Source: Nannocystis bainbridge
Lineage (GTDB): Bacteria > Myxococcota_A > Polyangia > Nannocystales > Nannocystaceae
Length of the DNA: 64,000 bases
Assembly: GCF_028368995.1 (NCBI RefSeq)
Contig: NZ_JAQNDL010000004.1
Span: forward strand, 192,001-256,000
Reading direction: 5' to 3'
The notes below the pieces were generated by a model. It searched no databases. It was not told the DNA's origin and saw nothing but the letters and a program-made list of their open reading frames with translations. Numbering within the stretch: position 1 is the first letter of the stretch; each line of letters starts with the position of its first letter. The translations under genes and the position numbers were made by a program. Shown piece after piece: positions 1 to 64,000 of the stretch.

Positions 1-380
1 GCGGTCGGTGGCGCGAGGTCGCCGAGCGGGGCGTGGTCGAGCCAATTTTCGATGCAGGCCAGCAGCTCGGCGAAGCTGTCGGTGGCGAAGCTGGCGAGCT
101 GGTGGTCCCAGTCGGGATCGAGCAGGACGAGGCGGTAGCCGGTGCGATAGAAGCCGGCGTCGAGGTGGAGCTCGCGCGCGGGATCGTCGGGACCGGGCGG
201 GTAGGCGCCGTCGAGCGGCGGCAGCCGGACGAGCCACAGGAGGTCCTCGCTGTCGTTGATGTCGAGGCTGCCGTCAGGCAAGCGCCGGGCGAGGAGGGCG
301 TTGTGGCGCACGGCCCATCCGCTCGGGATCCGCAGAGGAACGAGATGCCACTCGGGGCCGACGAGGTCGAGGACGTGCAC
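1..380 (-). CDS. hypothetical protein, 5-prime part (runs off the left edge of the window)
   Basis: Manual translation of the reverse strand under the listed ORF 33..1175 gives a protein-like sequence (...VHVLDLVGPEWHLVPLRIPSGWAVRHNALLARRLPDGSLDINDSEDLLWLVRLPPLDGAYPPGPDDPARELHLDAGFYRTGYRLVLLDPDWDHQLASFATDSFAELLACIENWLDH...). Third-position G/C is about 90% on the minus strand. The plus-strand translation is E/V/A/G-rich, which is typical of antisense. The start is assumed to be the GTG at 380. The edge-truncated ORF is absent from the track. Family not recognised. Confidence 0.45.
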   Translation of the reverse strand, partial: MHVLDLVGPEWHLVPLRIPSGWAVRHNALLARRLPDGSLDINDSEDLLWLVRLPPLDGAYPPGPDDPARELHLDAGFYRTGYRLVLLDPDWDHQLASFATDSFAELLACIENWLDHAPLGDLAPPT

Positions 381-665
381 GCGGCGAGCGTAGGGCGCCC
401 GGCGGCGCGCGGCGAGGAGCCTGCGCCCGCGCCGGGCCCGGCGGCGGTCGTCGAGGGCCGCGCGGGCGCGGAGGTGCGCGCGGCGATCGAATGCGCGACA
501 CTGCGGTCCGGAGGCCCGATGACGCTCATCACCCCACGCGTACGTGCGCGCGGCCGGCGGCTCGGCACACGCTGGCCGCGGAGCATGGGGGTCGAGAGCT
601 GCGATGTTACGATGGCGGAGGAGATGGCGCGGTCGGGCATTCGCGGTCGCCGTGAGGTGGATGGA

Positions 666-1175
666 ATGACCAGGAAATTTTTCGGCGTGATCTGCTTCCT
701 CGCGCTCGCGTGCCGGGGTGAGGCGCCCCGCGAGCCCGCGACGGCTGACGGGCGGGCGGGGCGCGGGCAGGCGGCGGCGCCGGGAGCGAGTCGCGCCTCG
801 ATCTGCCCGCTGGTGCCCGCGCGCACCGAGCCTCACGGTGTCGCGGGGGACTACCAGCGCCGGCGAGACGAAGTGAGCGGGACGGAGATCTGGGAGCACC
901 GCGCCACGGGGGCGCGGCCGACCGGTCCGGAGCTGACGGCGCGCCTCGACGACGCGCAGCGGGATCGTCTGAGCGCGGTCCAAGGGGTCAACGGGCACGG
1001 GATCGCGATGTGCTGCGAACCGGGGCTGCAGGTCGGCTATGCGTGCCTGCTGGTGACGGCGGAGCCGGCCGAGCTCGACGCGGAGGAGCTGGCGCGCGAG
1101 CTGGCGGCCATGTTCGCGCGGGCGAGCGACCTCGACTACGAGGTCATCGTGTTCCCCGAAGGGCTGGGGCGCTGA
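666..1175 (+). CDS. small lipoprotein, hypothetical
   Basis: An internal ATG in ORF 33..1175 gives MTRKFFGVICFLALAC, which is a signal peptide plus lipobox. Everything upstream of this ATG in the ORF is antisense of the minus-strand gene. Confidence 0.6.
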   Translation: MTRKFFGVICFLALACRGEAPREPATADGRAGRGQAAAPGASRASICPLVPARTEPHGVAGDYQRRRDEVSGTEIWEHRATGARPTGPELTARLDDAQRDRLSAVQGVNGHGIAMCCEPGLQVGYACLLVTAEPAELDAEELARELAAMFARASDLDYEVIVFPEGLGR

Positions 1176-1206
1176 GGGGCGGTGGCTTCCCGAAACAATG
1201 GCCCTT

Positions 1207-1275
1207 GGGTCATGTCCAGTCGGACATGTCTTTTTTGACATGTCCTGAGGGGCATTTCTTTTCGGACATGCGGCG
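1207..1275. repeat. 14-bp periodic palindromic repeat array, 5 units (CATG/CATT at 1211, 1225, 1239, 1253, 1267)
   Basis: gggtCATGtccagtcggaCATGtcttttttgaCATGtcctgaggggCATTtcttttcggaCATGcgg. The register is exactly 14 bp. The array lies between the convergent 3-prime ends of two lipoprotein genes. Confidence 0.85.
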
Positions 1276-2964
1276 TCACTGCCCGAGGAACCACGGGGTG
1301 GCGACGGCGGAGCGGCACTGCCAGTTGAAGCTGCGCATGTGCGGGACCTCGGCGTTGTCGCGGAAGCCGAGCACGAGGTCCTCGGCGGTCTGGCGCAGGG
1401 CGTCGTCGCCGGCGCCGTCGTGGTGATACGCCATGGCGACGACGTAGGCGCTCTCGCCCCAGTGCTCGTCGTAGTCGTCGACGGCGCCGTTGCCGTCGCC
1501 GACGCCCATCCAATAAAAAGGCTTGCCGTCGGGGTCGAGGCCGTCGCGGGCGATGACGCGGCCGAGCTTGACGATCGCGGCGCGGGCGGCGTCGGCCTGA
1601 GCGCCGGGCGAGTCGGTGGCGTACTGATCGAGGCCGTCGGCGAGGATGGCGCTGAGCCACGGCGAGCAGCCCCAGAAGCCGAAGTCCTCGTCGGCGGCGC
1701 CGTCGGTGTGGGCGAAGCAGCGGGCGTCGGGGTCGTCGTAGCCGGGCGGGTAGCTGGCCTGGATGTCGAGGTAGGCGGTGACGGCAGCGTCGGCGAGGTC
1801 GCGGAATTGCTGGGCCCGATCGTCGGAGACGTTCATGGCCCAGACGTGGGCGAGCAGGCCGAAGCCGGCGTGGCGCTCGGTCCAGAAGCCGTCGTCGCCG
1901 GCGTACGCGGGGTCCCACAGGTCGGCGAAGGCCTCGGCGACGTCCTCGGCGCTCTCGCGGAAGCGGTCGTCGCCGGTCATGAGGTAATGCAGGGCCAGGT
2001 TCTGCGAATAATAGTACTTGGCGTCTCCGGTCTTGCCGGGCACGCCGATGGTGGTATTCGGGCCCTGGCCGGCGAGGCCGTCGCGATAGATCGTGGTCTC
2101 GAGGTAGGCCGAGCGCAGGGTCGAGAGGTCGCCGCGGCGGGCGTGGCCGCGATAGTGGATGGTGCCGCGATCGTAGAGCCAGACGTCGGCGGAGCCCATG
2201 GCGCCGAGGAAGGCGTCGTGACCCCATTGATCGTGGTCGCAGGCGTCGGTCCAGGCCTGGGCAGGGGTGCCCGCGACGGCGGCGGCGGTGGCGAGCGGGC
2301 CGGCAAACCCGCTGGCGGTCAACCATTCGGCGGGCAGCAGGGCCCAGACGCGCGGGCCGGTGGCGTCGTCGACGAGGGTGTCGGCGACCGGGACGGGATC
2401 GAGGCTGCCTGCGGTCGGGGCGAGGTCGAGGGAGACCTCGAGGTCGGTCTCGCCGGCGAGCGAGAGGTCGAGCTGGATCTGCATGCTGCGCCAACTGCCG
2501 TCAGGGTGACGCGCCAGGCCGCGCAGGGCGGTCGCCAGCTCGGTGCCGGCGTGCCGGACCTGGACCCGGGTGTCGTCGGCGAGGACGCCGGGCGCGAGCG
2601 GGACGGCGAAGTTGATGCGCTGGTCGCCGCTGACGCCAGGCTGCGGGACGAGGTGGACGACGATCGTGGTGGCCTGCCCGCCGGTGGTGGTGTCGTCGGT
2701 GGTGGTGCTGTCGGTGGTGGTGACCGGGGCGTCGGTGGGATCGACGGTCGAGCTGGTGGTGGGATCGGGTAGATCGCCGGTGGTCGAGGCGGTCGGGTCG
2801 TCGGTGGCGGCGCCGGTCGGGGCGTTCGTGGTGGGTCCGGGATCGGTGGTGGCGTCGGTGCCGGTGCCGGTTTCGCTGGTGTCGCCGGGATCGCCGGGGC
2901 AGGCGGAACAGACGGTCATTGCTGCGACGAGGATGCCCATTGCAGGCAGGGAACGGACTGGCAT
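1276..2964 (-). CDS. secreted lipoprotein with Thr/Asp/Pro-rich linker and a large C-terminal domain of unknown function
   Basis: An internal ATG at 2964 gives MPVRSLPAMGILVAAMTVCSAC (signal plus lipobox), followed by a T/D/P-rich low-complexity linker and then a roughly 400-aa globular region rich in aromatic residues. The upstream N-terminal extension in the ORF track is Arg/Pro-rich and treated as artefact. Confidence 0.7.
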   Translation of the reverse strand: MPVRSLPAMGILVAAMTVCSACPGDPGDTSETGTGTDATTDPGPTTNAPTGAATDDPTASTTGDLPDPTTSSTVDPTDAPVTTTDSTTTDDTTTGGQATTIVVHLVPQPGVSGDQRINFAVPLAPGVLADDTRVQVRHAGTELATALRGLARHPDGSWRSMQIQLDLSLAGETDLEVSLDLAPTAGSLDPVPVADTLVDDATGPRVWALLPAEWLTASGFAGPLATAAAVAGTPAQAWTDACDHDQWGHDAFLGAMGSADVWLYDRGTIHYRGHARRGDLSTLRSAYLETTIYRDGLAGQGPNTTIGVPGKTGDAKYYYSQNLALHYLMTGDDRFRESAEDVAEAFADLWDPAYAGDDGFWTERHAGFGLLAHVWAMNVSDDRAQQFRDLADAAVTAYLDIQASYPPGYDDPDARCFAHTDGAADEDFGFWGCSPWLSAILADGLDQYATDSPGAQADAARAAIVKLGRVIARDGLDPDGKPFYWMGVGDGNGAVDDYDEHWGESAYVVAMAYHHDGAGDDALRQTAEDLVLGFRDNAEVPHMRSFNWQCRSAVATPWFLGQ

Positions 2965-3149
2965 GATTCGCCTCCGCGCGGCACCGTAGCCGATCATAGG
3001 ACGAGGCGCGCGGGGCCGCGGGCCCCCGAGGGCGGATGGGCGCGGCTGTGGCGAGGATGGGAGCGAGGTTGAGGGTCGAGGCGCCACCGAGCGATCATCA
3101 CCGCGCGAGCGGGAAGGCTCGCGCGGTCGCGTTGGCGAGCGGGAGGTTC

Positions 3150-3271
3150 GAGCCGCGCACGTCGGTGGGCGCGCGCTGGCGGCCGTGTTGGTGCGGGCGA
3201 GCGACCTCGACTACGAGGTCCTCGTGTTCGCCGAAGGGTTCGCGCACTTCCGGGGCCGGAGCGATCGGTAG
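3150..3271 (+). pseudogene. gene remnant: diverged duplicate of the 3-prime end of lipoprotein gene 666..1175
   Basis: The remnant translates to LAAVLVRASDLDYEVLVFAEGFAHF. This aligns with ELAAMFARASDLDYEVIVFPEGLGR at 1085..1175, and the DNA is near-identical over about 45 bp. There is no start codon or upstream body, so it is a terminal fragment only. Confidence 0.45.
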
Positions 3272-3282
3272 GCGTGGCTTTC

Positions 3283-3308
3283 AGGACATGTCCTTGGGGA
3301 CATGACTC
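3283..3308. repeat. 14-bp periodic palindromic repeat array, 2 units (CATG at 3287, 3301)
   Basis: aggaCATGtccttggggaCATGactc, lying between the gene remnant and the 3-prime end of the esterase gene. Confidence 0.75.
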
Positions 3309-3318
3309 AAAAGCACTG

Positions 3319-4650
3319 TCACAGCGGGACGACCGGGCTGACGACCGGGAAGTGCAGCACGAGGTCGTAGGCGAGGGCGGGGCTGAGGCGGGACCAGACG
3401 ACGCTGGAGAGCGGCCAGCGGGCGAAGGCGGGCCGGTAGGCGACGCCGAGGTTGCGCACGTGCTGCTCCCATTCGAACCACCGCGCGACCACGCTGTCGG
3501 CGGGGAGGCGGCGCAGGTCGAGCAGGTATGGGTCGCGCGGGCCGGCCAGCGTGGCCTCGAAGGTGCCGCGCGGCGGGGCGGGGACGCGGTACACGCCGAG
3601 CGGGTTGGCGAAGCCGGGCTCCTCGCTGCCGATCCGGCCGGCGCGGTAGGCGGCGAACGAGCCTGTCTGAAAGGTCATGTGCATGGGGACATACGCGGGT
3701 CCGAACCGGCGCCGCAGGTGCTCGCCCATGCTCGGCGGGCTGCGGCGGCCGTTGGGCAGCAGGGTGGTGCTGGCGGCCACGTGGCCGCTGTGGGCGACGA
3801 GCGCCAGGGTCTCGCCGGGGCGGGCCCGCTCGCGGAACCAGGCGACGTTGTCGGCCATGACGCGGTCGCGGTCGGTGGGCGCGGGGAAGCTGCCGAGCGC
3901 GCGATCGATGCTGGCGAGCAAGAGGTCGAGGCGGTGCACGGCTTCGCCCCAGGCGTCGGGGTCGTACGCGCGGGTGTAGGCGTCGCGGTGGGCGAGGAGG
4001 TGGGCGCGCTCGGCCGCGACGGCGGCGCGCAGGCGAGCGCCGTCGTCGGCCTGATGGTCGGCCCACGGGGCGCGCAGCAGGGCCAGCGCGGCCTCGGTCT
4101 GCGCGGCGTGGGGCGGATCGACGGCGCGCACGTAGGCGAGGACGTGCTCGCCGCAGCCGATGCTGCAGGACACGTCGAGGCCGCCGAGGCGGACCTGCCG
4201 CGCGGGCGGGAGGTCGCGGTTGTGGGCCCGGACCCACTCGAGCAATTCGTCGAGGTCGCGGGTGGCGACGACGTCGCTGCCGAGCTCGGGGCGCGCTCCG
4301 CCGCGCACGTAGGCGTCGAGCTGCGCGATCCATTGGTAGGAGGTCTCGAACAGGACGGTGAGCGGCTCGGGCCGGGCGGCGAGGCACTTCACGACGGCGA
4401 GCTGGGCGGCCCGCAGCTCGTGCACGCCGTGGCTGCTCTCGCCGAGGCCGAGGATGGCGCCGGGCGGGACGGCGTCGCAGACGGGGGCCATGGCGAGGCG
4501 GCCGTCAGCGTCGACGACAGGGACGGCGTGGTCGGCGATCCAGCCGGCGATCTCGGGCTGCACGGGTCGCCAGGGCCTGTCGGCGCCAGTCCACGGGGAG
4601 CACGCGAGCAGCAGCGGCAAGCACCCGGCGAGCAGGCGAGGCGAAGACAT
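3319..4650 (-). CDS. erythromycin esterase family lipoprotein (Ere-like)
   Basis: An internal ATG gives MSSPRLLAGCLPLLLAC (lipobox). The motif GLGESSHGVHEL resembles the GEATHGTHEF signature of the erythromycin esterase family (Pfam PF05139), and the length fits. Confidence 0.8.
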   Translation of the reverse strand: MSSPRLLAGCLPLLLACSPWTGADRPWRPVQPEIAGWIADHAVPVVDADGRLAMAPVCDAVPPGAILGLGESSHGVHELRAAQLAVVKCLAARPEPLTVLFETSYQWIAQLDAYVRGGARPELGSDVVATRDLDELLEWVRAHNRDLPPARQVRLGGLDVSCSIGCGEHVLAYVRAVDPPHAAQTEAALALLRAPWADHQADDGARLRAAVAAERAHLLAHRDAYTRAYDPDAWGEAVHRLDLLLASIDRALGSFPAPTDRDRVMADNVAWFRERARPGETLALVAHSGHVAASTTLLPNGRRSPPSMGEHLRRRFGPAYVPMHMTFQTGSFAAYRAGRIGSEEPGFANPLGVYRVPAPPRGTFEATLAGPRDPYLLDLRRLPADSVVARWFEWEQHVRNLGVAYRPAFARWPLSSVVWSRLSPALAYDLVLHFPVVSPVVPL

Positions 4651-4847
4651 GCGGGCCGAGGACCGCAGGTGTGGTGAATTATTCCCTCGCGGGGGCGGGC
4701 GCGGAGGCGTGACGCGGGGACGACGAATCATTCCCGCACCGGCGTGACGTGCGGCCGCTGGCGCTGCGAAATTTCCTCGCGCGCAGGCCCGGGCGCACGC
4801 GCTTCGCGGCTGGTGGCGGCGGCGAGCGGGGTCTATAAGAGCAGAGC

Positions 4848-5480
4848 ATGAAGCTCCACGGATTTTGGCGCAGCACGTCGACCTGGCGGGTGCGGATCGC
4901 TCTGGCGTACAAGAACCTGGCCCACGAGTATGTGCCAGTCGACCTGCTGGCGGGCGAGGGGGCGCAGAACTCGCTGGAGCACCGCCAGCTCAATCCGATG
5001 GCGCAGGTGCCGGTGCTCGAGCTCGAGCAGGGGCTCTACCTGACGCAGTCGATCGCGATCCTGGAGTACCTCGAGGAGCGGTGGCCGAAGCCGCCGCTGC
5101 TGCCGCGCGATCCGCTGGCGCGGGTGCGGGTGCGGCAATTGACGGAGGTGGTCAACGCGGGGATCCAGCCGCTGCAGAACACGGGGGTGGAGCGGCATGT
5201 GGCGTCGCTCGGGGCCGACCCCTCGGCGTGGATCCAACGCTTCGTCGGCCGGGGGCTGGCGGCGCTCGAGGCGATGACGCTGCCGCTGGCGGGGCGGTAC
5301 AGCGTCGGCGACGCGCTGACGTTCGCCGATCTGACGCTGGTGCCCGAGCTGGCGTTCGCCCGCCGGGTCGGGGTCGACCTGTCGCGCCTGCCGACGCTGC
5401 TGCGCGTCGAGGCCAACTGCGCGCAGCTCGACTGTTTTAAAAAGGCCCACGCGGACGCGCAGCCGGACGCGCCGCGCTGA
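4848..5480 (+). CDS. maiA: maleylacetoacetate isomerase (zeta-class glutathione S-transferase)
   Basis: The N-terminus MKLHGFWRSTSTWRVRIALAYKNL matches the canonical MKLYSYWRSSAAYRVRIALNLKGL start of MaiA/GSTZ. The GST N- and C-domain lengths fit. Confidence 0.85.
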   Translation: MKLHGFWRSTSTWRVRIALAYKNLAHEYVPVDLLAGEGAQNSLEHRQLNPMAQVPVLELEQGLYLTQSIAILEYLEERWPKPPLLPRDPLARVRVRQLTEVVNAGIQPLQNTGVERHVASLGADPSAWIQRFVGRGLAALEAMTLPLAGRYSVGDALTFADLTLVPELAFARRVGVDLSRLPTLLRVEANCAQLDCFKKAHADAQPDAPR

Positions 5481-5499
5481 GCGGAATTCTCGGGGCAGG

Positions 5500-5585
5500 A
5501 CGACATGCCCCGAGGGGCATGTCTCATGGAGAATGTCTGAACGGGCATGTCTGAACGGGCATGGTCTAAGAGACATGTCGTGAAG
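5500..5585. repeat. 14-bp periodic palindromic repeat array, 6 units (CATG/AATG at 5504, 5518, 5532, 5546, 5560, 5574)
   Basis: cgaCATGccccgaggggCATGtctcatggagaATGtctgaacgggCATGtctgaacgggCATGgtctaagagaCATGtcg, lying 3-prime of maiA. Confidence 0.85.
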
Positions 5586-5754
5586 GGCAGCCCGTCCCGC
5601 GGGGCGCGTCGTGCGGGCGTGGCGGGGGCTCAGGGCGAGCTTCGTGGGACTCGATAGCGTGGGGCGTCCCGTGGTCCATGGCTGGGCTAGTTCGCGCCGG
5701 TCGCCTCCGCGCGCCCGCGCCCGCCTGGTGACGGGCTCGCGTTCGCGGTATCCC

Positions 5755-6150
5755 ATGTTCGCCATGCATCAGCCCGACTCGCTCGAAGCCCGCCTTCACG
5801 TCCTGGAGACGACGGTCCGTCGCCTCCGCCTCTCCACGCTGGGCCTGGTGGGTCTGCTGTTCGCGCTCGTGACCTGCGGCAGCGGCGGCGGGTACAGCGA
5901 GAGCAGCACGCGGGAGCAGCTCGGTGTCTTGATGGCGCGGGAGATCCGCGTCGGCGACGAGCGGGCCGCCGTCCACATCGTCGGCCACGAGATCCGCATG
6001 CAGCGGCCCGACAGCGGGACCGTGACGATCGAGGCCAACCGGATCCGCTTCCTCGCGGCCGACGGCAGCGAGCGCGCCACTTTCATCGTCGACGGCACGG
6101 CGCAGCTGGTGGCACAGCAGCCCGAAGGGCCGGCCAAGGTCTGGCCGTGA
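5755..6150 (+). CDS. hypothetical membrane-anchored protein
   Basis: An internal ATG gives MFAMHQPDSL...LGLVGLLFALVTCGSGG, one hydrophobic helix. Third-position GC is high. No family recognised. Confidence 0.5.
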   Translation: MFAMHQPDSLEARLHVLETTVRRLRLSTLGLVGLLFALVTCGSGGGYSESSTREQLGVLMAREIRVGDERAAVHIVGHEIRMQRPDSGTVTIEANRIRFLAADGSERATFIVDGTAQLVAQQPEGPAKVWP

Positions 6151-6323
6151 GCGGCAGGCTCCGTGCGCGCGAGTTCCCGGGGGGAACCACGCGTGGAGGA
6201 GCCGCCGTCGTCGCGCTGCGGCCGGCCGCACGGAGTCTCGCCACGTCGAGCGCCGGGTCCTGCGGATGCTTCGGCCGGGCTCGCGGGCCACGGGCGGCCG
6301 GGCGCGCCGGGTGAAGCGAGCGC

Positions 6324-7076
6324 TCATTCGCCGGCGGGCTTGGGGCGCAGCAACGGGGCCAGGCGCTCGCCCACGCACGAGCTGCGCAGGCGCGGCAGGA
6401 ACAGGCCCGGGCCGCTGGTGCGCAGGAGGGTCTGCGCGGTGGCTTCGGCCGCGTCGGGCCGGCCGTCGGCGCACAGCGCCAGCACGCGCAGGACCTCGCG
6501 TTCGTCGGCGAGCTGGCCGTGGGCGAAGCGGAGGGCGTGCTCGTCGAGGCGGGTCAGCGCGGCGGCTGGGGCGTCGCGCTGCAGGGCGGCCTGGGCCGCC
6601 TCGAGCAGGCGTCGCTCGGCGGCGGGATCGGGGGCGTCCTCGGGGGGCGCCGCGGAGGTGCGGCGCGGGGTCGGTCGGGTCGGTTGCGGTTCGGGCGGGG
6701 GGCTGACCGCGAGCGCGGGCGGCGGGGTCGAGGGCGCGATCGGGGCCGGCTCGCGCGGGGCTTCGATCGGGGTCACGGGGGTCGCGAGGACGGCCGGCTC
6801 GGGGCGGGTGAGCCAGCGGCCGCCGACGACGACGGCGCCGATCACCGCGGCGGCCGCGATCGTCTTGAGCCCAGCGGCCACGGCGGCCTTGCCGACGAGG
6901 GCCTCGGTCGCGTCGGCGAGGGCGGACGGATCGGGCACTTCGACGCCGCCGTCGTCGGGCCCCGCGGGCGGCGGCGCTTGCAGGCGCTGCCACACGCGCG
7001 CGAGCGCGTCGGGGTCGGCCGGGGCGCGGCGGGCCTGGCGGACGAGCCGCTGGATGTCCTCTTGTTCCTGGCTCAT
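6324..7076 (-). CDS. anti-sigma factor (single-pass membrane protein)
   Basis: MSQEQEDIQRLVRQ... with one transmembrane helix (AVIGAVVVGGRW) and a Pro-rich periplasmic part. The start ATG overlaps the sigma-factor stop as ATGA, which suggests translational coupling. Confidence 0.6.
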   Translation of the reverse strand: MSQEQEDIQRLVRQARRAPADPDALARVWQRLQAPPPAGPDDGGVEVPDPSALADATEALVGKAAVAAGLKTIAAAAVIGAVVVGGRWLTRPEPAVLATPVTPIEAPREPAPIAPSTPPPALAVSPPPEPQPTRPTPRRTSAAPPEDAPDPAAERRLLEAAQAALQRDAPAAALTRLDEHALRFAHGQLADEREVLRVLALCADGRPDAAEATAQTLLRTSGPGLFLPRLRSSCVGERLAPLLRPKPAGE

Positions 7077-7636
7077 CGAACATCCCTCCCGAGCAGCCGG
7101 CGCCGCGCGTGGGCTTTGGCGAACGCCTTCTTGGCCTCGCGCAGCCGCGAATAGACGGTGTTGACATTGACCTCGAGGATGGCGGCGATCTGCGGCGCCG
7201 ACAGCTCCTCGACCTCGTGCAGCACGAACACCTCGCGCTTGGCCTCGTCGAGCTCGGCCAGCAAGGCGTCGAGCATGCGCAGGGCCTCGGCGTCGAGCAG
7301 CGCCTGGTCGGGCCCGCGCTCGCCGCTCGGCCACTCGACGGTCGCGGGCTCGAAGCTGTTGCGGCGGGCCCGGTCGCGGAACTTGCGGGCGATCCGCACG
7401 GCGATGGCGTACAGCCAGGTCCGGATCGCCGCCCGGTGCTCGAACTCCGGCAGGCGCCGCTGGACGACGATGAACAGCTCGTGCAGCGCGTCCTCGACGG
7501 CCGCCGGCTGGACGCCGAGGCGGCCCAGCGCGCGCCACAGCTCGCGCGCGTGGGCGCGGTAGAGCGCGGCGACGGCCTCGCGGTGCGGCGCGCCCGGGAC
7601 GAGCGGGGCGGCGGTCAGCGGGGGAGCGGCGGGCAT
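7073..7636 (-). CDS. ECF RNA polymerase sigma factor
   Basis: Sigma-70 region 2 (HELFIVVQRRLPEFE) and region 4 (REVFVLHEVEELSAPQIAAILEVNVNTVYSRLREAKKAF) are present. Confidence 0.9.
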   Translation of the reverse strand: MPAAPPLTAAPLVPGAPHREAVAALYRAHARELWRALGRLGVQPAAVEDALHELFIVVQRRLPEFEHRAAIRTWLYAIAVRIARKFRDRARRNSFEPATVEWPSGERGPDQALLDAEALRMLDALLAELDEAKREVFVLHEVEELSAPQIAAILEVNVNTVYSRLREAKKAFAKAHARRRLLGRDVR

Positions 7637-7669
7637 CGCTGCGTGGGTCCTGCGAGGGCGGCGGATCCG

Positions 7670-9055
7670 TCAGTTTTTCTCGCGGCCGAGGTGCACCTCG
7701 AGGCCGACCGCGGCGCGGAAGCCGACAGCGCCGATCCGGAACAGCTCGGGCAGCGGGTCGACCGCGAACGATTCGCGGGTGATCGGCACGACCAGGGCGA
7801 CGCTGCCGGCCAGCGCCAGCCGCCGGGTGAACCGCCACACGACGCCGGGTTGCAGCTCGGCCGCGGCCCACAGGGTCCGGACGGTGCGCGCGCCGGCGAA
7901 CCCGAGCCCGCGCACCACGAGCCCGCCGAGCTCCACGCCGGCGCACAGCGGCAGCTCGACGAGGCCGGCGCCCGTGCGGCCGGGTCGGCGCAGGCGCGGG
8001 GTCGGGCACACGCGCAGCGCGACGGCGCCGACCTGCGCGCGGGCGCCCACGCCGGGCGGCTCGGCGTAGTCGCGCCGGCGCCCCGGCCACCAGCCGGCGG
8101 TGAGCTCGAGGCGCACGCCGGGGAGGCGCAGGGCGTAGCCGCCCAGCAGGCCGGGGCCGATGCCCGGCAGCGCGCCGACGTCGAGGCCGAGCGCGAGCCG
8201 GAGGGCGTGGCCGACCGGGAGGCGCGGCGGCGCGGGCCCCAGCGGGCCGTCGGGCGGCTCGATCGCGCCCGGAGCGGGGGCGGGTTCGCGCGTCGGGTCG
8301 GCGGGGACGAGGTCGGGCCGCGCGGAAGCGGGCCGGGCCGGCGCCGGGTCGGGTTGCAGGGAGGCGGGGCGCTGACTGGGGGGCGCGGAGGGCTGGGCGG
8401 GCTGCGGGCCCGTGGGGGGGACCGGGGCGGGCTGGGCGGCAGGCTGGGCGGGCTGCGGAGGGGCGTGGCCAGGCTGGGTGGCAGGCTGGGCGGGCTGCGG
8501 AGGCGCGGGGACCTGGGCGGGCTGCGGAGGCGCGGGGACCTGGGCGGGTGCGGGAGGCGGGCCTGGCGGGGCGGGTGGCGGCGAGGTCGGGCTGGGCGGG
8601 ACCGGAGCGGGACCGGCGGGCGGGGACCCCGACAGGGCCGGCTCGATGGCGATCGCCAGCGCCAGGGCCCCGGAGCGCGCGAGCTCTTCGCAGTCGCGGC
8701 CGCGCAGGGTCTTCTCGCCGCGGGCGCCGTCGCGGGTGATGACGAGGCGCAGGCGCCAGCCGGCGCCGTCGCGCGCGAGCACGCCCTCGCCGGTGAGCCC
8801 GGGGTAGCCGGCGGGGTCGGCCGCGGTCCCGAGGTGTCCCGAGAGCCAGGTGCGGAACTGGTCGCGCTGCGGGCACTGCGGCGGGGCGCTCCAGTGCAAG
8901 GTGAGCTGCGCCGGGGCGGCGGGGGCCTGCAGGCTCGCGGAGGTCGGCGGGGACCACAGCGCCGCCACCAAGGCCGCGCAGGCGCACGGGCCGGGGCGCC
9001 GTCGGCCGGGCGGGCGGAGGCCGGCGCTGCGGCGGTGCGGGCGAGCAGCGAGCAC
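7670..9055 (-). CDS. hypothetical secreted protein with Pro-rich tandem repeats, first gene of the sigma/anti-sigma operon
   Basis: An N-terminal hydrophobic segment is followed by PAPPQPAQV tandem repeats, also visible as DNA tandem repeats at about 8400..8560. The C-terminal domain shows alternating hydrophobic residues and is possibly a beta-barrel. The start is uncertain. Confidence 0.5.
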   Translation of the reverse strand: MLAARPHRRSAGLRPPGRRRPGPCACAALVAALWSPPTSASLQAPAAPAQLTLHWSAPPQCPQRDQFRTWLSGHLGTAADPAGYPGLTGEGVLARDGAGWRLRLVITRDGARGEKTLRGRDCEELARSGALALAIAIEPALSGSPPAGPAPVPPSPTSPPPAPPGPPPAPAQVPAPPQPAQVPAPPQPAQPATQPGHAPPQPAQPAAQPAPVPPTGPQPAQPSAPPSQRPASLQPDPAPARPASARPDLVPADPTREPAPAPGAIEPPDGPLGPAPPRLPVGHALRLALGLDVGALPGIGPGLLGGYALRLPGVRLELTAGWWPGRRRDYAEPPGVGARAQVGAVALRVCPTPRLRRPGRTGAGLVELPLCAGVELGGLVVRGLGFAGARTVRTLWAAAELQPGVVWRFTRRLALAGSVALVVPITRESFAVDPLPELFRIGAVGFRAAVGLEVHLGREKN

Positions 9056-9228
9056 TGGAGGCGCTTCTTATCGTCGAGGCGGGGAGCTGTCCATCGCGGG
9101 CTGCGAGCCGCGGGATCGGGCGAGCGCGCGACGGCTCGCCGCCGGCTCGGGGCCCGGTGCAGGGAGGGCGGTGGCCCGGGCTCCCTGGTGACGGGAGCCC
9201 GGGAACGCGTTGCTGTGCGGTTGATCGG

Positions 9229-10128
9229 TCAGTCGCAGGCGCAGTCGCAGCCGGCGGGGCTGTCCTCGTCGGCCCAGCACGGCGAGTAGTCGAGGGGCTC
9301 GAACTGGCACGACACGTCGTCGAGGAGCTCGAGCTCGACGCCGGTCGGCACGCCCTCGCCCACGGGGCCGAAATACGGGGTCTTGCCGGCGTGGGCCGGA
9401 TCGCAGGAGGCGGGCGGCGAGGTGTCGAAGCAACCGCCGCTCTGCCGCAGGTGCACGGGGATGCAGCGACCGACCGGCGGCTCGGCGCTGCAGGCGGGTT
9501 CGGCGGCCACCTCGTGCGTCGATTCTACCCACAGGCAACCATTGAGGCCGGGGTCGCCCTGGAATTGATCGCAGCTGGCCTGGTCGGTGAGCGATTCGCA
9601 ATGGTCGGTGAGGGCGCCGCAGGACTGGGGGCCCAGGTTGATGGCATATCGATAGCAATCGAGCGCCAGGCCCTGGACTTCGCAGCTGCAGTTGCCCCAA
9701 TCGGCCGGGATGTTGAGGGGGTCGAAGCTGAAGACGACGGGGACGCCGTCAGGGTCGCAATGGATGGCCGGGGATTGGCTGCCGCCGGAGATGCTGGCGC
9801 AGAAGCCGAGGGCCTGGTCGCCCCAGTGGCAGCCGTCGACGTCGGCCTCGAGCGCGCCGCCGCCGACGAATTCGCAGCCGGCATCGACGCAGGTGGCCTC
9901 GTCGGTGTGCTGGGCGCACGGGTCGTTGCCCTCGGTGGTGGGCAGCTCGCCAGTGGTGCTGGTGGAGGGATCGCCGGAGGGATCGGCGGAGGAGCTGGAA
10001 GGATCGCCGGAGGAGCTGGAAGGGTCGCCGGCGCTGACGGTCAGCTCGCCGAGAGAGTGCTTTTCGCCGCAGGCCGGCGAGAAGACGAGGAACATCAGGC
10101 TCAGGGGATAATGGATAAGCGAACGCAA
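9229..10128 (-). CDS. Cys-rich secreted lipoprotein, hypothetical
   Basis: LMFLVFSPAC lipobox, followed by a Ser-rich linker and about 26 Cys residues. The 5-prime end of the gene is locally lower in GC. Confidence 0.65.
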   Translation of the reverse strand: MRSLIHYPLSLMFLVFSPACGEKHSLGELTVSAGDPSSSSGDPSSSSADPSGDPSTSTTGELPTTEGNDPCAQHTDEATCVDAGCEFVGGGALEADVDGCHWGDQALGFCASISGGSQSPAIHCDPDGVPVVFSFDPLNIPADWGNCSCEVQGLALDCYRYAINLGPQSCGALTDHCESLTDQASCDQFQGDPGLNGCLWVESTHEVAAEPACSAEPPVGRCIPVHLRQSGGCFDTSPPASCDPAHAGKTPYFGPVGEGVPTGVELELLDDVSCQFEPLDYSPCWADEDSPAGCDCACD

Positions 10129-10356
10129 GGTACACCTCGATGGTAGTCAGGCGTGGCGCGCGGCGGCGATTCGAGTCGCCGTCGGTCGTCACGGTCATGA
10201 AGTCCGACCGGCAGCGTCGATCCATCGAAATTTTTTCGCGCTCGGGGATCGCGGGACGCGACGATGCGCACCGCTCGCGGGAGCGGCCAGCGGGTTCGTT
10301 CCCGCGGTCGCTCCGGCGAAGGGTGCGCGTTGTCCGACGAGCGAGCGTGTGACCCG

Positions 10357-10701
10357 CTACTTGGCCGGGTCGGCGGCCTTGGCGTCGTGATGGCCCGGGT
10401 CGTCCGCGGAGGGCTTCGCGCCGGCCGCGACGCCGCCGGGCGGCTCGTAGCCGGGCGCGGGCGGGTGGGTGCCGGACGGATTGGCGGCGCCGCTGGAGGG
10501 CCCGGGGGTCGGGCTGTTCGCGGACTGGCCCGTGGGGTGCGGGTTGGTGCGGGTGTCGGCCGGGGCGGGGGCGCCGGCCGGTGCGGCGGCTCCGGCCGGA
10601 GTGGCGGCGCCGGCGGTGGGCGCGGGCTCCTTGGCGCGAGAGCCACAGGCGGCGAGGGCGAGCAAACAGGCGAGGCCGAGGGTGTGATGAAGGGTCTTCA
10701 T
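10357..10701 (-). CDS. small low-complexity lipoprotein
   Basis: MKTLHHTLGLACLLALAACGS lipobox, then an Ala/Pro/Gly-rich tail. This is the C-terminal part of ORF 10357..11610, whose remainder is Arg-rich artefact. Confidence 0.5.
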   Translation of the reverse strand: MKTLHHTLGLACLLALAACGSRAKEPAPTAGAATPAGAAAPAGAPAPADTRTNPHPTGQSANSPTPGPSSGAANPSGTHPPAPGYEPPGGVAAGAKPSADDPGHHDAKAADPAK

Positions 10702-10859
10702 GGTGAGAGCGATGGGTTCGTGGGTGAAAGGGAGGTGAGAGCGCGGCGGTCGGCGCCGCGTGGGAATGGTTCGGTGAGGTGCGGAGATTCGCGGTCCCCG
10801 CACTGTCATTTGGGGGTGAGCGACGCGCGAATGTCGGGACGCGGCAATTCGCGGACGGA

Positions 10860-11207
10860 TCAGGACGAAACCGGGGACTGTCGCTCGCTGGCGGCCTGGC
10901 TGGCGCCGCCGTGGCGGGCTTCGTCGGGATCGGTGGGGCTGGCGCGGCCGGGTTCGCTGTCCGGGCGGCCGCCCATCGAACCGTGGCGCAGGACCCGGGC
11001 CAGATGGAGTGTGGCCTGCTCGACGTGGCGGGCGTCCTGCTCGAAGATCTGGCGCAGGAGGTCGACGCATTCGGGCGAGTTGGCCCGCTGGGCGTCTTGA
11101 ATGTATTGCGCGTAGGCGCGGAGGGCCTCGGACTTGCGCTGGACGATGGTGATCCAGTCGTAGGCGAGGTCGCTGAGCGGCTCTGGATTGCGCAGGGCGT
11201 CGGTCAT
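10860..11207 (-). CDS. small conserved helical protein, paralog 1 (putative stress protein; family not recognised)
   Basis: MTDALRNPEPLSDLAYDWITIVQRKSEALRAYAQYIQDAQRANSPECVDLLRQIFEQDARHVEQATLHLARVLRHGSMGG. It is about 75% identical to the protein at 15456..16049. Confidence 0.7.
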   Translation of the reverse strand: MTDALRNPEPLSDLAYDWITIVQRKSEALRAYAQYIQDAQRANSPECVDLLRQIFEQDARHVEQATLHLARVLRHGSMGGRPDSEPGRASPTDPDEARHGGASQAASERQSPVSS

Positions 11208-11629
11208 GCTGAGATTCTCTCGACGCGAGGACTCTGATCGAAGCGGCAGGCGGGGCCACCCGGGAATTGACCCGGGGCCTGACCGGCGCGGCGCTCGCCC
11301 GGGCCGCACGCCTGGCCTCGCTGGCCCCTCGCCCGCCGCGGAGGAGGCGCACGAACGCCGGTTGCGTGGCGGGCGGGGCTTCGGTGGAGGGCCTCGACGA
11401 TGGGAGACTTTGCCATCGTGCCAGCGAGAGGTCGGCGCCGGCTCTCGTCGCATCGTCGCTGCCACGAGTGACGGGCCGGCGGGACCAGCGTGGCTCGGGG
11501 GGCGCGGCCGGCGACCCGGCGAAAGGCCGCGTCGGTCGGGGGTGGCGCGGGTGATTCAGGGTTTTTCCGGGGTGAAGGATTGGGCCATGTTTGTTATTGT
11601 CGCCGGCCAAGACTGCGTCGAGGATTGAT

Positions 11630-12295
11630 ATGAACGAGGTCGCGGCTCTTCAGGGGGACGTGAAGACTCAGCGCCCGCGGGTGCTGGTGGCCGAAGATCA
11701 CACGCTGGTCCGCGAGGGCCTCGTGCGCCTTTTGGCAGACGAAGTCGATATTGTGGGGGCGGTGCCCGACGGTCGGGCGCTGGTGACCGCGGCCCAACAG
11801 TGTCGACCCGACGTGGTGCTCGTCGACGTGACGATGCCGCTGCTCAACGGGTTCGACGCGGCGCGGCAGCTGCAGCGGCTGCACCCCATGGGGCGGGTCA
11901 TCTTCGTCACGGTGCACGCCGATCCGGACTACGTGCAGGCGGCGTTTCGCGCCGGGGCGCGGGGCTACGTGGTGAAGACCGCGGCCTCGGCCGAGCTGCT
12001 GCTGGCGATCCGAACGGTCCTGGCGGGCGGCACGTTCGTGTCGCCGGCGCTGACCCACGAGCCGTGGGTGGACGGGCCCGAAGATCGGTTCGGCGACGAG
12101 CTGTCGGCGCGTCAGCGCGAGGTCCTGCAGCTGGTCGCCGAGGGTCGGCCGGCTCGCGAGATCGGGGACATCCTCGGCATCTCGCGCAAGACGGTCGAGT
12201 TTCACAAGGCGCGGCTGATGCGGGCGCTCGGGCTGCGCACGGTCGCCGAGCTGACGCGCTATGCGGTCGAGCGCGGGCCGCTCTCGGGTCGTTGA
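11630..12295 (+). CDS. NarL/FixJ-family response regulator (REC plus LuxR-type HTH)
   Basis: Receiver (VLVAEDHTLVREGL...DVVLVDVTMP) and LuxR HTH (LSARQREVLQLVAEGRPAREIGDILGISRKTVEFHKARLMRALG). Confidence 0.85.
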   Translation: MNEVAALQGDVKTQRPRVLVAEDHTLVREGLVRLLADEVDIVGAVPDGRALVTAAQQCRPDVVLVDVTMPLLNGFDAARQLQRLHPMGRVIFVTVHADPDYVQAAFRAGARGYVVKTAASAELLLAIRTVLAGGTFVSPALTHEPWVDGPEDRFGDELSARQREVLQLVAEGRPAREIGDILGISRKTVEFHKARLMRALGLRTVAELTRYAVERGPLSGR

Positions 12296-12388
12296 GAGGC
12301 GGCCGCGCTCGTGGGGATCGGGGTCCTGCCGGCGCTTGCCCTTCCCGGTCGATCGGATCGCTCTCGGGGTCGTCCGACGACGAGCGGG

Positions 12389-14188
12389 TCAAGCAGCTAC
12401 AGGAGGAGCTGGCGGGGCCGAGGTGACCTCGTGGGCGGCTTCGCTGGTCCCCGCGGTCTCGAACAGGACCAGGAAATGGCGCCCCTCACCGGGCGCGGAC
12501 AGCGGGATGACGTGGAGGACGAACTCGTGGCCGGCGCCGTTGAACTCGACCCGCAGGCCCTCCTTGCGGACCGGCCTGTCGGACTTGCGGGCGCCGTAGA
12601 GCGCGGTCTGGAGCCCGTGGAGCAGGCCCTCGCGCGCCATCTTCAGCAGGTTCAGGCTCTGGGCCGCGTCGCCCGGGGCGGGCTCGAGGTAAAGGCCGGT
12701 CTTGCCGCGGAACTGGACGATCTGGAAGTTCTCGTCGACGATCACGCCTGGCGGCCCGTAGCGATCGAGGACCAGGCGGTTGGCCTCGTTCTGGAAAGAG
12801 TGGGGCGTGTGCATTTCGGCGGGCAGGCGCGGGGCTCGGTGAGACGAGCGGCTGGGGTTGTACTCCACGGGGAACGGGAAGTCGGAAGGAGTCTCGATCG
12901 GCCGCTTGACGAAGATCCGGTGCTTCTTGTCGATGACGGCGAACAGGTCGGCCTGGGCGCCGACGGTCTCGGCGCCGCCGAGCATGAGGAAGCCCGACGG
13001 CTTGAGCGCGTAGTGAAACACGGTCATCAGCTTGCGCTGCAGCACCGCGCCCATGTAGATGAGCACGTTGCGGCAGAGGATGAGGTCGAGCTTGGAGAAG
13101 GGCGGGTCGCGGGTGACGTCCTGGCGGGCGAACACGCATAGATCGCGCACGGCCTTGGCGATCCGGTACTTGCCGCCGTCGGTCTTGGTGAAGAACCGGC
13201 GCAGCCGCTCGGGCGACAGGTCGGCGGCGATGCTGTCGGCGTAGAGGCCGTTGCGCGCGTGCTCGATCGCCGTCTCGCTGACGTCGGTGGCGAAGATCTG
13301 GACCGGCACCGCGCTCGACTCCTCGCCGAGGCACTCGAGCAGGGCGATCGCCACCGAGTAGGCCTCCTCGCCGGTCGAGCAGCCGGGCAGCCACAGCCGG
13401 ATCGTCGGCGGCCTGTAGTGCGTGAAGTCGACGCCGCTGGTGTTGCGCAGCATCGTGAAGATCCGCAGCAGGTGCTCCTGATGGATGACGAGCTCGTCGC
13501 CCGGCCGACGCGCATACGCGGCGCGCACGTAGGGGTGACGGCCGATCCGCTGCAGCTCCTCGGCGATCCGCGGCGGGGTCAGGACGAGGTCGACGCTGCC
13601 GGTGGCGATCGCGGCCCGCGGCATGCCGTCGTAGCGGGCGGTCTCCGGGTCCTGGGCGATGGTGATGCCGCCGACGCCCTTGATCTCGCGCAGGCCCGTC
13701 GAGCCGTCGACGCCCGTGCCCGACAGGACCACCCCGACGGCGCAGGTCTCGAGCGCCTTGGCGAGGGAGCTCATGAGCGCGTCGATCGGGGTGTACTGGG
13801 TGCGGTCGGTGGGGCGCGGGGTCGGCACCAGGTGCAGGCCGAGCACGCTAAGCTGGATCCCGGGCGGCGCCAGGTAGACGTGGTCGGGCTGGAGCGGCAG
13901 CTCTTCGTTCACGACCACGGCGGGCATGGCGGTGTGCATGCGCAGGATCTCGGCCAGGCCGCTGTCGCGCCCGCTGGCCTGATGGACGACGTAGACGTAG
14001 GCGATGCCGAGGTCCGGCGGGAGCACGTCGAGGAGGTCGGTGAAGGCCTCCAGGCCGCCGGCGGACGCGCCGATGGCGACCACCAGCAGGCGGCCGGACG
14101 CGGGCGGGTGGGTCTCGGCGGGGGTGACTTCGTCGTTCTCGTCGACGGCCTCGACGGTCTCGGGAGGCGGCATGGGGAGGGTCGGCAT
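12389..14188 (-). CDS. CheB methylesterase / CheR methyltransferase / PAS fusion protein
   Basis: The N-terminal half has the CheB catalytic domain (GASAGGLEAF...). The middle has the CheR SAM-binding methyltransferase (LWLPGCSTGEEAYSVAIAL, ILCRNVLIYM). The C-terminus is a PAS-like segment. Confidence 0.85.
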   Translation of the reverse strand: MPTLPMPPPETVEAVDENDEVTPAETHPPASGRLLVVAIGASAGGLEAFTDLLDVLPPDLGIAYVYVVHQASGRDSGLAEILRMHTAMPAVVVNEELPLQPDHVYLAPPGIQLSVLGLHLVPTPRPTDRTQYTPIDALMSSLAKALETCAVGVVLSGTGVDGSTGLREIKGVGGITIAQDPETARYDGMPRAAIATGSVDLVLTPPRIAEELQRIGRHPYVRAAYARRPGDELVIHQEHLLRIFTMLRNTSGVDFTHYRPPTIRLWLPGCSTGEEAYSVAIALLECLGEESSAVPVQIFATDVSETAIEHARNGLYADSIAADLSPERLRRFFTKTDGGKYRIAKAVRDLCVFARQDVTRDPPFSKLDLILCRNVLIYMGAVLQRKLMTVFHYALKPSGFLMLGGAETVGAQADLFAVIDKKHRIFVKRPIETPSDFPFPVEYNPSRSSHRAPRLPAEMHTPHSFQNEANRLVLDRYGPPGVIVDENFQIVQFRGKTGLYLEPAPGDAAQSLNLLKMAREGLLHGLQTALYGARKSDRPVRKEGLRVEFNGAGHEFVLHVIPLSAPGEGRHFLVLFETAGTSEAAHEVTSAPPAPPVAA

Positions 14189-14230
14189 GGAGCGCTGGCG
14201 GCGTGAGCGGTGACGCGGCGAAAGTTCGCG

Positions 14231-15313
14231 TCACTTCTCGGCGGCGGCATCGGGCGGAGGCGCGGTCGGGGCCGGAGGCGTCAGCCGCGGCGAGTTCCGG
14301 TGCACGAGCGGCCGCAGGGTGTCGGCGTAATCCTCGATCTCGAGGGCGCTCTTCTCGTATTGCTGGGCCAGCCCGGCGTACCCGGCCTTGCCGCTGCGCT
14401 CGGCCTGCTGGCGGTAGAGGGCGGCGTTCTCTTCGAGGGCCCGCAGGGCGCCCCACAGCGCGCCCTCGAGCTTGGCGCTCTGCCCGGACAGCAGGGCCTC
14501 GGCGGTGAAGCCGTGGCCGACGTGGCAGCGGAAGCGCAGCAGCTTGTCGGCCCCGGGCGCCTCCCACAGCGCGCCGCCGCATTCAGGGCAGGTGTACGGC
14601 GAGCGGGTGCCGGCCGGCTCGCCCTCCTGCAACACGGTGCCGCGTTCGGCCTCGTCGTCGCTCGGCGCCGGGCCCAGGCCGAGCGGGTCGGCGACCCGCT
14701 CCTGCACCAGCCGGAGCAGGAGCTCGGGGATGGCGGCCGCGGGCAGGACGCCGTGGACCTCGACGTTCTGGATCGCGCTGAGCGGCATGCTGGGGATCGT
14801 GGCCTCGGCCGGATCCTGGGCGATCGCCAGGCCGCCGGCCTCGGTGATCCGCAGCAGGCCCTCGGTGCCGTCGTCGAGGCCGCCCGAGAGGACGACGCCG
14901 ATGACGCGCGCGCCGTAGGCCGCGGCGGCGCTGCGGAACAGCGGGTCGACCGCCGGGCGGAAGCCGTTCTCCTTGGGCCCGCGAGTGACTCGCACGTACG
15001 CGCGCTTGATGAGCAGGTGATGGTCGGGGCGGGCGACGTAGATCCGGCCGCGCTCGATGGCCTGGCGATCCTGGGCCAGGCCGGTCGGCAGCCGCGACAC
15101 CCGGCGCAGCAGGTCGGACAGCACGCCCGGGTTGTCGGGTGACATGTGCATCGCCACGAACACCGCGGCGGGGAAGTCGCGTGGCAGCCCGCGCACGATG
15201 TCGAAGAGCGCGGTGAGGCCCCCGGCGGAGGCTCCCATGACGATGATGTCCCGCGGCGCGGTGTTCGCTCTCGACAAGGTCCCGCCTTCTTCATTCCGCG
15301 GGGCTCCAGGCAA
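14231..15313 (-). CDS. CheB-type protein-glutamate methylesterase lacking a receiver domain, with a C-terminal zinc-ribbon-like extension
   Basis: IVMGASAGGLTALFDIV... forms the CheB catalytic domain, followed by CPECGGALWE...FRCHVGHGF. No N-terminal REC domain is present. Confidence 0.8.
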   Translation of the reverse strand: MPGAPRNEEGGTLSRANTAPRDIIVMGASAGGLTALFDIVRGLPRDFPAAVFVAMHMSPDNPGVLSDLLRRVSRLPTGLAQDRQAIERGRIYVARPDHHLLIKRAYVRVTRGPKENGFRPAVDPLFRSAAAAYGARVIGVVLSGGLDDGTEGLLRITEAGGLAIAQDPAEATIPSMPLSAIQNVEVHGVLPAAAIPELLLRLVQERVADPLGLGPAPSDDEAERGTVLQEGEPAGTRSPYTCPECGGALWEAPGADKLLRFRCHVGHGFTAEALLSGQSAKLEGALWGALRALEENAALYRQQAERSGKAGYAGLAQQYEKSALEIEDYADTLRPLVHRNSPRLTPPAPTAPPPDAAAEK

Positions 15314-15455
15314 GTCAAATCGTCGGAATCGAGCGGGCGGGTGTCGTAATCCGGTTCACGGCTTCGTCTATCGCTGCGACCTCGACCGCGCGCCGCGCTC
15401 GCGCGGCACGCATTTGCCAATCTAGGCAGGTGGCCGAGGTCCCTCAATCACCCGA

Positions 15456-16049
15456 TCACGACGACCGCGGGGTCCGCCGACCGGCGCTCCCCTCGTCGGT
15501 CTCGTCCTGCAGCGACTTGTTGGCGCGGCCGCCCATGTCGCTCTGACTCGTGCCGCCGCCGACGCCGGTCTGACCCATGCGGTTCGGCTCGCCCATGCCC
15601 TGACTGCGGGTCTGGCTCATCCGGCCCTGACCGCCCTCGCCCTGGCTCATGCTGCCGGAGCCCTGGCTGGCGGCCTGGCTGGTGCCGCCGCGGCCGGTCT
15701 CGCCCTGGTTGCCGCTCATGCTGCCCTGGCCGGCGCCCGCGCGGCCGCCCTGGCCCTGGCTCATGCCGGCGCGACCGCCCTGGCTGCTCGCTTGTCCGGC
15801 CTCGCGGCGGCCGCCCATCGAGCCGTGGCGCAGGACCTCGACGAGGTGGCGCGAGGCCTGCTCGATGTGGCGGGCGTCCTGCTCGTAGATCTCGCGCAAG
15901 AGCTCGACGCATTCGGGCGAGTTGGCCTGCTCCGCGTCATGAATGTATTGCTCGTAGGCGCGGAGGGCCTCGGACTTGTGCTGGACGATGGTCACCCAGT
16001 CGTAGGCGAGGTCGCTGAGCGGTTCTTGATTGCGCTTGTCTTCGTTCAT
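15456..16049 (-). CDS. small conserved helical protein, paralog 2, with Gly/Ser/Gln-rich C-terminal tail
   Basis: MNEDKRNQEPLSDLAYDWVTIVQHKSEALRAYEQYIHDAEQANSPECVELLREIYEQDARHIEQASRHLVEVLRHGSMGG, then an (SQG) low-complexity tail of about 110 aa. GAGGA ribosome-binding site upstream. Confidence 0.7.
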   Translation of the reverse strand: MNEDKRNQEPLSDLAYDWVTIVQHKSEALRAYEQYIHDAEQANSPECVELLREIYEQDARHIEQASRHLVEVLRHGSMGGRREAGQASSQGGRAGMSQGQGGRAGAGQGSMSGNQGETGRGGTSQAASQGSGSMSQGEGGQGRMSQTRSQGMGEPNRMGQTGVGGGTSQSDMGGRANKSLQDETDEGSAGRRTPRSS

Positions 16050-16349
16050 GATGGAATCCTCGGTTGCGCTGACCTTGAACCATTTCCTCGCGCGAACCAC
16101 CCAATGGCGTGAGCCGGTCCCGGCGGCGGCGAAGGAGCCACGGGTCGCGCACCTGGCCTCGCTGGCCGCGGCGGTCCGGCGGAGGGAGCGCGCGAAACGG
16201 GCTTCGCCGCGGCCGATGCCGGCAGGGCGAATGCAACGGTCCCGGCGGTCGAACGCCCGCGGTCGAGCTGGACCCGGGGCGCGGCGCTGCTACGTTGAAA
16301 GGCTCTCGGCGCGAAGCAGGCAGCCGGCGGGCCGACCACCGGGGACGGC

Positions 16350-16670
16350 AGGCCGGACGCCGGGCTCGGTGCCCGCATTCGGGAGTTGCACGCGCGACAG
16401 GCCCGGGACGCCGGGCCCGGTGCCCGCATTCGGGAGTTGCACGCGCGACAGGCCCGGGCTGCCGGGCCCCGTGCCCGCATTCGGGAGTTGCACGCGACAG
16501 GCCCGGGACGCCGGGCCCGGTGCCCGCATTCGGGAGTTGCACGCACGACAGGCCCGGGCTGCCGGGCCCCGTGCCCGCATTCGGGAGTTGCACGCGACAG
16601 GCCCGGGACGCCGGGCCCGGTGCCCGCATTCGGGAGTTGCACGCACGACAGGCCCGGGCTGCCAGGCCCG
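16350..16670. repeat. tandem repeat, about 51-bp unit, about 6 copies, each with an internal GCCCGG-GACG-CCGGGC hairpin
   Basis: The motif gtgcccgcattcgggagttgcacgcgcgacaggcccgggacgccgggcccg recurs with starts near 16369, 16420, 16471, 16520, 16571 and 16620, with alternating 51- and 49-bp variants. The array is non-coding and lies upstream of the paralog-2 gene. Confidence 0.85.
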
Positions 16671-16788
16671 GCGGGGGGCGAACATGCCAGACGGCAGACG
16701 CGCGAGAGTGCCGCGGCGAGCGGCGCCCCTGCGGGACGCTGCGCTCGCCGCGGAGTGGGGGTGCGTTCGGGCGGTGCGCGGCGACGGC

Positions 16789-17955
16789 TCAGGTCGAGGC
16801 GCCGCAGGCAGAGGAGGCCAGGCCCGCGAGCACGGCCTCCATCGCGGTCCAGGTGTGGTCCCAGGAGCTGCCGCGCAGACAGGAGTCGACGCGCTGCAGC
16901 CAGCGGCGCCGGTCGCCGCGGTGGAGCTCGCAGGCGACGGCGATCACGAAGTCCTCGGGCTGATCGGCGATCGCCACCAGGCCCTGGATCGCGTAAGGAT
17001 TGATGACGTCGCGGATCGGGGTCGACACCACCGGCTTGCCGGCGGCCAGGTATTCGAGGGTCTGCGTCGGCTGGATCCGCCGCCTCGCCGCCTCGTGGCC
17101 GTAGGGGAGCAGGGCGACGTCCCAGCCGGCGAGGTAGGCCGGCAGCTCGGCGTACGCTTTGCGCCCGAGCTCGTGGATGTTGGGCCGCCGGGGCAGGCGC
17201 GGCCGGTCGGGGCCGCTGCCGTGATCGAGCAGGATGATGTGATAATCGGAGCGCAGGTCGGCGACGGCGACCAGGAGGTCGACGTCGATGTCGTCGAGCG
17301 GGCCGTAGAAGCCGAGGCGCCGCCCGGGGATGTCGCGCTGGTCGGCCGGGTCGGGGCCGCCGTCGCGGGCGCGGGTGAAGTGGGGGGCGTCGACGCCGTT
17401 CGGCAGCAGGTGGGCGCGCGCGCCGAGGTCGCGGGCGAGGTAACGCCCGGGCGCGTCGACGAACACGGCGTCGGCCCGGCGCAGGGCCTCTTCGCGCAGG
17501 AGGTCTTCACCGTCGTGGGGCGTGCGCGGCCCGTCGGCGCAATCGTAGTAGATGACGGCGGCTGGCTTGAGGTGACGACACGCCGAGAGGGCCCGCGGCG
17601 AATCGTGCCAGAGGAAGAATCCACCGAGGTGCAGCTCGCGGACGACGCCGTCGAGCAGACTGCGCAGCAGGGCGTCGCCCTCGTCGCCGGTCAGGCCGCG
17701 GGGCAGGTAGGGGGTGGCGACCACGAGGCCGTCCTTCGGTTCGAAGTCGATGCGCGGGGGTCCCGCAGTCGGGACGGCGGCCTCGACGAAGACGACGCGC
17801 CGCTGCCGCCCGCTGCGAGAGAGGAGGTGGCGGAGGCGCGGATGGGCGTCGTCCCACGCCTGCTGCGAGACGCAGAGGAGCGGGTGGTCGGCTGCGTTCG
17901 GGATCGGCGGGGGCCGATCGAGTTCGTTGACCAGAGTTTCGAGGCCGGCGCGCAT
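16789..17955 (-). CDS. glycosyltransferase family 4 (GT1-fold, group 1)
   Basis: LPNGVDAPHF and E...TLEYLAAGKPVVSTP motifs typical of GT4. The internal ATG at 17955 (MRAGLETL) was chosen. Upstream ORF sequence crosses an AT-richer promoter region and is unlikely to be coding. Confidence 0.75.
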   Translation of the reverse strand: MRAGLETLVNELDRPPPIPNAADHPLLCVSQQAWDDAHPRLRHLLSRSGRQRRVVFVEAAVPTAGPPRIDFEPKDGLVVATPYLPRGLTGDEGDALLRSLLDGVVRELHLGGFFLWHDSPRALSACRHLKPAAVIYYDCADGPRTPHDGEDLLREEALRRADAVFVDAPGRYLARDLGARAHLLPNGVDAPHFTRARDGGPDPADQRDIPGRRLGFYGPLDDIDVDLLVAVADLRSDYHIILLDHGSGPDRPRLPRRPNIHELGRKAYAELPAYLAGWDVALLPYGHEAARRRIQPTQTLEYLAAGKPVVSTPIRDVINPYAIQGLVAIADQPEDFVIAVACELHRGDRRRWLQRVDSCLRGSSWDHTWTAMEAVLAGLASSACGAST

Positions 17956-18094
17956 ACGCCAGGTATGGTCGGGCTCGGAAATGCGGCAACCTCGGATTTT
18001 CCCTTGCACCTGGTGGGGTCGGTCGGGCCCGCCGCCCCCCGCTCCCGCGACCCAGTCTCCCGCCGGTGGGACGCCTGAAAGTGTTATGATTTGC

Positions 18095-18117
18095 TGTGAC
18101 AGGTAAATCGTCACAGT
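18095..18117. promoter_or_regulatory. perfect inverted repeat CTGTGAC-N9-GTCACAG in the divergent promoter region between the glycosyltransferase gene and the KGG stress gene
   Basis: ctgtgacaggtaaatcgtcacag, embedded in a locally AT-richer stretch. Candidate operator. Confidence 0.4.
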
Positions 18118-18228
18118 CGAGCTTGTCGCGGCGCGCATACGCGCCATCATGTCGGCAACCTTGCGGTCCGGGCCCCTGCTCGATGTCGAGGAGGGTCGCG
18201 GCCCGCGCCAAAGGAATGTGAGGACGAT

Positions 18229-18663
18229 ATGCCGACCAGAGACGACAACCGCAACGAGAACAAGGGCGGGAACAAAGGCCAGCGGGGCGGGGCCGGCGGC
18301 GGGGGCGGCGGCGGGGGCGGCGGACGCGGCTTCGCCGGGATGGACGAAGAGAAGCAACGCGAGATCGCCAGCAAGGGCGGCCACGCAGCCCACGAGAAGG
18401 GCACGGCCCACGAGTTTACGTCGGAGGAGGCGCGGGAGGCGGGCCGCAAGGGCGGCGAGGCGGTCAGCCAGGACCGCGAGCACATGGCCGAGATCGGCGC
18501 CAAGGGCGGCCACGCGTCGCACGGCGGGGGCCGCCGCAGCGAGGGCGGCCGCGAGGAGAGCCGCAGCTCCGATGAACGCCGGAGCGAGCGCGGCGGTCAG
18601 GGCCAGGGCGGCGGCCAGGGCCAGGGCGGCGGCGGGCAGGGCGGCGGCCATCGCCAGCGCTGA
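18229..18663 (+). CDS. KGG-repeat general stress protein
   Basis: Repeated ...GAKGGHASHGGG / SKGGHAAHEKG / GRKGGEAV motifs match the stress-induced KGG repeat family, and the termini are Gly-rich. Confidence 0.85.
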   Translation: MPTRDDNRNENKGGNKGQRGGAGGGGGGGGGGRGFAGMDEEKQREIASKGGHAAHEKGTAHEFTSEEAREAGRKGGEAVSQDREHMAEIGAKGGHASHGGGRRSEGGREESRSSDERRSERGGQGQGGGQGQGGGGQGGGHRQR

Positions 18664-18819
18664 TGCCCGCGGCGGGGCCGCGATCGCCGGGGCCGGCCTC
18701 GGCGATCGCGTGAGACGCGAGGCACGCTCCATCGCCGTTTCTTCGAGCCCGACGAATCCTGGCAGGGCGGGGCTCCGCCGTAGCGACGCAATGAACGCTC
18801 GGGCGAGCGGTCGTCGCAA

Positions 18820-19416
18820 TCAGGATCGGGCGCTGGTCAAGGCCTGACGGGCGAGCGGGCCCTGGCCGATGTATTCGCTGGACCTCGGCCGCGCAGGCGG
18901 GCCCGGGAGGTCGCCGGGGGCGAAGCTGACGAGGACGCTCGCCGCCAGCTCGGCAGGCTCGCGCTGCGCCCGCTCGGCGGTGGCCCGGAAGCCGGCCAGA
19001 GCGGCGGCGGTCGGAAAGCGGACGACGAGGCTTGAGCGATCGGGCAACGGCGGCGCGGGCCACAGATGCTCGCAGGCGAGGCCGTCGAGGCTGAGCCGGG
19101 CGATGAAAGGGTCGCCGTCCAGGCTGAGCTCGCGGTAGCGCCGCTGGGCCTTGAGGAGAGGATGCGGCCCCATCCGCGCCTCGACGGCCGCGACGTCGAG
19201 CTCGTGACCGGCCCGCAGCGCCGGCTCGAGCGCCGCCTGCCACAATTGCTCGAAGCTCGCCTCGACCTGAGAGCGCAGCGGCTGGACCTCCGGATCGGTC
19301 GCGGGCTCGCGGCGGCGGTCCAAGAATCGGCGGGTCTGATACGACAATGCACATTGCACGACCGCAGGCTCGGGTCGCCGCCGGGTTGCAGGATCGCCGT
19401 CGAACATCCTATCCAA
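18820..19416 (-). CDS. hypothetical protein
   Basis: The composition is diverse (F, Y, W, Q present) and third-position G/C on the minus strand is high. No family recognised. The start is uncertain. Confidence 0.4.
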   Translation of the reverse strand: MDRMFDGDPATRRRPEPAVVQCALSYQTRRFLDRRREPATDPEVQPLRSQVEASFEQLWQAALEPALRAGHELDVAAVEARMGPHPLLKAQRRYRELSLDGDPFIARLSLDGLACEHLWPAPPLPDRSSLVVRFPTAAALAGFRATAERAQREPAELAASVLVSFAPGDLPGPPARPRSSEYIGQGPLARQALTSARS

Positions 19417-19747
19417 CTAAATCGAGTGGGCCGAACGGGTCAACTGGCAAATACCCGCGAGGGCGACTCACCCGCGAGCGAGGCGGGCTCGGCCCGCACA
19501 GCAGATTCAGCAGTGCGGATCGCTGGTATGGAGAGGTATTGGCGGGATCCGCCGCGGTGTATCCATGGTCCCCCTGGCAGGGATTCAGGGGGCCCGGGGT
19601 GGCCGGTATGCGGGCGGCCGCGGGTTTCTCCGCAGCGCGCTACGATCAATGTCGGGGGCCCGCGACCTCCTCCGAATCGGAGGTGTGCTCGCCAGGCCGG
19701 AGATTGCGGCGAGGACAGCATTCGCAGGTTCGAGCTCGAACCTGCGT

Positions 19748-21067
19748 TCAGCCGCTCGTCGCTCGTCGCATGCGCACCCCGGTGGCCGGGCCGAGGGTGA
19801 TCCGGCGGCGGACGATCGGGACCGGGCCGGGCTCGCGCAGCTGCAGGATCGCCGCGCGCAGCGTCACGGCCAGAGCGATCCGCAGCTCGTACAGCGACAG
19901 GGCGGCGCCGAGGCAGCGGCGGTTGCCGCCGCCGAACGGGACGAACTCGGAGGCGCCCGGCTTGCGGTCGAGCATGCGCTGCGGCTCGAAGCGGGTGGGG
20001 TCGGGATAGAGGTCGGCGCGCTGGTGCACGAGCGGCAGGGCGACGCCGACCGCGGTGCCGACGGGCAGCTCGTGATCGCCGAGGCGCCACGGTCGCTTGA
20101 GGCGGCGCAGCACCATCTCGACGACGGGGTGCAGGCGCAGGGTCTCGTCGATCACGGCGCCGAGGTAAGGCAGGCGGGCCAGCTCCTCGGGCGCGTCGGA
20201 GGCGGCGGCGAGCTCGGCCAGCAGGCGGGCGCGGACGTGGGCGTTCTCGGGCCGGTGGAGCTCCTCGAGCGCGGCGGCGAAGGTGGTGGCGGTGGTCTCG
20301 TGGCCGGCGATCAGCAGGGTGCGCAGCTCGTCGCGGATGTCGCGGTCGGCCATGCGCGAGCCGTCGTCGTAGCGCGCGGCGAGCATCATCGAGAGGATGT
20401 CGTCGCGCTCGCCGGCGCGCTCGCGGACGCGATCGATCTGCGCGTAGAGGAGGCTGTCGACGGCGTCCGAGCGGCGCAGGAACCGGGCCCACGGACCGAG
20501 CCCGAACGGGGCCCGCTGGAAGGCCTCGGCGGCCATGAAGATCGGCAAGGCGGCGTCGAGCATGGCCACCAGCGCCTGCGTGTGCCGCTCGACCAGCGCC
20601 CGCTCCTCGACGCCGTAAACGGCGCGCACGATGACCTCGAGCGAGATCCGCAGGCCCAGGTCGAGGGCGCGGAACTCCTGGCCCGGGGCGATGGCGGCGA
20701 CGGCCTGGTGCGCCGCCTCGGCCATGGTCTCGCCGAAGGCCCGCATGCGCTCGCCGTGGAACGGCGGCATCAGCAGCTTGCGCTCGCGCCGGTGCGGCTC
20801 GCCGTCCATCAACAGCAGCGAGCGCTGGCCGAACAGCGGGACCAGAGTGGTGCTGCCGAAGCTGTCGAACAGGTCGATGTCGTGGATGGCGAAGATCTCG
20901 CGGGCGAGCCGCGGATCGGCGGTGAGGACCAGGTTGCCGTGGGCGAGCGGGAGCGTGAACGGGTCGCCGTATCGATCGCGCGCGCGCGTCATCGCGTCGA
21001 TCGGATCGCGCATCACCGCGAAGCTGGTCCACAAGGTCGATCGCGGCCCGGGCGGGAGTGCGGCCAT
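19748..21067 (-). CDS. cytochrome P450
   Basis: Heme-binding loop FGGGNRRCLGAALS, I-helix AGHETT and an ExxR motif are present. The internal ATG gives MAALPPGPRSTLW and a protein of about 440 aa. Confidence 0.9.
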   Translation of the reverse strand: MAALPPGPRSTLWTSFAVMRDPIDAMTRARDRYGDPFTLPLAHGNLVLTADPRLAREIFAIHDIDLFDSFGSTTLVPLFGQRSLLLMDGEPHRRERKLLMPPFHGERMRAFGETMAEAAHQAVAAIAPGQEFRALDLGLRISLEVIVRAVYGVEERALVERHTQALVAMLDAALPIFMAAEAFQRAPFGLGPWARFLRRSDAVDSLLYAQIDRVRERAGERDDILSMMLAARYDDGSRMADRDIRDELRTLLIAGHETTATTFAAALEELHRPENAHVRARLLAELAAASDAPEELARLPYLGAVIDETLRLHPVVEMVLRRLKRPWRLGDHELPVGTAVGVALPLVHQRADLYPDPTRFEPQRMLDRKPGASEFVPFGGGNRRCLGAALSLYELRIALAVTLRAAILQLREPGPVPIVRRRITLGPATGVRMRRATSG

Positions 21068-21879
21068 GGCGAATGGTCGCGGATGCGGCCGCGGTTGCCA
21101 ATGGCCCGAGATCGCGCGAGCTCGAGTCCGGCGCGATCGCAGGGAACAGCGGTATTTCGCAAGTCGCGGCGCGCCCTGGGTATCGTCGAGGGATGCGACC
21201 GACGACGCGTGAACCAGAATCTGCGAGCATCGACACGAGCACGACCGCGGGGCCGCGCCCGGAGGCAGGGAGCCCACGGACGCAGCGCCTCCGCCTGCGA
21301 ACCGGCATCAAGGCCGGCGACAAGACGGACAGCGAGCAGGCAGGCAACGAGCACTCCTCGTGAGCCGGGCGGCGCGGGGCTCGGGCGAGCCCCGCGCCGA
21401 GATTGTCGAGCTTCCTTCAGAGGTCGGAGCGGCGCCGGGAGCAGGAGCCCGGTGCCGAGAAATTTTTTTGTGGGGCCAGCCATCCTTCAAGAGGCCGGAT
21501 CTCGCAGGGCGAACAGCGACGACGAGCGAGCTCGACAGCCACGGTCGAGGCCCGCAGCCCCGGCGTCACGAGCGTCCGGGCGAGCGAACGGCCCTGACGC
21601 CGCGCTCTCGTGAAACGTGGCCAGGCTGAGTCCGGTGACCGGGCAGGCCGCTCGGGGGCGCCGAGGAGGGTCCCGCGCCGTCGACGAATTCGACGCGCGA
21701 GCCCGGCAGAAACAGTGAATGGCGCGCGCCTTGTGCGCGATCGAGGCCCTTCGATTTGCCAGCGCGAAACGAACTGCCACGAATCGCCCTGCAGAGGCCG
21801 ATCCTGCGGCGCTTGCGACGCTTAGGCGGAAGGACGGCCGGCGCAACTGCGACAAAGATGTGCGCAGGAGAAAATCCAG

Positions 21880-22071
21880 ATGAACCGCGACCAACTCGAA
21901 GGCAAGTGGGAGCAGCTCAAGGGCAAGGCCAAGGAGCTGTGGGGCAACCTGACGGACGACGATTTCCTCAAGGCCGAGGGCAAGCGCGACAAGCTGTGCG
22001 GGATCATCCAGGAGCGGTCCGGCGAGCGGCGCGAGGACATCGAGCGCAAGCTCCAGGACCACAACCTGTAG
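21880..22071 (+). CDS. csbD: CsbD-family general stress protein, copy 1
   Basis: [53 protein letters not shown] is the canonical CsbD fold sequence. An AGGAG ribosome-binding site is present. Confidence 0.9.
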   Translation: MNRDQLEGKWEQLKGKAKELWGNLTDDDFLKAEGKRDKLCGIIQERSGERREDIERKLQDHNL

Positions 22072-22099
22072 ACCGCATTCCCCGGCACCCACGGTGCCA

Positions 22100-22117
22100 C
22101 GCCCCCGATCGGGGGCG
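22100..22117 (+). terminator. perfect 18-bp palindrome CGCCCCCGATCGGGGGCG 3-prime of csbD copy 1 (hairpin without U-tract)
   Basis: Seen directly, 28 nt after the stop. In high-GC genomes intrinsic-like terminators often lack a T-run. Confidence 0.4.
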
Positions 22118-22250
22118 GATTGCCGAGACACCCACCCGAGAGGCGCTGCGTCGATTCGCAGAACGACACGCCGGCATCACGCGGTTCCCCGCGGGAGCCA
22201 GGCCGGGCGTCGCAGAGCCTCTCACTCGAACCACGACAACGAGGATCACG

Positions 22251-22526
22251 ATGAACTTCAAGACTCCCATTCTCATCACCCTGGCGTTCTCCTTCATCCC
22301 CGCGTTCGGCTGCGCCAACAGCAAGATCGCCCGCAAGGATCAGGCCGAAGACGGCATGGTTCGCCAGGAGGAGCGCATCGACAACCGCCAGGAGAACATC
22401 GACGAGAAGCAGGCCGACCCCGACAACTCCGCGAACAAGGAAGAGCGCCTCGAGAACCGCGAGGACCGGCTCGAGGAGCGTGAGGACAAGCTGAAGGCCA
22501 ACGACGGCCAGCCCAACACGCCCTGA
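22251..22526 (+). CDS. small charged lipoprotein (Glu/Arg/Asp-rich)
   Basis: MNFKTPILITLAFSFIPAFGCANS lipobox, then EERIDNRQENIDEKQ... The segment is lower in GC. Upstream ORF sequence is artefact. Confidence 0.6.
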   Translation: MNFKTPILITLAFSFIPAFGCANSKIARKDQAEDGMVRQEERIDNRQENIDEKQADPDNSANKEERLENREDRLEEREDKLKANDGQPNTP

Positions 22527-22628
22527 GCTCCTTCGTGAGCGTCGCGGAGGCCGGCTCGTCCGTGCCTCCGCGGCGGCGTTTCAGCCCGGCGCACCGCGCC
22601 ACGAGATTTTGGCGCGACGAGGACGAAC

Positions 22629-24194
22629 ATGTCCGAATTTCACTCCGGCATCGAGCGAGCGAATTTTTTAGTGTCCGAGCCGACCTTCGCGCGGCCGCCC
22701 GAGGCGGTCGAGGCGACCCCGGCGGACCGCCCGAGTCGCTACTACCAGCCCGACCCGACCCACCCCGAGCGATTGCTGCGTGTCGACGCCGACGACCGGG
22801 CGCCCGCGCAGGCCGATCTGACGGCGACGGCGATGCACGGGGCGTTCCGCGCGTTCATCCTCGACCCGCATTACCCGTGCGTCGGGGCGCGCAGCGCTGT
22901 CAACAACCATGCGTATCGCCTGGGCATCTACGACCCGCTCGGCGGCCCGGAGGCGACGGCGGCGCTGGCCCGCGATCTGGCGGCGTTCACCCGCGGCCTC
23001 GACGACATGGACGCGTCGTTCGCGACCTTCGTGGCGATCTTCGACGGCCCGCAGGACTGCGACGAGCAGGCGTTCGAGCGGGCGCTGTGGACCCAACTGC
23101 AGGCGCTGCACGAGGCCGACGCGGCGCCGTGGGATTCGTCGGTGAGCAGCGATCCCGACGACCCGCACTTCTCGTTCAGCTACGCGGGCACGGCGTTCTT
23201 CATCGTCGGCCTGCACCCGGGCAGCAACCGCCTGAGCCGCAAGTTCCCGTGGCCGGCGCTGGTGTTCAACCCGCACGCGCAGTTCGAGCGCCTGCGCGAG
23301 ACCGGCAAGTACGCCCGCATGCAGACGGTGGTGCGCAACAAGGAGCGCGCGCTGCAGGGCGACATCAACCCGGTGCTCGGGGATTTCGGCGGCAACAGCG
23401 AGGCGCGGCAGTACAGCGGGCGCCTGGTCGAGCCGGACTGGCGCCCGCCGTTCCAGGTCCGCGGCGAAGACGACGCGGCCGTCCAGGACGAGCCCGCGGC
23501 CCCCGCCGGCTGTCCGTTCCATCACCATTCCCGGAGCGCGAACCGGAGCGATACGCCGGAGGGTCCTCGCATGCTGCCGACACCGACCGCCCAGCCGCGG
23601 CCCGGGGTGCGTTACCGGATCCCGGCGCACTCGGGCGTGGCCTTCACGATCACGCGCGGGCAGTTGCTGCGCATCGTCGACCCGCAGGGCCGGCAGGTGT
23701 GTGACCTCTACAGCCTGGCGCGCGAGGAGCTGCGCGAGCACCTGAGCTCGGGCCGCAGCATCGACTACGCCGACAAGCTGTACCTCTCGACCGGCGACGT
23801 GCTCTACAGCAACCGCGAGCGGGCGATGTGGACGATCGGGCGCGACGACGTCGGGCGCCACGATCTGGTGCTCACGCCCTGCAGCCCGGAGATGTACCGC
23901 CGGCTGCGCGGCGACGACGGCACGCACCCGAGCTGCTACGAGAACCTGCGCGGGCCGCTGTCACACTTCGGCGTCGAGTCCGACAGCATCGGCTCGACCT
24001 TCAACATCTTCATGGACGTGCGCTTCGATCCCACGAGCGGCAAGATGACGATCGCGGCGCCGCCCAGCCGGGCCGGCGACTGCATCGAGCTGCGCGCCGA
24101 GATGGACATGGTCGTCGGCCTGACCGCGTGCTCGAGCGAGGTCACCAACGACGGCAGCCTCAAGCCGATCGACTTCGAGCTGGTCGTCGAATGA
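22629..24194 (+). CDS. fusion protein: N-terminal YqcI/YcgG family domain plus C-terminal DUF1989-like (urea-carboxylase-associated family) domain
   Basis: The N-terminal roughly 230 aa carry HYPCVGARSAV, AFxxFVAIFDGP and FFIVGLHP, which resemble the conserved FPCxFA and surrounding blocks of YqcI/YcgG. The C-terminal roughly 200 aa (CSPEMY...DCIELRAEMD...TACSSEVTN) resemble DUF1989. Confidence 0.75.
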   Translation: MSEFHSGIERANFLVSEPTFARPPEAVEATPADRPSRYYQPDPTHPERLLRVDADDRAPAQADLTATAMHGAFRAFILDPHYPCVGARSAVNNHAYRLGIYDPLGGPEATAALARDLAAFTRGLDDMDASFATFVAIFDGPQDCDEQAFERALWTQLQALHEADAAPWDSSVSSDPDDPHFSFSYAGTAFFIVGLHPGSNRLSRKFPWPALVFNPHAQFERLRETGKYARMQTVVRNKERALQGDINPVLGDFGGNSEARQYSGRLVEPDWRPPFQVRGEDDAAVQDEPAAPAGCPFHHHSRSANRSDTPEGPRMLPTPTAQPRPGVRYRIPAHSGVAFTITRGQLLRIVDPQGRQVCDLYSLAREELREHLSSGRSIDYADKLYLSTGDVLYSNRERAMWTIGRDDVGRHDLVLTPCSPEMYRRLRGDDGTHPSCYENLRGPLSHFGVESDSIGSTFNIFMDVRFDPTSGKMTIAAPPSRAGDCIELRAEMDMVVGLTACSSEVTNDGSLKPIDFELVVE

Positions 24195-24269
24195 GCTGCG
24201 AGTGAGGCCGGCGCGCGCCGGCCCGAGCGCGCCGCCGGAGCGCGTGCCTGCGGGCGCGCGGCCCGGCGG

Positions 24270-25160
24270 TTATCGCTTTTTCGGGCGCTCGCCGAACATG
24301 GCGACCAGCTGCTGCTCGGCGGCGTCGGCCAGGACGTCGCGGCCGAGCCGGCTCTCTTCGCCGAAGAAGGCGTTGGCGGCCCGGGTGTCGAACACGTGGG
24401 TGGCCAGCAGGGCGAACGCGGTCTCCTCGTCGGTCGCGTCCTCGGAGGTGATGACGCGGCGCCCGGGGTCCTCGTCCTCGCGCTCGAACCGGCCCTCCCA
24501 GCGATCGCCGAGGGCGCGGCTGAAGTACTGCGCGGCCAGGTTGCCGGTGCGGGCCATGTGACCCGAGCCGATGACGACGCGCAGCTGCGACCACTGCTCG
24601 GCGTCCATCTCGGCCACCCAGGCGCCGAAGGTGGCGTGGGTGGTCTGCAGCTGATCGGCGGCGGCGTCGGCGATGTTGGCGCGGATGTCGTCCATCTGCG
24701 CGCGCAGGAACTCGCGCAGGCGGGCCTGGGTGACGGTGCCGGCGGCCAGCACGGCGGCGATGAACTCGCGGGAGGCGACCAGCAGCCGGCGCTGACGCGT
24801 GGTCTGGTCGGCGTCGAGGCCGGCATCGGGGAGCACCTTCGAGGCCTCGTCGGCGCGGCGGGCGAGCTCGGTCAGGCGCTCCCGCGATTCGTCGTCGAGC
24901 TCGCCGCCGCTGTCGCCGAGGATGGTCTGGATCGCCAGCGGCAGGTGGCAGATGGTCTTGAGCTGGTGATAATGGCGGGTCCGCGCCGGGCCGACGCGAC
25001 GCCGGCCGCCGCTCCGCAGGTACAGCGAATCGCCGACGTGGACCAGCGACGGCCCGAGCCCGGCCAGCACGGCCCGCTGACGGGCGGCGTAGTACTCGAG
25101 GAAGGCTTCGTTGAGCTGGGCGATCGGGTCGCTCGGGTCGAGCGCGGACGGGGTGGCCAT
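24270..25160 (-). CDS. hypothetical protein
   Basis: A clean, diverse sequence (MATPSALDPSDPIAQLNEAFLEYYAARQRAVL...). No family recognised. Confidence 0.55.
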   Translation of the reverse strand: MATPSALDPSDPIAQLNEAFLEYYAARQRAVLAGLGPSLVHVGDSLYLRSGGRRRVGPARTRHYHQLKTICHLPLAIQTILGDSGGELDDESRERLTELARRADEASKVLPDAGLDADQTTRQRRLLVASREFIAAVLAAGTVTQARLREFLRAQMDDIRANIADAAADQLQTTHATFGAWVAEMDAEQWSQLRVVIGSGHMARTGNLAAQYFSRALGDRWEGRFEREDEDPGRRVITSEDATDEETAFALLATHVFDTRAANAFFGEESRLGRDVLADAAEQQLVAMFGERPKKR

Positions 25161-25346
25161 CGGGGGAGGCTGAGGCATTGCGACTGGGCCGATGCATGGC
25201 ATGGTTCGCCGCGGACGCACCCGGGCGCGCGGCGAGGCGGGCTTCGTGGGCTTCGGGGGTGGTCGCCGGCGCGGGCGCCGACGGCTCGCGCTCGATGCAC
25301 CGCGCGGGGCTGGTGGCCGCCCCGTCGCGGGCGTTAGGATGCTTCA

Positions 25347-26443
25347 TGGATCTGCAGGGACTGCTCGACCGCCAGCCAGAGCTCGCCGCGCTGTTCGCCC
25401 CACCGGCGGAGCCGGGGGCGGTCGCTGCGTTGCAGCGGGAGCTCGGGCTCGCTGTCCCCGACGCCTTCCATGCGCTGTTCGGGCTCGCCGATGGGTCCGT
25501 CGGTTGGGAGTCGCCGTACGACGCGCGCCACCTGCTGGCCGACGACGGGCTCGTGCTGCACTCGCTCGCGGAGGTGCGAGGCTGGAAGCGATTCTGGGAC
25601 GACCTGGCACGCGATTTCGCTGCGCTCGACGAGGCCGCGCGGCAGCTCGTGTTTCACCACGCGTTCTGGCACCCCGACTGGATACCGCTGGCGCAGAGCG
25701 GGATGGGCGACGTGTACGCGCTCGCCACGACGCCCTGATTCGGCGGCCCGGCGCACCAGGTCGTGCGCTTCGACACCAAGGGCGACGTTTGGTGGGAGGT
25801 CGTCAGCCCGTCGCTCGCGGCCTTCGTCGGGCTGCTCGCCACGCTCCTCGAGCGCGGCGAGCCGGGCCTGCCCTCGTGGAAGCTGGCGCAGCTGTCGCCG
25901 TACGCGCGGCGCGTCGAGCTGCTCCCGATCACCGCGGACCGGTTCGAGCGCGAGGGCGTGCTCCTGGCCGACGTCGCCTGTCCGCCGCCACGCCCGCCGA
26001 CGCCCTCGCTCGGAGCGCTGGCGAGACGGGCGGCCGAGGAGCACGGCGTCGACGAGGCCGCGCTGATCGAGCGAGTCACCGCCGCGGCCCGCCGTGCGAT
26101 CCCGATCGTGTTCGGCGAGGGTCGTCGGGTGGAGGCCGGCTTCGAGGACGAGACCGGCGAGCTGCGATTGTGGTGCGTGGTGATCGTCACCGACGATCTG
26201 CAGCGCCCGGGGCTCGAGATCGAAGTCGCGGCCGCGAGCGAGGTGCTCGGTCCGCTCGATGTCGGCGACGAGCTGTCACTGGTGGTCCCGTTCCGTGACG
26301 ATCCGACCGAGGAGGCGGCGGCCGCGGAGCAGTCCCGGATGTATGGCGCGCTGCTGGCGTGGGATGACGACTGGGCGCGGCGGCTCGACGAGTGGCGCGC
26401 CGCCTACCGCGAGATCGTCGCCGGGGCGCTGCGACAGCCCTGA
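25347..26443 (+). pseudogene. SMI1/KNR4 (SUKH-1) family gene interrupted by an in-frame TGA at 25736..25738
   Basis: ORFs 25178..25738 (real start MDLQGLLD at 25347) and 25763..26443 are in the same frame. The joined translation reads ...GDVYALATTP*FGGPAHQVVRFDTKGDVWWEVVSPSLAAFVGLL..., which is continuous SMI1/KNR4-like sequence. Confidence 0.55.
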
Positions 26444-26478
26444 CGAGGGGAGCGATGCTGCGGGCCCGGCGGTCCGTA

Positions 26479-26532
26479 CGGACATGTTCGCATGGGCATG
26501 TTCGATGGGACATGACCCGAGGGACCTGTCCC
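26479..26532. repeat. 14-bp periodic palindromic repeat array, 4 units (CATG/CCTG at 26483, 26497, 26511, 26525)
   Basis: cggaCATGttcgcatgggCATGttcgatgggaCATGacccgagggaCCTGtccc, lying between the convergent 3-prime ends of the SMI1 gene and the dehydrogenase gene. Confidence 0.85.
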
Positions 26533-26548
26533 TTCGAACTTATCATTC

Positions 26549-27718
26549 TCAGGGCCTCAGGACCACCTTGATGCAGGCCTCCTTCTTGTGCTGGAAGATG
26601 TCGTAGCCCTTCGGCGCCTCCTCGAGGTGGAGCCGGTGGGTGACGATGAAGGACGGGTCGATCTCGCGGGCGGCGATGCGCTGCAGCAGGGCCGGGGCGT
26701 AGCGGTGGGTGTGCGTCTGGCCCATCTTCAGGGTCAGGCCCTTGTTGAAGGCGGCGCCGAACGGGAAGTGGTCGATGGGGCCGCCGTAGACGCCGGGGAC
26801 CGAGACGGTGCCGCCCTTGCGGCAGGCCATGACCGCCTGGCGCAGGGCGGTCGGGCGGTCGGGCTGGAGGCCCACGGCCTGCTTGACGCGGTCGTACCAG
26901 AACTCGAGGCCGTGGCCGTGAGCCTCCATGCCGACGGCGTCGACGCAGATGTCGGGGCCGCGCCCGCTGGTCATCTCCTTGAGGACCTCGATGACGTCGG
27001 ACTTCTCGTAGTCGATCGGGACGGCGCCGCACTGGGCCCGCGCCAGCTCGAGCCGCTCGGGGAAGCGGTCGATGGCGACCACCCGCTCGGCGCCCAGCAT
27101 CTTGGCGCTCTTCATGGCGAACAGGCCGACCGGGCCGGCGCCCCACACCGCCACGAGGTCGCCCGGCTGCACGCCGCACACGTCGACGGCCATGAAGCCG
27201 GTGGCGAAGATGTCGCCGATGAACAGCACCTGCTCGTCGCCGAGGTCGCTCTCGATCTTGAAGTGATTGACGTCGGCGAACGGCACCCGCACGTACTCGG
27301 CCTGACCGCCGGGGTAGCCGCCGAACATGTGCGAATAGCCGAACAGGCCGGCCGGCGCGGCGCCGAATTGCTTGGTGGCGAGGGCGGCGTTGGGGTTGCT
27401 GCGGTCGCACAGCGACCACAGCTGTCGCTTGCAGAAGTAGCAGTCGCCGCAGCTGATGTTGAAGGGCACGACCACGCGGTCGCCCGGCTTCACGTCGCGG
27501 ACCTCGCGGCCGACCTCGACGACCTCGCCCATGAACTCGTGGCCGAGCACGTCGCCCTTCTGCAGGGTCGGGATGAGCCCCTCGTAGAGGTGGAGGTCCG
27601 AGCCGCAGATGGCGCACGCGGTGACCTTGACGATCATGTCCCTGGGCTCCGAGAGCTGCGGATCGGGGACGGTCTCGACCCGCACGTCGCGGGCCCCGTG
27701 GTAGCGCAGTGCTTTCAT
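26549..27718 (-). CDS. zinc-dependent alcohol dehydrogenase (glutathione-independent formaldehyde dehydrogenase-like)
   Basis: Catalytic zinc ligands (CAICGSDLH...GHEFMGEV), structural zinc Cys cluster ([15 protein letters not shown]) and a Rossmann fold motif (GAGPVGL). Confidence 0.9.
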
Positions 27719-27816
27719 GGCCCGAGGGCATGACTCGAGTGCCGCCGGGGCGGTAGCGCGGCCCGTGATCCCGGTGCGGGCTCAGGCATGCACGCGCCGA
27801 CGCGCGCGAGGCGGGC

Positions 27817-29289
27817 TCAGGGCGAGCGGATCAGGCGGGCGGCGGTGTCGAGCAGGCGGGCGAGCTTGACCGGCTTGGGGATCAGGATCGTGCCGGGCGG
27901 GACGCGCGTCGGGTCGGAGGTCGAGACGATGACGGGGATCCGCGCCAGCTCGGGCACGGCCTGCATGGCGTGATAGACCTGCGCGCCGTCGAGGATCGGC
28001 ATCACCATGTCGAGGATGACGAGGTCGGGCTTGGCCCGGCCGTGCAGCAGCAGGTCGAGCGCCGCGCGCCCGTCGGCCGCGGTGCCGGCGTCGTAACCCT
28101 CGCCGGCGAAGGCCTCGCGCAGGCTCTCGCGGGTGGCCTCGTCGTCGTCGACGATCAGCACGCTGCGCGGGCGCGGCTCGGGCTCGGTGCGCGGGTGGTC
28201 CGACGAGACGCGCGGCAGGCGGAGCGTGAACACGGTGTCGGTCTCTTCGCTCGAGGCGACCGCGACGGTGCCGCCGTGGGCCTGGGCGATCTGCTGGGCG
28301 ATGTAGAGGCCGAGGCCGAGGCCGCGGGAGTTGGCGCGCGAGGGGCCGTGCTCGCGCCCGCGGAACGGGTCGAACAGGACCGGCAGCAGCTCGGCCGGGA
28401 TGAGGCCGCGGTTGCGGATCTCGACCGCGATCTGGTGGCCGTCGTCGAACACGCGGATGGCGATCGGGCCGTCGGCGCGGCCGTGCTGGATCGCGTTGCC
28501 GATCAGGTTGGACAGCGCCTGGACCAGCCGGTCGGGGTCGCCGGCGGTGTTGGCGTCGCCGTAGGCCTCGACCCGGACGTCGCGCTGCGAGTGGGTGGTG
28601 CGCAGCTCGTCGACGGCGCGCTGGACCAGCTCGCACACGTCGACCGGCTTGCGCCCGCGCGCGAACCCGAGGCCGCCGGCCAGGCGGGCCCGCGTCAGGT
28701 CGAGCAGCTGCTCGATCATCTCGTTCATGCGGTGGCCCGAGACGAACATGCGCCGCAAGATGCCGAGCTGGTCGTCGTCGGTGACCAGCTGCTCGAGGAT
28801 CTCGGTGCCGGTCTGGATCGCCGACAGCGGGGTCCGCAGGTCGTGGCCGAGGATGCCGACGAACATCTCGTTGAGGCGCAGCGCGTGGGTGCAGTCGCGC
28901 CGCTGCTTCGACAGCTCGAAGAACACGTCGGCCTTGCTCCGCAGCACCCGCGGGTCGATCGGCTTGTGCAGGAAATCGACGGCGCCCGACTCGTAGCCCT
29001 GGAACACCCGCTCGGCGTCGCGCCCGCCGGCGGTGACGAAGATGATCGGGACGTGCTTGGTGCGCTCGGTGCCCCGCATCAGCTCGGCCAGCTCGAAGCC
29101 GTCCATGCCCGGCATCTGCACGTCGAGGAACGCCAGCGCGACGTCGTGCACGAGCAGCAGCTCGAGCGCCTCGAAGCCGCTGCGCGCGGTGAGGATCTCG
29201 AGCCCGTCGCGCCGCAGCAGCGCCTCGAGCGCGACCAGGTTCTGCGCGGTGTCGTCGACGAGGAGGAATTTGATGGGCTCGAGGTTCAT
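27817..29289 (-). CDS. hybrid sensor histidine kinase (REC-HisKA-HATPase-REC), cytoplasmic
   Basis: MNLEPIKFLLVDD...DVQMPGMDG forms the first REC. The H-box is LGHDLRTPL, the N/G boxes are present, and the C-terminal REC reads SVLIVDDDEA...DMVMPILDG. The start overlaps the cheB stop as ATGA. Confidence 0.9.
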   Translation of the reverse strand: MNLEPIKFLLVDDTAQNLVALEALLRRDGLEILTARSGFEALELLLVHDVALAFLDVQMPGMDGFELAELMRGTERTKHVPIIFVTAGGRDAERVFQGYESGAVDFLHKPIDPRVLRSKADVFFELSKQRRDCTHALRLNEMFVGILGHDLRTPLSAIQTGTEILEQLVTDDDQLGILRRMFVSGHRMNEMIEQLLDLTRARLAGGLGFARGRKPVDVCELVQRAVDELRTTHSQRDVRVEAYGDANTAGDPDRLVQALSNLIGNAIQHGRADGPIAIRVFDDGHQIAVEIRNRGLIPAELLPVLFDPFRGREHGPSRANSRGLGLGLYIAQQIAQAHGGTVAVASSEETDTVFTLRLPRVSSDHPRTEPEPRPRSVLIVDDDEATRESLREAFAGEGYDAGTAADGRAALDLLLHGRAKPDLVILDMVMPILDGAQVYHAMQAVPELARIPVIVSTSDPTRVPPGTILIPKPVKLARLLDTAARLIRSP

Positions 29290-29882
29290 GATGCCTCCAC
29301 GGGGCGCGGGGTCGCGGCGAGCCGGGCGAGCAGCTTGCCGAGGTCGGCCGCGGGCGCGCTGTGAGCGACGGCGGTCCGCTGCAGGGCGGCGGCCGGCATG
29401 GTGCGAACCGCGGCGGTGGCCGGCGATTCGACGAAGGTGAGGCCGCCGGCGCGGGCGATGCACTCGAGGCCGCGGGCGCCGTCCTCGTTGGCGCCGCTGA
29501 GCAGGACGCCGGCGAGGTGCGGCCCGTAGGCGGCGGCGGCCGACTCGAACAGGACGTCGATCGAGGGCCGCGAGAACAGCACCGGCAGGTCGACCGAGAG
29601 GGCGAAGCTACCGCGGCGCTCGACGAGCAGGTGGTAGTTCGGAGGGGCGACGTAGATCGTGCCGGGCATGATGGGCTCTTTGTCGTCGGGCTCGCACACG
29701 GGCAGCCGGGCCTGGGCGCGGAACACCTCGACGAGGTGGCTGGGTTGAGTCGGCGGCAGGTGCAGGAGCACGGCCAGCGGCAGCGGATAACCGGTCGGCA
29801 GCGCCGGCAAGATCGCGCGCAGGGCGTCGATCGCCCCGGACGAGCCGCCGATCACGATCATATGAACCTCGCGGGCCGCCAT
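29286..29882 (-). CDS. cheB: CheB-type methylesterase, catalytic domain only
   Basis: MIVIGGSSGAIDAL... forms the CheB catalytic fold. The protein is 198 aa and has no REC domain. Confidence 0.85.
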   Translation of the reverse strand: MAAREVHMIVIGGSSGAIDALRAILPALPTGYPLPLAVLLHLPPTQPSHLVEVFRAQARLPVCEPDDKEPIMPGTIYVAPPNYHLLVERRGSFALSVDLPVLFSRPSIDVLFESAAAAYGPHLAGVLLSGANEDGARGLECIARAGGLTFVESPATAAVRTMPAAALQRTAVAHSAPAADLGKLLARLAATPRPVEAS

Positions 29883-29885
29883 GGC

Positions 29886-30703
<818 letters not shown>

Positions 30704-30707
<4 letters not shown>

Positions 30708-33700
30708 TTGGGCATCCACACGCGCGCCAGCGACAGCAGCTTGTCGACGTCGAGCGGCTTGGCGATGTAGTCGTTGGCGCCGGCGGCGAGGCAACTGGCG
30801 CGGTCGTCGGCCATGGCCTTGGCGGTGAGGGCGATGATCGGGATCTTGGCGGTCGCAGGGTCGGCGCGGATGGCCCGCGTGGCGGTGAGGCCGTCCATCT
30901 CCGGCATCATCAGGTCCATGAGGATCAGGTCGACGCCGGGCTTGCTGCGCAGGTGGGCCAGCGCCTCCTTGCCGTTGCGGGCGATCTCGACCTTGGCGCC
31001 GCGCGGCTCGAGCACGCTGGTCAGCGCGAACACGTTGCGCACGTCGTCCTCGACCACGAGCACGCGCCGACCCTCGAACACGGCGTCGCGGTGGCGAGCG
31101 TCCCGCAACATGCGCTGGCGCTCGGGCGGGAGGCTGGTCTCGACCTGGTGGAGGAACAGGGTGACCTCGTCGAGCAGCCGCTCGGGCGAGCGCGCGCCCT
31201 TGATGATGATCGACTGCGAGAACCGCCCGAGCTCCTGCTCCTCGGCGCGGTTGATGGCCCGCCCGGTGTAGACGATGACGGGCGGGAACCCGTACTGCTG
31301 GCCCTGGGCCATCTCCTGCAGCAGCTCGAAGCCCGACCTGTCGGGCAGGCTGAGGTCGAGGACCATGCAGTCGAAGGTGGTGGTCCGCAGGGCGGCGAGG
31401 GCGTCGGCGGCGGTGCCGACCGGCACGGTCTCGACGTCGTCGCCGGCCAGCAGCTTGCAGGTGCTCTCGCGGTGCACGAGGTCGTCCTCGACCACGAGCA
31501 CGCGCCGCAGCGACTGGGTGGCCTTCGACTCGAGCCGGCGCAAGGCGTCGACGAGCTGCTCGCGCACGACCGGCTTGATGGCGTAGGCGACGGCGCCCAT
31601 CTCGAGCGCGGTGCGGGTGTGATCGCTGGCGCTGATGACGTGGACGGGGATGTGACGGGTGTTCGGGTCGTGCTTGAGCGCGTCGAGCACGGTGAGGCCG
31701 GAGCGGTCGGGCAGCTGGACGTCGAGGACGATGGCGCTCGGCCGATGCTGCCGCGCGAGCTCGAGGCCGGCCTCGGCGGTGTCGGCGAGCAAGGCCTGGA
31801 ACTCGAGCTCGCGCGCGAGGCCGGCGAGCACGGTGGCGAAGGCCGGGTCGTCCTCGATGACGAGGATCGAGCGCGTGTCGGTGGCAGGGGTAGGCGCGGG
31901 CGGCTTGGCGGCGGGCGGGCGACGCAGCGGCGGCGGTGCGGGCGGGGCGGCGGGCGGGAGCGGGAGCGCGGGCCCGGTGGTCGGCGCGAGCGCGGGCGAG
32001 GTGACCTGGCCGGGCGCGGTGAGCTGCGCGGGGATGGTCAAGGTGAAGGTGCTGCCGCGACCGACGGCGCTGGCGACGGTGAGCTCACCGCCGAGCAGGC
32101 GCGCCAGGTCGCGGGAGATCGAGAGGCCGAGGCCGGTGCCGCCGTACTTGCGGTTGGTGGTGCCGTCGGCCTGACGGAACGCCTCGAAGATCATCTCCTG
32201 CTGATCGGCGGGGATGCCGATGCCGGTGTCGGTGACCGCGAAGGCGACGTTGCCGGCCCCGGCGGCGCGCACGGTCAAGCTGACGCCGCCCTGCTCGGTG
32301 AACTTGAGCGCGTTCGACAGCAGGTTGCGCAGGATCTGGGCCAGCCGCGTCGAGTCGGTGTGCAGCGCGGGCGGGGCGTCGCGCTGCACTTCGATGTCGA
32401 GCGCGAGCCGGCGGTCGCGCGCGATCGGGCGGAAGGTCGTCGCCAGCTGATCGGTGAGGCGCGCCACGGTGACGGCCTCGGGCCGCACGTCGAGCATGCC
32501 GGCCTCGATCTTCGAGAGATCGAGGATGTCGTTGATGAGGGTGAGCAGGTCGTTGCCGGCGGAGTAGATCGTCTCGGCGAACTTGATCTGCTCGGCGTCG
32601 AGGTTGCCCTGGCGGTTGTCGGCCAGCAGCCGCGCGAGGATCAGCGAGCTGTTGAGCGGGGTGCGCAGCTCGTGCGACATGTTGGCGAGGAACTCGGACT
32701 TGAAGGCCGAGGTCCGCCGCAGCTGGACCTGCGCCTGGGTGAGGCTGTCGCGCTCGCTCTGCAGGGCCTGGGTCTGCTCCTCGAGGTGAGCGTTGATCTG
32801 CTCGAGCTCGGCCTGTTGATTGCCGAGGCGCGCGCGCGACTCCTCGAGCGCGCGGGTCTGCTGCTCGAGCTCCTCGTTCTGGACCCGCAGCTCCTCTTGC
32901 TGGGTCTGCAGCTCCTCGGCCTGGCGCTGGGTCTCCTGCAGCAGGGCGGCGAGCCGCTCCTTGTGCTCGGAGCTGCGCACCGCGAGCGCGACGGTCTCGC
33001 CGATCCGCGCCAGCAGGTCGAGGACCTGCGGCCGGGGCGGGCGCAGAAAGCCGATCTCGAGCACGGCGACGGAGACCCGGTCGATGCGCGCCGGGGTGAC
33101 GTAGACGTGCGAAGGGGCCCGCTCGCTGGTGCCGGAGCGGATCGGCAGGTCGCTGCCGTCGCTCAACTCGACGATGCGGCCGTCGTCGGCGGCGCGGCCG
33201 ACGACGCCCTCGCCGGCGGCGAAGGTCTCGGGCCCGCCGATGCGGGTGTCGAGGCCGAGCGCGGCGCGCCGGGCCCAGCCGGCGCCGTCGCGGACAAAGA
33301 AGGCGCCGACGTCGGCGCCGACGTGGGTGGCCAGCGCGGTGAGGCAGTCGCGGCCGACCTGCGCGGTGCTCTTCTCGCCCTGCATGGCCTCGGCGATCCG
33401 CGTGTGACCCTCGCGGACCCACGCCTCGCCCTCGAGGGTGACGCGGGCCTGCTGCTCGGCGTCGAGGGCCGAGCCGAAGGTGCTGGCGATCGCCGCCAAT
33501 TGCCGGCGCGAGAGGAAGGCGAGCAGCACGGCGACGCCGGCCAGCAGCAGGACGAAGGCGTTGCGGGCGATCGCGGTCGAGCGCTCCGAGGCGACCGCGC
33601 GCGCGGTCAGCAGGTCCCGCTCGACGTCGAGGGCGGCGGTCATGGCCTCACGGACGCCGTCCATGCGCGACTTGCGATCGCGCAAGCCCTCGGAGCTGCG

Positions 33701-34117
33701 GGCGTACTCGAGGTCGCTGCTGACCTGCGCGGCGGTGCTGGCGGTCAGCCACGACTGGTAGCGCGCGTGGGCCTGCTCGAACTGGGCCTGCTGCGTGGGG
33801 TCGTCGGCGACCAGTGCCTGCAGCCGCTCGAACTTGTCGCCCGGGTTGGCGCGCTCGAACGGGGCGAGGTACTGGCGGTCGGCGGTCAGCAGGTAGCCGC
33901 GCAAGGCGGTCTCCTGGTCGACGACCTCGAGCATCGTCGCGTTGGCGAGCGAGAGGACCTCGTTGCTGTGGTTGACCCACGCGGCGTCGTCCGCCATCAG
34001 GAGGATCTGCCGGCCGAGCACCACGCCGAGGAACAAGAGGAGGGCGATCGGCGTGGCGATCGCCACGGTGAGCCGCTTGGTGAGCGACCTGCGCTGCGCT
34101 TCCCTGATCTGCGTCAC
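30704..34117 (-). CDS. CHASE3-GAF hybrid sensor histidine kinase with three C-terminal receiver domains
   Basis: A transmembrane helix is followed by a periplasmic CHASE3 domain ([20 protein letters not shown]), a second transmembrane helix and a GAF-like region. Next comes a long E/Q-rich coiled coil, then HisKA ([11 protein letters not shown]) and HATPase ([13 protein letters not shown]). Three REC domains follow ([26 protein letters not shown]...DLMMPEMDG). The GTG start is at 34117. Confidence 0.9.
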
Positions 34118-34593
34118 CCGTGTCTCCTTGCAGCCGCGTCACCGCGCCTGGCTCGCTTCAGCGGCCGACGCCCAGGTGCGCCGAACCGTACGTGCGTGCG
34201 AAGGTACCTCAAGCGCGCGAATCGTAGGTCGCCGGGAGCGGCGGGGAACCGCCCGCAGGCGCTTCGCGGGTGACTTTTCCCATGGAGAGGCGGAGGCGAA
34301 TCGCATCGATCGATGGACCTCGCGCTTGCGGGCCAGGTGAGCCCCCGTCCTCACGAACGGGCGCCGTAAAGCGGCGCCGAGGGCGGCGTCCGGGCGCCGC
34401 CACGGCCGGGCTCGCTGGGACGCGAGACGAACGAACGCGTCGCGTCGGGCGCGCGAAGGATGGAGCGGCGCTTCGACGATCCGGATCGATGGGTGACAGG
34501 CGCCGGAGTTCCGCGCTTTGGAGCGCTTCACGCCGCTAGTCCGGTGGGCGCGCGGCGCAACCGAGATCAGACTGACGAGCGGAGAAACCCGAC

Positions 34594-34794
34594 ATGAACC
34601 GCGATCAGATCCAAGGAAAGTGGGAGCAGCTCAAGGGCAAGGCCAAGCAGATGTGGGGCGACCTGACGGACGACGATTTCCTGAAGGCCGAGGGGAACGC
34701 CGACAAGCTGTGCGGGATCATCCAGGAGCGCTCGGGTGAGCGCCGCGAAGACATCGAGCGCAAGCTCGACTACAAGAACTACGGCAATCAGTAG
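34594..34794 (+). CDS. csbD: CsbD-family general stress protein, copy 2
   Basis: [58 protein letters not shown]. It is about 85% identical to copy 1. Confidence 0.9.
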
Positions 34795-34817
34795 TTCGCT
34801 GCTCCACGCTCTGCGAT

Positions 34818-34860
34818 GATTCGACGCGCCCCCGATCGTGGATCGGCGGCGTGTCGAATC
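34818..34860 (+). terminator. long imperfect hairpin (about 20-bp stem, 3-nt loop) 3-prime of csbD copy 2
   Basis: gattcgacgcgcccccgatc-gtg-gatcggcggcgtgtcgaatc. The arms match at 17 of 20 positions. There is no U-tract. Confidence 0.4.
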
Positions 34861-34930
34861 GTATTTGGGTCGCGGGGCGGCGGCCCGCAGGGATAGGGAC
34901 GCCGAGAGGGGCGGCGACGCAGGACCCTCG

Positions 34931-35008
34931 AGGATATGTCTGCATGGACATGTCCTTGGGGACATTGTCCGCGCGATCCGGGCGGACCTGTCTCGGGTGA
35001 CATGATCG
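34931..35008. repeat. 14-bp periodic palindromic repeat array, 5 units with one 24-bp step (TATG 34935, CATG 34949, CATT 34963, CCTG 34987, CATG 35001)
   Basis: ggatATGtctgcatggaCATGtccttggggaCATTgtccgcgcgatccgggcggaCCTGtctcgggtgaCATGatcg. Confidence 0.8.
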
Positions 35009-35199
35009 GTGCACGAGCGGTCGCGGATGCTCGTGAACGCTCCGCTCGCGGCGTTCGTCGATGGCGACGGAGACGGGCGCAGCGGGGGCCGCGGGGGCGT
35101 TGCGCGATCTCGAGGGGCGGCGGCGGGCCGCGGCGGTGCGGTACCCTGGGAGGCGGAAGAGACGTCGGTGTCTCGACGATCGCGTCAGGAGATTCGACG

Positions 35200-35796
35200 A
35201 TGGTCCGGTTCGATCGCTGCGCAGCTCTCGTGTCGTGCTTCTTCGCCGCCGCGCTGGTCGGCGCCTCGCCGGCGTCCGCGGGCAAGTCGCCCAGGGCGGG
35301 CGGCCAGGACCCGAAGGGCGCCCCTGCGGCGCCGGCGGAGAAGGCCCCGCCTCCGAACGAGACTTCGAAGGATCGCGACAGCCGGGCGGCGCCGGTGGAC
35401 AAGCCCGCCGAGCCGCCGAAGACCGACGCGCCCGAGGACGGGCTCGCAGCGAGCTCCAGATCCGCGGGTGAGGCCGCGAAGGGCGGGCCTGCTGCGAGCT
35501 CCAGATCGCAGGGCTCATGCGCCGGACGGGGTGGGCTCATGAGCGCCGGATTACGGCCGCGAAGGGGCAGGGCTTGCACCGCGAGAGCGCGGGGACCCTT
35601 CGACGTCGGCGGCCGTACCCGGCCGGCCCGCAGGGGGACTCCCGGGCATCGGGTTACGAAAGCGACAGCGCGCGTGGCGTCGGACCCGCGGTTCCTGGGA
35701 CAACGGACCTCGGTCCGTCGCCTCGGGGCGTCCCGGTCCTCGATCGCGCCCTTGCGAAGGCTCGTTGCAGCGCCCCCGCGCCTCGGCCTATCTTGA
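35200..35796 (+). CDS. possible secreted low-complexity protein
   Basis: MVRFDRCAALVSCFFAAALVGASPASAG is signal-like, followed by a Pro/Ala/Lys-rich region. The C-terminal half of the ORF is Arg-rich and may be artefact, and the true stop is uncertain. Confidence 0.35.
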   Translation: MVRFDRCAALVSCFFAAALVGASPASAGKSPRAGGQDPKGAPAAPAEKAPPPNETSKDRDSRAAPVDKPAEPPKTDAPEDGLAASSRSAGEAAKGGPAASSRSQGSCAGRGGLMSAGLRPRRGRACTARARGPFDVGGRTRPARRGTPGHRVTKATARVASDPRFLGQRTSVRRLGASRSSIAPLRRLVAAPPRLGLS

Positions 35797-35800
35797 AATC

Positions 35801-37825
35801 ATGCGTGTTCGCTTTCTTGGCTTCGTCCCGCTCGGCTCCGCCCTCGCCTTGATGTCCTCCGCATGTGTCGATGATGGGCCACAGGCGACAGGTGCCACCG
35901 ACACCGCGCCGATGACCTCGATCACCGGCGTCACGGCCACGGACGCGCTGACCTCGACGACCGACCCGGGCACGACCGCGCCGACGACGACCGACGGCAC
36001 CGAGACCGGCGAGCCGTCGACCGACGCGACCTCCACGCCGACGACGACCATGAGCGGCTGCGTGCCCGACTGTCCCGAGGGCCAGTACTGCGCCGGCGAC
36101 AGCTGCCAGCCCGGGTGCGACGGCGACGAGGACTGCGTCGCGCCGGCCACCTGTGACCTCGCCGAGCACACGTGCAAGGGCTGCGAATCCGATGCAGGCT
36201 GTCCTCTGGGACAGGTCTGCAAGGACAGCGCCTGCGTGCCCGGCTGCAGCGACATGCAGCCGTGCGAAGGCGGCCTGGCCTGCTGCGCCGAGGCCTGCGT
36301 CGACCCGCTGAGCGACCCGGACCACTGCGGCGGCTGCGACCCGTGCCCGGCGCTGCCGAACGCCGAGGCCAGCTGCGCGATGGGCCAGTGCGGGCTCGGG
36401 GCCTGCGCGGCCGGCTTCGCCGACTGCGACAACAACCCCAACAACGGCTGCGAGACCCAGGGCCAGTGCCAGTGCACGCCGGGCGCCACCGAGGCCTGCT
36501 ACGGGGGCCCGGACGGCACCCAGGACGTCGGCATCTGCAAGGGCGGCATGCACACCTGTAACCCCGAGGGCACCGGCTGGGGCCCGTGCGACGGCGAGGT
36601 CTTGCCGAACGCGATCGACATCTGCAGCAACGGCCTCGACGACGACTGTGACAATCAGGTCGACGAGGACGCCGACGCCGACGGCGACGGCTGGACCGTG
36701 TGCGGCGGCGACTGCTGCGACGAGATCGGCCCGACCTGCCTCAACCCCAACCTGGTCAACCCGGGCGCGTTCGAGGTCCTCGGCAACACGGTCGACGACG
36801 ACTGCGACGGCATGCCGGACAACGCGATCCCGGCGTGCGACGGCGGCCTCCCCAGCAACTCGAGCGACGCGCTGCAGTACGCCCGCGCCATCGACCTGTG
36901 CCAGTTCACCACCGAGAACCCGCCGATCCAGGAGAAGAAGTGGGGCGTGATCTCGGGCGGGTTCAGCCGCTCGAACGGCGCCGGCGCCCCGGCGGCCGCG
37001 GCCAAGTCGATCCGGCCCGGCTTCGGCACCGTGCTGGTGCCGCAGAAGAACGCCAGCCTGGCGGTGCTGTCGACCGGCCACGCCGCCGACTCCAACGACG
37101 CGAGTCCGGCCTTCTCGGCGTTCCAGGGCGGCACCCAGCTCGGCACCTCGGCCGCCGTGCCGGCCGACTGGCTGGCGGCCAACGGCAACAACTTCCCCAA
37201 CGCGCCCGGCTGCCCGGCGCCGCAGGGCGGGGCGACCGGCCAGGACACGATCCAGCTCAAGCTGCGGGTCCGCGTGCCGACCAACGCGCTATCGTTCAGC
37301 GCCCACGTGTACTTCTTCTCGAGCGAGTACCCCGAGTGGGTGTGCAGCCCGTACAACGACTTCTTCCTGACGCTGGTCGACGGCCAGGGCGTGGGCAACC
37401 CGGCCGACAAGAACGTCGCCATCTACAAGAACCAGAACAACCAGCTGTTCCCGCTCGGCGTCAACATCCTCAAGGGCGCGCCCGGCCTGTTCGCGCAGTG
37501 CAAGAACGGCCAGATCAGCTGCGGCTCCCCGCCGGCCAACAATTACAACAGCTGCACCGGCAACGACGAGCTGGCCGGCACCGGCTTCCACCTGCTGAAC
37601 CCGTTGCCGCAGTTCGCCGACGACCCCGGCTATTGTGGCGCCAACAATCAGGTCGGCGGCGGCACCGGCTGGCTCAAGATGTCGGGCAACGTCAAGCCCG
37701 GCGAGACGATGGAGATCCGGTTCGTGCTGTGGGACACCGGCGACCCGTGGTACGACTCGCTGGTGCTGCTCGACAACTTCGAGTGGTCGCTGCAGGCCTC
37801 GGAGCCCGGGGTCAAGCCCGGCTGA
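35801..37825 (+). CDS. Cys-rich repeat lipoprotein (putative metal-binding/MopE-like motif protein) with a large C-terminal domain
   Basis: MRVRFLGFVPLGSALALMSSAC lipobox and a Thr-rich linker. Many CxxGxCxxGC and DxDGDGxxxCxGDCxD repeats follow, as in myxobacterial cysteine-rich surface proteins. The C-terminal roughly 300 aa are Cys-poor. Confidence 0.75.
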   Translation: MRVRFLGFVPLGSALALMSSACVDDGPQATGATDTAPMTSITGVTATDALTSTTDPGTTAPTTTDGTETGEPSTDATSTPTTTMSGCVPDCPEGQYCAGDSCQPGCDGDEDCVAPATCDLAEHTCKGCESDAGCPLGQVCKDSACVPGCSDMQPCEGGLACCAEACVDPLSDPDHCGGCDPCPALPNAEASCAMGQCGLGACAAGFADCDNNPNNGCETQGQCQCTPGATEACYGGPDGTQDVGICKGGMHTCNPEGTGWGPCDGEVLPNAIDICSNGLDDDCDNQVDEDADADGDGWTVCGGDCCDEIGPTCLNPNLVNPGAFEVLGNTVDDDCDGMPDNAIPACDGGLPSNSSDALQYARAIDLCQFTTENPPIQEKKWGVISGGFSRSNGAGAPAAAAKSIRPGFGTVLVPQKNASLAVLSTGHAADSNDASPAFSAFQGGTQLGTSAAVPADWLAANGNNFPNAPGCPAPQGGATGQDTIQLKLRVRVPTNALSFSAHVYFFSSEYPEWVCSPYNDFFLTLVDGQGVGNPADKNVAIYKNQNNQLFPLGVNILKGAPGLFAQCKNGQISCGSPPANNYNSCTGNDELAGTGFHLLNPLPQFADDPGYCGANNQVGGGTGWLKMSGNVKPGETMEIRFVLWDTGDPWYDSLVLLDNFEWSLQASEPGVKPG

Positions 37826-37838
37826 GGCGTCGAATCAC

Positions 37839-37944
37839 GGGACATGTCCGGGAGGTCATATCCTGTGATTGTGCGAGGCGCCCGTCGGCGGCGCCTCGCC
37901 GAGTGACTTCGGATTCGTTGTACATGTCTGAAGGGACATGGATG
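37839..37944. repeat. two short 14-bp periodic palindromic repeat arrays (CATG/CATA at 37843, 37857; CATG at 37923, 37937)
   Basis: gggaCATGtccgggaggtCATAtcc ... tgtaCATGtctgaagggaCATGgatg, lying between the convergent 3-prime ends of the lipoprotein and SARP genes. Confidence 0.75.
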
Positions 37945-37976
37945 TCGATTGACGCTCGTCGGCGAACGCTGCCGGC

Positions 37977-40100
37977 TCACCGCTGTCGGGCGCGGCACCG
38001 GGCCTCGGCGGCGCGCGCTCGTGCGGCCTCCTCGTGGCGGCCCATCGCCTCCATCAGGGCCGCGGCGCGCGCGTAGTGGTCGGCGGCCTGCTCCGGCGGC
38101 AACATCTGCTCGTCCGCGTGGGCCGACGCGAGCAGGAAGGGCAGCGCGCGCTCCACCTCGCCCGCCTCCATCCAGTGGTGGGCGAGGTGGATGGGCGGGG
38201 CCCCGTCCTGCTCGAGCGCGTGGGCGAGGCGAATGTGCAGGGCGCGGGCGGCCGCGGGCGGCGTGCTGGCCAGCACCTCCTCGAGCACCAGGTCATGGCT
38301 GAAGCGCTCGCCCATCAGCACCTGGGCGGCCTCGAGCTCGGCGAAGGCGCTCTGGAGGGCGGTGGGGGTCACCTCGAGCGCGCCGGTCACGAGCGCGGCC
38401 CGGAACTGCGGCCCCGCCAGGGCGGCGAGCTGGGCGATCTGCAGGGCCAGCGGCGACAGCCGCTCCAGGCGGCGCTGGATCAGCGGGCCGATCCGGCCGG
38501 GGGGAGGCAGGCGCTGCGGCCATTCCTTGTGCAGCGCGTCGGTCTCGATCAGGTGCTTGAGGGTCTCGATGATATAGAGCGGGTTGCCGCCGGTGTAGCG
38601 GGCCAGGGCGTCGGCGTGCAGGTCGGCGCCGGGCAGCTCCAGGCTGGCCACCATCTGGCGCACCTCCTCGGCGGAGAGCGGGCCGATGTCGACGAGGCGC
38701 GCCGCCCCTGATCCCACCAGCCCACGGACGATGGCCTCCGAATAGGGGGGCATCTCGCCGCGGCGGTAACAATCGATATAGCAGGGCATGGGGCTGTCGG
38801 CGGCGCGGGTGTCCATCATGCGCGTGAAGGCGTAGGTGAAGGTCCTGGCGCTGGCCTTGTCCCAGTACTGCACGTCATCGACCACGACGGTGTTGGCGCC
38901 GGCGTTCATGCGCCGCATCGCCTCCACCTGGGCCTCCTGGAAGCGCAGCTCGTCGATCTCGGAGACGAGCGGCGGCAGCCCGCGCGGGTCGCCGAGCTCG
39001 GGCATGATGCGCGAGACCTCGGCGCGCACCCACTCGGGCAGCGTCAACCCGGGTCGCTGTCGCATGTGGCTGCGGTAGGCGCGGGCCTGGGCGGCGAACG
39101 GGACCTCCTGGTCGCCCAGGCGCCCCTCGATGCGGAGCCACGGCCCCTTGGAGGCGGCGAACTCCTCGGCGAGGCGCGACTTGCCGCTGCCGGGGTCGCC
39201 GGTGATGAACAACATCTGGCCGGCCTTCCAGCCGTCCTCGAGCTGCCGCCAGGTGGCCTCGCGGCCGGCGAGCACCGGCGGCCGCAGCACCGACAGGGGC
39301 AGGGACGGGCGGGGCGCGGCCTGGGGACGGGGGAGCTGGGTGCCTCGCTCGATCTGCCGCACCAGGGCCAGCGTCTCGGCCATGGGGGCGACGTCGAGCT
39401 CGCGGGCGAGGATCGAGCGCAGCCGCTCGAAGGCCGCGAGGGCGGCGCCACGGTCTCCCCGCAGGTAGTGCAGGCGGATGAGGTGGCGGCCGGCCTGCTC
39501 GGACTCGGGCTCCTGCTGCACCCAGGCCAGGGCGAGGGTGAGGGCGGCCGTCCAGTCACCCTCGGCCATGTGGCGCTCGATCTCCGCCTCCCGGGCCTCG
39601 CGCACCCAGCCGTCCACGGCGGCGCGGGCTCCGTCGAGCCAGCGCGCCAGCTCGGGGCAATCGTCGAACTCGAAGCCGGCCAGCAGCGGACCCGCGCCGT
39701 CGGGGGGCAGAGCTTCGAGGGCCCCGGCGTGGTCACGGGCCAGGGCGGCGGACTTCAGCAGCGCGACGTCGACCCGCAGCGAAGGCCCGAGCGCCAGACG
39801 CTCGGCGTCCGCCTCGACCACCTCCGTGCCCCCGCACGCCAGGCGCAGGCGACGCAAGAGCTGGCGCATGTTGTTGCGGGCGGTGGCGTGGGGCGAATCG
39901 GGCCACAGCAGGCCGGTCAGGGTCGCCTTGGGGGCGGGTCCTTCCAGCCCCAGATAGGCCAGCAGCGTGGCGGCGCGTCGCTCCAGCCTCGCTCGCGACT
40001 GCGCAGGGCCCTCCAGCCGCGCCAGCCCCAGCACCCGTGCCGTCCATGCCTCCGTCCTGACCACCGTCGGCTCTCCTGGCGGGCGTCCCGCGGCCGTCAC
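37977..40100 (-). CDS. SARP/AfsR-family transcriptional regulator (winged-helix DNA-binding domain plus BTAD plus P-loop NTPase plus TPR)
   Basis: BTAD (HLIRLHYLRGDRGAALAAFERLRSILARELDVAP), Walker A (FITGDPGSGKSRL) and C-terminal TPR-like helices. The start may be one of the GTGs at 40100 or about 40064. Confidence 0.85.
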   Translation of the reverse strand: MTAAGRPPGEPTVVRTEAWTARVLGLARLEGPAQSRARLERRAATLLAYLGLEGPAPKATLTGLLWPDSPHATARNNMRQLLRRLRLACGGTEVVEADAERLALGPSLRVDVALLKSAALARDHAGALEALPPDGAGPLLAGFEFDDCPELARWLDGARAAVDGWVREAREAEIERHMAEGDWTAALTLALAWVQQEPESEQAGRHLIRLHYLRGDRGAALAAFERLRSILARELDVAPMAETLALVRQIERGTQLPRPQAAPRPSLPLSVLRPPVLAGREATWRQLEDGWKAGQMLFITGDPGSGKSRLAEEFAASKGPWLRIEGRLGDQEVPFAAQARAYRSHMRQRPGLTLPEWVRAEVSRIMPELGDPRGLPPLVSEIDELRFQEAQVEAMRRMNAGANTVVVDDVQYWDKASARTFTYAFTRMMDTRAADSPMPCYIDCYRRGEMPPYSEAIVRGLVGSGAARLVDIGPLSAEEVRQMVASLELPGADLHADALARYTGGNPLYIIETLKHLIETDALHKEWPQRLPPPGRIGPLIQRRLERLSPLALQIAQLAALAGPQFRAALVTGALEVTPTALQSAFAELEAAQVLMGERFSHDLVLEEVLASTPPAAARALHIRLAHALEQDGAPPIHLAHHWMEAGEVERALPFLLASAHADEQMLPPEQAADHYARAAALMEAMGRHEEAARARAAEARCRARQR

Positions 40101-40137
40101 GCTCCCGTCACCCCCCCCTCTGCATATAGACCTGCCC

Positions 40138-40156
40138 GCAATGCATCAAGCATTGC
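40138..40156. promoter_or_regulatory. perfect inverted repeat GCAATGC-ATCAA-GCATTGC in the divergent SARP/AraC intergenic region
   Basis: Seen directly within a locally AT-richer 116-bp intergenic region. Candidate shared operator. Confidence 0.4.
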
Positions 40157-40216
40157 CGCGCAGGAAAACTCTCATAGAGGGCCGGGGCGCGCCTCCGGTC
40201 GGGAAGGAAGCCCGCT

Positions 40217-41113
40217 TTGAAGCAAGCGACGGGACTCGCCGAGTATCGAAGCTCACCCACCGGCTCGTACGTGGTTTCGACCTCGTTCATGGTCTGGTGC
40301 GCGGATCCGGGGTTCCACGGGATGGCCCTCTGGGGTCGCCCGGGCGAGCCGGAGATCCGGCATCTGTGCCGGTTCCTGGACGTGGAGGTGCGTCGAGAGG
40401 CCGTACCGCACGCCTCGCTCGTCGACCTGCGCCGGCTCGAGAGCGTCGATCCGCTCGCGTTCGTGGCGTTCGTCGACCACCTGCAGGCCCGCGCGCCGCT
40501 CTACCGCGAGCTCGTGACGTGCCAGGCGCGGGTCCGCCCGAACGGCCTGCCCGACGCGCTGGTGGCCGGCTTCGACAAGCTCGTCCGCCCCTCGCACCCG
40601 GTCGCGGTCCACGCGTCGCTCGGCGAGGCGCTCGCGTGGCTCGGCCGCGGCGATCGTTCGGGCCTGGCCGAGGAGCTCGACGCGATCGTGGCCGCCGCCA
40701 TGGGCGAGCTGAATTGCGGGCAGCGCCTGCGGCGAGTGCTGGTGCCGCCGCTATCGGAGGTGACGCTCGACAGCGCGGCGCGGCAGCTCGGGCTGTCCAC
40801 GCGGACGCTGCAGCGCCGGCTCCGCGACGAGGGCACGAGCTTTCAGGCGGAGCACGCTGCCGCGCAGGTGCGGGCGGCGCAGGCGATGCTGCGAGACCCG
40901 GCGCTGACGCTGACGACGATCGCCCTCGAGGTGGGGGCGAGCTCGCTCGCCAACTTCAGCACGATGTTTCGCCGGCGGACCGGCGAGGCGCCGAGCGCGT
41001 GGCGACGACGCGTGCGCGGAGCCGCGGAGGCGGGCGCGAGAGGGGCGCCCGCGGGGGCCCGCGATGCCGGCGCTGGCGCGATCGAAGATCGCGGGGGTGG
41101 ACGACGTGCGTGA
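40217..41113 (+). CDS. AraC-family transcriptional regulator
   Basis: C-terminal HTH_18 (LDSAARQLGLSTRTLQRRLRDEGTSFQ...TLTTIALEVGASSLANFSTMFRRRTGEAPSAWRRR). Confidence 0.85.
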   Translation: MKQATGLAEYRSSPTGSYVVSTSFMVWCADPGFHGMALWGRPGEPEIRHLCRFLDVEVRREAVPHASLVDLRRLESVDPLAFVAFVDHLQARAPLYRELVTCQARVRPNGLPDALVAGFDKLVRPSHPVAVHASLGEALAWLGRGDRSGLAEELDAIVAAAMGELNCGQRLRRVLVPPLSEVTLDSAARQLGLSTRTLQRRLRDEGTSFQAEHAAAQVRAAQAMLRDPALTLTTIALEVGASSLANFSTMFRRRTGEAPSAWRRRVRGAAEAGARGAPAGARDAGAGAIEDRGGGRRA

Positions 41114-41313
41114 CTCGTACTCGTGTCATTCGCCGATCCATGCGAGACGAGAAGAGTGCGGCGGCGGACGACGTGCGTGACTCGCACTCGTGCCATTCGC
41201 CGGACCGATGCGAGGCGAGCAGAGCCCGCGGCCTCTTCGCTCTCACAGCGCGAGACGCCCCGTGTCCGGTCGTCCCGGCCACGGAGCGTCTGGCGCTCAC
41301 CTCGGAGCGAGCG

Positions 41314-41673
41314 TCAGGGCCAATCGTCCCTGCACTTGTAGCATTGCGTCAGGGTCGCGCACGGACCCGGCGTGGCTTCGGGATCCTTACAAGTGATAAA
41401 GACGGTCTGGCAAAGACCGAACGGGGGGGTCCACTGCTCGCAAGTCTGCGACAGCGCGAGGCTGCTGCCGCTGACCACGTCCAGCTCGGTCTCGAAGGCG
41501 CTCTCGCGGACCTCGTCGTCGCTCTGGGCCTCCTGGGCCTCGGCGAGGAGCTCGAGCTCCGCGTCGTCGAGCTGGAGCAGCGCGTCCTCGGCCTCGAAGC
41601 CTTCGTTCGCGTCGCAGCCGGTGAAGCACGCGACCGAGAGCATCATGGCAAGCAAAGTATGCATGGCTTTCAT
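41314..41673 (-). CDS. small Cys-containing acidic lipoprotein
   Basis: MKAMHTLLAMMLSVACFTGC lipobox, an acidic linker and a C-terminal Cys cluster (CEQW...CQTVFITC...CATLTQCYKC). Lower-GC start. The upstream ORF extension is artefact. Confidence 0.55.
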   Translation of the reverse strand: MKAMHTLLAMMLSVACFTGCDANEGFEAEDALLQLDDAELELLAEAQEAQSDDEVRESAFETELDVVSGSSLALSQTCEQWTPPFGLCQTVFITCKDPEATPGPCATLTQCYKCRDDWP

Positions 41674-42047
41674 GAATGATAGCACTTCTCGCTCACGCCG
41701 ATCACGGGGGCTCGCGTGAGCGCTGGTTGTGATTCCCCGTTGCATTGGATATAGCAGGCCCCTCGCCGGCACCGCTTCTGCGATCCCGCCAATCGCTTCT
41801 GCGAACGCGCCATTCGGGGCCGGTCGCTGCATTCGGCGGGCACGGCCCTGGCGAATGGACACCTCGCTCGCGCGTGCCCGCCGGTCCGAAGTCCGCGGCG
41901 CGGGGCCGACCGCTCTCGGAGGCGCGAAAACAGCCCGAAGGTTTTTTGGATCGCAAGCGGGGGGTCGCGGCTCTTCACCCTGCGTCGAGCGACCCGCGGC
42001 GACCACCGCGGCCGCTCCAACCCTCTTCAACGATTCAAGACGCCATC

Positions 42048-43313
42048 ATGTCCACCACCGCTACCATCGACACCCCGACCCAGATCCAGACCTTCGCGCT
42101 GACGCAGTTCGCCGGCGCCGCCCAGGCGCAGTCGCTCCCGGATCTCGGCCCCGCCGCGTCCGAGCAGATCACCCAGGCCCTCCGCAACGCGGCCTCGACC
42201 ATCGGTGAGTGGCAGATCGTCTGGGGCCCCGCCGTGCTGACGATGGGCAATCCGCCGCACAGCGTGAACCTCATGTACGTCGTGAAGAACGCCGCCGATC
42301 CGTCGCAGTACGTGATCGCCATCGCCGGCACCAACTTCAATTCGCTGATCGATTCGGTCCTCGAGGACCTGTTCGTGTTCGCGCAGGTGCCCTGGTTCTT
42401 CAACCCGCTCGCGGTGGGGGCCCAGATCTCGCTCGGCGCGGCGATCGGCCTGCTCAACCTGCAGAACATGAAGCCCGACGCCCAGCTGCCCGGCGGCGGC
42501 CGCACGCTCGTCGAGTTCCTCCGGACGATCGTGAGCCAGAAGGTGCAGATCACCGTCGCCGGCCACAGCCTCGGCGGCGCGCTCGCGCCGGTGGTCGCGC
42601 TGTGGCTCGCCGACACGGCCCAGGGCCAGCAGTCCGCCTGGGATCCGCAGCGGAACGCGACGATCGGCGTGGACACGTTCGCCGGCCCGACCCCCGGCAA
42701 CCTCGCGTTCTCGCTGTACGCGGGCCTCCGGTTCGGCAAGCGCCTCCGGCCCGTCTACAACACCCTCGATTGCGTCCCGCACGCGTGGCAAGAGTTCGGT
42801 GAGCCGTCGCTGTCCGAGCTGTTCTCCATCTACGCGCCCGACATCGCGCCCAAGATCGACGTCTCCTACGGCGCGCTGGCGGTGCTCATCGGCGTGTTCC
42901 AGCTGCTCGCCGCGAACCGCGGCTACACGCCGCTGCCCAACCTCGTGGCGATCCAGGGCACGTACACCACGGCGATCTACCAGGACCCGAAGCTCGACGC
43001 CTTCCACAAGTTCCTGCTTCAGGTCGGGTACCAGCATATCATCGGATACTACGGCCCCTTCCAATACCAGGCGAAATGGATGAAGCCGTCGACGCCGACG
43101 AGCATCTCCCAGGATCTCGCCGACCTCGCCAGCAACTCCGCGTCGGCCCAGGAGTTCGTGCAGGCGCTGCAGAACCGCCAGCCGAAGCAGATCCAGGTCG
43201 GCGGCGTGGTCGTCGACGCGCCGCGGGGCCCGGACGACCCGCAGACCGCACGCGTCTCGGCGATGGTCCAGGCCGCCCTCGCCGCGCAGGCGGGCGTGTC
43301 CGCGGCGCAGTGA
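42048..43313 (+). CDS. class 3 lipase family protein (alpha/beta hydrolase, GHSLGG nucleophile elbow)
   Basis: VAGHSLGGALAPVVALWL matches the lipase_3 serine motif. No obvious signal peptide after the internal ATG start at 42048. Confidence 0.75.
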   Translation: MSTTATIDTPTQIQTFALTQFAGAAQAQSLPDLGPAASEQITQALRNAASTIGEWQIVWGPAVLTMGNPPHSVNLMYVVKNAADPSQYVIAIAGTNFNSLIDSVLEDLFVFAQVPWFFNPLAVGAQISLGAAIGLLNLQNMKPDAQLPGGGRTLVEFLRTIVSQKVQITVAGHSLGGALAPVVALWLADTAQGQQSAWDPQRNATIGVDTFAGPTPGNLAFSLYAGLRFGKRLRPVYNTLDCVPHAWQEFGEPSLSELFSIYAPDIAPKIDVSYGALAVLIGVFQLLAANRGYTPLPNLVAIQGTYTTAIYQDPKLDAFHKFLLQVGYQHIIGYYGPFQYQAKWMKPSTPTSISQDLADLASNSASAQEFVQALQNRQPKQIQVGGVVVDAPRGPDDPQTARVSAMVQAALAAQAGVSAAQ

Positions 43314-43473
43314 ACCCCGCCGGCCCCGCCCCCGCGCCGGGGGCGGTCGGCGTACGCTTTCGGCCCGCCGCGATCCGCGAGCGGGCCGCCTCGCGATCGA
43401 GCACCGTGGCTCACCGCATACACGCGCGGGCCGTGATGGCAGGGCGCAGCCGGCGGGTGTAGGCTCGCGCGGC

Positions 43474-44292
43474 ATGAGCGATCGGGGCCGGAACGTCAGG
43501 AGCGCGTGGATCGTCCACGGGGTCGCGGTGGCGCTGTGGCTCGCGCTTTACTGGTACTTGTTCGGCGAGGCGCTGTTCCCGAAGGAGAAGCCGTGGCTCG
43601 ACCTCGAGGGGTTCGGCGCGGTGATCGCCCTGGAAGTGTTGCTCGGGTACCTGGTGGTGAGCTCGGTGGTGGTGCTGTTCGTCGGGCGCTGGCCGCTGGT
43701 GCCGCTGGTCATCCACGGGTTCGCGTTCACGATGTTTTGGGCGGGGACGGAGTCGATCGAGCAGGACAAACGCGAGCGGGCAGAGGCGCACGCGCTCGCG
43801 CAGGCGCGCGCGCGGGCGGAGGCGCAGCAGGAGCGAGAGCGCGAGGCGCAGGCGAAGCTGGCGTACGAGGCGGAGCAAGACCGCCTGGAGGCGCTGGAGC
43901 GCCAGCCGGAGGGGTGCCTGCACGTGCGCGAGCTGCGGGTGCAGGACGGGAAGAAGAAGCTGCGCGCCGAGGTGACGTTCGCCAACACGTGCGACAGCGA
44001 GGTGGAGGTCGACGACCTGACCTTGCTCGGGCAGGACCTCAAGGACGGCGAAGATGTCATCCGCCGGTGGGACGGGGACCGGGTGACTGTGCCGCGCGGA
44101 GGGACGGCGACGATGACGATCGAGGAGGTCGTGAGGCGCGGCGGCGATCGGTCGATCGCGCTGGCGAGGTGGGGCTGGGAGCTCAATGTCGAGGCCACGG
44201 CGCCGCGCTCGACGAGCCTGTGCTTCACCACGGGGAGCCCGGCGGTCGGGGAGACTTGCGCGCGCATCGAGAAGGTCACGGCCGCACCGTAG
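43474..44292 (+). CDS. hypothetical membrane protein (N-terminal transmembrane helices, coiled-coil E/A/R-rich segment, C-terminal globular part)
   Basis: Hydrophobic helices (VAVALWLALYWYLF, VIALEVLLGYLVVSSVVVLFV), then AEAQQEREREAQAKLAYEAEQ. Confidence 0.5.
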   Translation: MSDRGRNVRSAWIVHGVAVALWLALYWYLFGEALFPKEKPWLDLEGFGAVIALEVLLGYLVVSSVVVLFVGRWPLVPLVIHGFAFTMFWAGTESIEQDKRERAEAHALAQARARAEAQQEREREAQAKLAYEAEQDRLEALERQPEGCLHVRELRVQDGKKKLRAEVTFANTCDSEVEVDDLTLLGQDLKDGEDVIRRWDGDRVTVPRGGTATMTIEEVVRRGGDRSIALARWGWELNVEATAPRSTSLCFTTGSPAVGETCARIEKVTAAP

Positions 44293-44377
44293 CGGTCGCT
44301 CGTCGGGGTCACCAGCGTGCCGCGACGGACGCGGCGGCGGCTCGTCGGGAGCGGCTTGCGAGCCAGGAGGAAGGAAC

Positions 44378-45397
44378 ATGAGAGGGACACTCGGGAGCCG
44401 CGGAAAGGGGCTCCGCAAGCTCGGTCTCGGCGTGCTCGCGGTGCTCGCGGTGCTCGCGGTGGTCGGTGCCGTATACCAGCAGATCGGGCAGGCGCTCGAT
44501 CGACGCGCGGTCGTGCGGCCGGGACGCATGGTCGCGGTCGATGGCGCGGCGATGCATATCCATTGCACGGGAGCGGGCGCGCCGACAGTCGTCCTCGAGG
44601 CGGGTGCCTTCGGGTTCGCGCAGGTGTGGGCGCGGGTGCAGCCGCTCCTGGCCGAACGCGTCCGCGTCTGTTCGTACGACCGCGCCGGCCTCGGCTGGAG
44701 CGAGGACGCCGCCTCCCATGACGGCATCGCCGCGGTCACGCGACTCCGGACACTCCTCGCGGCTGCAGGCGAGCCCGGACCCTACGTGCTGGTGGGCCAC
44801 TCGCTGGGCGGCGCACTGATTCGGATCTTCGCCGCCCGCTACCCCGACGATGTCGTCGGCCTCGGCTTCGTCGACCCCTCACATCCCGACCAGCTCGAGC
44901 GCTTCCCCGCCGAGGCGCGCGAGGCCCACGAGCGCGTCACCAAGATCCTCGCGGTCGCCGCGAAGTTGTCGCACTTCGGCCTGCTGCGCCTGACCAACCC
45001 GCTCGGACGGCTGCACGCCGGCCTGCCCGCGGATGACTACCGCGCCGCCCGTATGTTCAACTCCGCGGCCCGCCACCTCGCGAGCTCGGCCGCCGAGTTC
45101 GGCGCATGGGACGCGACGATGCGCGCCGTCCGGGTCAACGACACGCTCGGCAATCGTCCCGTCGTGGTCATGAGTTCGAGCGAGCCGATGGAGGGGATGT
45201 CCCAGGACATCTTCGATCGCGGCCAGCAGATGCACGCCGAGATCGCGAGACTGTCCACGCGTGGGCAGCATAGGATCGTCGAGGCCAGCCATCACATGTC
45301 GCTATTGACCGAGCCCGAGCACGCACAGCGCGTTGCGGAGCTGCTCGGGGAAATGATCGCTGAGGCCGCACTGTCGCCCGATCAATCGCCTCCCTGA
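44378..45397 (+). CDS. alpha/beta-fold hydrolase
   Basis: An N-terminal transmembrane anchor, a GHSLGG nucleophile motif (VLVGHSLGGALI) and a catalytic His near the C-terminus (EASHHMSL). AGGAGG ribosome-binding site. Confidence 0.85.
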   Translation: MRGTLGSRGKGLRKLGLGVLAVLAVLAVVGAVYQQIGQALDRRAVVRPGRMVAVDGAAMHIHCTGAGAPTVVLEAGAFGFAQVWARVQPLLAERVRVCSYDRAGLGWSEDAASHDGIAAVTRLRTLLAAAGEPGPYVLVGHSLGGALIRIFAARYPDDVVGLGFVDPSHPDQLERFPAEAREAHERVTKILAVAAKLSHFGLLRLTNPLGRLHAGLPADDYRAARMFNSAARHLASSAAEFGAWDATMRAVRVNDTLGNRPVVVMSSSEPMEGMSQDIFDRGQQMHAEIARLSTRGQHRIVEASHHMSLLTEPEHAQRVAELLGEMIAEAALSPDQSPP

Positions 45398-45487
45398 AGG
45401 AGGCACGGAGCTCGAGAGGCCCCCAAGACCGGCCTGTTCTGAGCTCGTCTGTGTCTGTTGCTGCAGCGATTCCGCGGCGTCGCAGTT

Positions 45488-45736
45488 TCACTGGGCCGGC
45501 GCAGCCCCGGGCGCAGGCTTGCCATCGACGGTGAGGCGGCCGTACTGGTCGGCGAGGGTGTCGCGCCTGGCGCCGAAGATGCCCTGGAAGGCGAACATCA
45601 CCATCCACCCGAACAGGCCCGCAAAGAAGCCGATGATGAGTATCTGGAGGATCCCTCCGGTGGTGCGGACCGGTGGCCTGGAAGCTTCGAGCTCCCACTT
45701 GTTGTCGGCGATTTCGGCGGCGGACATGGCTAGCAC
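45488..45736 (-). CDS. small hypothetical membrane protein
   Basis: ILQILIIGFFAGLFGWMVMFAF transmembrane helix. Minus-strand third-position GC is high. Confidence 0.45.
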   Translation of the reverse strand: MLAMSAAEIADNKWELEASRPPVRTTGGILQILIIGFFAGLFGWMVMFAFQGIFGARRDTLADQYGRLTVDGKPAPGAAPAQ

Positions 45737-46242
45737 TCCTTGCGCCCGAACGCGAGCACAACCCCTCCTTGCACGAGGATCACGCGCGAAACAAGCATTC
45801 TGCGAATTTTGACGGCTCGTGCCCTATGAACATTGTTGCACATCACATTTATTGCATCCTGCGGCGCCACCGCAACATTCCTGGGGGCGGGCGTACCTCC
45901 AGGATGAGTCCACTCCGGCGTTGGACCCGCGATCCGGTCCTGGTGGTGAGCATGGGGAGCGCAGCGCGCGTCAGCTCCCGAGGCCAACTTGCAGAGAGCA
46001 GGCGGCGGTGCGGCGCGAGCTGGTGATCATGCACCACGAGGACGACCGCGAGCACCACCGCGCCCGCGTCGAGGCGGCAGGCGTTCGGCTCGCGGTGCCA
46101 AGCCGCGTCTACGACCTCGTGCTCGGCCAGCGCGTGGCGTGACGAGGAGCGAGGCCACGCGTGAGGCGGAGCGCGACCGGGCAGATTTCGCGTGACGCCG
46201 CCGGGCGGGACGTGCGATGCCGTGGTGGGTCACGCGGCCTCG

Positions 46243-46569
46243 ATGAAGATCCTGATCGCCACTCTCGGCTCGCACGGCGACGTGCAGCCCTACGTCGCCC
46301 TCGGCCAGGGCTTGCAGGCGGCCGGCCACGACGTGAGCCTGTGTACCTGCGAACACTTCACGGGCTTCATCCGCGAGCACGGGCTCGACTACCGGCCGAT
46401 GAACAACGACTTCGTGGACCTGGTGGCGTCGATGGAGGGCCGCGCCGCGCTGGAGGGCATGCAAAACCTGTGGGGCACGGTGAATCGCGGCATACGGGCC
46501 TCGGCCCCGTGCTCGCCGGCCGGCGTCCCGCTCGTCGGCTCCGCCGGATCCGGAGTCGAAGTGTATTGA
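46243..46569 (+). pseudogene. N-terminal fragment of an MGT/UGT-type glycosyltransferase (GT1 family), truncated after about 110 aa
   Basis: MKILIATLGSHGDVQPYVALGQGLQAAGHDVSLCT is the hallmark N-terminus of macrolide/sterol-type glycosyltransferases, which are about 400 aa long. Here the frame stops early. The 3-prime 290 bp show no continuation in any frame. Confidence 0.6.
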
Positions 46570-46855
46570 TTCAATCGGATGTCGCTCGAGACCGGCGCGC
46601 ACGAGCTTGGCGCCACGGCGATGATTCACGCGCTGGCGACCGATCGCGGCGAGTGCACGCTCCTCGGGACGATCACCCATGCACACGTCAGCCGCGCTGC
46701 ACGGTGAAGCGGCGCGCTCGATGGCCTGCGGCTCGGGCGTCCTCGGGCCGCGCCAGCCCTCGCGCCGAAGGTCGGCTCCTCGCCTCGTTCACCATCGCCG
46801 TCAGGACGGCGATTTGGATTGCGAGCGCGATCGAGGGGGTGGCAAAGTCCGGGTC

Positions 46856-48751
46856 CTATTGCATGAAGCAGTAGATCGGCTTCTTCCACGTGCACGATTG
46901 CTGGCAGACGAACTGCGTCCACAGGCCGTCTGCTTTATTAAACTGGCCGCCGCCGACGATGCCGGCGGCGTTGCTGGTCCAGTTCTGGCAATCGGTGAAG
47001 TTGGCGAACATCGTGCCGTCGATGATCGTGTTGGTGAAGGTGAGCTGGGAGATGCCGCCGCAGACGTTGGCGTCGGCGCCGGGCGGGGTCTTGAGCTCGG
47101 ACAGGTTGATGGCGGCGGCGTGGTTGCCGTCGACGAGGTCGTTCCAGTTGTTGGCGATGAGGACGCCGTCGCGGCGGGCGTAGGGGATCGTGGGCTTGGT
47201 GAAGCGGGTGACGGGGGTGCCGGTGTCGTCGCTGAGCCAGGCGCGGTAGGTGCCGGGGAGGCCGGCGGCCTGGGCGGCGGCCTGGCACTTCATGTCGGCG
47301 CCGAGGAGGCCGCCGAGGTTGCCGTCGAAGCCCTGGCTGGTGGCGAACACGACCTTGTGGGCCTTGCACTTCGAGCTGCAGCCATCACCCTCGGCGAGGT
47401 TGCCGTCCTCGCAGTTCTCGCCGGCGGCGCTGTTGATGACGCCGTCGTTGCAGGCGGCGAAGGTGCAGTCGATGTCGCAGGTGGCCGACTGACCGCCGTG
47501 ATCGCAGGCCTCGCCGGCGGCCTCGTTGAGGACCTCGTCGCCGCAGACGACGGCGGTGCAGTCGTCGTCGCAGGTGGCGGTCTCGAAGCCGTCGTCGCAG
47601 GTCTCGCCGGCGGCAGGGTTGACGGTCTTGTCGCCGCAGACGGCGAGGGTGCAGTCGGCGTCGCAGGTGGGGCTGGGGCCGCCGGTGTCGCAAGCCTCGC
47701 CGGCGGCGGGGTTGGGGTGGGCGTCGCCGCACTGGGACGGGGTGCAGTCGCTGTCGCAGGTGGCGCTGTTGCCAGCGGTGTCGCAAGCCTCGACGCCGGC
47801 GAGCACGAAGCCGTCGCCGCACACGGCGAGCTTGCACAGACCGGTGCAGGCGTCATCGTCGAGGTCGTTGCCGTCGTCGCACTCCTCGTCCATCTGCAGG
47901 ATGCCGTCGCCGCAGGTGGCGAGGGCGCAGTCGTTGGTGCAGGCGTCGTCGTTGATGTCGTTGCCGTCGTCGCAGGCCTCGAGCACGGCGTGCACGATGC
48001 CGTCCCCACATTCGGCAGGGATGCAGCCGACCAGGCAGTCGTCATTGTCGAGGTCGTTGCCGTCGTCGCAAGCCTCGACGCCGAGCTGCACGATGCCGTC
48101 GCCGCACACGGCGGTGATGCAGGCGTTGGTGCAGTCGTCGCCGTCCTCGAGGTTGCCGTCGTCACACTCCTCGGGGACCTGGACGATGCTGTCGCCGCAG
48201 ATGGGCAGGCGACAGCCCGCCGAGCAGCCGTCATCCTCGATGTTGTTGCCGTCGTCGCACTCCTCGCCCAAAAGCTCGTGGAGGACGCCGTCGCCGCAGG
48301 TGGCGGCGATGCAGGCGTTGGAGCAGGCGTTGAGATCGACCAGGTCGCCGTCGTCGCACTGCTCGCCCGGATCGAGCTGGCCGTCGCCGCAGATCGGCGG
48401 TTCGCCGGTGGTGCTGTCGGTGTCCGTGGTGGTGGTCGAGGTCGTCGAGGTGGTGGTCGAGGTCGTGGTGTCGGTGGTGTCGGTGACGGCGGTGTCGGTG
48501 CCCGGATCGGTGGTGGGCCCGGCGGTGGTGCCAGTCTCGGTGCCGCCCATGGTGCTGGTGGAGGTGGTGGGCAGGCTGGTGGTGGGCAGGTCAGGCCCGC
48601 TGGTGCTGCCAGCCGTGGTGGTGCCGTCGGTGTCGGTGGTGCCACCGGCAGAGTCGGTGGTGACGGCGGTGTCGGTGCGACCGCATGCGCCGAGCGCCGC
48701 GGCGAGCACGACGAGTCCCAGCGAACGACAAGCGAAGCTGTAAGCGAGCAT
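46856..48751 (-). CDS. lipoprotein with Myxococcus-type cysteine-rich repeats and DUF1554-like C-terminal domain
   Basis: MLAYSFACRSLGLVVLAAALGACG lipobox and a Thr-rich linker. About ten repeats of C(G/N)DG...(E/A)CD(D/T)GN...C...C follow (myxo_disulf_rpt-like). The C-terminal KVVFATSQGFDGNLGG...YCF domain is as in DUF1554 partners. Confidence 0.8.
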   Translation of the reverse strand: MLAYSFACRSLGLVVLAAALGACGRTDTAVTTDSAGGTTDTDGTTTAGSTSGPDLPTTSLPTTSTSTMGGTETGTTAGPTTDPGTDTAVTDTTDTTTSTTTSTTSTTTTDTDSTTGEPPICGDGQLDPGEQCDDGDLVDLNACSNACIAATCGDGVLHELLGEECDDGNNIEDDGCSAGCRLPICGDSIVQVPEECDDGNLEDGDDCTNACITAVCGDGIVQLGVEACDDGNDLDNDDCLVGCIPAECGDGIVHAVLEACDDGNDINDDACTNDCALATCGDGILQMDEECDDGNDLDDDACTGLCKLAVCGDGFVLAGVEACDTAGNSATCDSDCTPSQCGDAHPNPAAGEACDTGGPSPTCDADCTLAVCGDKTVNPAAGETCDDGFETATCDDDCTAVVCGDEVLNEAAGEACDHGGQSATCDIDCTFAACNDGVINSAAGENCEDGNLAEGDGCSSKCKAHKVVFATSQGFDGNLGGLLGADMKCQAAAQAAGLPGTYRAWLSDDTGTPVTRFTKPTIPYARRDGVLIANNWNDLVDGNHAAAINLSELKTPPGADANVCGGISQLTFTNTIIDGTMFANFTDCQNWTSNAAGIVGGGQFNKADGLWTQFVCQQSCTWKKPIYCFMQ

Positions 48752-49021
48752 GCCCGCCAGAGTACGAGAGTCGCGGGAAGGCCGGCAACTCGCGCAGGCG
48801 GAGACGTATGCGGGCGAGCGGGTGCGAAGATGGCCCACCCGCAGGCGACCGGGGCGGGAAACTCCGGGCGCCGGTGAGCCAGGTGTTACGCGGACGTCAT
48901 GTCGGCGGCGAAGGGTCGGCGCGCGCGCGACGGCGGACGGGCGACCGCGCGTCGCGTGTGCGAAAGCCGAGGTCGGGTGGATGCAGGCAGGGAGCCCGCA
49001 GGAGCGCGGACAGGAGGCCGA

Positions 49022-49267
49022 TCAGGCGGGCTCGTCGCGCCACTCGATGTCGATGCCTTCACCCTCCTCGGGGACGTGCTTGCGCAGGAGGGCGAGGAGG
49101 TCGGCGTCGACCTGGTTCTCTTGCAAGTAATCGAGGGTGTCGCGGTCGATGTAGTAGTCGCGGTCGTCGGCGCTCTCCTCGACGAGGAGATCGATGAGGT
49201 CGCGCAGCTGGTCGTCGTTGATAGGTCCGATCAGGGCGCCGGTCTGCTTGTTGTAGAGGCGAGTCAC
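49022..49267 (-). CDS. small acidic hypothetical protein
   Basis: VTRLYNKQTGALIGPINDDQLRDLIDLLVEESADDRDYYIDRDTLDYLQENQVDADLLALLRKH... with the GTG start at 49267 assumed. Upstream ORF sequence is Arg/Pro-rich artefact. Confidence 0.4.
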   Translation of the reverse strand: MTRLYNKQTGALIGPINDDQLRDLIDLLVEESADDRDYYIDRDTLDYLQENQVDADLLALLRKHVPEEGEGIDIEWRDEPA

Positions 49268-49449
49268 GCGGGGATGGTAGCCGGTTCGAGGCGACGGCGC
49301 GAACGCGCCCGGACAGGGGCCTTCGCCAGGCGCCCGGCGCAGAGCTCGCTGCGCTCCGATCGCGGGGCGTTGTGGTTGCATCGCATGCCCCGTGTTCAGC
49401 GAGAGCGCGGGTCGCGTGACCGCGGGTTGTTCAGCTCGCGCCGGAGGAC

Positions 49450-49545
49450 GTCGCGGGTCCGCGGGGGCGGGGCGCGGAGATCGTCGAGGGGCGGGCGAGG
49501 GGCGGCGCAGCGAGTCACATCGCGACGGGAGACCTGCCATGCCGC
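49450..49545. repeat. dispersed repeat copy (about 95 bp), related to the inverted element at 53325..53530
   Basis: gggggcggggcgcggagatcgtcgaggggcgggcgaggggcggcgcagcgagtcacatcgcgacgggagacctgccatgccgcacgag is about 85% identical to the reverse complement of 53431..53530. Confidence 0.7.
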
Positions 49546-49719
49546 ACGAGCACCACCAACTAACTGCTCGAGCGATGTGCCACCGCGGAGTTGCTCGCGG
49601 ATCCAGCTGGCGCTCAACCGCCCACGGCGGCCACAGTGCCCTGGGCGTGTCCTCCGCCGGCACGGCGCGGCGCTGGCCGACGAAGCTGCCGCCGTCGCGC
49701 CTTGCCGCGACGGCCCCCG

Positions 49720-50628
49720 TCACGCGTACTTTTTGCCGCGCCCTCTACCTTTCTTTAGAAAGTCGATCAGCACCTCGAGCTTGGGGGCGAGGTTCAGCCG
49801 GCTCGGGTAGTAGAGAAAATAGCCCGGGATGTGCGGGCAGTACCCGTCGAGCACCCGCACGAGTCGCTTCTCGGACACGAGCCCGCTCACCATGTCTTCG
49901 AAGACGTACGCGAGGCCGACGCCCTCGACGGCGGCGTCTACCAATACCGATCCATCGTTGGTCACGACGCGGCCGACGACGGCCAGCTCCAACTCCTTGT
50001 CGCTCTCGACGAACTTCCACCGGGCGACTGCGCCCGTCGACATGCGCAGACCAATGCACTCGTGCCCGTGAAGCTCGCGCGGATGCGTGGGCTTGCCTCG
50101 GCGCGCGAAGTAGTCCCGTGAGCCGACGACCACGAGGCGCTGGTCCGGGCTAACGCGAACCGCGATCATCTCGCGATCGAGGCTGTGGCCGAGGCGTATC
50201 CCCGCGTCGAAGCCTTCGGCTACGATGTTGGACAGCGCCTCCTGGAGACAGATGTCGATTCGGATGTCGGGGTAAGCGGCGAGAAAGGCCGCGAGCTTCG
50301 GCTTGATGACGTCGTTGTAGCCGGTTCGGAGCATCGTCAGGCGCAACAGACCCGACGGGCGGCCGTTCATGGCCCGGAGCGACTCGAACGCGACGTCGAT
50401 GCCGTCGAATGCCGGCCTGAGCTGCGCGATGAAGTGCTCACCGGCCTCGGTCAAGCCGACGTTGCGTGTGGTTCGCTGAAGCAGGCGCACACCGACGCGC
50501 TCTTCGAGGGCGCGAACGATCTGACTCACGGCAGATGGCGTTACCCCCAGCTCGGCGGCCGCCGCCCGGAAGCTGCGCTTTTCGGCCACGCAGAGGAGGG
50601 CCCGAAGCCCGGATAGGTCGTCACGCAT
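49720..50628 (-). CDS. LysR-family transcriptional regulator
   Basis: N-terminal HTH (LRALLCVAEKRSFRAAAAELGVTPSAVSQIVRALEERVGVRLLQRTTR) plus a LysR substrate-binding domain. Confidence 0.9.
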   Translation of the reverse strand: MRDDLSGLRALLCVAEKRSFRAAAAELGVTPSAVSQIVRALEERVGVRLLQRTTRNVGLTEAGEHFIAQLRPAFDGIDVAFESLRAMNGRPSGLLRLTMLRTGYNDVIKPKLAAFLAAYPDIRIDICLQEALSNIVAEGFDAGIRLGHSLDREMIAVRVSPDQRLVVVGSRDYFARRGKPTHPRELHGHECIGLRMSTGAVARWKFVESDKELELAVVGRVVTNDGSVLVDAAVEGVGLAYVFEDMVSGLVSEKRLVRVLDGYCPHIPGYFLYYPSRLNLAPKLEVLIDFLKKGRGRGKKYA

Positions 50629-50729
50629 TGTTTAGCCTGGCTACCTATAGCATGCACGATTCAGCGTATTTTCTTTTTTTTGGGCGAGTCTAGTTTCTCC
50701 GAAACGAACCAACGCAGAGGAGAACACTG

Positions 50730-51059
50730 ATGGCGCCCGCACTCCCCAAACCCATCGCCGCCTATGTCGCGGCCAACGCAGAGCTCGATGTGGACGGCAT
50801 GCTGAAGCCTTTCGCGGCCGATGCGGTCCTCTCGGACAACGGAAAACGTCACGAGGGCCACGCCGAGCTGCGAACCTTGTTTGAAGACGAAGTGATCGCC
50901 GTCAAGGCGATCTTCACGCCGGATGCCGTTCGCCACGAGGACGGTCAGGTCGTGGTCGAAGGCCCTGCCCATGGCGACTTCAAGGGCAGCCCGATCCGCT
51001 TCACCTATCGCTTCACGCTCGAAAACGACGCCATCAAAGCACTGGAGATCACGACATGA
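50730..51059 (+). CDS. SnoaL-like / NTF2-fold small protein (ketosteroid-isomerase-like)
   Basis: Length of 109 aa and the pattern fit. It is 4-bp (ATGA) coupled to the downstream SDR gene. Confidence 0.7.
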   Translation: MAPALPKPIAAYVAANAELDVDGMLKPFAADAVLSDNGKRHEGHAELRTLFEDEVIAVKAIFTPDAVRHEDGQVVVEGPAHGDFKGSPIRFTYRFTLENDAIKALEITT

Positions 51060-51844
51060 AAATCAAAATTGATCCCACGGAGTTCGCTGGAAAGCGTGTG
51101 CTCGTCAGCGGCGGCAGCAAGGGTCTGGGCCGCGCCACCGTCGACCGCTTCCTGGCCGGGGGCGCCCGGGTGATCACCGCGGCCCGCGGAACCCTGGAGC
51201 CCATCGACGGCGTCGAGTTCGTCCGGGCGGATCTGACGACGCCCGAAGGCTCGCAGACCCTGGCCAGGACGGCGCTCGAGCGTCTGGGCGGCGTCGACAT
51301 CCTCGCCCACGTGATCGGCGGCTCGGCCTCGCCGGGCGGCGGCTTTCTTGCCCTGACGGACGATCACTGGCTTGCCGAACTGAACCTGAACCTGATGGCC
51401 ACGGTCCGCCTCGATCGCCTGTTGGCACCGCAGATGATCGAACGGGGTGCCGGCGCGATTGTGCATGTCACGTCTATCCAATCGATCCTGCCGCTTCCCG
51501 AATCGACCACGGGCTACGCCGCCGCAAAGGCCGCGCTCAGGACCTACAGCAAGTCGATCTCCAAGGAGCTGGGGCCGAAGGGCGTGCGGGTCAACGCCGT
51601 CTCCCCCGGCTGGATCATGACCGAGTCGTCCGTCGACCTGCTGAAGCGTCTGCAGGCCGCCAATGGCGGCACGGTCGAGGAGGCGCGGCAAGTTGTCCTT
51701 GATGCTCTGGGCGGGATCCCGATCGGGCGTGCGGCCGAGCCCGACGAGGTTGCCGATCTCATCGCCTACTTGGCCTCGGATCGCGCCGCCGCGATCCACG
51801 GCGCCGAGTTCATCATCGACGGCGGCACCGTCCGGACCGTCTGA
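51056..51844 (+). CDS. SDR-family oxidoreductase
   Basis: GGSKGLG cofactor motif and a YxxxK catalytic pair (YAAAKAAL). Confidence 0.9.
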   Translation: MKIKIDPTEFAGKRVLVSGGSKGLGRATVDRFLAGGARVITAARGTLEPIDGVEFVRADLTTPEGSQTLARTALERLGGVDILAHVIGGSASPGGGFLALTDDHWLAELNLNLMATVRLDRLLAPQMIERGAGAIVHVTSIQSILPLPESTTGYAAAKAALRTYSKSISKELGPKGVRVNAVSPGWIMTESSVDLLKRLQAANGGTVEEARQVVLDALGGIPIGRAAEPDEVADLIAYLASDRAAAIHGAEFIIDGGTVRTV

Positions 51845-51982
51845 GGTCATCGCCCCGACGTTTGCGCAAAGTGCTGGGGCGGCACGCCTGGCCGCGGTCC
51901 TTGGCCAGCGGTGAGGAAGGCGCGGCGGCGGCTACTTTCGCCGTCAGGCAGTCCATATGGACCGCCACGGCCTGGGCTTCGA

Positions 51983-52792
51983 CTACCGATCCTCGAGGTC
52001 GCCGTTGCCGTACGGCTGCTCGATGTCGTGCACGCCGTCGAAGCTGATATCCATCAGCACGACATTCCCGCGCCGAACTGCGAGGTTGTCCCGCCCGTCG
52101 CCATCCCAGTCGCCGACCAGATATTCGTCTTCCGCGTTGCCGTTGCCGAACCCCTGATCGAAGTCGTGCACGCCGTCGAAGTTGAAGTCCATCAGCACGT
52201 GGTTCCCGCGCCGAACTGCGAGGTTGTCCCGCCCGTCGCCATCCCAGTCGCCGACCAGATATTCGTCTTCGCTGACGCCGTTACCGTACCCCTGGTCGAA
52301 GTCGTGCACGCCGTCGAAGTTGAAGTCCATCAGCACGTGGTTCCCGCGCCGCACCGCCAGGTTATCCCGCCCGTCGCCGTCCCAGTCGCCGACGAGATAC
52401 TCATCCTCCGCGCTGCCGTCGCCGTACCCCTGGTCGAGGTCGTGCACGCCGTCGAAGTTGAAGTCCATCAGCACGTGATTCCCGCGCCGCACAGCCAGGT
52501 TGTCTCGCCCGTCGCCGTCCCAGTCGCCGACGAGATACTCATCCTCCGCGCTGCCGTCGCCGTACCCCTGGTCGAGGTCGTGCACACCGTCGAAGTTGAA
52601 GTCCATCAGCACGTGATTCCCGCGTCGCACCGCCAAGTTGTCCCGCCCATCGCCGTCCCAGTCGCCGACCTTGTAGCGGGTCTTGTCGCGTCGCACGCGC
52701 CCGTCGGAGTCAGCAGCAGCGTCGGTGGCTGTGAAGCCCATGCCGCTCGTCAGCGACAGGGAGAACAAAACGGTCAGGGTACTTTTCAACAA
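51983..52792 (-). CDS. secreted protein with five near-identical about 48-aa FG-GAP/VCBS-like repeats
   Basis: Signal peptide, then five copies of YLVGDWDGDGRDNLAVRRGNHVLMDFNFDGVHDxDQGYGDGSAEDE. The DNA copies are nearly identical. Confidence 0.75.
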   Translation of the reverse strand: MLKSTLTVLFSLSLTSGMGFTATDAAADSDGRVRRDKTRYKVGDWDGDGRDNLAVRRGNHVLMDFNFDGVHDLDQGYGDGSAEDEYLVGDWDGDGRDNLAVRRGNHVLMDFNFDGVHDLDQGYGDGSAEDEYLVGDWDGDGRDNLAVRRGNHVLMDFNFDGVHDFDQGYGNGVSEDEYLVGDWDGDGRDNLAVRRGNHVLMDFNFDGVHDFDQGFGNGNAEDEYLVGDWDGDGRDNLAVRRGNVVLMDISFDGVHDIEQPYGNGDLEDR

Positions 52793-53199
52793 CGTCTACA
52801 CCTCTGGTCCGGGAGAGTCTTATCGAGCCTTCCAGTGCGTCGAGCGAGCGCCCGGACGACCCGTGTTTGCAACGACAGCGCCGTTCGAATCCACACGCCG
52901 GACATCGCCCGATGCCGTGAACCCTGGCCAGTTCAGGCCGCATCGCTCGACCGAGCGCTCGGCCGAGCAGGCGATTCAGGCCGCATCGCTCGACCGAGCG
53001 CTCTGCCGAGCAGGCGATCATAGCGACGGATGATTCGCGGGTCGCGCCTGGCCGCAACGGCAGGCGACCGAGGTCAGTGGAGGCAAATCCTTGGTCTCAC
53101 TGTCAGTGGCACGCTTGCGCAGTCGCGCCCCCCCTGCACCGACCATGCGGCGGCGCGACGGTGGGCGCCCGCTCGAGCGCGACTTGCGAGCGTAATCTG

Positions 53200-53301
53200 T
53201 CTCTTCGGACATTCTGGGCGATGCTCCCGGGCGGCAACCTCCGGGGCTCGCGGGCATTAATCGGTCTCTTCGGACATGCTGGGCGAAGCTGCCGGGCGGC
53301 G
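53200..53301. repeat. 36-bp direct repeat, two copies 66 bp apart (tctcttcggacatKctgggcgaWgctSccgggcggc)
   Basis: Seen directly. The units contain a degenerate cggacat(g) core resembling the 14-bp family motif but not in a 14-bp register. Confidence 0.7.
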
Positions 53302-53324
53302 CTCAGGCGGGGCCACGACGTTCT

Positions 53325-53530
53325 TCTCGGGCGGGCGAGGGGCGGCGCAGTGGGACGCAGGGAGGGGCCCCATGCCTCACGCGCAAGCGCGGGATGCAAC
53401 GCCGGACAGGCCCCGTCGCACCTCCGCGCCGAGCATGTGGCATGGCAGGTCTCCCGTCGCGACGGGACCCGCTGCGCCGCCCCTCGCCCGCCCGCTCGAT
53501 AATCTTCGCGCCCCGCCTCCCACGGACGCG
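53325..53530. repeat. inverted-repeat element (MITE-like): arms 53325..53390 and 53431..53530 in opposite orientation
   Basis: The right arm is the reverse complement of a sequence sharing gggcgggcgaggggcggcgcag... with the left arm. A third copy is at 49450..49545. No coding capacity. Confidence 0.6.
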
Positions 53531-53869
53531 CGATGACATTCGCGCGACGACCGCGAGGCGAACCCAGCAGCTCGCCAGCAAGACATGCGGTGCCCCGCTC
53601 GACGATCCTCGTGTCCGCCTGCGAGCCGTACCCCGACCCTTGAAGGCCGCGTGCGCGGCGGGCCACGAGTCGCCGGGTCCCGGGCGGGGTGACGGAGCTC
53701 CGGGGAGTGCAGTGACCGGCGCGGCAGGATCAATTGCGGGGCGCGAGGATTCGCCCGGGATGGCCCCGCGGCGGCAGCTGCGAGTTTGCTCGGGGCGGGC
53801 AATTGAACGTCGTCCGTCGCCCACCAGGAACTCGAGAGGTGGACCAGTCGCGTGGGCCGGCTTGATTTC

Positions 53870-54217
53870 ATGACGCGAACCTTGACCGTATTTGTTGCTT
53901 CGCTGGGCCTCACGGCCTGCTCCACGAACGACGAGACCGCCTCGGCGACGGAGACGTCCGCCGACACGATGGCGACGGTCACCGGCGACGGGCCGGGCAC
54001 CGAAGGAGGCTCGGAGCCGACGGCGGGCGGGCCGACCACGGAGAGCGGTGGCTCGACGGCGGGGGACAGCACCGCCACCACCGACGACGAAGGGATTCCC
54101 ACCGGGACCTCGGTCGCTCTCGCACCCTTGGCGGACGCGGGAGAGCAACATGGCTGGAAGGACATGTCGCCCTCGTCGCCGTGGGTCGGCTTGCGCGGCG
54201 GCTTCAGGGCTTCTTGA
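53870..54217 (+). CDS. small Thr/Gly/Ser-rich lipoprotein
   Basis: MTRTLTVFVASLGLTACSTNDE lipobox at the internal ATG. The ORF-track GTG start 18 nt upstream is less likely. Confidence 0.45.
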   Translation: MTRTLTVFVASLGLTACSTNDETASATETSADTMATVTGDGPGTEGGSEPTAGGPTTESGGSTAGDSTATTDDEGIPTGTSVALAPLADAGEQHGWKDMSPSSPWVGLRGGFRAS

Positions 54218-54782
54218 CCGTGACCCCGCGAGAGATCAGCCGCAAGAGGGCGTTGGGCTCGATGTTGCGCGGCGTCGCGGTGAGCTGCCGGAGCGCTGGC
54301 AAGCTCTCGAGCGCGGCGGCGTCGGTGCAGCGGCCCGTGAGGATCAGTTCGGCCAGCTTCGGGTGGCCGCGCAACGGCCCGAGGTCGAGGTCCTGGGGGC
54401 GATAGCCGTGGCCGTAGAGCGAGAGCGAGGTGAGCGCGCCGAGCCGTTCGATGCCCGCCAGCGAGTGCAGGTCGTAGGGACACGCGTCGTCGCTGCCGAC
54501 CTCGAACCCGAGGGCGCGATCGATGAGCCTGTAGATGTCGTTGCTGTCGTCGAAGTCGAGCTCGGTGATGCGGGCGACCTCGGCGGGGTCGAGCGGGAGG
54601 GCGTGTACGCGGGCGATCGCCGCGTGGGCGCGAGTGTCTTCGTCGCCGTCAGGGTCGAGGTCCGCCAGCGCCCGGACGATCGTTTCGACCTCGATCGCGC
54701 CGGCGCGGAGCAGGGCGTCGACGACGGCGAGGTGCAAGCCAGGGTCGGGGAATGGGCCGGCGGACTCCGTTACCTCGGTCAT
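54204..54782 (-). CDS. hypothetical protein, possibly leucine-rich-repeat-like
   Basis: MTEVTESAGPFPDPGLHLAVVDALLRAG...LHSLAGIERLGALTSLSLYGHGYRPQDLDLGPLRGHPKLAELIL. The N-terminal 33 aa of the ORF track translate the repeat array and are excluded. Confidence 0.5.
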   Translation of the reverse strand: MTEVTESAGPFPDPGLHLAVVDALLRAGAIEVETIVRALADLDPDGDEDTRAHAAIARVHALPLDPAEVARITELDFDDSNDIYRLIDRALGFEVGSDDACPYDLHSLAGIERLGALTSLSLYGHGYRPQDLDLGPLRGHPKLAELILTGRCTDAAALESLPALRQLTATPRNIEPNALLRLISRGVTVKKP

Positions 54783-54846
54783 GGCCGCGATCGCATCACA
54801 TCGGCCGGCGACGGGCAACCCGGCGCCCACGCGGGCTCCGCTCGAT

Positions 54847-54916
54847 GGAGCATGCCTGATCGGACATGTCCCCGGGGACATGCCCCATCGAGCATGTCCC
54901 CGCGGGCATGCCCCTC
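54847..54916. repeat. 14-bp periodic palindromic repeat array, 5 units (CATG at 54851, 54865, 54879, 54893, 54907)
   Basis: ggagCATGcctgatcggaCATGtccccggggaCATGccccatcgagCATGtccccgcgggCATGcccc, lying between two same-strand genes. Confidence 0.85.
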
Positions 54917-54919
54917 AGG

Positions 54920-57900
54920 TCAGGAGACGGCCTTGCGGAGGGCCAGGTAGGCGTCGCTCAGCATCCACACGCACAGGTCCTGGGCGTTGCGGCTGAGGAC
55001 GATGCGCTGCTTGATGTTGCCGTTGGCGAAGCCGTCGAGCAGGCAGGCGGCCGACAGGACGCCGGCGACGTCGCCGGACAGCAGCAGGGCCATGCGCAGG
55101 TCGGTGGTGAGGGTCGCGCGGGCGGTCGCGGCGGGCTCGAAGTGGTGGCTCGAGAGGGCCTGGCAGACGCGCAGGAGCGGGCGACGCTGGCGGCGGGGCA
55201 GGTTCTTGCCGAGGTTGTTGGCGACGTCGCGGAGGCGGCGGGCGTCGGGGTCGGCGGTGATGGCGTTGAAGACCTTCGTGACCTCGAAGCTGGCGGCGAT
55301 CATCAGGTCGAGCTCGACCGGGACCAGCGAGCGCACGCGGCCGCCGCCGAGGGCCCGGCGGGCCAGGGCGAGGGCTCCGAGGCCGCGCCAGCTGATCGGG
55401 TCGCCGCGCAGCCACAGGTTGACGCCGAGGCGGAAGGTCGGCTCCTCGCCCTCGTCGAGCACGGCGACGGTGTTGTTGATCGAGGTGGCGCGCATGGCCA
55501 TGTCCTCGATGCCGAGCAGGCGACACCACTGCTGCAGGTTGTTGCGGATGGCGCCGGTGTCGACGTTGGGCGGGACCGGCACGGTCTCGTCGCCGTTGAG
55601 GCCGGTGAACTCGGGGAACATCCGGTCCATCGCCGTCTCGACGCAGGTCAGCAGGTCGTTGATGTCGGGCAGCTCGCCCGGGGCGAACAGCAGCTGGCGC
55701 AGGGCCGGGGTGGCGAAGGCGGCCTGCAGGCCCTGGGCCGAGGCCGGGCGCATGAAGCCGTCGGGCAGGCCGATCGACTCGCCGGGCTCGAGCGCGTGGA
55801 CGAGCAGCCGCGCCATCTGGGCCAGGCCGGGGTTGGGCCGGTTGGCGACCTCGGCGAGCAGGCGGATGTCGCTCGGGTTGAGGGCGCCGCGGCCGATGCC
55901 GCCGAGCATGGCGAGCCGGATCGGCTCGAGGAAGGTGCTGACGCGCTCGGTCTGGCCGAGCCGCTCGAGCAGGCGAGTGAGCAGGAGGATGGTGGTGCGG
56001 TTGCCAGGCCCGAGCTCGGCGGCCCGCTCGACGGCGGCGAGCGCCTGGGCCTCGCGACCTGGCACTTCGGCCAGCAGGCTGGCGCGCCGGAAGTAGAGCT
56101 CGTGCAGGCGATCGGGGTCGCGCTCGCGGGCGCACAGGCGATCGAGCAGCTCGGCGGCCTCGGCGGGCTGACCTGTCCGTTCGAGCAGGCCGGCCATGAG
56201 GGTGATGGCCCGCGGGTCGTCGCCGCGCGAGGCGAGGACGATGCGGCCGTGCTCGAGCGCGCGAGCGAGGGTCTCGGGGGCGCGCGCGAGGTAGCCGGCG
56301 AGGATCAGGCGCAGGTCGACGGCGGACGGATCGGCGGGGTCGTAGAGCGCGAGCAGCTGCTCCATGACGCGGGCCGACTCGGCCTCCTTGCCGAGCTGCT
56401 GGTAGCAGCGCACGAGGCCGCGGAGGGCCTGCTTGCCGTCGGGCCGGGCCTGGGCCGCGACGGTGAAGTAGGCGAGCGCGTCCTCGTCGCGGGGGCTCTG
56501 CTCGCCGAGGTAGACGCCGAGCTCGTAGCGCAGGCCGGCGTCGCTGATCCGGCCGAACACGGTGCGCAGCAGGTCGAGCGCGGGCTTGGGCTCGGGCAGC
56601 TGGCTGGCGAGGGCGCGGGCGAGGCCGATGGCGTCGCGGTAGTGAGGATCGCGGCCGAGGATCTGGCCGAGCAGGCCGAGCGCGACCTCGGCGTCGGCGG
56701 GCTTGCCGGTGTTGCCGGCCCGCACGGCGGCGTCACGCGCCTCGGCCATGAGGGTGTGCACGCTGACGGCCTTGGTCTTGGGCGCGGCCGACTCGCGGGC
56801 GGCGCCGGAGGAGACGCGCTGGAGGCCGAGCTCGGCCGGGGCGAGCGAGGGCATGGCCCGCAGGGCGGCGCGATAGGCCCGCTGGGCCTCGTTGACGGCG
56901 CCGGCCTGTTCGAGCAGCTCGGCGCTCTCGAGGTAGAAGATGGCCCGCTCGCCGTCGCTCTGGGCCCGCACGGCCCGCGCGCCGACGGCGTCGGTCATGG
57001 CCAGCGGGTTGTTGGGATCGGACAGCAAGCCCTCGAGCAGGCGCACGGCGTAGGGGTTGCCGGGATCCTCGCGCAAGGCGCCGAGGATGGCGTTGGCGGC
57101 GAACTCGCGATCTTCGGGGGCGGCGGAGCGCAGCAGGACCTCGGCCGACTCGACCAGCAAGGTGGCCTTGTAGTGGGTGTCCTCGCTGACGCGCGCGAGC
57201 CGGAGCCGCTGGTTGGGCAACGACTCGGTGTCGCCGACCTTGCGCAGCAGGTTCTTGTACTCGCGCAGCAGGATGGCGTCGTCGGGGGTGTGCTCGATCG
57301 CCTCTTCGTAGTTGCGCCGGGCCTCGTCGAGGTTGCGCTCGGCGAGGTGCAGGCGGGCGAGGTGGACGAGCACGCCGGCGCGCGCCGGGCCGGTCAGGTG
57401 CTGGCTCTGATCCTCGAGCAGGCGCACGAGGTTGGGGACGTCGCGGTTGGCGACCAGCAGCCGACGCGCGCGCTCGCTGGCGAGGCCGTGCTGCGGCTGC
57501 ACGGCGAGCGCGGCCCGGTAGTGCTGCAGGGCCCGATCCTCGTCGACGAAGGCGGTCTCGGACTCGGGCTCGTCCTTGCGCGCGAGGGTCTCGGCGAGCA
57601 GGCCGAGGCGGTAGTGGTAGTCGGCCAGCAGCGCGGGGCTGTGCGGCAGGTCCTGGGCGCGCAGGAGGTCGTAGGCGTCGCGGACGCGGCCGTTGGCCGA
57701 GAGCAGCTGCAGCAGGGCCTCGCGCGCGGGCACGAGGTCGGGGTTCAGGCGGTAGGCGCGGCCGAGGTAGTCGATCGCGCGGTCCATGTCGCCGACCTCC
57801 TCGAAGCAGATCCGGCCGGCCTTGAGCGCGAGCACGGCGGGGTCGCTGGTGGGGTCGACCTCGGGCTCGTGCAGGCGCAAGAGGTCGTCGAGGTCGCCGC

Positions 57901-59920
57901 TGTCGCGGTAGATGCGGGCGAGGGCCCGCAGCGCGGGGGTGTAGCCGGGCGACAGCGACAGCGCCCGCTCGTAGGCCTCGCGGGCCGCGGCGCGCTGCTT
58001 GAGGTGGAACTCCTGGGCCTCGCCGAGCTCGACGAGGATCGCCGTGCGGGCGGTGTTCTCCTCGAGGCGATCGACGAGCAGCTGCAGGGTGCCGATCAGC
58101 ACCGGGGTGCGGCCGTGGGTGCGGCACAGGCCGGCGAGCTGGTAGAGCGCGAGCACGTCGTCCTGATCGAGCTGGGCGATCTCCTGCAGGGTGGCGATCG
58201 CGAGGTCGACGTCGTGGAGCTCGTTCTCGGCGATGGCGGCGATCCGGCGCAGCGCGGCCAGCCGCTCGCTGCCCTCGGACGACTCTCGCGCCTGCCGCTG
58301 CAAGGTGGCCGCGGCCTGGGCCCAGCGCCGCATCTTCTCGTAGACGCTGCCGAGCGCGCGCAGGCAGTGGGCGCTGCGCGGGTCCTCGGCGACGGCGAGC
58401 TCGTAGACCTCGGCGGCGCGCGGGAGGTTGCGCTCGAGCTCCTCGTGGACGAAGCCGAGGCGCACGAGGATGGCGGCCCGCTCGGCGCCGTGCGGCTGGT
58501 GCTGGGCCCACTCGGTGAGGTGCGAGACGAGGCCGGCGATGTCGCCGGTGGCCCGCAAGATGTCGGCCAGCGCCTGCCACACCCAGCGCTGCTCGGGCAG
58601 GTGAGTGCGCACGAACCGGAGGTCGACCTCGAGCAGGCGATAGGCGGCGGCCTCGTCGTCGGTCAGCGGGTCGGGCTGCAGGATGTCGTCGTCGCCGGTG
58701 TCCTGCAGGCGCCGCAGGGTGCCGTCGTCGCTCATGGCGCTCTGACGGGCGGCCAGCGGGGTGGCGAGCCAGCGCATGCGGGCGATCTGCTCGCGCACGA
58801 TCGCCTGCTCGCGGGTGTCGTCGAGCAGCGGCGCGAGGCGGGCCAGGATCTCGAGGTAGTTGGGGTCGGGCTCGTGGCCGGGGTGACGCGCGAGGGCCTG
58901 GCCGGCGAGGGCGTAGGCGAGGGCGTCGAGCAGGCCCTGGGCGGCCGACTCGTCGGTGCTGCGGTCGAGCCAGGCGCGCACGTCGGCGAGCAGCGGCGCG
59001 GGCACGGGCTCGCTGCCGAGGACGACGACAGCGAGCTGCAGGGCGGTGGCGGCGGTGATCGGATCTTCGGCGAGGCCGGCGAGCCGGCGGTACAGCTCGG
59101 ACAGCGCGGTGGGGGTGCCGCCGCCGTCGTGGCGGATGGTGCGGATCAGCCGGCGCAGGGCGGTGGCGTTGTTCGGGTCGTCGGTGTGCGCGAGCTCGAG
59201 GTAGCTCCGGCGCTGGCGCGGATCGTCGGTGACGTGGGCGAGGTCGAGGCGCCGCGCGGAGCGCAGGCTGGCCATGTCGATCTTGCGGACGTTGGTCGAG
59301 AGCAGCCGCTGGGCGTCGGCGTGGCGCTTGAGCAGGATGGCGGCGTCGACGGCGAGGGCGACGGCGATCGGGTGATCGGGGACGGCGAGCAGCGCGGCCT
59401 GGTAGCTGGCGTAGGCGCGGCCGACGTCGCCGGTCGCGTCCTCGATGCGCTGGCCGTGCTCGATCCACGCGGCGGCGCGCATGGGCGCCGGATGACTGTC
59501 GTCGCTGGCCTCCTGGAACAGCTCGGTGAGCTCGGTCGCGAGGTCGGCGCGCACGGTGACGACGGCGGCGGCGGCCTGGCGCACCGCGGGGCTGCCGTTG
59601 GTCAGCGCCTCGTCGCCCTCGACCAGGCCGAGGCGCTCGCGCTGGACTCGACCTGTCTCTCCGGTCAGGGCGGCGCGCAGGTCGGGGCTCTGCTCGCGCG
59701 CGGCCTCGGCGGCCAGCACGTCGGCGAGCAGCCACCAGTCGACGGCGGGCAAGGCGAGGGCGCCGGGGGCCAGCGGGAGGTCGAGCGGCCAAAAGGCGTC
59801 GGGCAGGTCGAGCAGCGAGGGCGGCGGGCCGCTGCCGGTGACGCGCTCGGCCGGGGCGGCGCCCAGGTCGAGCGGGCGACCGCACTCGTCGAGAGGGAGA
59901 GGCTTGCGCGGGCCGGTCAT
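54920..59920 (-). CDS. very large TPR-repeat protein (about 1666 aa)
   Basis: The start is the internal ATG (MTGPRKPLPLDECGRPLD) of the 2997-aa ORF. The whole length consists of TPR-like helical hairpins (...ALRALARIYRDSGDLDDLLRL..., ...YHYRLGLLAE...). The start overlaps the stop of the upstream gene as ATGA. Confidence 0.75.
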   Translation of the reverse strand: MTGPRKPLPLDECGRPLDLGAAPAERVTGSGPPPSLLDLPDAFWPLDLPLAPGALALPAVDWWLLADVLAAEAAREQSPDLRAALTGETGRVQRERLGLVEGDEALTNGSPAVRQAAAAVVTVRADLATELTELFQEASDDSHPAPMRAAAWIEHGQRIEDATGDVGRAYASYQAALLAVPDHPIAVALAVDAAILLKRHADAQRLLSTNVRKIDMASLRSARRLDLAHVTDDPRQRRSYLELAHTDDPNNATALRRLIRTIRHDGGGTPTALSELYRRLAGLAEDPITAATALQLAVVVLGSEPVPAPLLADVRAWLDRSTDESAAQGLLDALAYALAGQALARHPGHEPDPNYLEILARLAPLLDDTREQAIVREQIARMRWLATPLAARQSAMSDDGTLRRLQDTGDDDILQPDPLTDDEAAAYRLLEVDLRFVRTHLPEQRWVWQALADILRATGDIAGLVSHLTEWAQHQPHGAERAAILVRLGFVHEELERNLPRAAEVYELAVAEDPRSAHCLRALGSVYEKMRRWAQAAATLQRQARESSEGSERLAALRRIAAIAENELHDVDLAIATLQEIAQLDQDDVLALYQLAGLCRTHGRTPVLIGTLQLLVDRLEENTARTAILVELGEAQEFHLKQRAAAREAYERALSLSPGYTPALRALARIYRDSGDLDDLLRLHEPEVDPTSDPAVLALKAGRICFEEVGDMDRAIDYLGRAYRLNPDLVPAREALLQLLSANGRVRDAYDLLRAQDLPHSPALLADYHYRLGLLAETLARKDEPESETAFVDEDRALQHYRAALAVQPQHGLASERARRLLVANRDVPNLVRLLEDQSQHLTGPARAGVLVHLARLHLAERNLDEARRNYEEAIEHTPDDAILLREYKNLLRKVGDTESLPNQRLRLARVSEDTHYKATLLVESAEVLLRSAAPEDREFAANAILGALREDPGNPYAVRLLEGLLSDPNNPLAMTDAVGARAVRAQSDGERAIFYLESAELLEQAGAVNEAQRAYRAALRAMPSLAPAELGLQRVSSGAARESAAPKTKAVSVHTLMAEARDAAVRAGNTGKPADAEVALGLLGQILGRDPHYRDAIGLARALASQLPEPKPALDLLRTVFGRISDAGLRYELGVYLGEQSPRDEDALAYFTVAAQARPDGKQALRGLVRCYQQLGKEAESARVMEQLLALYDPADPSAVDLRLILAGYLARAPETLARALEHGRIVLASRGDDPRAITLMAGLLERTGQPAEAAELLDRLCARERDPDRLHELYFRRASLLAEVPGREAQALAAVERAAELGPGNRTTILLLTRLLERLGQTERVSTFLEPIRLAMLGGIGRGALNPSDIRLLAEVANRPNPGLAQMARLLVHALEPGESIGLPDGFMRPASAQGLQAAFATPALRQLLFAPGELPDINDLLTCVETAMDRMFPEFTGLNGDETVPVPPNVDTGAIRNNLQQWCRLLGIEDMAMRATSINNTVAVLDEGEEPTFRLGVNLWLRGDPISWRGLGALALARRALGGGRVRSLVPVELDLMIAASFEVTKVFNAITADPDARRLRDVANNLGKNLPRRQRRPLLRVCQALSSHHFEPAATARATLTTDLRMALLLSGDVAGVLSAACLLDGFANGNIKQRIVLSRNAQDLCVWMLSDAYLALRKAVS

Positions 59921-62900
59921 GCGGGGAGCTCCTCGACGTCGCTCAGCTCGAGCTCGAGCTCGACATTGTAGCCGAGGGCGCGGCGCAGCGCGAGGTGCTC
60001 CTCGGACACGAGGTAGGCGACCAGGGCGGCGGGCCGCGAGGCGGCGAGGGTCGGCGCGGGCGCGGCGTCGCCGGGCGGCCGCGTGGTGAGGCGGCGCAGC
60101 GGCACCCGCGGATCGCCGCAAGCGATCGCGCCGGCCCGATCTTCGCCCTGACGCAAGGTGTCCCGAAGGACAGGATGCGAGAACTGCTGGAGGTTGCGCG
60201 CCAGGATCTCGGCGTCGTCGCCGAAATCGACCGCCACGCCGGCGCCGGCGAGGCCTTCGATGATCGCGTCGGAGACGCTCTCGTCGCGCGGGTGGATGTC
60301 GTCGAGCTCGACGCCGGCGCAGCTGGCAAGGCCGTGGAGGACGGCCATGATGCCGATGTCGTCCATGACGTGGTGGAGGTGGTCGCCGCCGGTCGACAGG
60401 CGGAACAGCGCCCGACCGATCGCCTCGCGCGAGGCGGGCGAGAACGGGGCGCCGTTGATCCTGCGGCCGATCAGCAGCACGGGGGCGGTGCCGACGTGGG
60501 CGACCACGCCGTCGTCGCCGGTCGGGTTGAGGAACAGCAGCGGCTCGCCGACGCCGAGAGTGCGAGCGAGGGCGCGGGTGACGACGGCGACCGAGCTGGC
60601 GGCCGGCAAGCTGTGACGCTGGGCCAGGTTGACCGGCGGCGGCGGGGCGCCGGGGATGCCGGACATGTACTTGACGCCGGCTTGCAGCAGGTGCACGGCG
60701 GCGGCGGCGGCCGGATCGTCGACGGTGAAGAACGGCTGCGGCTTGTCGGGCGCGGTCGGCAGCGGCCACGGGGCGGGCTGCAGGACCTCGCAGCGGCGGG
60801 TCGCGGGCACGAGGTCGGGGTCGACGGTCTCGAGCACGGCGGCGCACACGTAGACGCCGCCCGACTCCTCGGCGGCGTCGAACAGGCGCAGGAGGCCGGC
60901 GATCGGGCCTTCGCCCTCGCCGTCGAATTCGGGGCGGCCGGGCTTGTGCGGGCGCCCGTGGCCGCGGTCGCGCAGGAGGGCCCGCTGGGCGGCGATGCCG
61001 GCCTGGAGGGCGACGCGGGCCTCGTCGCCGCGCCCCAGCTCGATGAGCAGGGCGTGCAGCTCGAGGATGACCTCGGTGTTGGCGGGGCGCAGGCGCAGCA
61101 GCTCGCGCAGGAGCGCGGCGGCCTCCTCGGGCCGACCGCGGACGCGGCGATCGATGTCGGCGAGGGCCCGCAAGCTGCGGACGCGCTCGTCGGCGTCGCC
61201 GAGCTCGAGCAGGCGCTGCAACACTTCGACGCGCTGATCGACGGTGCCGATCGCGGAGGCGATCCGGTCGGCGGCCCGCAAGGCGACGAAGGCCTGGAAG
61301 CCGCCGCGGCTGGCGGCGAGGTAGTGCTCGAAGGCGGCGTCGGGGGCCCCGTTGCGCTCGTGGGCGTCGGCCAGCAAGAACTCGAGCACGGCCCGCAGCT
61401 CGGGCGAGGCCTCGCGCTTCAGGGCCTCTTGCAGCTGGCCGACGGCGTCGCTGCCCCGACCGGCGCGGGCGTAGAGGCGGGCGAGGTCGACGCGCAGGGC
61501 GACGTGATCCTGGAACGAGGCGACGGCGCGCTCGAGCAGGCCGGCGGCGGCGAGGTTGCCGTCGCTGATCTCGACGACGCGGGCGAGCGCGCGGGCGGCC
61601 TCGGGGGTGAGCGTGCGAGCGGCGGCGAGGGCGTCGAAGCGGCGGGTGAGCGGGCCGACCAGCGGCACGGCGCCTTCGCGGCCGTGCTGCTCGCGGGTCC
61701 GCCACAGCGCCGAGAAGGCCGGATCGGAGGCGGGCTCGATGTCGAGGGCGCGGGCCAGGGCGCGCCAGGCCCGGGCCGGATCGCGGGCCCGCACGGCGAG
61801 CAGGCCGGCGCGCACGCACAGCGCGTGCTGGTGGGCCGGGTCGCCGACGAGCAGGGCGATCTGGGCCAGCAGGTCGGCGGCGACCACGAGGTCGGCCGGG
61901 CTGCCGCGCTGCTCCATCAGGCAGGCCTTGGCGTGCAGGGCAGGCAGGTACTTGGGCCAGGTGACGAGGGCGGCGTTGAGGCGCGACAGGGCCTCGTCGA
62001 GGTCGCCGGCGCGGACGTAGAGGTCGGCGCTGCCGCACAGCAAAGCGGCCCGCTCGACGTAGTCCTTTTCGCCGGCGGCGGCGGTGTTGAGCTCGGCGGC
62101 GGCGCGGCGGGTGGGCACGAGGTTGCGGCGCATGCCGATGCGCGCCTGGGCCCGACGGGCCGGCTCGTAGCGCGCGTCCATGGCCAGCAGCTCGGCGTAG
62201 CCGGCGTCGGCGGCGTCGAGGTCGCCGGCCGACTCGGCGGCGCGGGCGGCCCGGTAGCGCAGGCTGTGGGTGAACGGGTGGTCGGCCGACTCCTCGGCGG
62301 TGATCGACAGCGCGGCGGCGGCCCCGGAGCGCACGAGGTCGGGGCGGCGGCTGAAGCGGGCGGCGCGGGCCAGGCGGAGCTGGGTGTTGAGGTCGCGCGG
62401 GCGGGCCTCGGCGGCGGCCTCGAGGTACTGCACGCCGAGCGCGGGCGAGTCGGACATCTCGGCCAGCAGCAGCGCGGCGGCCTGGCGGTTGCCGATGCCG
62501 CGCTCGTGGGCCAGCGCGCCGCGGGCGGCCGACAGCAGCTCGCCGGCGCTGCCGTTGGCGGCGCAGTGCTCGAGCAGGGTGGTCCAGCCGCCGCCGAGGC
62601 TCGGCCACTGCGCGAGGGCCCGCCGCAGCTCGCCGGTGGCCTGCTCGGCCTGGCCGGGGTCGGCCCAGATGCCGGCGGGATCGGAGGCCCGCACCAGCGC
62701 GGCGCGGTAGATCAGCAGGGCGCGAGCCCGCTGGCCGCGCGACAGATCGAAGTGGCGCCCGAGGTAGCCGAGCAGCGCGTCGGTGCGGCCGAGCGCGGCG
62801 GCCAGGCGCTCGCCGGTGTGCAGCAGCGAGAGGTGTTCGGGCCAGGTCTGAAGGACCAGGTCGACCTCGTCGAGCGCCTGCGGCAGCTCGCCGAGCGCGA

Positions 62901-64000
62901 GCAGACGGTGGAGGATCTCGAGGTGCAGCGACAGCCGCTGCGCCGGGTCGACGGCGCGCTGCAGGCGGCGGCGCAGCAGGTCGATGATGCCGACGTCGTC
63001 GCCGCGGTCGCGGAGGATCCGCTCGAGCAGCGCGAGCGTCGGCGGGTGGTCGGGGACCTCCTCGAGCGACTCCTGCAGGCTGGCTTCGGCGTGGCCCGTG
63101 TCGCCCATCTGCAGCGCCAGCTCGGCGCTGCGGAACAGCAGCTTGGCGCGCCGCAGCGGGCTGATCGTCAGCTTGATCTCCTGCTCGGTGACCTGCAGCA
63201 GCTCGCGCGCGCGGCCGGCCCGGGCCAGCAGGCGGGCCAGCTGCTGCAGCGACGGCAGGTGCTCCGGGAACTCCTTGAGCAGGGCGACGAGGCACTTGAT
63301 CGCGGCCGACGGATCGCCCTGGCGCTCGTGCAGGCGGGCCAGGATCGACAGCAGGAACACGCGCCGCGGGCCGCCGACGCCGCGCTGCAGCTCGCCGCTG
63401 TAGAGCTCGCGCAGGCCGTCGAAGCGGCCGAGTTGCAGCAGGACTCGCTCGAGCCGATCGAGCGCGGGGCGGTAGGTCTGCGACGAGGCGACGGCCTCTT
63501 CGTAGAGCTGGCGGGCGCCCTCGAGCTCCTTGAGGTTCTCCTCGAGCACCTGGCCGGCGCGCAGCTGGGCCTGGGCCCGCTCCTCGGGGCTGAGGCCGGC
63601 GGCCTCGGCGGTCGCGACCTGGAGCTTGAGCAGCTCGAGCAGCTGGTGCCAGGACTCGTTGGCGATCAGGTAGCGGCCGGCGTCCTCGAGCGCGGGCGTG
63701 TGGCCGGGGAACAGCTTGAGCGCGCGACGCATGGCGCCGAGGCCCTCGCTGACGCGGTCGAGGCGGATCATCGCCAGCTTGCCGAGGCGGTAGAACAGCT
63801 CGGCCTCGGTGCCGGGGTCGGAGCCGCCGATGGCCTTGAGCTGGCCGGCGCACGCCTCGACGGCGACGTCGTAGCGCGCGGTCGCCATCGCCAGCTCCTC
63901 GAGGTTGCGCCACAGGCTGAAGTTGTCGGGCTGCAGCTTGGCGGCGGCGTGCAGCAGCGAGACGGCGGCGGCGCGCTCGCGGACCTCTCGCAGGACCAGG
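59917..64000 (-). CDS. very large TPR-repeat protein, 3-prime part (continues beyond the right edge of the window)
   Basis: ORF 59917..63888 translates as TPR-like throughout. The frame remains open and TPR-like (LHAAAKLQPDNFSLWRNLEELAMATARYD) up to position 64000, so the true start lies outside the window. Confidence 0.7.
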   Translation of the reverse strand, partial: LVLREVRERAAAVSLLHAAAKLQPDNFSLWRNLEELAMATARYDVAVEACAGQLKAIGGSDPGTEAELFYRLGKLAMIRLDRVSEGLGAMRRALKLFPGHTPALEDAGRYLIANESWHQLLELLKLQVATAEAAGLSPEERAQAQLRAGQVLEENLKELEGARQLYEEAVASSQTYRPALDRLERVLLQLGRFDGLRELYSGELQRGVGGPRRVFLLSILARLHERQGDPSAAIKCLVALLKEFPEHLPSLQQLARLLARAGRARELLQVTEQEIKLTISPLRRAKLLFRSAELALQMGDTGHAEASLQESLEEVPDHPPTLALLERILRDRGDDVGIIDLLRRRLQRAVDPAQRLSLHLEILHRLLALGELPQALDEVDLVLQTWPEHLSLLHTGERLAAALGRTDALLGYLGRHFDLSRGQRARALLIYRAALVRASDPAGIWADPGQAEQATGELRRALAQWPSLGGGWTTLLEHCAANGSAGELLSAARGALAHERGIGNRQAAALLLAEMSDSPALGVQYLEAAAEARPRDLNTQLRLARAARFSRRPDLVRSGAAAALSITAEESADHPFTHSLRYRAARAAESAGDLDAADAGYAELLAMDARYEPARRAQARIGMRRNLVPTRRAAAELNTAAAGEKDYVERAALLCGSADLYVRAGDLDEALSRLNAALVTWPKYLPALHAKACLMEQRGSPADLVVAADLLAQIALLVGDPAHQHALCVRAGLLAVRARDPARAWRALARALDIEPASDPAFSALWRTREQHGREGAVPLVGPLTRRFDALAAARTLTPEAARALARVVEISDGNLAAAGLLERAVASFQDHVALRVDLARLYARAGRGSDAVGQLQEALKREASPELRAVLEFLLADAHERNGAPDAAFEHYLAASRGGFQAFVALRAADRIASAIGTVDQRVEVLQRLLELGDADERVRSLRALADIDRRVRGRPEEAAALLRELLRLRPANTEVILELHALLIELGRGDEARVALQAGIAAQRALLRDRGHGRPHKPGRPEFDGEGEGPIAGLLRLFDAAEESGGVYVCAAVLETVDPDLVPATRRCEVLQPAPWPLPTAPDKPQPFFTVDDPAAAAAVHLLQAGVKYMSGIPGAPPPPVNLAQRHSLPAASSVAVVTRALARTLGVGEPLLFLNPTGDDGVVAHVGTAPVLLIGRRINGAPFSPASREAIGRALFRLSTGGDHLHHVMDDIGIMAVLHGLASCAGVELDDIHPRDESVSDAIIEGLAGAGVAVDFGDDAEILARNLQQFSHPVLRDTLRQGEDRAGAIACGDPRVPLRRLTTRPPGDAAPAPTLAASRPAALVAYLVSEEHLALRRALGYNVELELELSDVEELPA

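Follow-up and report, generated by a model that had tools for sequence, protein, structure and literature searches.

The question raised by this locus is what the tandem arrays of a short palindromic unit that recur along it are and what they might do. The window (i.e., the whole 64,000-nucleotide stretch analyzed here, positions 192,001 to 256,000 of contig NZ_JAQNDL010000004.1 of Nannocystis bainbridge) carries a repeat family that is real, apparently undescribed, and found only in the genus Nannocystis. Its unit, aaGGRCATGYCCtt (14 bp), is repeated head to tail, with two to seven units per array and approximately four free bases between cores. All the loci listed in the initial annotation were present when the window was checked, and two further arrays that it had missed were found (54146..54169 and a weak one at 3659..3696). 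The arrays in the window are as follows.

1208..1273: five units (cores at 1208, 1222, 1236, 1250, and 1264), filling the 100-bp gap 1176-1275 between convergent stops at 1175 (+) and 1276 (-)
3284..3307: two units, 12 nt beyond where the erythromycin-esterase gene stops (3319, - strand)
3659..3696: weak degenerate array of three units within the erythromycin-esterase CDS (residues 346-358, AYVPMHMTFQTGS)
5501..5580: six units, 21 nt beyond where a GST gene stops (5480, +) and upstream of the next + gene
26480..26531: four units, in the convergent gap 26444-26548, which is flanked by a stop at 26443 (+) and by that of the alcohol dehydrogenase (ADH) gene at 26549 (-)
34932..34969: three units, following the csbD gene (34594-34794, +) at a distance of approximately 140 nt
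34984..35007: two units, shifted by 10 nt from the register of the array at 34932..34969
37840..37863: two units, 15 nt past a stop at 37825 (+), in the convergent gap 37826-37976
37920..37943: two units, also in the gap 37826-37976, 34 nt before the stop at 37977 (-)
54146..54169: two units, 35 nt downstream of the stop of a DUF6892 gene (54204, -)
54848..54913: five units, 7 nt beyond where a 1666-aa TPR gene stops (54920, -)

The gene context first given for these loci was essentially right, with three convergent gaps (1176-1275, 26444-26548, and 37826-37976) and the others between same-strand genes. The break in register that it implied by bracketing one core (34987) is likewise there, while the hairpin that it quoted as 1221..1248 ends at 1245. 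A GC-rich hairpin unrelated to the family lies at approximately 37872-37900, between the arrays 37840..37863 and 37920..37943. The window's other convergent gaps contain unique GC-rich hairpins in place of arrays.

A strictly phased family specific to Nannocystis

The pattern CATG-N10-CATG occurred 14 times in the window (expected, 0.42), and GGRCATGYCC with at most one mismatch occurred 29 times (expected, 11.7); none of 100 shuffled sequences reached either count. Spacings between CATG pairs in the window peaked only at 14, 28, 42, and 56 bp. The initial annotation had staked its claim on the motif being commoner than in shuffled sequence and on the register being kept outside the window. 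In approximately 80 loci from at least six Nannocystis genomes, 266 arrays were found, compared with approximately 1.8 in shuffled sequence. Over 697 kb of Nannocystis DNA, the numbers of pairs at 14, 28, 42, and 56 bp were 355, 188, 118, and 51, respectively, above a background of approximately 10. The phasing was strict even among units with no need to pair. The density is very high (approximately one array per 4 to 8 kb); by extrapolation, each genome would hold on the order of a thousand arrays or more.

The family is confined to Nannocystis. When 185,579 species genomes were searched with a two-unit pattern, approximately 66 of the 80 matches listed were from Nannocystis, and those in other taxa were single ordinary terminator hairpins. 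Arrays were present in a deep-branching Nannocystis metagenome-assembled genome (MAG; L098), and none was seen within 21.7 kb of a Nannocystaceae outgroup. The remark that the family was not recognized was fair: searches of Rfam and the literature returned no described counterpart of the 14-bp repeat.

Orthologous arrays hold their position between species, while units are gained and lost. Their cores are 84% identical and their spacers 58% identical; unit number and spacers turn over, and the array was lost in one lineage. For example, the ADH stop is followed by an array in N. punicea and N. pusilla too, despite a different downstream neighbor, and this array is missing in L097. In species pairs with 91 to 96% identical DNA, every array in an aligned region had counterpart sequence in the other genome; three had no called array at the counterpart site, and no clean insertion or empty-site polymorphism was seen. 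Slippage or duplication was evident from perfect 14-bp copies in L098 and from 71-bp higher-order copies.

Pairing between units, core conservation, and genomic placement

Each core is complementary to its neighbors, so that adjacent units can fold into a 10-bp stem capped by a 4-nt loop and longer arrays can form tandem or nested hairpins, with the same structures on either strand. Neighboring units covary so as to base-pair together. The R and Y positions covaried between neighbors, with odds ratios of 1.9 (p = 0.004) and 2.4 (p = 1e-4), and anti-covaried within a unit (odds ratio, 0.54); a permutation test of the pairing gave a z of 4.9. In the covariation tool's shuffle control, 1 of 500 shuffles reached the observed percentage paired and covariation score, and slid registers all scored below the true one. 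Among orthologues, 7 of 12 double changes kept the pair, compared with 6 of 33 in control pairings. On average, 7.2 of 10 positions formed Watson-Crick pairs and 67.5% of cells were paired, which is a modest complementarity. The excess of G-T over A-C mismatches on the sense strand (120 vs 100) was not significant (p = 0.2), and no strand bias was seen in the spacers. Hairpins in RNA, in single-stranded DNA, or in cruciforms would fit these results equally well.

The array RNAs folded far better than shuffled sequences (z, -2.3 to -6.3). The array at 1208..1273, for which TRF reported a period of 28, gave z values of -2.6 and -4.2 for its two strands; the folds include the 1221-1245 hairpin. 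Nested hairpins were obtained for 5501..5580 (z = -6.3) and for 54848..54913, which folded into one long hairpin (-57.7 kcal/mol; z = -5.9). Many two-unit arrays have a stem extended by their flanks, such as GCTTTTGAG/CTGAAAGC in the fold of 3284..3307 and AATCACGG/CCTGTGATT at 37840..37863.

Pairing alone does not explain the near-invariant center of the core. In units picked by register only, and not by sequence, CATG was conserved at 93 to 98%; the commonest unit was the asymmetric GGACATGCCC. Of 514 two-unit 24-mers, 499 were distinct, with neither a master copy nor a burst of identical copies among them. Conservation of this kind, alongside free spacers and the lack of a master copy, would call for a sequence-specific reader, whether a protein or an enzyme, and we infer that such a factor also reads the units. 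Neither a conserved flanking tetranucleotide nor a target duplication was seen.

The arrays with two perfect units were found regardless of context and, according to gene calls that for most loci came from a crude codon-usage caller made for this analysis, 58 lay in convergent gaps, 17 in same-strand gaps, 2 within genes, and none in divergent (i.e., promoter-only) gaps. Thus, 75% of them lay between convergent genes, with convergent gaps making up 110 of the 502 intergenic regions (22%). When the gaps carrying the match used for fetching each locus were left out, arrays occupied 22 of 43 gaps between convergent genes, 36 of 266 between same-strand genes, and 9 of 73 between divergent genes. 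Where the flanking genes shared a strand, the array lay a median of 34 nt from the upstream stop and 179 nt from the next start. Stems with Watson-Crick pairs at 9 or more of their 10 positions were found in 69% of convergent arrays, 24% of same-strand arrays, and 0 to 12% of arrays elsewhere; the best-preserved arrays lay in short convergent-gene gaps or just past the stop codon of the upstream gene. The flanking genes are functionally unrelated. The earlier statement placing every array outside supported CDSs was wrong for the family as a whole, as a few arrays are in frame within real genes (at L053, in a 560-aa acetate-CoA ligase family protein, and at L019, L097, and L098).

Likeness to known elements and possible roles

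The family most invites comparison with the REP/BIMEs of Escherichia coli, Pseudomonas, and others, which are likewise short high-copy palindromic hairpin units in tandem clusters, mostly extragenic, concentrated at the 3' ends of genes and in convergent gaps, lineage specific, and vertically inherited; their proposed roles are mRNA 3'-end stabilization, termination, and protein binding. Unlike in REP/BIMEs, each stem arm in Nannocystis is itself a palindrome (GGRCATGYCC), so that units have no orientation and any neighbor can pair, 4-nt linkers keep the units in strict 14-bp phase, neither a conserved GTAG-type tetranucleotide nor a master copy exists, and the density is very high. REPINs (inverted REP pairs mobilized by a single-copy RAYT) share the two-unit hairpin module and long persistence within one lineage, but REPIN populations consist of an abundant master sequence and a mutant cloud, whereas the Nannocystis modules are nearly all unique and their spacers are just 4 nt and free to vary. 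Bidirectional intrinsic terminators also place a symmetric GC-rich hairpin between convergent stop codons, and the two-unit module has ordinary terminator-stem geometry (the chance matches in other phyla are such terminators). The Nannocystis arrays differ in having no A-tract or U-tract, in reusing one sequence family genome-wide rather than a unique stem per site, and in being multi-unit. MetJ metbox operators and similar tandem palindromic operators comprise two to five short units at fixed phasing; however, metboxes lie in the promoters of one regulon, whereas the Nannocystis arrays shun promoter-only gaps and border unrelated genes, and their covariation suggests that a single strand pairs with itself. 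The palindromic elements of Rickettsia resemble the intragenic arrays in lying in frame within protein-coding genes, in tolerant linker regions, but they are single elements of 100 to 150 bp, and intragenic copies are a minority in Nannocystis.

The reading to which we give about an even chance is that the arrays are a Nannocystis-specific, REP/BIME-like hairpin family acting as two-way transcript-end elements, together with a factor that reads the CATG core. A REP-like repeat, bidirectional terminator, or RNA-stability element was one of the two readings in the initial annotation, and it is the best fit to the placement, covariation, and folding. The part that did not stand is a classical intrinsic terminator: no U-tract follows the arrays (just the first 2 to 3 nt are T-enriched), and canonical hairpin-plus-T terminators exist in this genome (e.g., after csbD). 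Counting against any terminator are the arrays in divergent gaps or genes, where one would be harmful or pointless. Those same arrays favor a somewhat unlikely alternative, in which the repeats are selfish or neutral and have no host function. A mobilizing or copying process, driven perhaps by a REP-associated tyrosine transposase (RAYT) that works on hairpins of single-stranded DNA or by a different enzyme, would seed GGRCATGYCC units at many sites, slippage would expand them, and arrays would survive and stay long only where harmless, mainly in convergent-gene gaps. The enrichment in such gaps is expected of a tolerated selfish element as well. Slippage, the turnover of units and spacers, and the loss in one lineage also agree with this alternative; the hairpin covariation fits an HUH-type enzyme (the nuclease class of RAYT) on single-stranded DNA as well as it fits RNA, and the conserved core would be the recognition site of the mobilizing enzyme. 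Such an origin is harder to reconcile with the diversity of the 24-mers, the lack of clean empty-site polymorphisms, of a conserved flanking tetranucleotide, and of target duplications, and the concentration of the best-preserved arrays in convergent gaps, which neutral decay does not predict. Moreover, cores were kept while spacers diverged at the same sites, which argues for maintenance after insertion.

The other initial reading, dimer sites on duplex DNA at 14-bp pitch, appears improbable to us. A Nannocystis-specific dimeric protein would bind each core and polymerize along the array, and the result would be a roadblock to converging polymerases or an insulator between them, a topological or nucleoid-organizing site, or a gyrase- or IHF-type site of the kind reported in E. 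coli BIMEs. The 10-bp palindrome with its conserved center and the phasing kept where pairing is not needed suit such a platform, the free spacers and the lack of a master copy point to selection on the core sequence itself, and placement between convergent genes suits an insulator or supercoiling-relief site. A protein on duplex DNA, however, predicts none of the anti-correlation of half-sites at R/Y, the asymmetry of the commonest unit, the complementarity between neighbors, or the compensatory changes between orthologues, and helix-turn-helix dimers seldom have half-site centers only 5 bp apart. As a sole explanation, this reading is further contradicted by the avoidance of promoter-only gaps and by the unrelated flanking genes; its intuition about the core, that a sequence-specific reader is required, held. 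We regard clusters of methylation or restriction targets for epigenetic marking as very unlikely. RCATGY is a known restriction/methylation specificity (an NspI-type site), but CATG was not depleted in the window (218 sites vs approximately 163 expected from base composition), and the 14-bp phasing, the GG/CC flanks, the covariation between units, and the 3'-end placement would be left unexplained.

If the arrays are two-way transcript-end elements, the hairpin in the transcript would stop or pause RNA polymerase arriving from either side, insulate the neighboring gene, and shield the mRNA 3' end. The CATG core would be read by a binding protein or by the enzyme responsible for spreading the units. 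Arrays grow and shrink through slippage or duplication, and their sites are kept across species.

The 14-bp arrays in the window and in the genus

Window arrays were called by a chaining scan together with a position matrix that we derived from phased units. Each array consists of 2 to 7 tandem 14-bp units (i.e., a self-complementary 10-bp core, GGRCATGYCC, and a spacer of four free bases), with no preference for even unit numbers. All of the loci named in the initial annotation were found in the window sequence, but its list lacked two further arrays.

Tandem 14-bp arrays in the window (window positions)
1208-1273, array of 5 units
3284-3307, array of 2 units
3659-3696, weak array of 3 units, inside a gene; missing from the initial list
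5501-5580, array of 6 units
26480-26531, array of 4 units
34932-34969, array of 3 units
34984-35007, array of 2 units, its register shifted by 10 nt relative to the array at 34932-34969
37840-37863, array of 2 units
37920-37943, array of 2 units
54146-54169, array of 2 units; missing from the initial list
54848-54913, array of 5 units

The motif was well above chance in the window (G+C content, 72%). CATG-N10-CATG occurred 14 times versus 0.42 expected, a count reached in none of 100 shuffles, and GGRCATGYCC with at most one mismatch occurred 29 times versus 11.7 expected. Spacings between CATG pairs peaked at 14, 28, 42, and 56 bp only, and Tandem Repeats Finder reported a period of 14 or 28 at four arrays (1211-1270, 5515-5563, 26480-26514, and 54851-54914). 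The 14-bp register was maintained beyond the window: 697 kb of Nannocystis DNA contained 355, 188, 118, and 51 CATG pairs at 14, 28, 42, and 56 bp, respectively, versus a background of about 10. Arrays of at least two units numbered 266, compared with 1.8 in dinucleotide shuffles, at a density of about one per 4 to 8 kb. A chance origin was ruled out even for the two-unit arrays (146 observed versus 1.6 in shuffles), and the short 4-nt spacers ruled out a CRISPR-like reading. In mechanical ORF lists, the ATG within CATG cores gave rise to false starts of long ORFs (e.g., 34936..35796 and 54866..59971), a practical trap for gene callers in Nannocystis.

Other tandem repeats of the window were a 51/100-bp repeat at 16345-16671 (6.3 or 3.2 copies; 90 to 95% matches), for which the overlapping ORF had no Pfam match; 93/186-bp repeats at 47402-48358 encoding DUF4215 cysteine-rich repeats in a minus-strand gene (46856-48838), with paralogues of this type in four other Nannocystis loci (L018, L040, L051, and L062); and a 138-bp repeat at 52001-52670 (4.9 copies; 91% matches) adjoining two copies of a 43-bp repeat (52932-53018), the latter causing a spurious sub-threshold Rfam match to mir-341.

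A search for GGRCATGYCC-N4-GGRCATGYCC covered 185,579 species, each represented by a single genome. About 66 of the 80 loci among the matches listed were from Nannocystis (N. exedens, N. pusilla, N. punicea, N. radixulma, strain RBIL2, and several metagenome-assembled genomes [MAGs]). The other loci among the matches listed were singletons from unrelated phyla and, on inspection, mostly ordinary terminators, each a hairpin followed by a T-run. Arrays were present in the MAG of a deep-branching Nannocystis sp. (L098; its acetate-CoA ligase family protein shares 58% identity with the query from N. pusilla, L053) and were absent from 21.7 kb of a Nannocystaceae outgroup. Viral contigs yielded just four isolated two-unit matches, giving no link to phages. 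Searching the window against Rfam 15 gave no match at gathering thresholds and, at E values of 1 or less, two unrelated chance matches, neither overlapping an array; no tRNA was found in the window. The array family was not described in the literature found on Nannocystis repeats, intergenic palindromes, the core sequence, or RAYT/REPIN (REP-associated tyrosine transposase/inverted REP pair) systems in Myxococcota, where matches to the core sequence were primers or p53 sites. Within the libraries available to us, the family is undescribed.

Unit anatomy and pairing between neighboring units

To avoid selecting units by sequence, we derived a matrix from 131 units chosen solely for lying between two strong units. 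In these units, the central C, A, T, and G were conserved at 98, 93, 95, and 95%, respectively, and the flanking GG and CC at 70 to 79% and 69 to 80%. The third position (R) was A in 47% and G in 38% of the units, and the eighth (Y) was T in 47% and C in 41%. The four spacer bases were near background with mild A/T enrichment. No foot tetranucleotide of the GTAG/CTAC type was present in the flank and spacer matrices, which showed weak A/T enrichment only. The commonest unit was asymmetric, GGACATGCCC (equivalently GGGCATGTCC), rather than a perfect palindrome. Of 514 two-unit 24-mers, 499 were distinct, and the top count at unrelated sites was 3, ruling out a master copy or recent burst. The arrays grow by slippage or duplication, for which there is direct evidence in a run of 14-bp copies that are 97% identical (7400-7448 of the deep-branching MAG) and in 71-bp higher-order tandem copies carrying 3-unit arrays at two other Nannocystis loci (L032, 7711-7990; L015, 7240-7420).

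Two neighboring units can form a 10-bp stem with a 4-nt loop, and several results indicate that they do pair. Position 3 was complementary to position 8 of the next unit above expectation (odds ratio, 1.9; P = 0.004), as was the mirror pair (odds ratio, 2.4; P = 1e-4), while the R and Y positions within one unit were anti-correlated (odds ratio, 0.54; P = 0.007). Direct identity between neighboring units was uncorrelated, and the covariation had the same direction in most genomes with enough data. When partners were permuted, Watson-Crick complementarity gave a z score of 4.9 versus 2.3 for identity. In a structure test on 150 random adjacent pairs, an arrangement of 14 pairs and a 4-nt loop exceeded 499 of 500 column shuffles in percentage paired and covariation score, and it outscored every slid register. 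Positions at which both bases had changed between orthologous arrays kept the pair in 7 of 12 cases, versus 6 of 33 in control pairings; compensatory examples include L048/L070 (A-T to G-C and T-A to C-G) and L012/L069. In silico folding of the window arrays, as proposed in the initial annotation, gave RNA z scores from -2.3 to -6.3, with longer arrays folding into one nested hairpin. By four independent lines of evidence (covariation, permuted partners, the structure test, and double changes between orthologues), neighboring units do pair, with modest effect sizes. None of this would be expected if a protein read each core as a symmetric duplex site.

Stems are often extended by their flanks (e.g., at 37832-37871, 26474-26516, and 3277-3316 of the window and in locus L057), with significant flank pairing for 2-unit arrays only (z = 2.7); no nested pairing of outer spacers was seen in 4-unit arrays. 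Spacers had no strand bias relative to transcription, being equally frequent as reverse complements, and no bias toward special tetraloops (UUCG or GNRA). G-U tolerance on the sense strand, taken as an RNA-versus-DNA test, showed a trend that was not significant (94 versus 70 and 120 versus 100).

Placement at gene ends and conservation between genomes

Gene context in the Nannocystis loci carrying the two-unit pattern (L005 to L094) was taken from our own caller, based on codon usage and GC3, which is crude and merges or over-extends some ORFs; ORFs sometimes run through intergenic arrays, as at 3199-3250 of L048, which is a convergent gap. Given that the loci were fetched for a perfect two-unit match, a criterion blind to gene context, the context of the perfect arrays constitutes an unbiased sample. 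The arrays had been described as lying between convergent gene ends or same-strand genes, and this was true of the perfect arrays (58 convergent, 17 same-strand, and 0 divergent) except for 2 that were intragenic; 7 further perfect arrays were at locus edges. Convergent gaps made up only 110 of 502 gaps (22%) and 17% of the intergenic bases. With the fetch gaps excluded, arrays occupied 22 of 43 convergent, 36 of 266 same-strand, and 9 of 73 divergent gaps in the other loci, and 3 of 10, 5 of 27, and 0 of 10, respectively, in the window. Same-strand arrays were a median of 34 nt from the upstream stop codon versus 179 nt from the next start. A stem in which 9 or more of the 10 pairs are Watson-Crick was found in 69% of convergent, 24% of same-strand, 12% of intragenic, and 0% of divergent arrays. 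Separate gene calls for four further sequences (L095 to L098) placed 4 arrays in convergent gaps, 6 near the stop codon between same-strand genes, 4 in divergent gaps, and 3 within genes; the weaker two-unit arrays are thus spread over a wider range of contexts.

The claim that no array lies inside a supported CDS did not hold for the family as a whole, since some are in genes. One example is a 5-unit array in an N. pusilla locus (L053, 5133-5198), which lies in a continuous GC3-supported frame; its translation, ESMSSGTGPKGHVSEGMSEEASP, falls within a linker between domains of a 560-amino-acid acetate-CoA ligase family protein (NCBI annotation). The array-encoded peptide is kept in Nannocystis orthologues, with a frameshift across the segment in one from N. 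pusilla (P0127); the linker of more distant homologues is shorter and unrelated. In another locus (L019), three arrays (5275-5312, 6612-6635, and 7787-7838) are translated in frame within linkers encoded by a single kinase/AAA/TPR ORF. The intragenic arrays are degenerate.

Window genes beside arrays are unrelated to one another (among them erythromycin esterase, GST, zinc alcohol dehydrogenase [ADH], csbD, a BTAD/AAA regulator, a DUF6892 gene, and giant TPR proteins). With flanking genes unrelated and promoter-only gaps avoided, a transcription-factor regulon was ruled out.

The compared genome pairs were 83 to 96% identical at the DNA level. As regards conservation at orthologous positions, all arrays in aligned regions of the 91 to 96% pairs had counterpart sequence, but three lacked a called array there; in an 83 to 87% pair (L031/L050), two arrays just beyond the aligned block had no called array in the other genome. 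Between in-register orthologous arrays, cores were 84% and spacers 58% identical, compared with about 70% and 28% for unrelated units. Unit number and arrangement differed between species (L025/L057, 3 units versus a split, extended arrangement; L015/L086, 5+3 units versus 7 as called). The window ADH is 91 to 92% identical to its Nannocystis orthologues, and the array after its stop codon is common to the window, N. punicea, and N. pusilla despite a different gene on the far side; a fourth genome (L097) has no array there and a co-directional gene 37 bp on. Over 26549-34830, the window runs collinear with a contig of N. pusilla (86 to 91% DNA identity), which, with the ADH identities, places it in a Nannocystis chromosome. 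Gene order relative to N. punicea (L095) or N. pusilla (L096) breaks exactly at two array-bearing gaps (26444-26548 and approximately 34800-35100), where the arrays may be rearrangement points or the match may be coincidental.

Because CATG is strongly conserved while spacers are free and no master copy exists, pairing alone is not what is maintained. This pattern would mean that something reads the unit sequence.

Relation to known elements and possible roles

Among known systems, the arrays are closest to repetitive extragenic palindromes and their clusters (REP/BIME), with every tested feature shared bar the foot tetranucleotide. They form palindromic stem-loops (10-bp stem, 4-nt loop); occur clustered, dispersed, in high copy, and mostly outside genes, with a minority inside; are restricted to Nannocystis among the matches inspected; and are enriched at 3' ends and in convergent gaps (58 of 77 perfect arrays). 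They lack the conserved GTAG/CTAC-type foot and, unlike REPINs, a master sequence with many identical copies. MetJ-like operator arrays likewise have tandem palindromic units in fixed phasing, but such operators lie in promoters of a coherent regulon and have two-fold symmetry in each unit. Here, none of the 77 perfect arrays lies in a divergent gap, the flanking genes are unrelated, and R and Y anti-covary within the unit. The combination of a lineage-specific dispersed palindrome, covariation, 3'-end and convergent enrichment, persistence, and the absence of regulon logic thus places the arrays nearest REP/BIME elements. We file them as REP-like hairpin repeats with unusual self-complementary arms, strict 14-bp pitch, and very high density.

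In function, the arrays are closest to shared bidirectional terminator hairpins. As in intrinsic terminators, a GC-rich hairpin directly follows the stop codon(s), but the classical tail was ruled out, with neither a T-run (U-tract) downstream nor an A-run upstream; T frequency 3' of arrays was 0.29 to 0.38 at the first 2 to 3 nt only and then background, and a terminator scan of window positions 20001-40000 did not flag the arrays there. A canonical hairpin and T-run directly after csbD (approximately 34822-34870) is conserved in N. pusilla (L096, approximately 2290-2340, reverse strand), and so classical intrinsic terminators coexist with the arrays. Unique, perfect GC-rich hairpins occur at 18669-18710 and 24206-24270 in array-free convergent gaps (18661-18810 and 24192-24272, the latter with z = -2.95), and another occurs at 37872-37900, between the two arrays of 37840-37943. 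Their presence in other convergent gaps of the window suggests that the arrays fill the same niche.

This shared niche and the REP/BIME-like combination favor a two-way transcript-end element, a reading to which we give about an even chance. An array would then act as a pause or termination site, as an insulator, and as protection of the mRNA 3' end. Against it are the missing U-tract, the canonical terminators present in the genome, the modest average pairing, the equally good fit of the data to RNA and DNA hairpins, and the expectation that a tolerated selfish element would likewise accumulate between convergent genes. That the arrays are selfish or neutral seems rather unlikely to us: weak arrays are scattered, some copies lie in frame in genes, and slippage occurs, all in support of this reading, but identical copies are absent and the cores have been maintained after insertion. 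A pure duplex-DNA platform for a protein seems improbable; it would account for the conserved palindrome and the phasing but not for the covariation. Of the two readings offered initially, the REP-like or bidirectional transcript-end hairpin best fits placement and covariation, while its classical-terminator form fails for want of a U-tract and a polymerizing dimer alone fails on the covariation. The transcript-end, selfish, and platform readings are not mutually exclusive.

More speculatively, and with the probability against it, the arrays might belong to a Nannocystis-specific system with two parts, of which they would be the nucleic acid. A predicted dedicated protein would recognize the GGRCATGYCC duplex (as an extruded or transcribed hairpin stem, or as B-DNA) and assemble along the 14-bp units, so that the terminator or insulator between converging transcription units would depend on the protein and act strictly in both directions. 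If true, termination or insulation would proceed without a U-tract, through a single recognition sequence used across the whole genome.

In practical terms, the arrays can serve to mark the genus and supply VNTR-like polymorphism. They widen the range of REP-like elements by a design in which the arms are self-complementary, the phasing is strictly 14 bp, a master copy is lacking, and some copies lie in frame within genes, and they raise the question of which protein or enzyme recognizes GGRCATGYCC. Little is understood of how transcription units end in very GC-rich bacteria, with their few U-tracts, or of how convergent genes avoid interference. Nannocystis, a genus studied for its natural products and large genomes, uses one short sequence again and again, perhaps thousands of times in each genome and preferentially at converging genes, with signs of selection on pairing and on the sequence itself. 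This makes the arrays a compact and testable way into both problems in this genus.

Follow-up and report, generated by a model that had tools for sequence, protein, structure and literature searches.

Iteron, centromere and operator arrays, in which RHH or HTH proteins sit on phased short repeats, lie at one or a few loci beside the genes that they control. HIP1 of cyanobacteria and the DUS and USS of Neisseria and Haemophilus are invariant short motifs, and DUS pairs double as terminator hairpins. Bidirectional or tandem hairpin-only terminators ('I/U/V/X-shaped') lie near stop codons, are shared by convergent genes and often lack a U-tract at high GC. For the REP and BIME elements of Enterobacteria, Pseudomonas and Stenotrophomonas, imperfect palindromes of 20-40 bp, the proposed roles are mRNA 3'-end stabilisation, termination and protein binding. 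REPs occur where ORFs converge or run in the same direction, rarely where they diverge, and one of their ends bears a GTAG or CGTC tag (PMC3733652). Here we describe an array of short palindromic units beside maiA in Nannocystis bainbridge, together with the family to which it belongs, and weigh how such arrays might act.

In the window, by which we mean the whole 64,000-nucleotide stretch of DNA that was analysed, the maiA gene is followed immediately on its 3' side by six 14-bp units in register at 5501-5584, as the first-pass annotation had proposed. The spacing that it gave was borne out as well: its gap of about 20 bp corresponds to an array start 21 nt past the maiA stop, and 170 nt separate unit 6 from the next same-strand gene. 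The CATG cores (one of them degenerate) start at 5504, 5518, 5532, 5546, 5560 and 5574, in exact 14-bp steps. The locus reads as follows.

4848..5480, plus strand: maiA coding sequence (maleylacetoacetate isomerase, GST zeta), an ORF of 210 aa with GST_N Pfam domains
5501..5514, plus strand: unit 1, CGACATGCCCCGAG, being CGACATGCCC followed by CGAG; core CATG at 5504-5507, reading CATGCC
5515..5528, plus strand: unit 2, GGGCATGTCTCATG, being GGGCATGTCT followed by CATG; core at 5518-5521
5529..5542, plus strand: unit 3, GAGAATGTCTGAAC, being GAGAATGTCT followed by GAAC; degenerate core AATG at 5532-5535, an intact CATG in the sister strain L001
5543..5556, plus strand: unit 4, GGGCATGTCTGAAC, being GGGCATGTCT followed by GAAC; core at 5546-5549, AATG in the sister strain L001
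5557..5570, plus strand: unit 5, GGGCATGGTCTAAG, being GGGCATGGTC followed by TAAG; core at 5560-5563, then an extra G, with the register retained
5571..5584, plus strand: unit 6, AGACATGTCGTGAA, being AGACATGTCG followed by TGAA; core at 5574-5577
5502..5523, plus strand: perfect inverted repeat across units 1 and 2, GACATGCCCC-GA-GGGGCATGTC, about a 9-10-bp stem with a 4-nt loop in RNA
5755..6150, plus strand: next same-strand ORF, 131 aa, from our own gene call and also called in the sister-strain contig L001

The maiA product is 100% identical to the maleylacetoacetate isomerase of N. bainbridge, and a Pfam search with the product of 5755-6150 gave no match. The inverted repeat of units 1 and 2 is perfect although neither unit is self-palindromic (A3/C8 versus G3/T8), and in the minimum-free-energy fold a stem at 5488-5515 competes with it. 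Tandem Repeats Finder (TRF) by itself recovered just 3.5 copies, at 5515-5563. Having been described as both the longest and the cleanest array of its family, the maiA array is indeed the longest in the window, where the next arrays have five units, but 7-unit arrays occur at loci L088 and L120; it is not the cleanest, since its units 3 and 5 are imperfect and the array at 54848-54913 has five perfect CATG cores.

Distances between CATG words in the window peak at 14 (14 pairs), 28 (8), 42 (8) and 56 (4), with 0-5 pairs at other distances, and the window holds about nine arrays or doublets of the family in total. Those other than the maiA array are listed here without an assigned strand.

1208..1273: A1, five units between probable convergent stops at 1175 and 1276
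3284..3307: A2, doublet GGACATGTCC-TTGG-GGACATGACT, 12 nt past the stop codon of the erythromycin-esterase-like gene 3319-4731 (minus)
26480..26531: A4, four units filling the convergent gap between 25763-26443 (plus) and the ADH gene 26549-27718 (minus)
34932..34970: A5, three units (GGATATGTCT, GGACATGTCC and GGGACATTGTCC), about 137 nt past the small plus-strand ORF 34594-34794
37840..37863: A6a, doublet in the convergent gap 37826-37976
37920..37943: A6b, second doublet in that same convergent gap
54146..54169: A7, doublet some 35 nt past the stop codon of gene 54204-54782 (minus)
54848..54913: A8, five units with perfect CATG cores and a 28-bp super-period, 7 nt past the stop codon of gene 54920-59920 (minus)

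Several further observations concern the surroundings of these arrays. The 3' end of the erythromycin-esterase-like gene carries three YGAG-loop doublets about 45 bp apart in L001 (199-311) and in RBIL2 (L149 4586-4711), and a single doublet is retained at the homologous place in the window (A2) and in N. punicea. The small ORF upstream of A5 encodes 66 aa and was overlooked by the gene caller; without it, the gap containing A5 appeared divergent. Upstream of A8 on the minus strand, the ORFs 54920-59920 (1667 aa, with TPR matches) and 59917-63999 (at least 1361 aa) overlap by 4 nt. The window also contains a tandem repeat distinct from the CATG family at 16345-16671 (period 51/100 bp, about 6 copies, 90-95% identity), which lies between the minus-strand genes 15456-16049 and 16789-17955, as well as in-frame tandem repeats at 47402-48358 (93/186 bp) and 52001-52670 (138 bp, 4.9 copies) inside the minus-strand ORFs 46856-48550 and 51983-52696, which probably encode repeat-domain proteins.

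Across the family, the unit has the consensus GGRCATGYCC plus a 4-nt spacer, at a period of 14 bp. The profile of 260 units from 59 intergenic arrays (G.71 G.83 R(A.55/G.34) C.99 A.95 T.95 G.98 Y(T.52/C.40) C.78 C.70) is symmetric: the CATG core hardly varies (95-99% invariant), the arms are conserved to a moderate degree, and the four spacer positions are nearly free, the middle two being about 58% A+T. Successive good units lie 14 bp apart in 201 cases, 13 bp in one, 15 bp in one and 28 bp in 11, so that 201 of about 204 near-adjacent pairs keep the same step. Intergenic DNA contains 150 copies of the 8-mer GRCATGYC where 5.5 would be expected (27-fold), mostly in phased arrays, and coding DNA contains 46 where 23 would be expected; the arrays average 59.6% GC against a background of 72.7%.

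We scanned 185,579 species genomes for four CATGYC words at 14-bp spacing. Among the matches listed, carriers of the family include at least six Nannocystis species (radixulma, exedens, pusilla, punicea, RBIL2 and one MAG), a taxonomic range that is a lower bound. Array density is about one per 6-14 kb in six Nannocystis species, an absolute value that is biased by the use of arrays to seed the loci; in DNA that was not seeded in this way (the window plus L149, L150 and L153-L155) there is about one array of at least three units per 14 kb, plus doublets, and the family numbers roughly on the order of a thousand copies per genome. In viral contigs, a three-unit pattern gave 33 single matches, about the chance level. 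Rfam 15 had no match in the window at the gathering threshold and none at E <= 1 in 5400-5800, and searches of the literature for the decamer, and for repeats in Nannocystis or other myxobacteria, returned p53 papers and unrelated matches only, so a CATG palindrome family extending across Nannocystis is apparently new to the literature.

Related arrangements also occur. Variant arrays with a 14-bp period and a non-palindromic CAGG/CCTG core, mostly in direct orientation, lie at L120 5532-5583, L129 1939-1990, L139 4095-4132 and L151 9553-9604; in Nannocystis they occupy short co-directional gaps, with 7-35 nt on each side. Two composite super-arrays, one at L088 3358-3625 with seven near-identical units (CGGACATGCACGTT) beside two older arrays and the other at L081 7717-7966 with four modules of about 72 bp that each hold a 3-unit array, suggest an origin by higher-order duplication.

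The arrays occupy a narrow set of genomic positions. With gene calls from our own codon-position heuristic, under which 81% of the sequence is coding, intergenic arrays of at least four units fall into 31 convergent, 15 tandem and 0 divergent regions, against 60, 141 and 47 such regions in the background. Arrays lie a median of 11 nt from the closest stop codon. Of the 20 arrays in tandem contexts, 19 are closer to the upstream stop (median about 10 nt) than to the following start (about 290 nt). Gaps that contain arrays have a median length of 358 bp, compared to 93 bp, as would be expected at inter-operon boundaries. Taken together, the convergent and tandem bias, the proximity to stops and the long gaps indicate that the arrays mark the ends of transcription units rather than promoters or intra-operon junctions. 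The distribution of the family strongly backs a role at gene 3' ends, and the arrays most likely mark transcript ends. We rejected one apparent case of an array directly 3' of a tRNA (L129 6706-6786), where ARAGORN placed a tRNA-Ala(cgc) beside a 6-unit array: Rfam gave no confirmation, a CDS stop and a GC hairpin lie at the call, and it is probably a false positive.

Comparison between genomes separates the parts of the array that are kept from those that change. Arrays lie 3' of maiA in five lineages despite differing downstream genes, which, depending on the lineage, are a small plus-strand ORF, a convergent TetR gene or a convergent prfC. The state of the maiA 3' array in each genome is given below.

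N. bainbridge: 6 units
Sister strain L001: 6 units
RBIL2: 4 units
N. punicea: 4 units
Metagenomic relative L153: a doublet within the extended end of the CDS
Nannocystaceae MAG L151: four units of GGACCTGTCCGAAG, a variant with a non-palindromic core in place of the CATG array

No array was found within 20 kb in the more distant Myxococcales MAG L152. In L153, the perfect doublet GGACATGTCC-CGAA-GGACATGTCC (2243-2266) falls in the final 30 nt of a maiA with a C-terminal extension (224 aa versus 210 aa), whose reading frame has entered the array. Between RBIL2 and N. punicea, whose maiA third codon positions are 79% identical, the maiA arrays match at 16/16 core positions, 16/24 arm positions and 6/16 spacer positions, with no indels. 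At the ADH gene, an array lies about 16 nt past the stop in N. bainbridge, N. pusilla and N. punicea. The retention of cores and register at maiA while spacers are randomised, together with the array kept at ADH, thus indicates purifying selection on core and register. Comparing N. bainbridge with L001, strains of 96.6% identity, we counted 6 differences across the 84 bp of the array and 3 across 276 bp of flanking sequence, and the AATG-bearing unit has swapped place (unit 3 versus unit 4). Arms, spacers and copy number change by duplications of 14 or 28 bp.

The reading that we tentatively favour, at somewhat short of an even chance, is that the maiA array is a putative array of stem-loops on the transcript, serving as a hairpin-type terminator or as a protector of the 3' end. 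The array would be transcribed as the maiA 3' UTR, and adjacent units would pair in vivo into 10-bp stems with 4-nt loops, with G.U pairs favouring the maiA sense strand. From about 20 nt past the stop codon, the transcript would as a result carry a row of stem-loops, redundant and able to shift register, which could stop or pause RNA polymerase, block 3'-exonucleases, or both, thereby defining the end of the maiA transcript and insulating the downstream gene; slippage or conversion in steps of 14 or 28 bp would alter the size of the array. As the decamer is self-complementary, any two neighbours are able to form the 10-bp stem and 4-nt loop, and because the units are palindromic, one design can serve both transcripts between convergent genes, where most arrays lie.

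At the maiA locus, the pairing potential follows the sense strand. The segment 5481-5600 folds at -59.9 kcal/mol (z -5.1) in the sense direction against -46.7 (z -3.1) in antisense, and the paired positions between adjacent units, sense/antisense, number 41/31 in N. bainbridge, 43/32 in L001, 27/20 in RBIL2 and 27/19 in N. punicea, four arrays that are homologous and so do not count as independent evidence. Among the arrays of the family, folds are more stable than those of shuffles (z -2 to -6.4). Neighbouring units compensate each other (AC beside GT) in 36 cases where 24 were expected, and units two steps apart share their type in 19 cases where 12.5 were expected, giving a 28-bp super-period. 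In the core, 8 double changes are compensated (for example, GGAGATGTCC-TTAA-GGACATCTCC) where 1.95 were expected. Isolated doublets with YGAG loops recur as modules.

Other measures of the family speak less for pairing. Adjacent-unit complementarity is 7.09/10 versus 6.88 for permuted units, with unit identity rising alongside, and the arrays fold less stably per nucleotide, and are AT-richer, than other convergent gaps in the N. bainbridge genome. In the 24 arrays with a defined sense strand, the G.U bias towards that strand is not significant (10 positive, 9 negative), nor is a G.U gradient across convergent arrays (p = 0.15). An apparent 65:40 strand bias of G.U pairs was set aside as confounded by locus ascertainment, most loci having been found through their arrays, a route that skews strand statistics. 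Across the family, covariation and strand asymmetry are weak. We also rejected mini-hairpins within single units, as palindromy at positions 3/8 is no better than random.

Earlier, the array had been read as either a terminator or a protein-binding array, an interpretation that our analysis supports in part. Of the terminator reading, the role at the gene 3' end is strongly supported by the distribution of the family and agrees with the sense-strand pairing at maiA, while a canonical intrinsic terminator does not fit: no T-run follows the maiA array, which is missing from a scan for terminator-like sites. The T content of the sense strand downstream of arrays is 0.12 across the family, five or more T in any 8-nt window occur at only 6 of 20 tandem arrays, and flanking U- or A-tracts of the kind seen in bidirectional terminators are absent across the family, with the exception of A1, which has two hairpins on the plus strand and a T-run after each. 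The protein-binding reading keeps its place, as the invariant CATG and rigid 14-bp phase would suit a sequence-specific reader at least equally well. CATG invariance and 14-bp spacing go beyond what hairpins need, and some factor probably reads the core.

Such an invariant core and rigid phasing make protein sites on DNA a serious rival, if an unlikely one. It supposes that a putative dimeric protein binds each GGRCA|TGYCC palindrome on duplex DNA and polymerises in 14-bp steps, each unit rotated by 120 degrees so that three units span four helical turns, and that the resulting gene-end complex ends transcription as a roadblock, insulates, or forms a topological barrier. The conservation profile, with its nearly invariant CATG, moderately conserved arms, free spacers, overall symmetry and AT-rich spacer centre, is what such sites might look like. 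Half-sites vary independently, positions 3/8 being Watson-Crick pairs in 0.38 of units, the random level, and the 14-bp step is held in 201 pairs, against one each at 13 and 15 bp, despite substitution-saturated spacers. Direct arrays with the non-palindromic CCTG core hold the same period, and neither a U-tract nor a family-wide strand asymmetry, even with one sense strand, is present.

The duplex-site explanation offers no rationale for the compensating neighbours (36 versus 24) and compensated core changes (8 versus 1.95), although mutation by template switching could mimic both, and it sits poorly with the strong wobble bias towards the maiA sense strand in four genomes and with doublet modules that look like hairpins. 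No candidate protein has emerged: CdbA, a nucleoid protein of M. xanthus, was rejected because its motif, a GC-rich direct repeat 4 bp apart, differs from the CATG motif. We know of no bacterial precedent for a genome-wide array of a sequence-specific protein at gene ends. In its fullest form, in which a lineage-specific protein would sit in 14-bp steps on the duplex at about 1000 transcription-unit ends of Nannocystis as a roadblock terminator, insulator or supercoil barrier, the proposal is slightly more doubtful.

Lower in probability, and in our view improbable, is that the arrays are selfish or neutral REP/REPIN-like palindromes, spread by slippage, template switching or a putative transposase, with no host function and surviving only where they do no harm, just past stops and away from promoters. 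Their location bias is the same as that reported for REPs, which lie between unidirectional or convergent ORFs (PMC3733652). Duplications of 14 or 28 bp are visible in units 3 and 4, in the four GAAG-spaced units of L151 and in L088; TRF finds a period of 28 in A1 and A8; the maiA site carries 2 to 6 copies; and turnover there is fast, as shown by the 6 array differences (84 bp) and 3 flank differences (276 bp) between strains 96.6% identical. Decay of a selfish repeat would nonetheless fit poorly with orthologous cores kept at 16/16, and in register, while spacers are randomised, which points to site-level purifying selection. Moreover, because spacers are unrelated from one array to the next, the arrays are not master-element copies, the GTAG or CGTC tag is absent, and a distance of about 11 nt from stops is tighter than avoidance of promoters alone predicts.

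An RNA platform for a multimeric factor, whether a Rho hexamer (YC every ~12-14 nt, six units) or a CsrA-like protein (GGA), seems very improbable. YCC and GGA are present in every unit, and models of rut sites put the Rho footprint close to 84 nt, near the length of six 14-nt units; the arrays, however, are G-rich and structured, the reverse of rut sites, most of them have 2-5 units, and their motif is palindromic without strand bias. The idea of a chance pattern or an ordinary VNTR microsatellite, which describes the non-Nannocystis matches of the same scan that we inspected and rejected (Luteitalea, Thermomonas, Acrocarpospora, cyanobacteria and others; perfect simple tandem repeats of 7 or 14 bp), is refuted for the maiA family by units that differ in arms and spacers, by 0 arrays of at least three units in 100 dinucleotide-preserving shuffles, by the 150 versus 5.5 intergenic 8-mers, by its recurrence in six species and by the very nature of those outside matches.

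How transcripts end in the very GC-rich, 11-13 Mb genomes of myxobacteria is little known, and Nannocystis is a genus mined for natural products. About 1000 recognisable gene-end elements per genome would provide a handle on transcription-unit boundaries in Nannocystis, and their conservation pattern of invariant core, fixed phase and free spacers is unlike that of REPs and ordinary terminators. Whatever reads the CATG core, be it an RNA structure, a nuclease or a DNA-binding protein, could reveal a new mechanism of termination or insulation; were the duplex-protein explanation true, the system at gene ends would be protein-based and sequence-specific. The engineering of myxobacteria could also gain compact bidirectional terminator parts.

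The consensus decamer GGACATGTCC, for which every literature match concerns p53, is identical to the p53 half-site RRRCWWGYYY. The identity is a sequence coincidence; neither spacing nor context is related. A simple VNTR has near-identical units, spacer included, and the maiA units differ in both arms and spacers. With HIP1 and DUS/USS, the family shares a short motif that is invariant genome-wide for reasons beyond pairing, whereas GRCATGYC is not enriched as a free word in coding DNA (46 versus 23 expected). Like iteron and operator arrays, the CATG arrays combine a conserved short core with fixed phasing, free spacers and 2-7 sites, yet they number on the order of 1000 per genome and lie at gene 3' ends only. 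A canonical intrinsic terminator pairs a stable stem-loop near the stop, which the maiA locus has (5502-5523; sense z = -5.1), with a U-rich tract, which it lacks. Hairpin-only terminators likewise place stem-loops tens of nucleotides from stops, share them between convergent genes, set hairpins in tandem and often do without a U-tract; their stems covary freely without a common sequence, however, whereas the CATG arrays keep an invariant tetranucleotide and fixed spacing with modest complementarity. REP/BIME elements are likewise high-copy, extragenic and palindromic, occur in head-to-tail clusters of variable copy number and favour convergent and unidirectional gaps, as do the CATG arrays (31/15/0). 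In place of a 20-40-bp palindrome, the CATG family has a 10-12-bp palindrome repeated every 14 bp, so that only a doublet (24 nt) reaches REP size, and instead of a GTAG or CGTC tag it conserves only the central CATG and degenerate arms. Overall, the family falls outside the REP/BIME definition in lacking the tag, and probably in unit size too, and is REP/BIME-like in its location and probable role.

Follow-up and report, generated by a model that had tools for sequence, protein, structure and literature searches.

The operon at positions 27817..34117 (minus strand) of a 64-kb stretch of Nannocystis bainbridge DNA, referred to here as the window, raises the question of what a methyltransferase and a methylesterase of the chemotaxis type do between two hybrid histidine kinases. 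It consists of the genes for HK1, a CfcA/RsbK-type hybrid histidine kinase (30704..34117, 1137 aa, NCBI MDC0722812.1), a CheR-type SAM-dependent protein-glutamate O-methyltransferase (29886..30707, 273 aa, GTG start; Pfam CheR_N and CheR), a CheB methylesterase catalytic domain (29286..29882, 198 aa), and HK2, a hybrid kinase (27817..29289, 490 aa), and the four products match NCBI MDC0722812.1 to MDC0722809.1 exactly. The HK1 stop and the CheR start overlap in GTGA, the CheR stop and the CheB start are separated by a gap of 3 nt, and the CheB stop and the HK2 start overlap in ATGA. An earlier note made from the letters alone had proposed a single coupled unit, and these junctions on one strand as well as the conserved synteny bear this out. 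The analysis confirmed the domain layouts CHASE3-GAF-coil-HK-3xREC (HK1), CheR, receiver-less CheB and REC-HisKA-HATPase_c-REC (HK2). Neither in the operon nor among the ~40 window ORFs did Pfam detect MCP, CheA or CheW, and a regular expression for the chemoreceptor tip motif found none in the 64 kb either, which agrees with the note's claim for the operon. A promoter and terminator scan gave nothing above chance expectation, and an NCBIfam search returned no specific family at or above its cut-off. As detailed below, the locus represents in N. bainbridge a four-gene signalling module that is widespread and not new, and relatives of which have been studied in Bacillus cereus and Pseudomonas putida.

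HK1 is composed of TM1, CHASE3, TM2, GAF, a signalling coil, HisKA/HATPase_c and three REC domains, all encoded on the minus strand. The CHASE3 extracytoplasmic sensor (aa 45-173; 33599..33985; Pfam PF05227, E=3.3e-24) is flanked by two TM helices predicted from the sequence at aa 16-35 and 187-202. A GAF_2 domain (aa 250-380; 32978..33370) was missed in the whole-protein Pfam scan and passed with 29.3 bits (cut-off 28.6) when aa 203-395 were scanned alone; Pfam also found it in HK1 homologues, and a GAF-like alpha/beta fold precedes the long helix in the AF2 model of HK1. The kinase core (32024..32701; Pfam) comprises HisKA (aa 473-540, with the phospho-acceptor His482) and HATPase_c (aa 588-698). 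It is followed by the three receivers (aa 750-849, 872-974 and 1018-1121; 30755..31870; Pfam and sequence), which contain one acceptor Asp each (Asp799, Asp921, Asp1068), and by a C-terminal tail, RVWMPK, whose family form R-V-W-[ML]-[PY]-[KR] is near-invariant. Homologues share 32-56% identity with HK1 over sensor and coil; their N-terminal sensor is variable (CHASE3, CHASE3+HAMP, poly-HAMP, dCache) and the GAF-coil-HisKA part is constant. No HAMP domain was detected in HK1 by Pfam. Bacteroidota members of the CheR-linked kinase family include HAMP-containing variants, and a search seeded with such a variant yielded only Bacteroidota-type proteins among its homologues. The label PF28019 (HmpF) on some HK1 homologues turned out to be a weak coiled-coil match only and was discarded.

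The coil between GAF and HisKA, located at ~32723..32965 and quoted exactly in the earlier note, had there been likened to the methyl-accepting helices of chemoreceptors. According to the AF2 model, it is part of a single unbroken helix (aa 363-500, model residues 134-271; 32618..33031) that takes in the last GAF helix and the signalling coil and reaches into DHp helix 1, on which His482 lies, with pLDDT > 90 for most of the coil. The core of the candidate methyl-accepting motif is 21 residues long (aa 400-420; 32858..32920). Within it, the Glu pairs E401/402, E408/409 and E415/416 follow one another at heptad spacing, and solvent exposure is predicted for all three. The coil aligns without gaps and is near-invariant across 96 homologues. 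Its motif Q-x-E-E-L-x3-N-E-E-L (fuller form QQEEL-x3-NEELEE) is present in 68 of 71 CheR-linked kinases and was found neither in the other kinase cores of the same loci (0/93) nor in their other six-frame ORFs (0/~9,500). Counted over 200 motif occurrences in three samples, the distance from EE pair to phospho-His varies from 46 to 88 residues and is always 4 mod 7. Methylation sites of chemoreceptors follow the consensus [ASTG][ASTG]-x-x-[EQ][EQ]-x-x-[ASTG][ASTG], which occurs in none of the 71 coil linkers, that of HK1 included, and an alternation of Glu with Gln at the coil Glu positions was never seen in these linkers. The proposed likeness stands as regards the conserved EE heptads, which are restricted to CheR-linked kinases, and falls as regards the chemoreceptor consensus; judged by its sequence, the coil carries a motif of its own, distinct from that consensus. 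Because these heptads are near-invariant, specific to CheR-linked kinases and fixed in their register to the phospho-His, we consider the coil the best candidate methyl-acceptor, and it is from this pattern that we infer methylation. Signal transmission alone could also account for so strongly conserved a signalling helix.

Among solved structures, 5FTW, the CheR of B. subtilis, is closest to the operon CheR. Conserved are AGCATGEE and CRNVLIYF, both motifs of the SAM-binding domain, and the basic N-domain helix ASLRRRL, and the enzyme belongs to a kinase-associated subfamily. The description of CheB as a catalytic domain only proved correct: CheB_methylest covers residues 9-184 in Pfam, no N-terminal receiver was found over the whole 198 aa, and Ser14, His41 and Asp134 align with the catalytic triad Ser164/His190/Asp286 of Salmonella CheB. 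HK2 contains no EE-heptad coil.

A search of genome contigs identified at least 589 relatives of the CheR subfamily in species genomes. Directly upstream of CheR, a sensor/GAF-coil-HK-REC kinase is encoded in 67 of 70 loci, which span about a dozen phyla, and a receiver-less CheB follows directly downstream in 71 of 80. In these 71 loci, at most 800 nt (typically 10-70 nt) separate the start of the CheB match from the end of the CheR match, and the CheB match is only ~500-560 nt long, so that a receiver would not fit in. CheB is missing from the other nine of the 80 loci, so that reversibility is not universal. The gene after CheB encodes a REC-HK protein in most loci (REC in 76/80, kinase core in 63/80), and the exact gene order of the operon was found in Polyangiaceae, Pyxidicoccus and Pirellulales. 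The recurrence of this quartet-type order in 80 genome loci from many phyla means that it is not due to chance, and the pairing of CheR and CheB with kinases in place of a chemoreceptor, which the earlier note had pointed out, is kept across the loci.

This architecture has already been described, namely for cfcABCDE of P. putida, bmsA of P. alkylphenolica and rsbK-rsbM of B. cereus. CfcA has the same CHASE-GAF-HK-3xREC layout as HK1 (bioRxiv 10.1101/2024.11.25.625174). The clusters of P. putida and P. alkylphenolica show the order of the operon, kinase, CheR, CheB and REC-kinase on one strand (PMC4951495, PMC8175716), and the bmsA orthologue was reported in the four-gene context seen here (PMC8175716). 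HK2 corresponds to P. putida CfcD and has an extra C-terminal receiver. Pseudomonas belongs to a different phylum; its loci L034-L043 contain the same module and coil motif; the kinases (P0017, P0019, P0023, P0031) share 32-36% identity with HK1 over sensor and coil (>= 94% of the query) and the CheR proteins 50-53% with the operon CheR. In P. putida, the response of CfcA to salt is to activate CfcR, a diguanylate cyclase (REC-GGDEF-EAL) whose gene is unlinked; the 64-kb window encodes no regulator of this type. P. putida mutants in the other cfc genes retained the CfcA-dependent phenotype (unpublished, cited in PMC4951495), thus the cfc enzymes are not needed for signalling as such. Our literature search found no report of methylation of CfcA or of Gram-negative CfcA-type kinases.

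Methylation of such a kinase is known from B. cereus, where RsbM, a CheR-type enzyme encoded next door to RsbK, methylates the signalling helix of this kinase (PMC4574943), and this methylation regulates output (PMC4574943, PMC12848376); the operon CheR likewise adjoins HK1. Compared by its published description, RsbK resembles HK1 in being a hybrid kinase with CHASE3 and GAF, in the signalling helix ahead of its kinase core and in ending with a receiver, and 'RsbK-like' kinases have been reported from 10 phyla. However, RsbK possesses a HAMP domain and one receiver, whereas HK1 lacks a detectable HAMP and contains three receivers, and B. cereus lacks a paired esterase, whereas in N. bainbridge a receiver-less CheB follows CheR. 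The output of RsbK is the REC-PP2C protein RsbY in the sigB cluster. The window holds no such partner, as no PP2C, RsbV/W or sigB homologues were found within it, and a second hybrid kinase ends the operon. RsbK is reportedly methylated at two Glu with a spacing of seven residues, which lie ~59 and ~66 residues ahead of His505. These sites would fit the second Glu of each EE pair in the HK1 register, which we do not count as evidence.

The E. coli chemoreceptors Tar and Tsr are comparable in having Glu pairs seven apart on the exposed face of a long coiled coil, in being served by the same enzyme families, CheR and CheB, whose catalytic residues are intact in the operon, and in that methylation would be expected to shift helix packing and hence kinase control. 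In contrast to them, the operon has no chemoreceptor signalling domain, CheA or CheW, HK1 carries the kinase in the same polypeptide, its coil lacks their consensus, and the operon CheB lacks the receiver that provides feedback. Another parallel comes from CheB/CheR fusion proteins, in which methylesterase, methyltransferase and a heptad N-E-E-L coil, made up of 6-8 NEEL units in 115 of 120 proteins, are joined in one polypeptide. These proteins have PAS sensors instead of CHASE3/GAF and show no kinase-domain match among the relatives listed, and their CheR, which scores 62 bits against the operon CheR, is from another subfamily.

Taken together, the locus is probably the N. bainbridge member of an RsbK/CfcA family of methylatable hybrid histidine kinase modules. 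HK1 would act as a membrane sensor with periplasmic CHASE3 and cytoplasmic GAF, from which the signal would pass along one ~138-residue helix straight into the helix bearing His482. The three heptad-spaced Glu pairs on this helix are predicted to be exposed. CheR, using S-adenosylmethionine, would methyl-esterify one or more of these glutamates and the receiver-less CheB would hydrolyse the esters. The methylation level may alter helix packing or rotation and with it the balance of kinase activity versus receiver docking; in B. cereus, methylation holds the kinase off in that it favours the binding of the kinase's own receiver. The phosphoryl groups would be passed to the HK1 receivers and to the receiver at the N terminus of HK2. 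Probably they would also reach an unlinked response regulator, a role played in relatives by the diguanylate cyclase CfcR or the PP2C phosphatase RsbY. The action of CheR and CheB on the HK1 helix, the direction of its effect and the output are what we infer from these comparisons. That five receivers form a phosphorelay, as had also been suggested, is conjecture, with no HPt domain present and the receiver of RsbK being inhibitory. Tentatively, one may go further and suppose a methyl-accepting code that is peculiar to the GAF-coil-kinase unit and independent of chemoreceptors, a heptad x-N/Q-E-E-L in one register to the phospho-His, which together with the dedicated CheR and receiver-less CheB would endow an ordinary two-component kinase with true reversible adaptation. 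The RVW tail would then be an enzyme tether like the chemoreceptor NWETF pentapeptide, and the code would be common to the CheB/CheR fusions.

Three other explanations have to be weighed. CheR and CheB might be ordinary adaptation enzymes for chemoreceptors encoded elsewhere, for example in a Che-like pathway of gliding motility, their position between the kinases reflecting co-regulation. This would agree with their intact catalytic residues, which are typical of chemotaxis enzymes, and with the many Che-like clusters known in myxobacteria (PMC3945109), but we consider it highly improbable, given that the CheR subfamily adjoins a coil-bearing kinase across phyla, that only 3 chemoreceptor-like ORFs were found across 83 loci, none adjoining the module (and none in the window), and that CheR and CheB of P. 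putida cfcABCDE play no role in chemotaxis (PMC4951495). Moreover, the receiver-less CheB is the family norm, and therefore CheA feedback is absent. It is also unlikely that the coil is a mere signalling helix from GAF to kinase, conserved for its mechanics, with CheR and CheB having their target elsewhere, be it in a receiver domain, in HK2 or in an unlinked protein, or acting as non-catalytic partners. The motif is lacking in all 93 other kinases of the same loci, HK2 has no comparable acidic coil, another family joins CheB and CheR domains to a NEEL heptad coil of the same type, and the sole experimental case puts the methylation on the signalling helix (PMC4574943). Yet such helices are common between sensor and kinase domains, neither Gln alternation nor the chemoreceptor consensus was seen, the cfc enzyme mutants are without reported phenotype (PMC4951495), and the conserved RVW tail demonstrates strong constraint on other parts of HK1, too.

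The third explanation accepts methylation of the coil without an adaptation loop: CheR would lock the kinase constitutively 'off', as happens in B. cereus, an unregulated CheB would set the steady-state level or deamidate, and receiver phosphorylation would regulate. We regard this as quite possible, if on balance improbable. The operon CheB cannot be feedback-activated since it has no receiver, CheB is dispensed with altogether in some loci, and B. cereus manages with no paired esterase, its receiver Asp827 controlling release (PMC4574943). On the other side, the retention of CheB directly after CheR in 71 of 80 loci argues that reversal matters, and conformation of the substrate alone, as with the chemoreceptors Tar and Tsr during adaptation, can render both CheR and CheB state-dependent.

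If the proposed mechanism is true, glutamate methylation, usually taught as a speciality of chemotaxis, would be a general means by which hundreds of species set the gain of their two-component kinases. The principle of helix methylation is already established for B. cereus RsbK; our analysis adds the residues to test (E401/402, E408/409, E415/416), the rule of a fixed heptad register to the phospho-His, and a 'Rosetta-stone' link, supplied by the NEEL coil, between the module and the CheB/CheR fusion proteins. A role for the unexplained Pseudomonas genes cfcB and cfcC is suggested as well.

Elsewhere in the window, an ECF-type sigma factor is encoded at 7073..7636, which is unrelated to a sigma-B output. 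A general stress link via a divergent CsbD gene was considered and dropped, as this adjacency occurs in only 1-2 of 83 loci. Additionally, a second, unrelated CheB/CheR-type locus lies 13 kb from the operon (12389..15313), within which 12389..14188 encodes a short copy of the CheB/CheR fusion proteins of the PAS-type family.

The four minus-strand reading frames described in the earlier note are all present in the window, and a Pfam search agreed with its reading of their domains. HK1 (30704..34117, 1137 aa) contains CHASE3 (residues 45-173), HisKA (473-540), HATPase_c (588-698) and three receivers, CheR (29886..30707, 273 aa) contains CheR_N and CheR, and HK2 (27817..29289, 490 aa) reads REC-HisKA-HATPase_c-REC. 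CheB (29286..29882) consists of CheB_methylest alone in 198 aa, i.e., the catalytic domain only, as had been proposed. CheR begins with a GTG that overlaps the stop of HK1 (GTGA, 30704..30707), 3 nt separate the CheR stop from the CheB start, and the CheB stop overlaps the ATG of HK2 (ATGA, 29286..29289). An exact-sequence look-up identified the products as the consecutive Nannocystis bainbridge proteins MDC0722812.1, MDC0722811.1, MDC0722810.1 and MDC0722809.1; the NCBI name of the 1137-aa sensor kinase HK1 is just "response regulator", which hides its nature. The GAF domain of HK1 is borderline, without a match in the full-length Pfam scan and with 29.3 bits for GAF_2 (cut-off 28.6) when the region was scanned alone, and it is present in HK1 homologues. 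In all five receivers of the operon, the acidic pocket is retained along with the acceptor Asp and conserved Lys. No MCP, CheA or CheW was found in the operon, as previously stated, or in the remainder of the 64-kb window.

The operon is real and well-formed, and it is a member of the RsbK/CfcA-type methylatable hybrid kinase module; its four-gene architecture is not new. Bacillus cereus RsbK is a CHASE3-HAMP-GAF-S-helix-kinase-REC protein, whose signalling helix is methylated by the adjacently encoded CheR-type enzyme RsbM, which has no paired esterase; methylation and the C-terminal receiver jointly hold the pathway off, and RsbK-like kinases have been reported from 10 phyla (PMC4574943; PMC12848376). 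The same CHASE3-HAMP-GAF-coil-kinase layout was found in two Chryseobacterium loci (L073, 5999..9616, and L082). Both carry an additional receiver gene or domain ahead of CheR. In Pseudomonas putida the corresponding cluster is cfcABCDE, where CfcA, with a CHASE sensor, GAF, kinase and three receivers, activates the diguanylate cyclase CfcR in a salt-stimulated response, CfcB and CfcC form a CheR/CheB pair without a role in chemotaxis, and the CfcD receiver resembles that of CfcR (PMC4951495; bioRxiv 10.1101/2024.11.25.625174). Mutation of the other cfc genes leaves the CfcA-dependent phenotype intact (PMC4951495), which means that the enzymes modulate signalling and are not required for it. 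The literature searched contained no report of methylation of a Gram-negative member.

The earlier note had proposed a neighbourhood search for the quartet, and the order kinase, CheR, receiver-less CheB, REC-kinase indeed recurs at three HK1 homologues, in a Polyangiaceae-like MAG, Pyxidicoccus and Pirellulales. Scanning one genome per species with a CheR alignment yielded at least 589 relatives, of which the best 80 loci were annotated with HMMs made from sequences gathered in this analysis. These 80 came from Planctomycetota, Verrucomicrobiota, Acidobacteriota, alpha-, beta- and gamma-proteobacteria, Myxococcota, Bdellovibrionota, Desulfobacterota, Bacteroidota, Gemmatimonadota, Deinococcus, Chloroflexota and Sericytochromatia. 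A sensor-coil-kinase-REC gene lay immediately upstream of CheR in 67 of the 70 loci with enough upstream DNA, a short CheB immediately downstream in 71/80, and the next position held a receiver in 76 and a kinase core in 63 of the 80. The exceptions to the coil kinase were L004 and L056, where CheR-CheB is followed by a REC-kinase gene, and L058 ("Bacterium UASB14", 9872..15281), where a REC-PASx-GAF-PAS_10-kinase of 1287 aa without the EE-heptad motif follows. Nine of the 80 loci (L026, L033, L038, L039, L052, L060, L070, L076 and L079) keep kinase and CheR and lack CheB before the REC-kinase gene, as does B. cereus. Chemoreceptor tip motifs, sought in 83 loci, occurred in just three receptor-like ORFs, none adjoining the module.

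The roughly 100 residues from GAF to the phospho-His, aligned on the H-box in 96 homologues, are gap-free and near-invariant. In 71 CheR-linked kinases, recovered independently through CheR, the coil repeats the unit EEL-Q-x-Q-Q-E-E-L-[RK]-x-x-N-E-E-L-E-E-[QK]-x-x-x-L, with Leu at every seventh residue and a Glu pair in the two preceding positions. The relaxed pattern Q-x-E-E-L-x3-N-E-E-L was present in 68 of these 71 linkers and in none of the ~9,500 other six-frame ORFs that these loci contain (1.75 million residues), and EEL-x4-EEL in 71/75 CheR-adjacent kinases vs 0/93 other kinase cores, all HK2-type genes included. The first Glu of a pair stands 46, 53, 60, 67, 74, 81 or 88 residues from the phospho-His, depending on lineage, a distance equal to 4 mod 7 in all 200 motif occurrences of three samples. 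AlphaFold2 predicts a single unbroken helix over HK1 363-500, which passes through the coil and continues as the helix bearing His482; confidence is high in the coil. Searching with the coil alone gave 540 cluster representatives (50% identity), 95 of which had E<=1e-10; among the 41 long ones, GAF_2 and HisKA were found in 40, CHASE3 in just 18, HAMP in 8 and dCache in 2. The extracytoplasmic sensor is therefore variable, and the constant unit is GAF-coil-kinase plus CheR. CheR-linked kinases of Deinococcus and Gemmatimonadota carry a very long array of ~6 to 15 repeated HAMP-like units before GAF-coil-kinase in place of CHASE3 (L076, 4810..9996; L071, 2808..9938; L075; L077). The NCBIfam model of HrmK, a cyanobacterial hormogonium hybrid kinase, fell short of its 725-bit cut-off on HK1 residues 396-855 (376 bits), in an alignment beginning within the coil; a related coil may be common to HrmK-type kinases.

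These comparative data strongly support the central idea of the earlier note, HK1 as a sensor kinase that would be tuned by glutamate methylation of its coil, a mechanism established in its relative RsbK. The coil, likened in the earlier note to the methyl-accepting helices of chemoreceptors, does not match the chemoreceptor consensus, which occurs in 0/71 linkers; it has its own motif, whose Glu positions never swap with Gln. Nothing shows the suggested phosphorelay formed by five receivers either: an HPt domain is absent, and the receiver of RsbK is an inhibitory element. CheB Ser14, His41 and Asp134 align with the catalytic triad Ser164/His190/Asp286 of Salmonella CheB. The closest solved relative of the operon CheR is B. 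subtilis CheR; the SAM-binding-domain motifs and basic N-domain helix (ASLRRRL) of the operon enzyme are invariant in four orthologues from three phyla. Lacking a receiver, CheB cannot be feedback-activated, so state dependence, if any, has to originate in the substrate helix itself or in the receivers.

What is added here is a coil motif shared across the family, the constancy of its register relative to the phospho-His, a link to the coil of CheB/CheR fusion proteins, and, at the C-terminus of the kinases, a conserved RVW tail as a possible tether for the enzymes. HK1 ends (30704..30760) in ...[18 protein letters not shown], and S-L-x-R-V-W-[ML]-[PY]-[KR] lies 0-6 residues from the stop codon in nearly all CheR-linked kinases of all phyla (L001-L083). 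This tail may be merely the final receiver helix; by analogy with the NWETF pentapeptide of chemoreceptors, it could instead be a Trp-containing tether for CheR and CheB.

Divergent from HK1, and 477 nt upstream of it, lies the gene of a CsbD-like general-stress protein (34594..34794, plus strand); that of a KGG stress-repeat protein (18229..18663, plus strand) is 9 kb away. The divergent CsbD arrangement recurred in L060 alone, with a CsbD gene farther off in L036, so a conserved link to the module is probably absent.

Elsewhere in the window, a 599-aa ORF (12389..14188, minus strand) codes for a CheB-CheR fusion and is identical to an N. bainbridge protein of 594 aa. In 115 of its 120 listed relatives we found a coil of six to eight heptads x-N-E-E-L-x-x (example: [47 protein letters not shown]). 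The occurrence of CheB and CheR domains fused to a similar EE-Leu heptad coil in another family gives an independent, classical Rosetta-stone argument that the enzymes and such coils are functionally linked. The window copy has a PAS_10-like C-terminus and lacks CheR_N and the long NEEL coil; versions of ~1010 aa exist in other Nannocystis species, and it may be truncated or rearranged. Adjoining it is a receiver-less protein with a CheB methylesterase domain (14231..15313, minus strand, 360 aa) with a zinc-ribbon-like CPECGG...CHVGH motif in its C-terminal region, and a divergent NarL/FixJ-type response regulator (REC and GerE; 11591..12295, plus strand) may belong to the same locus.
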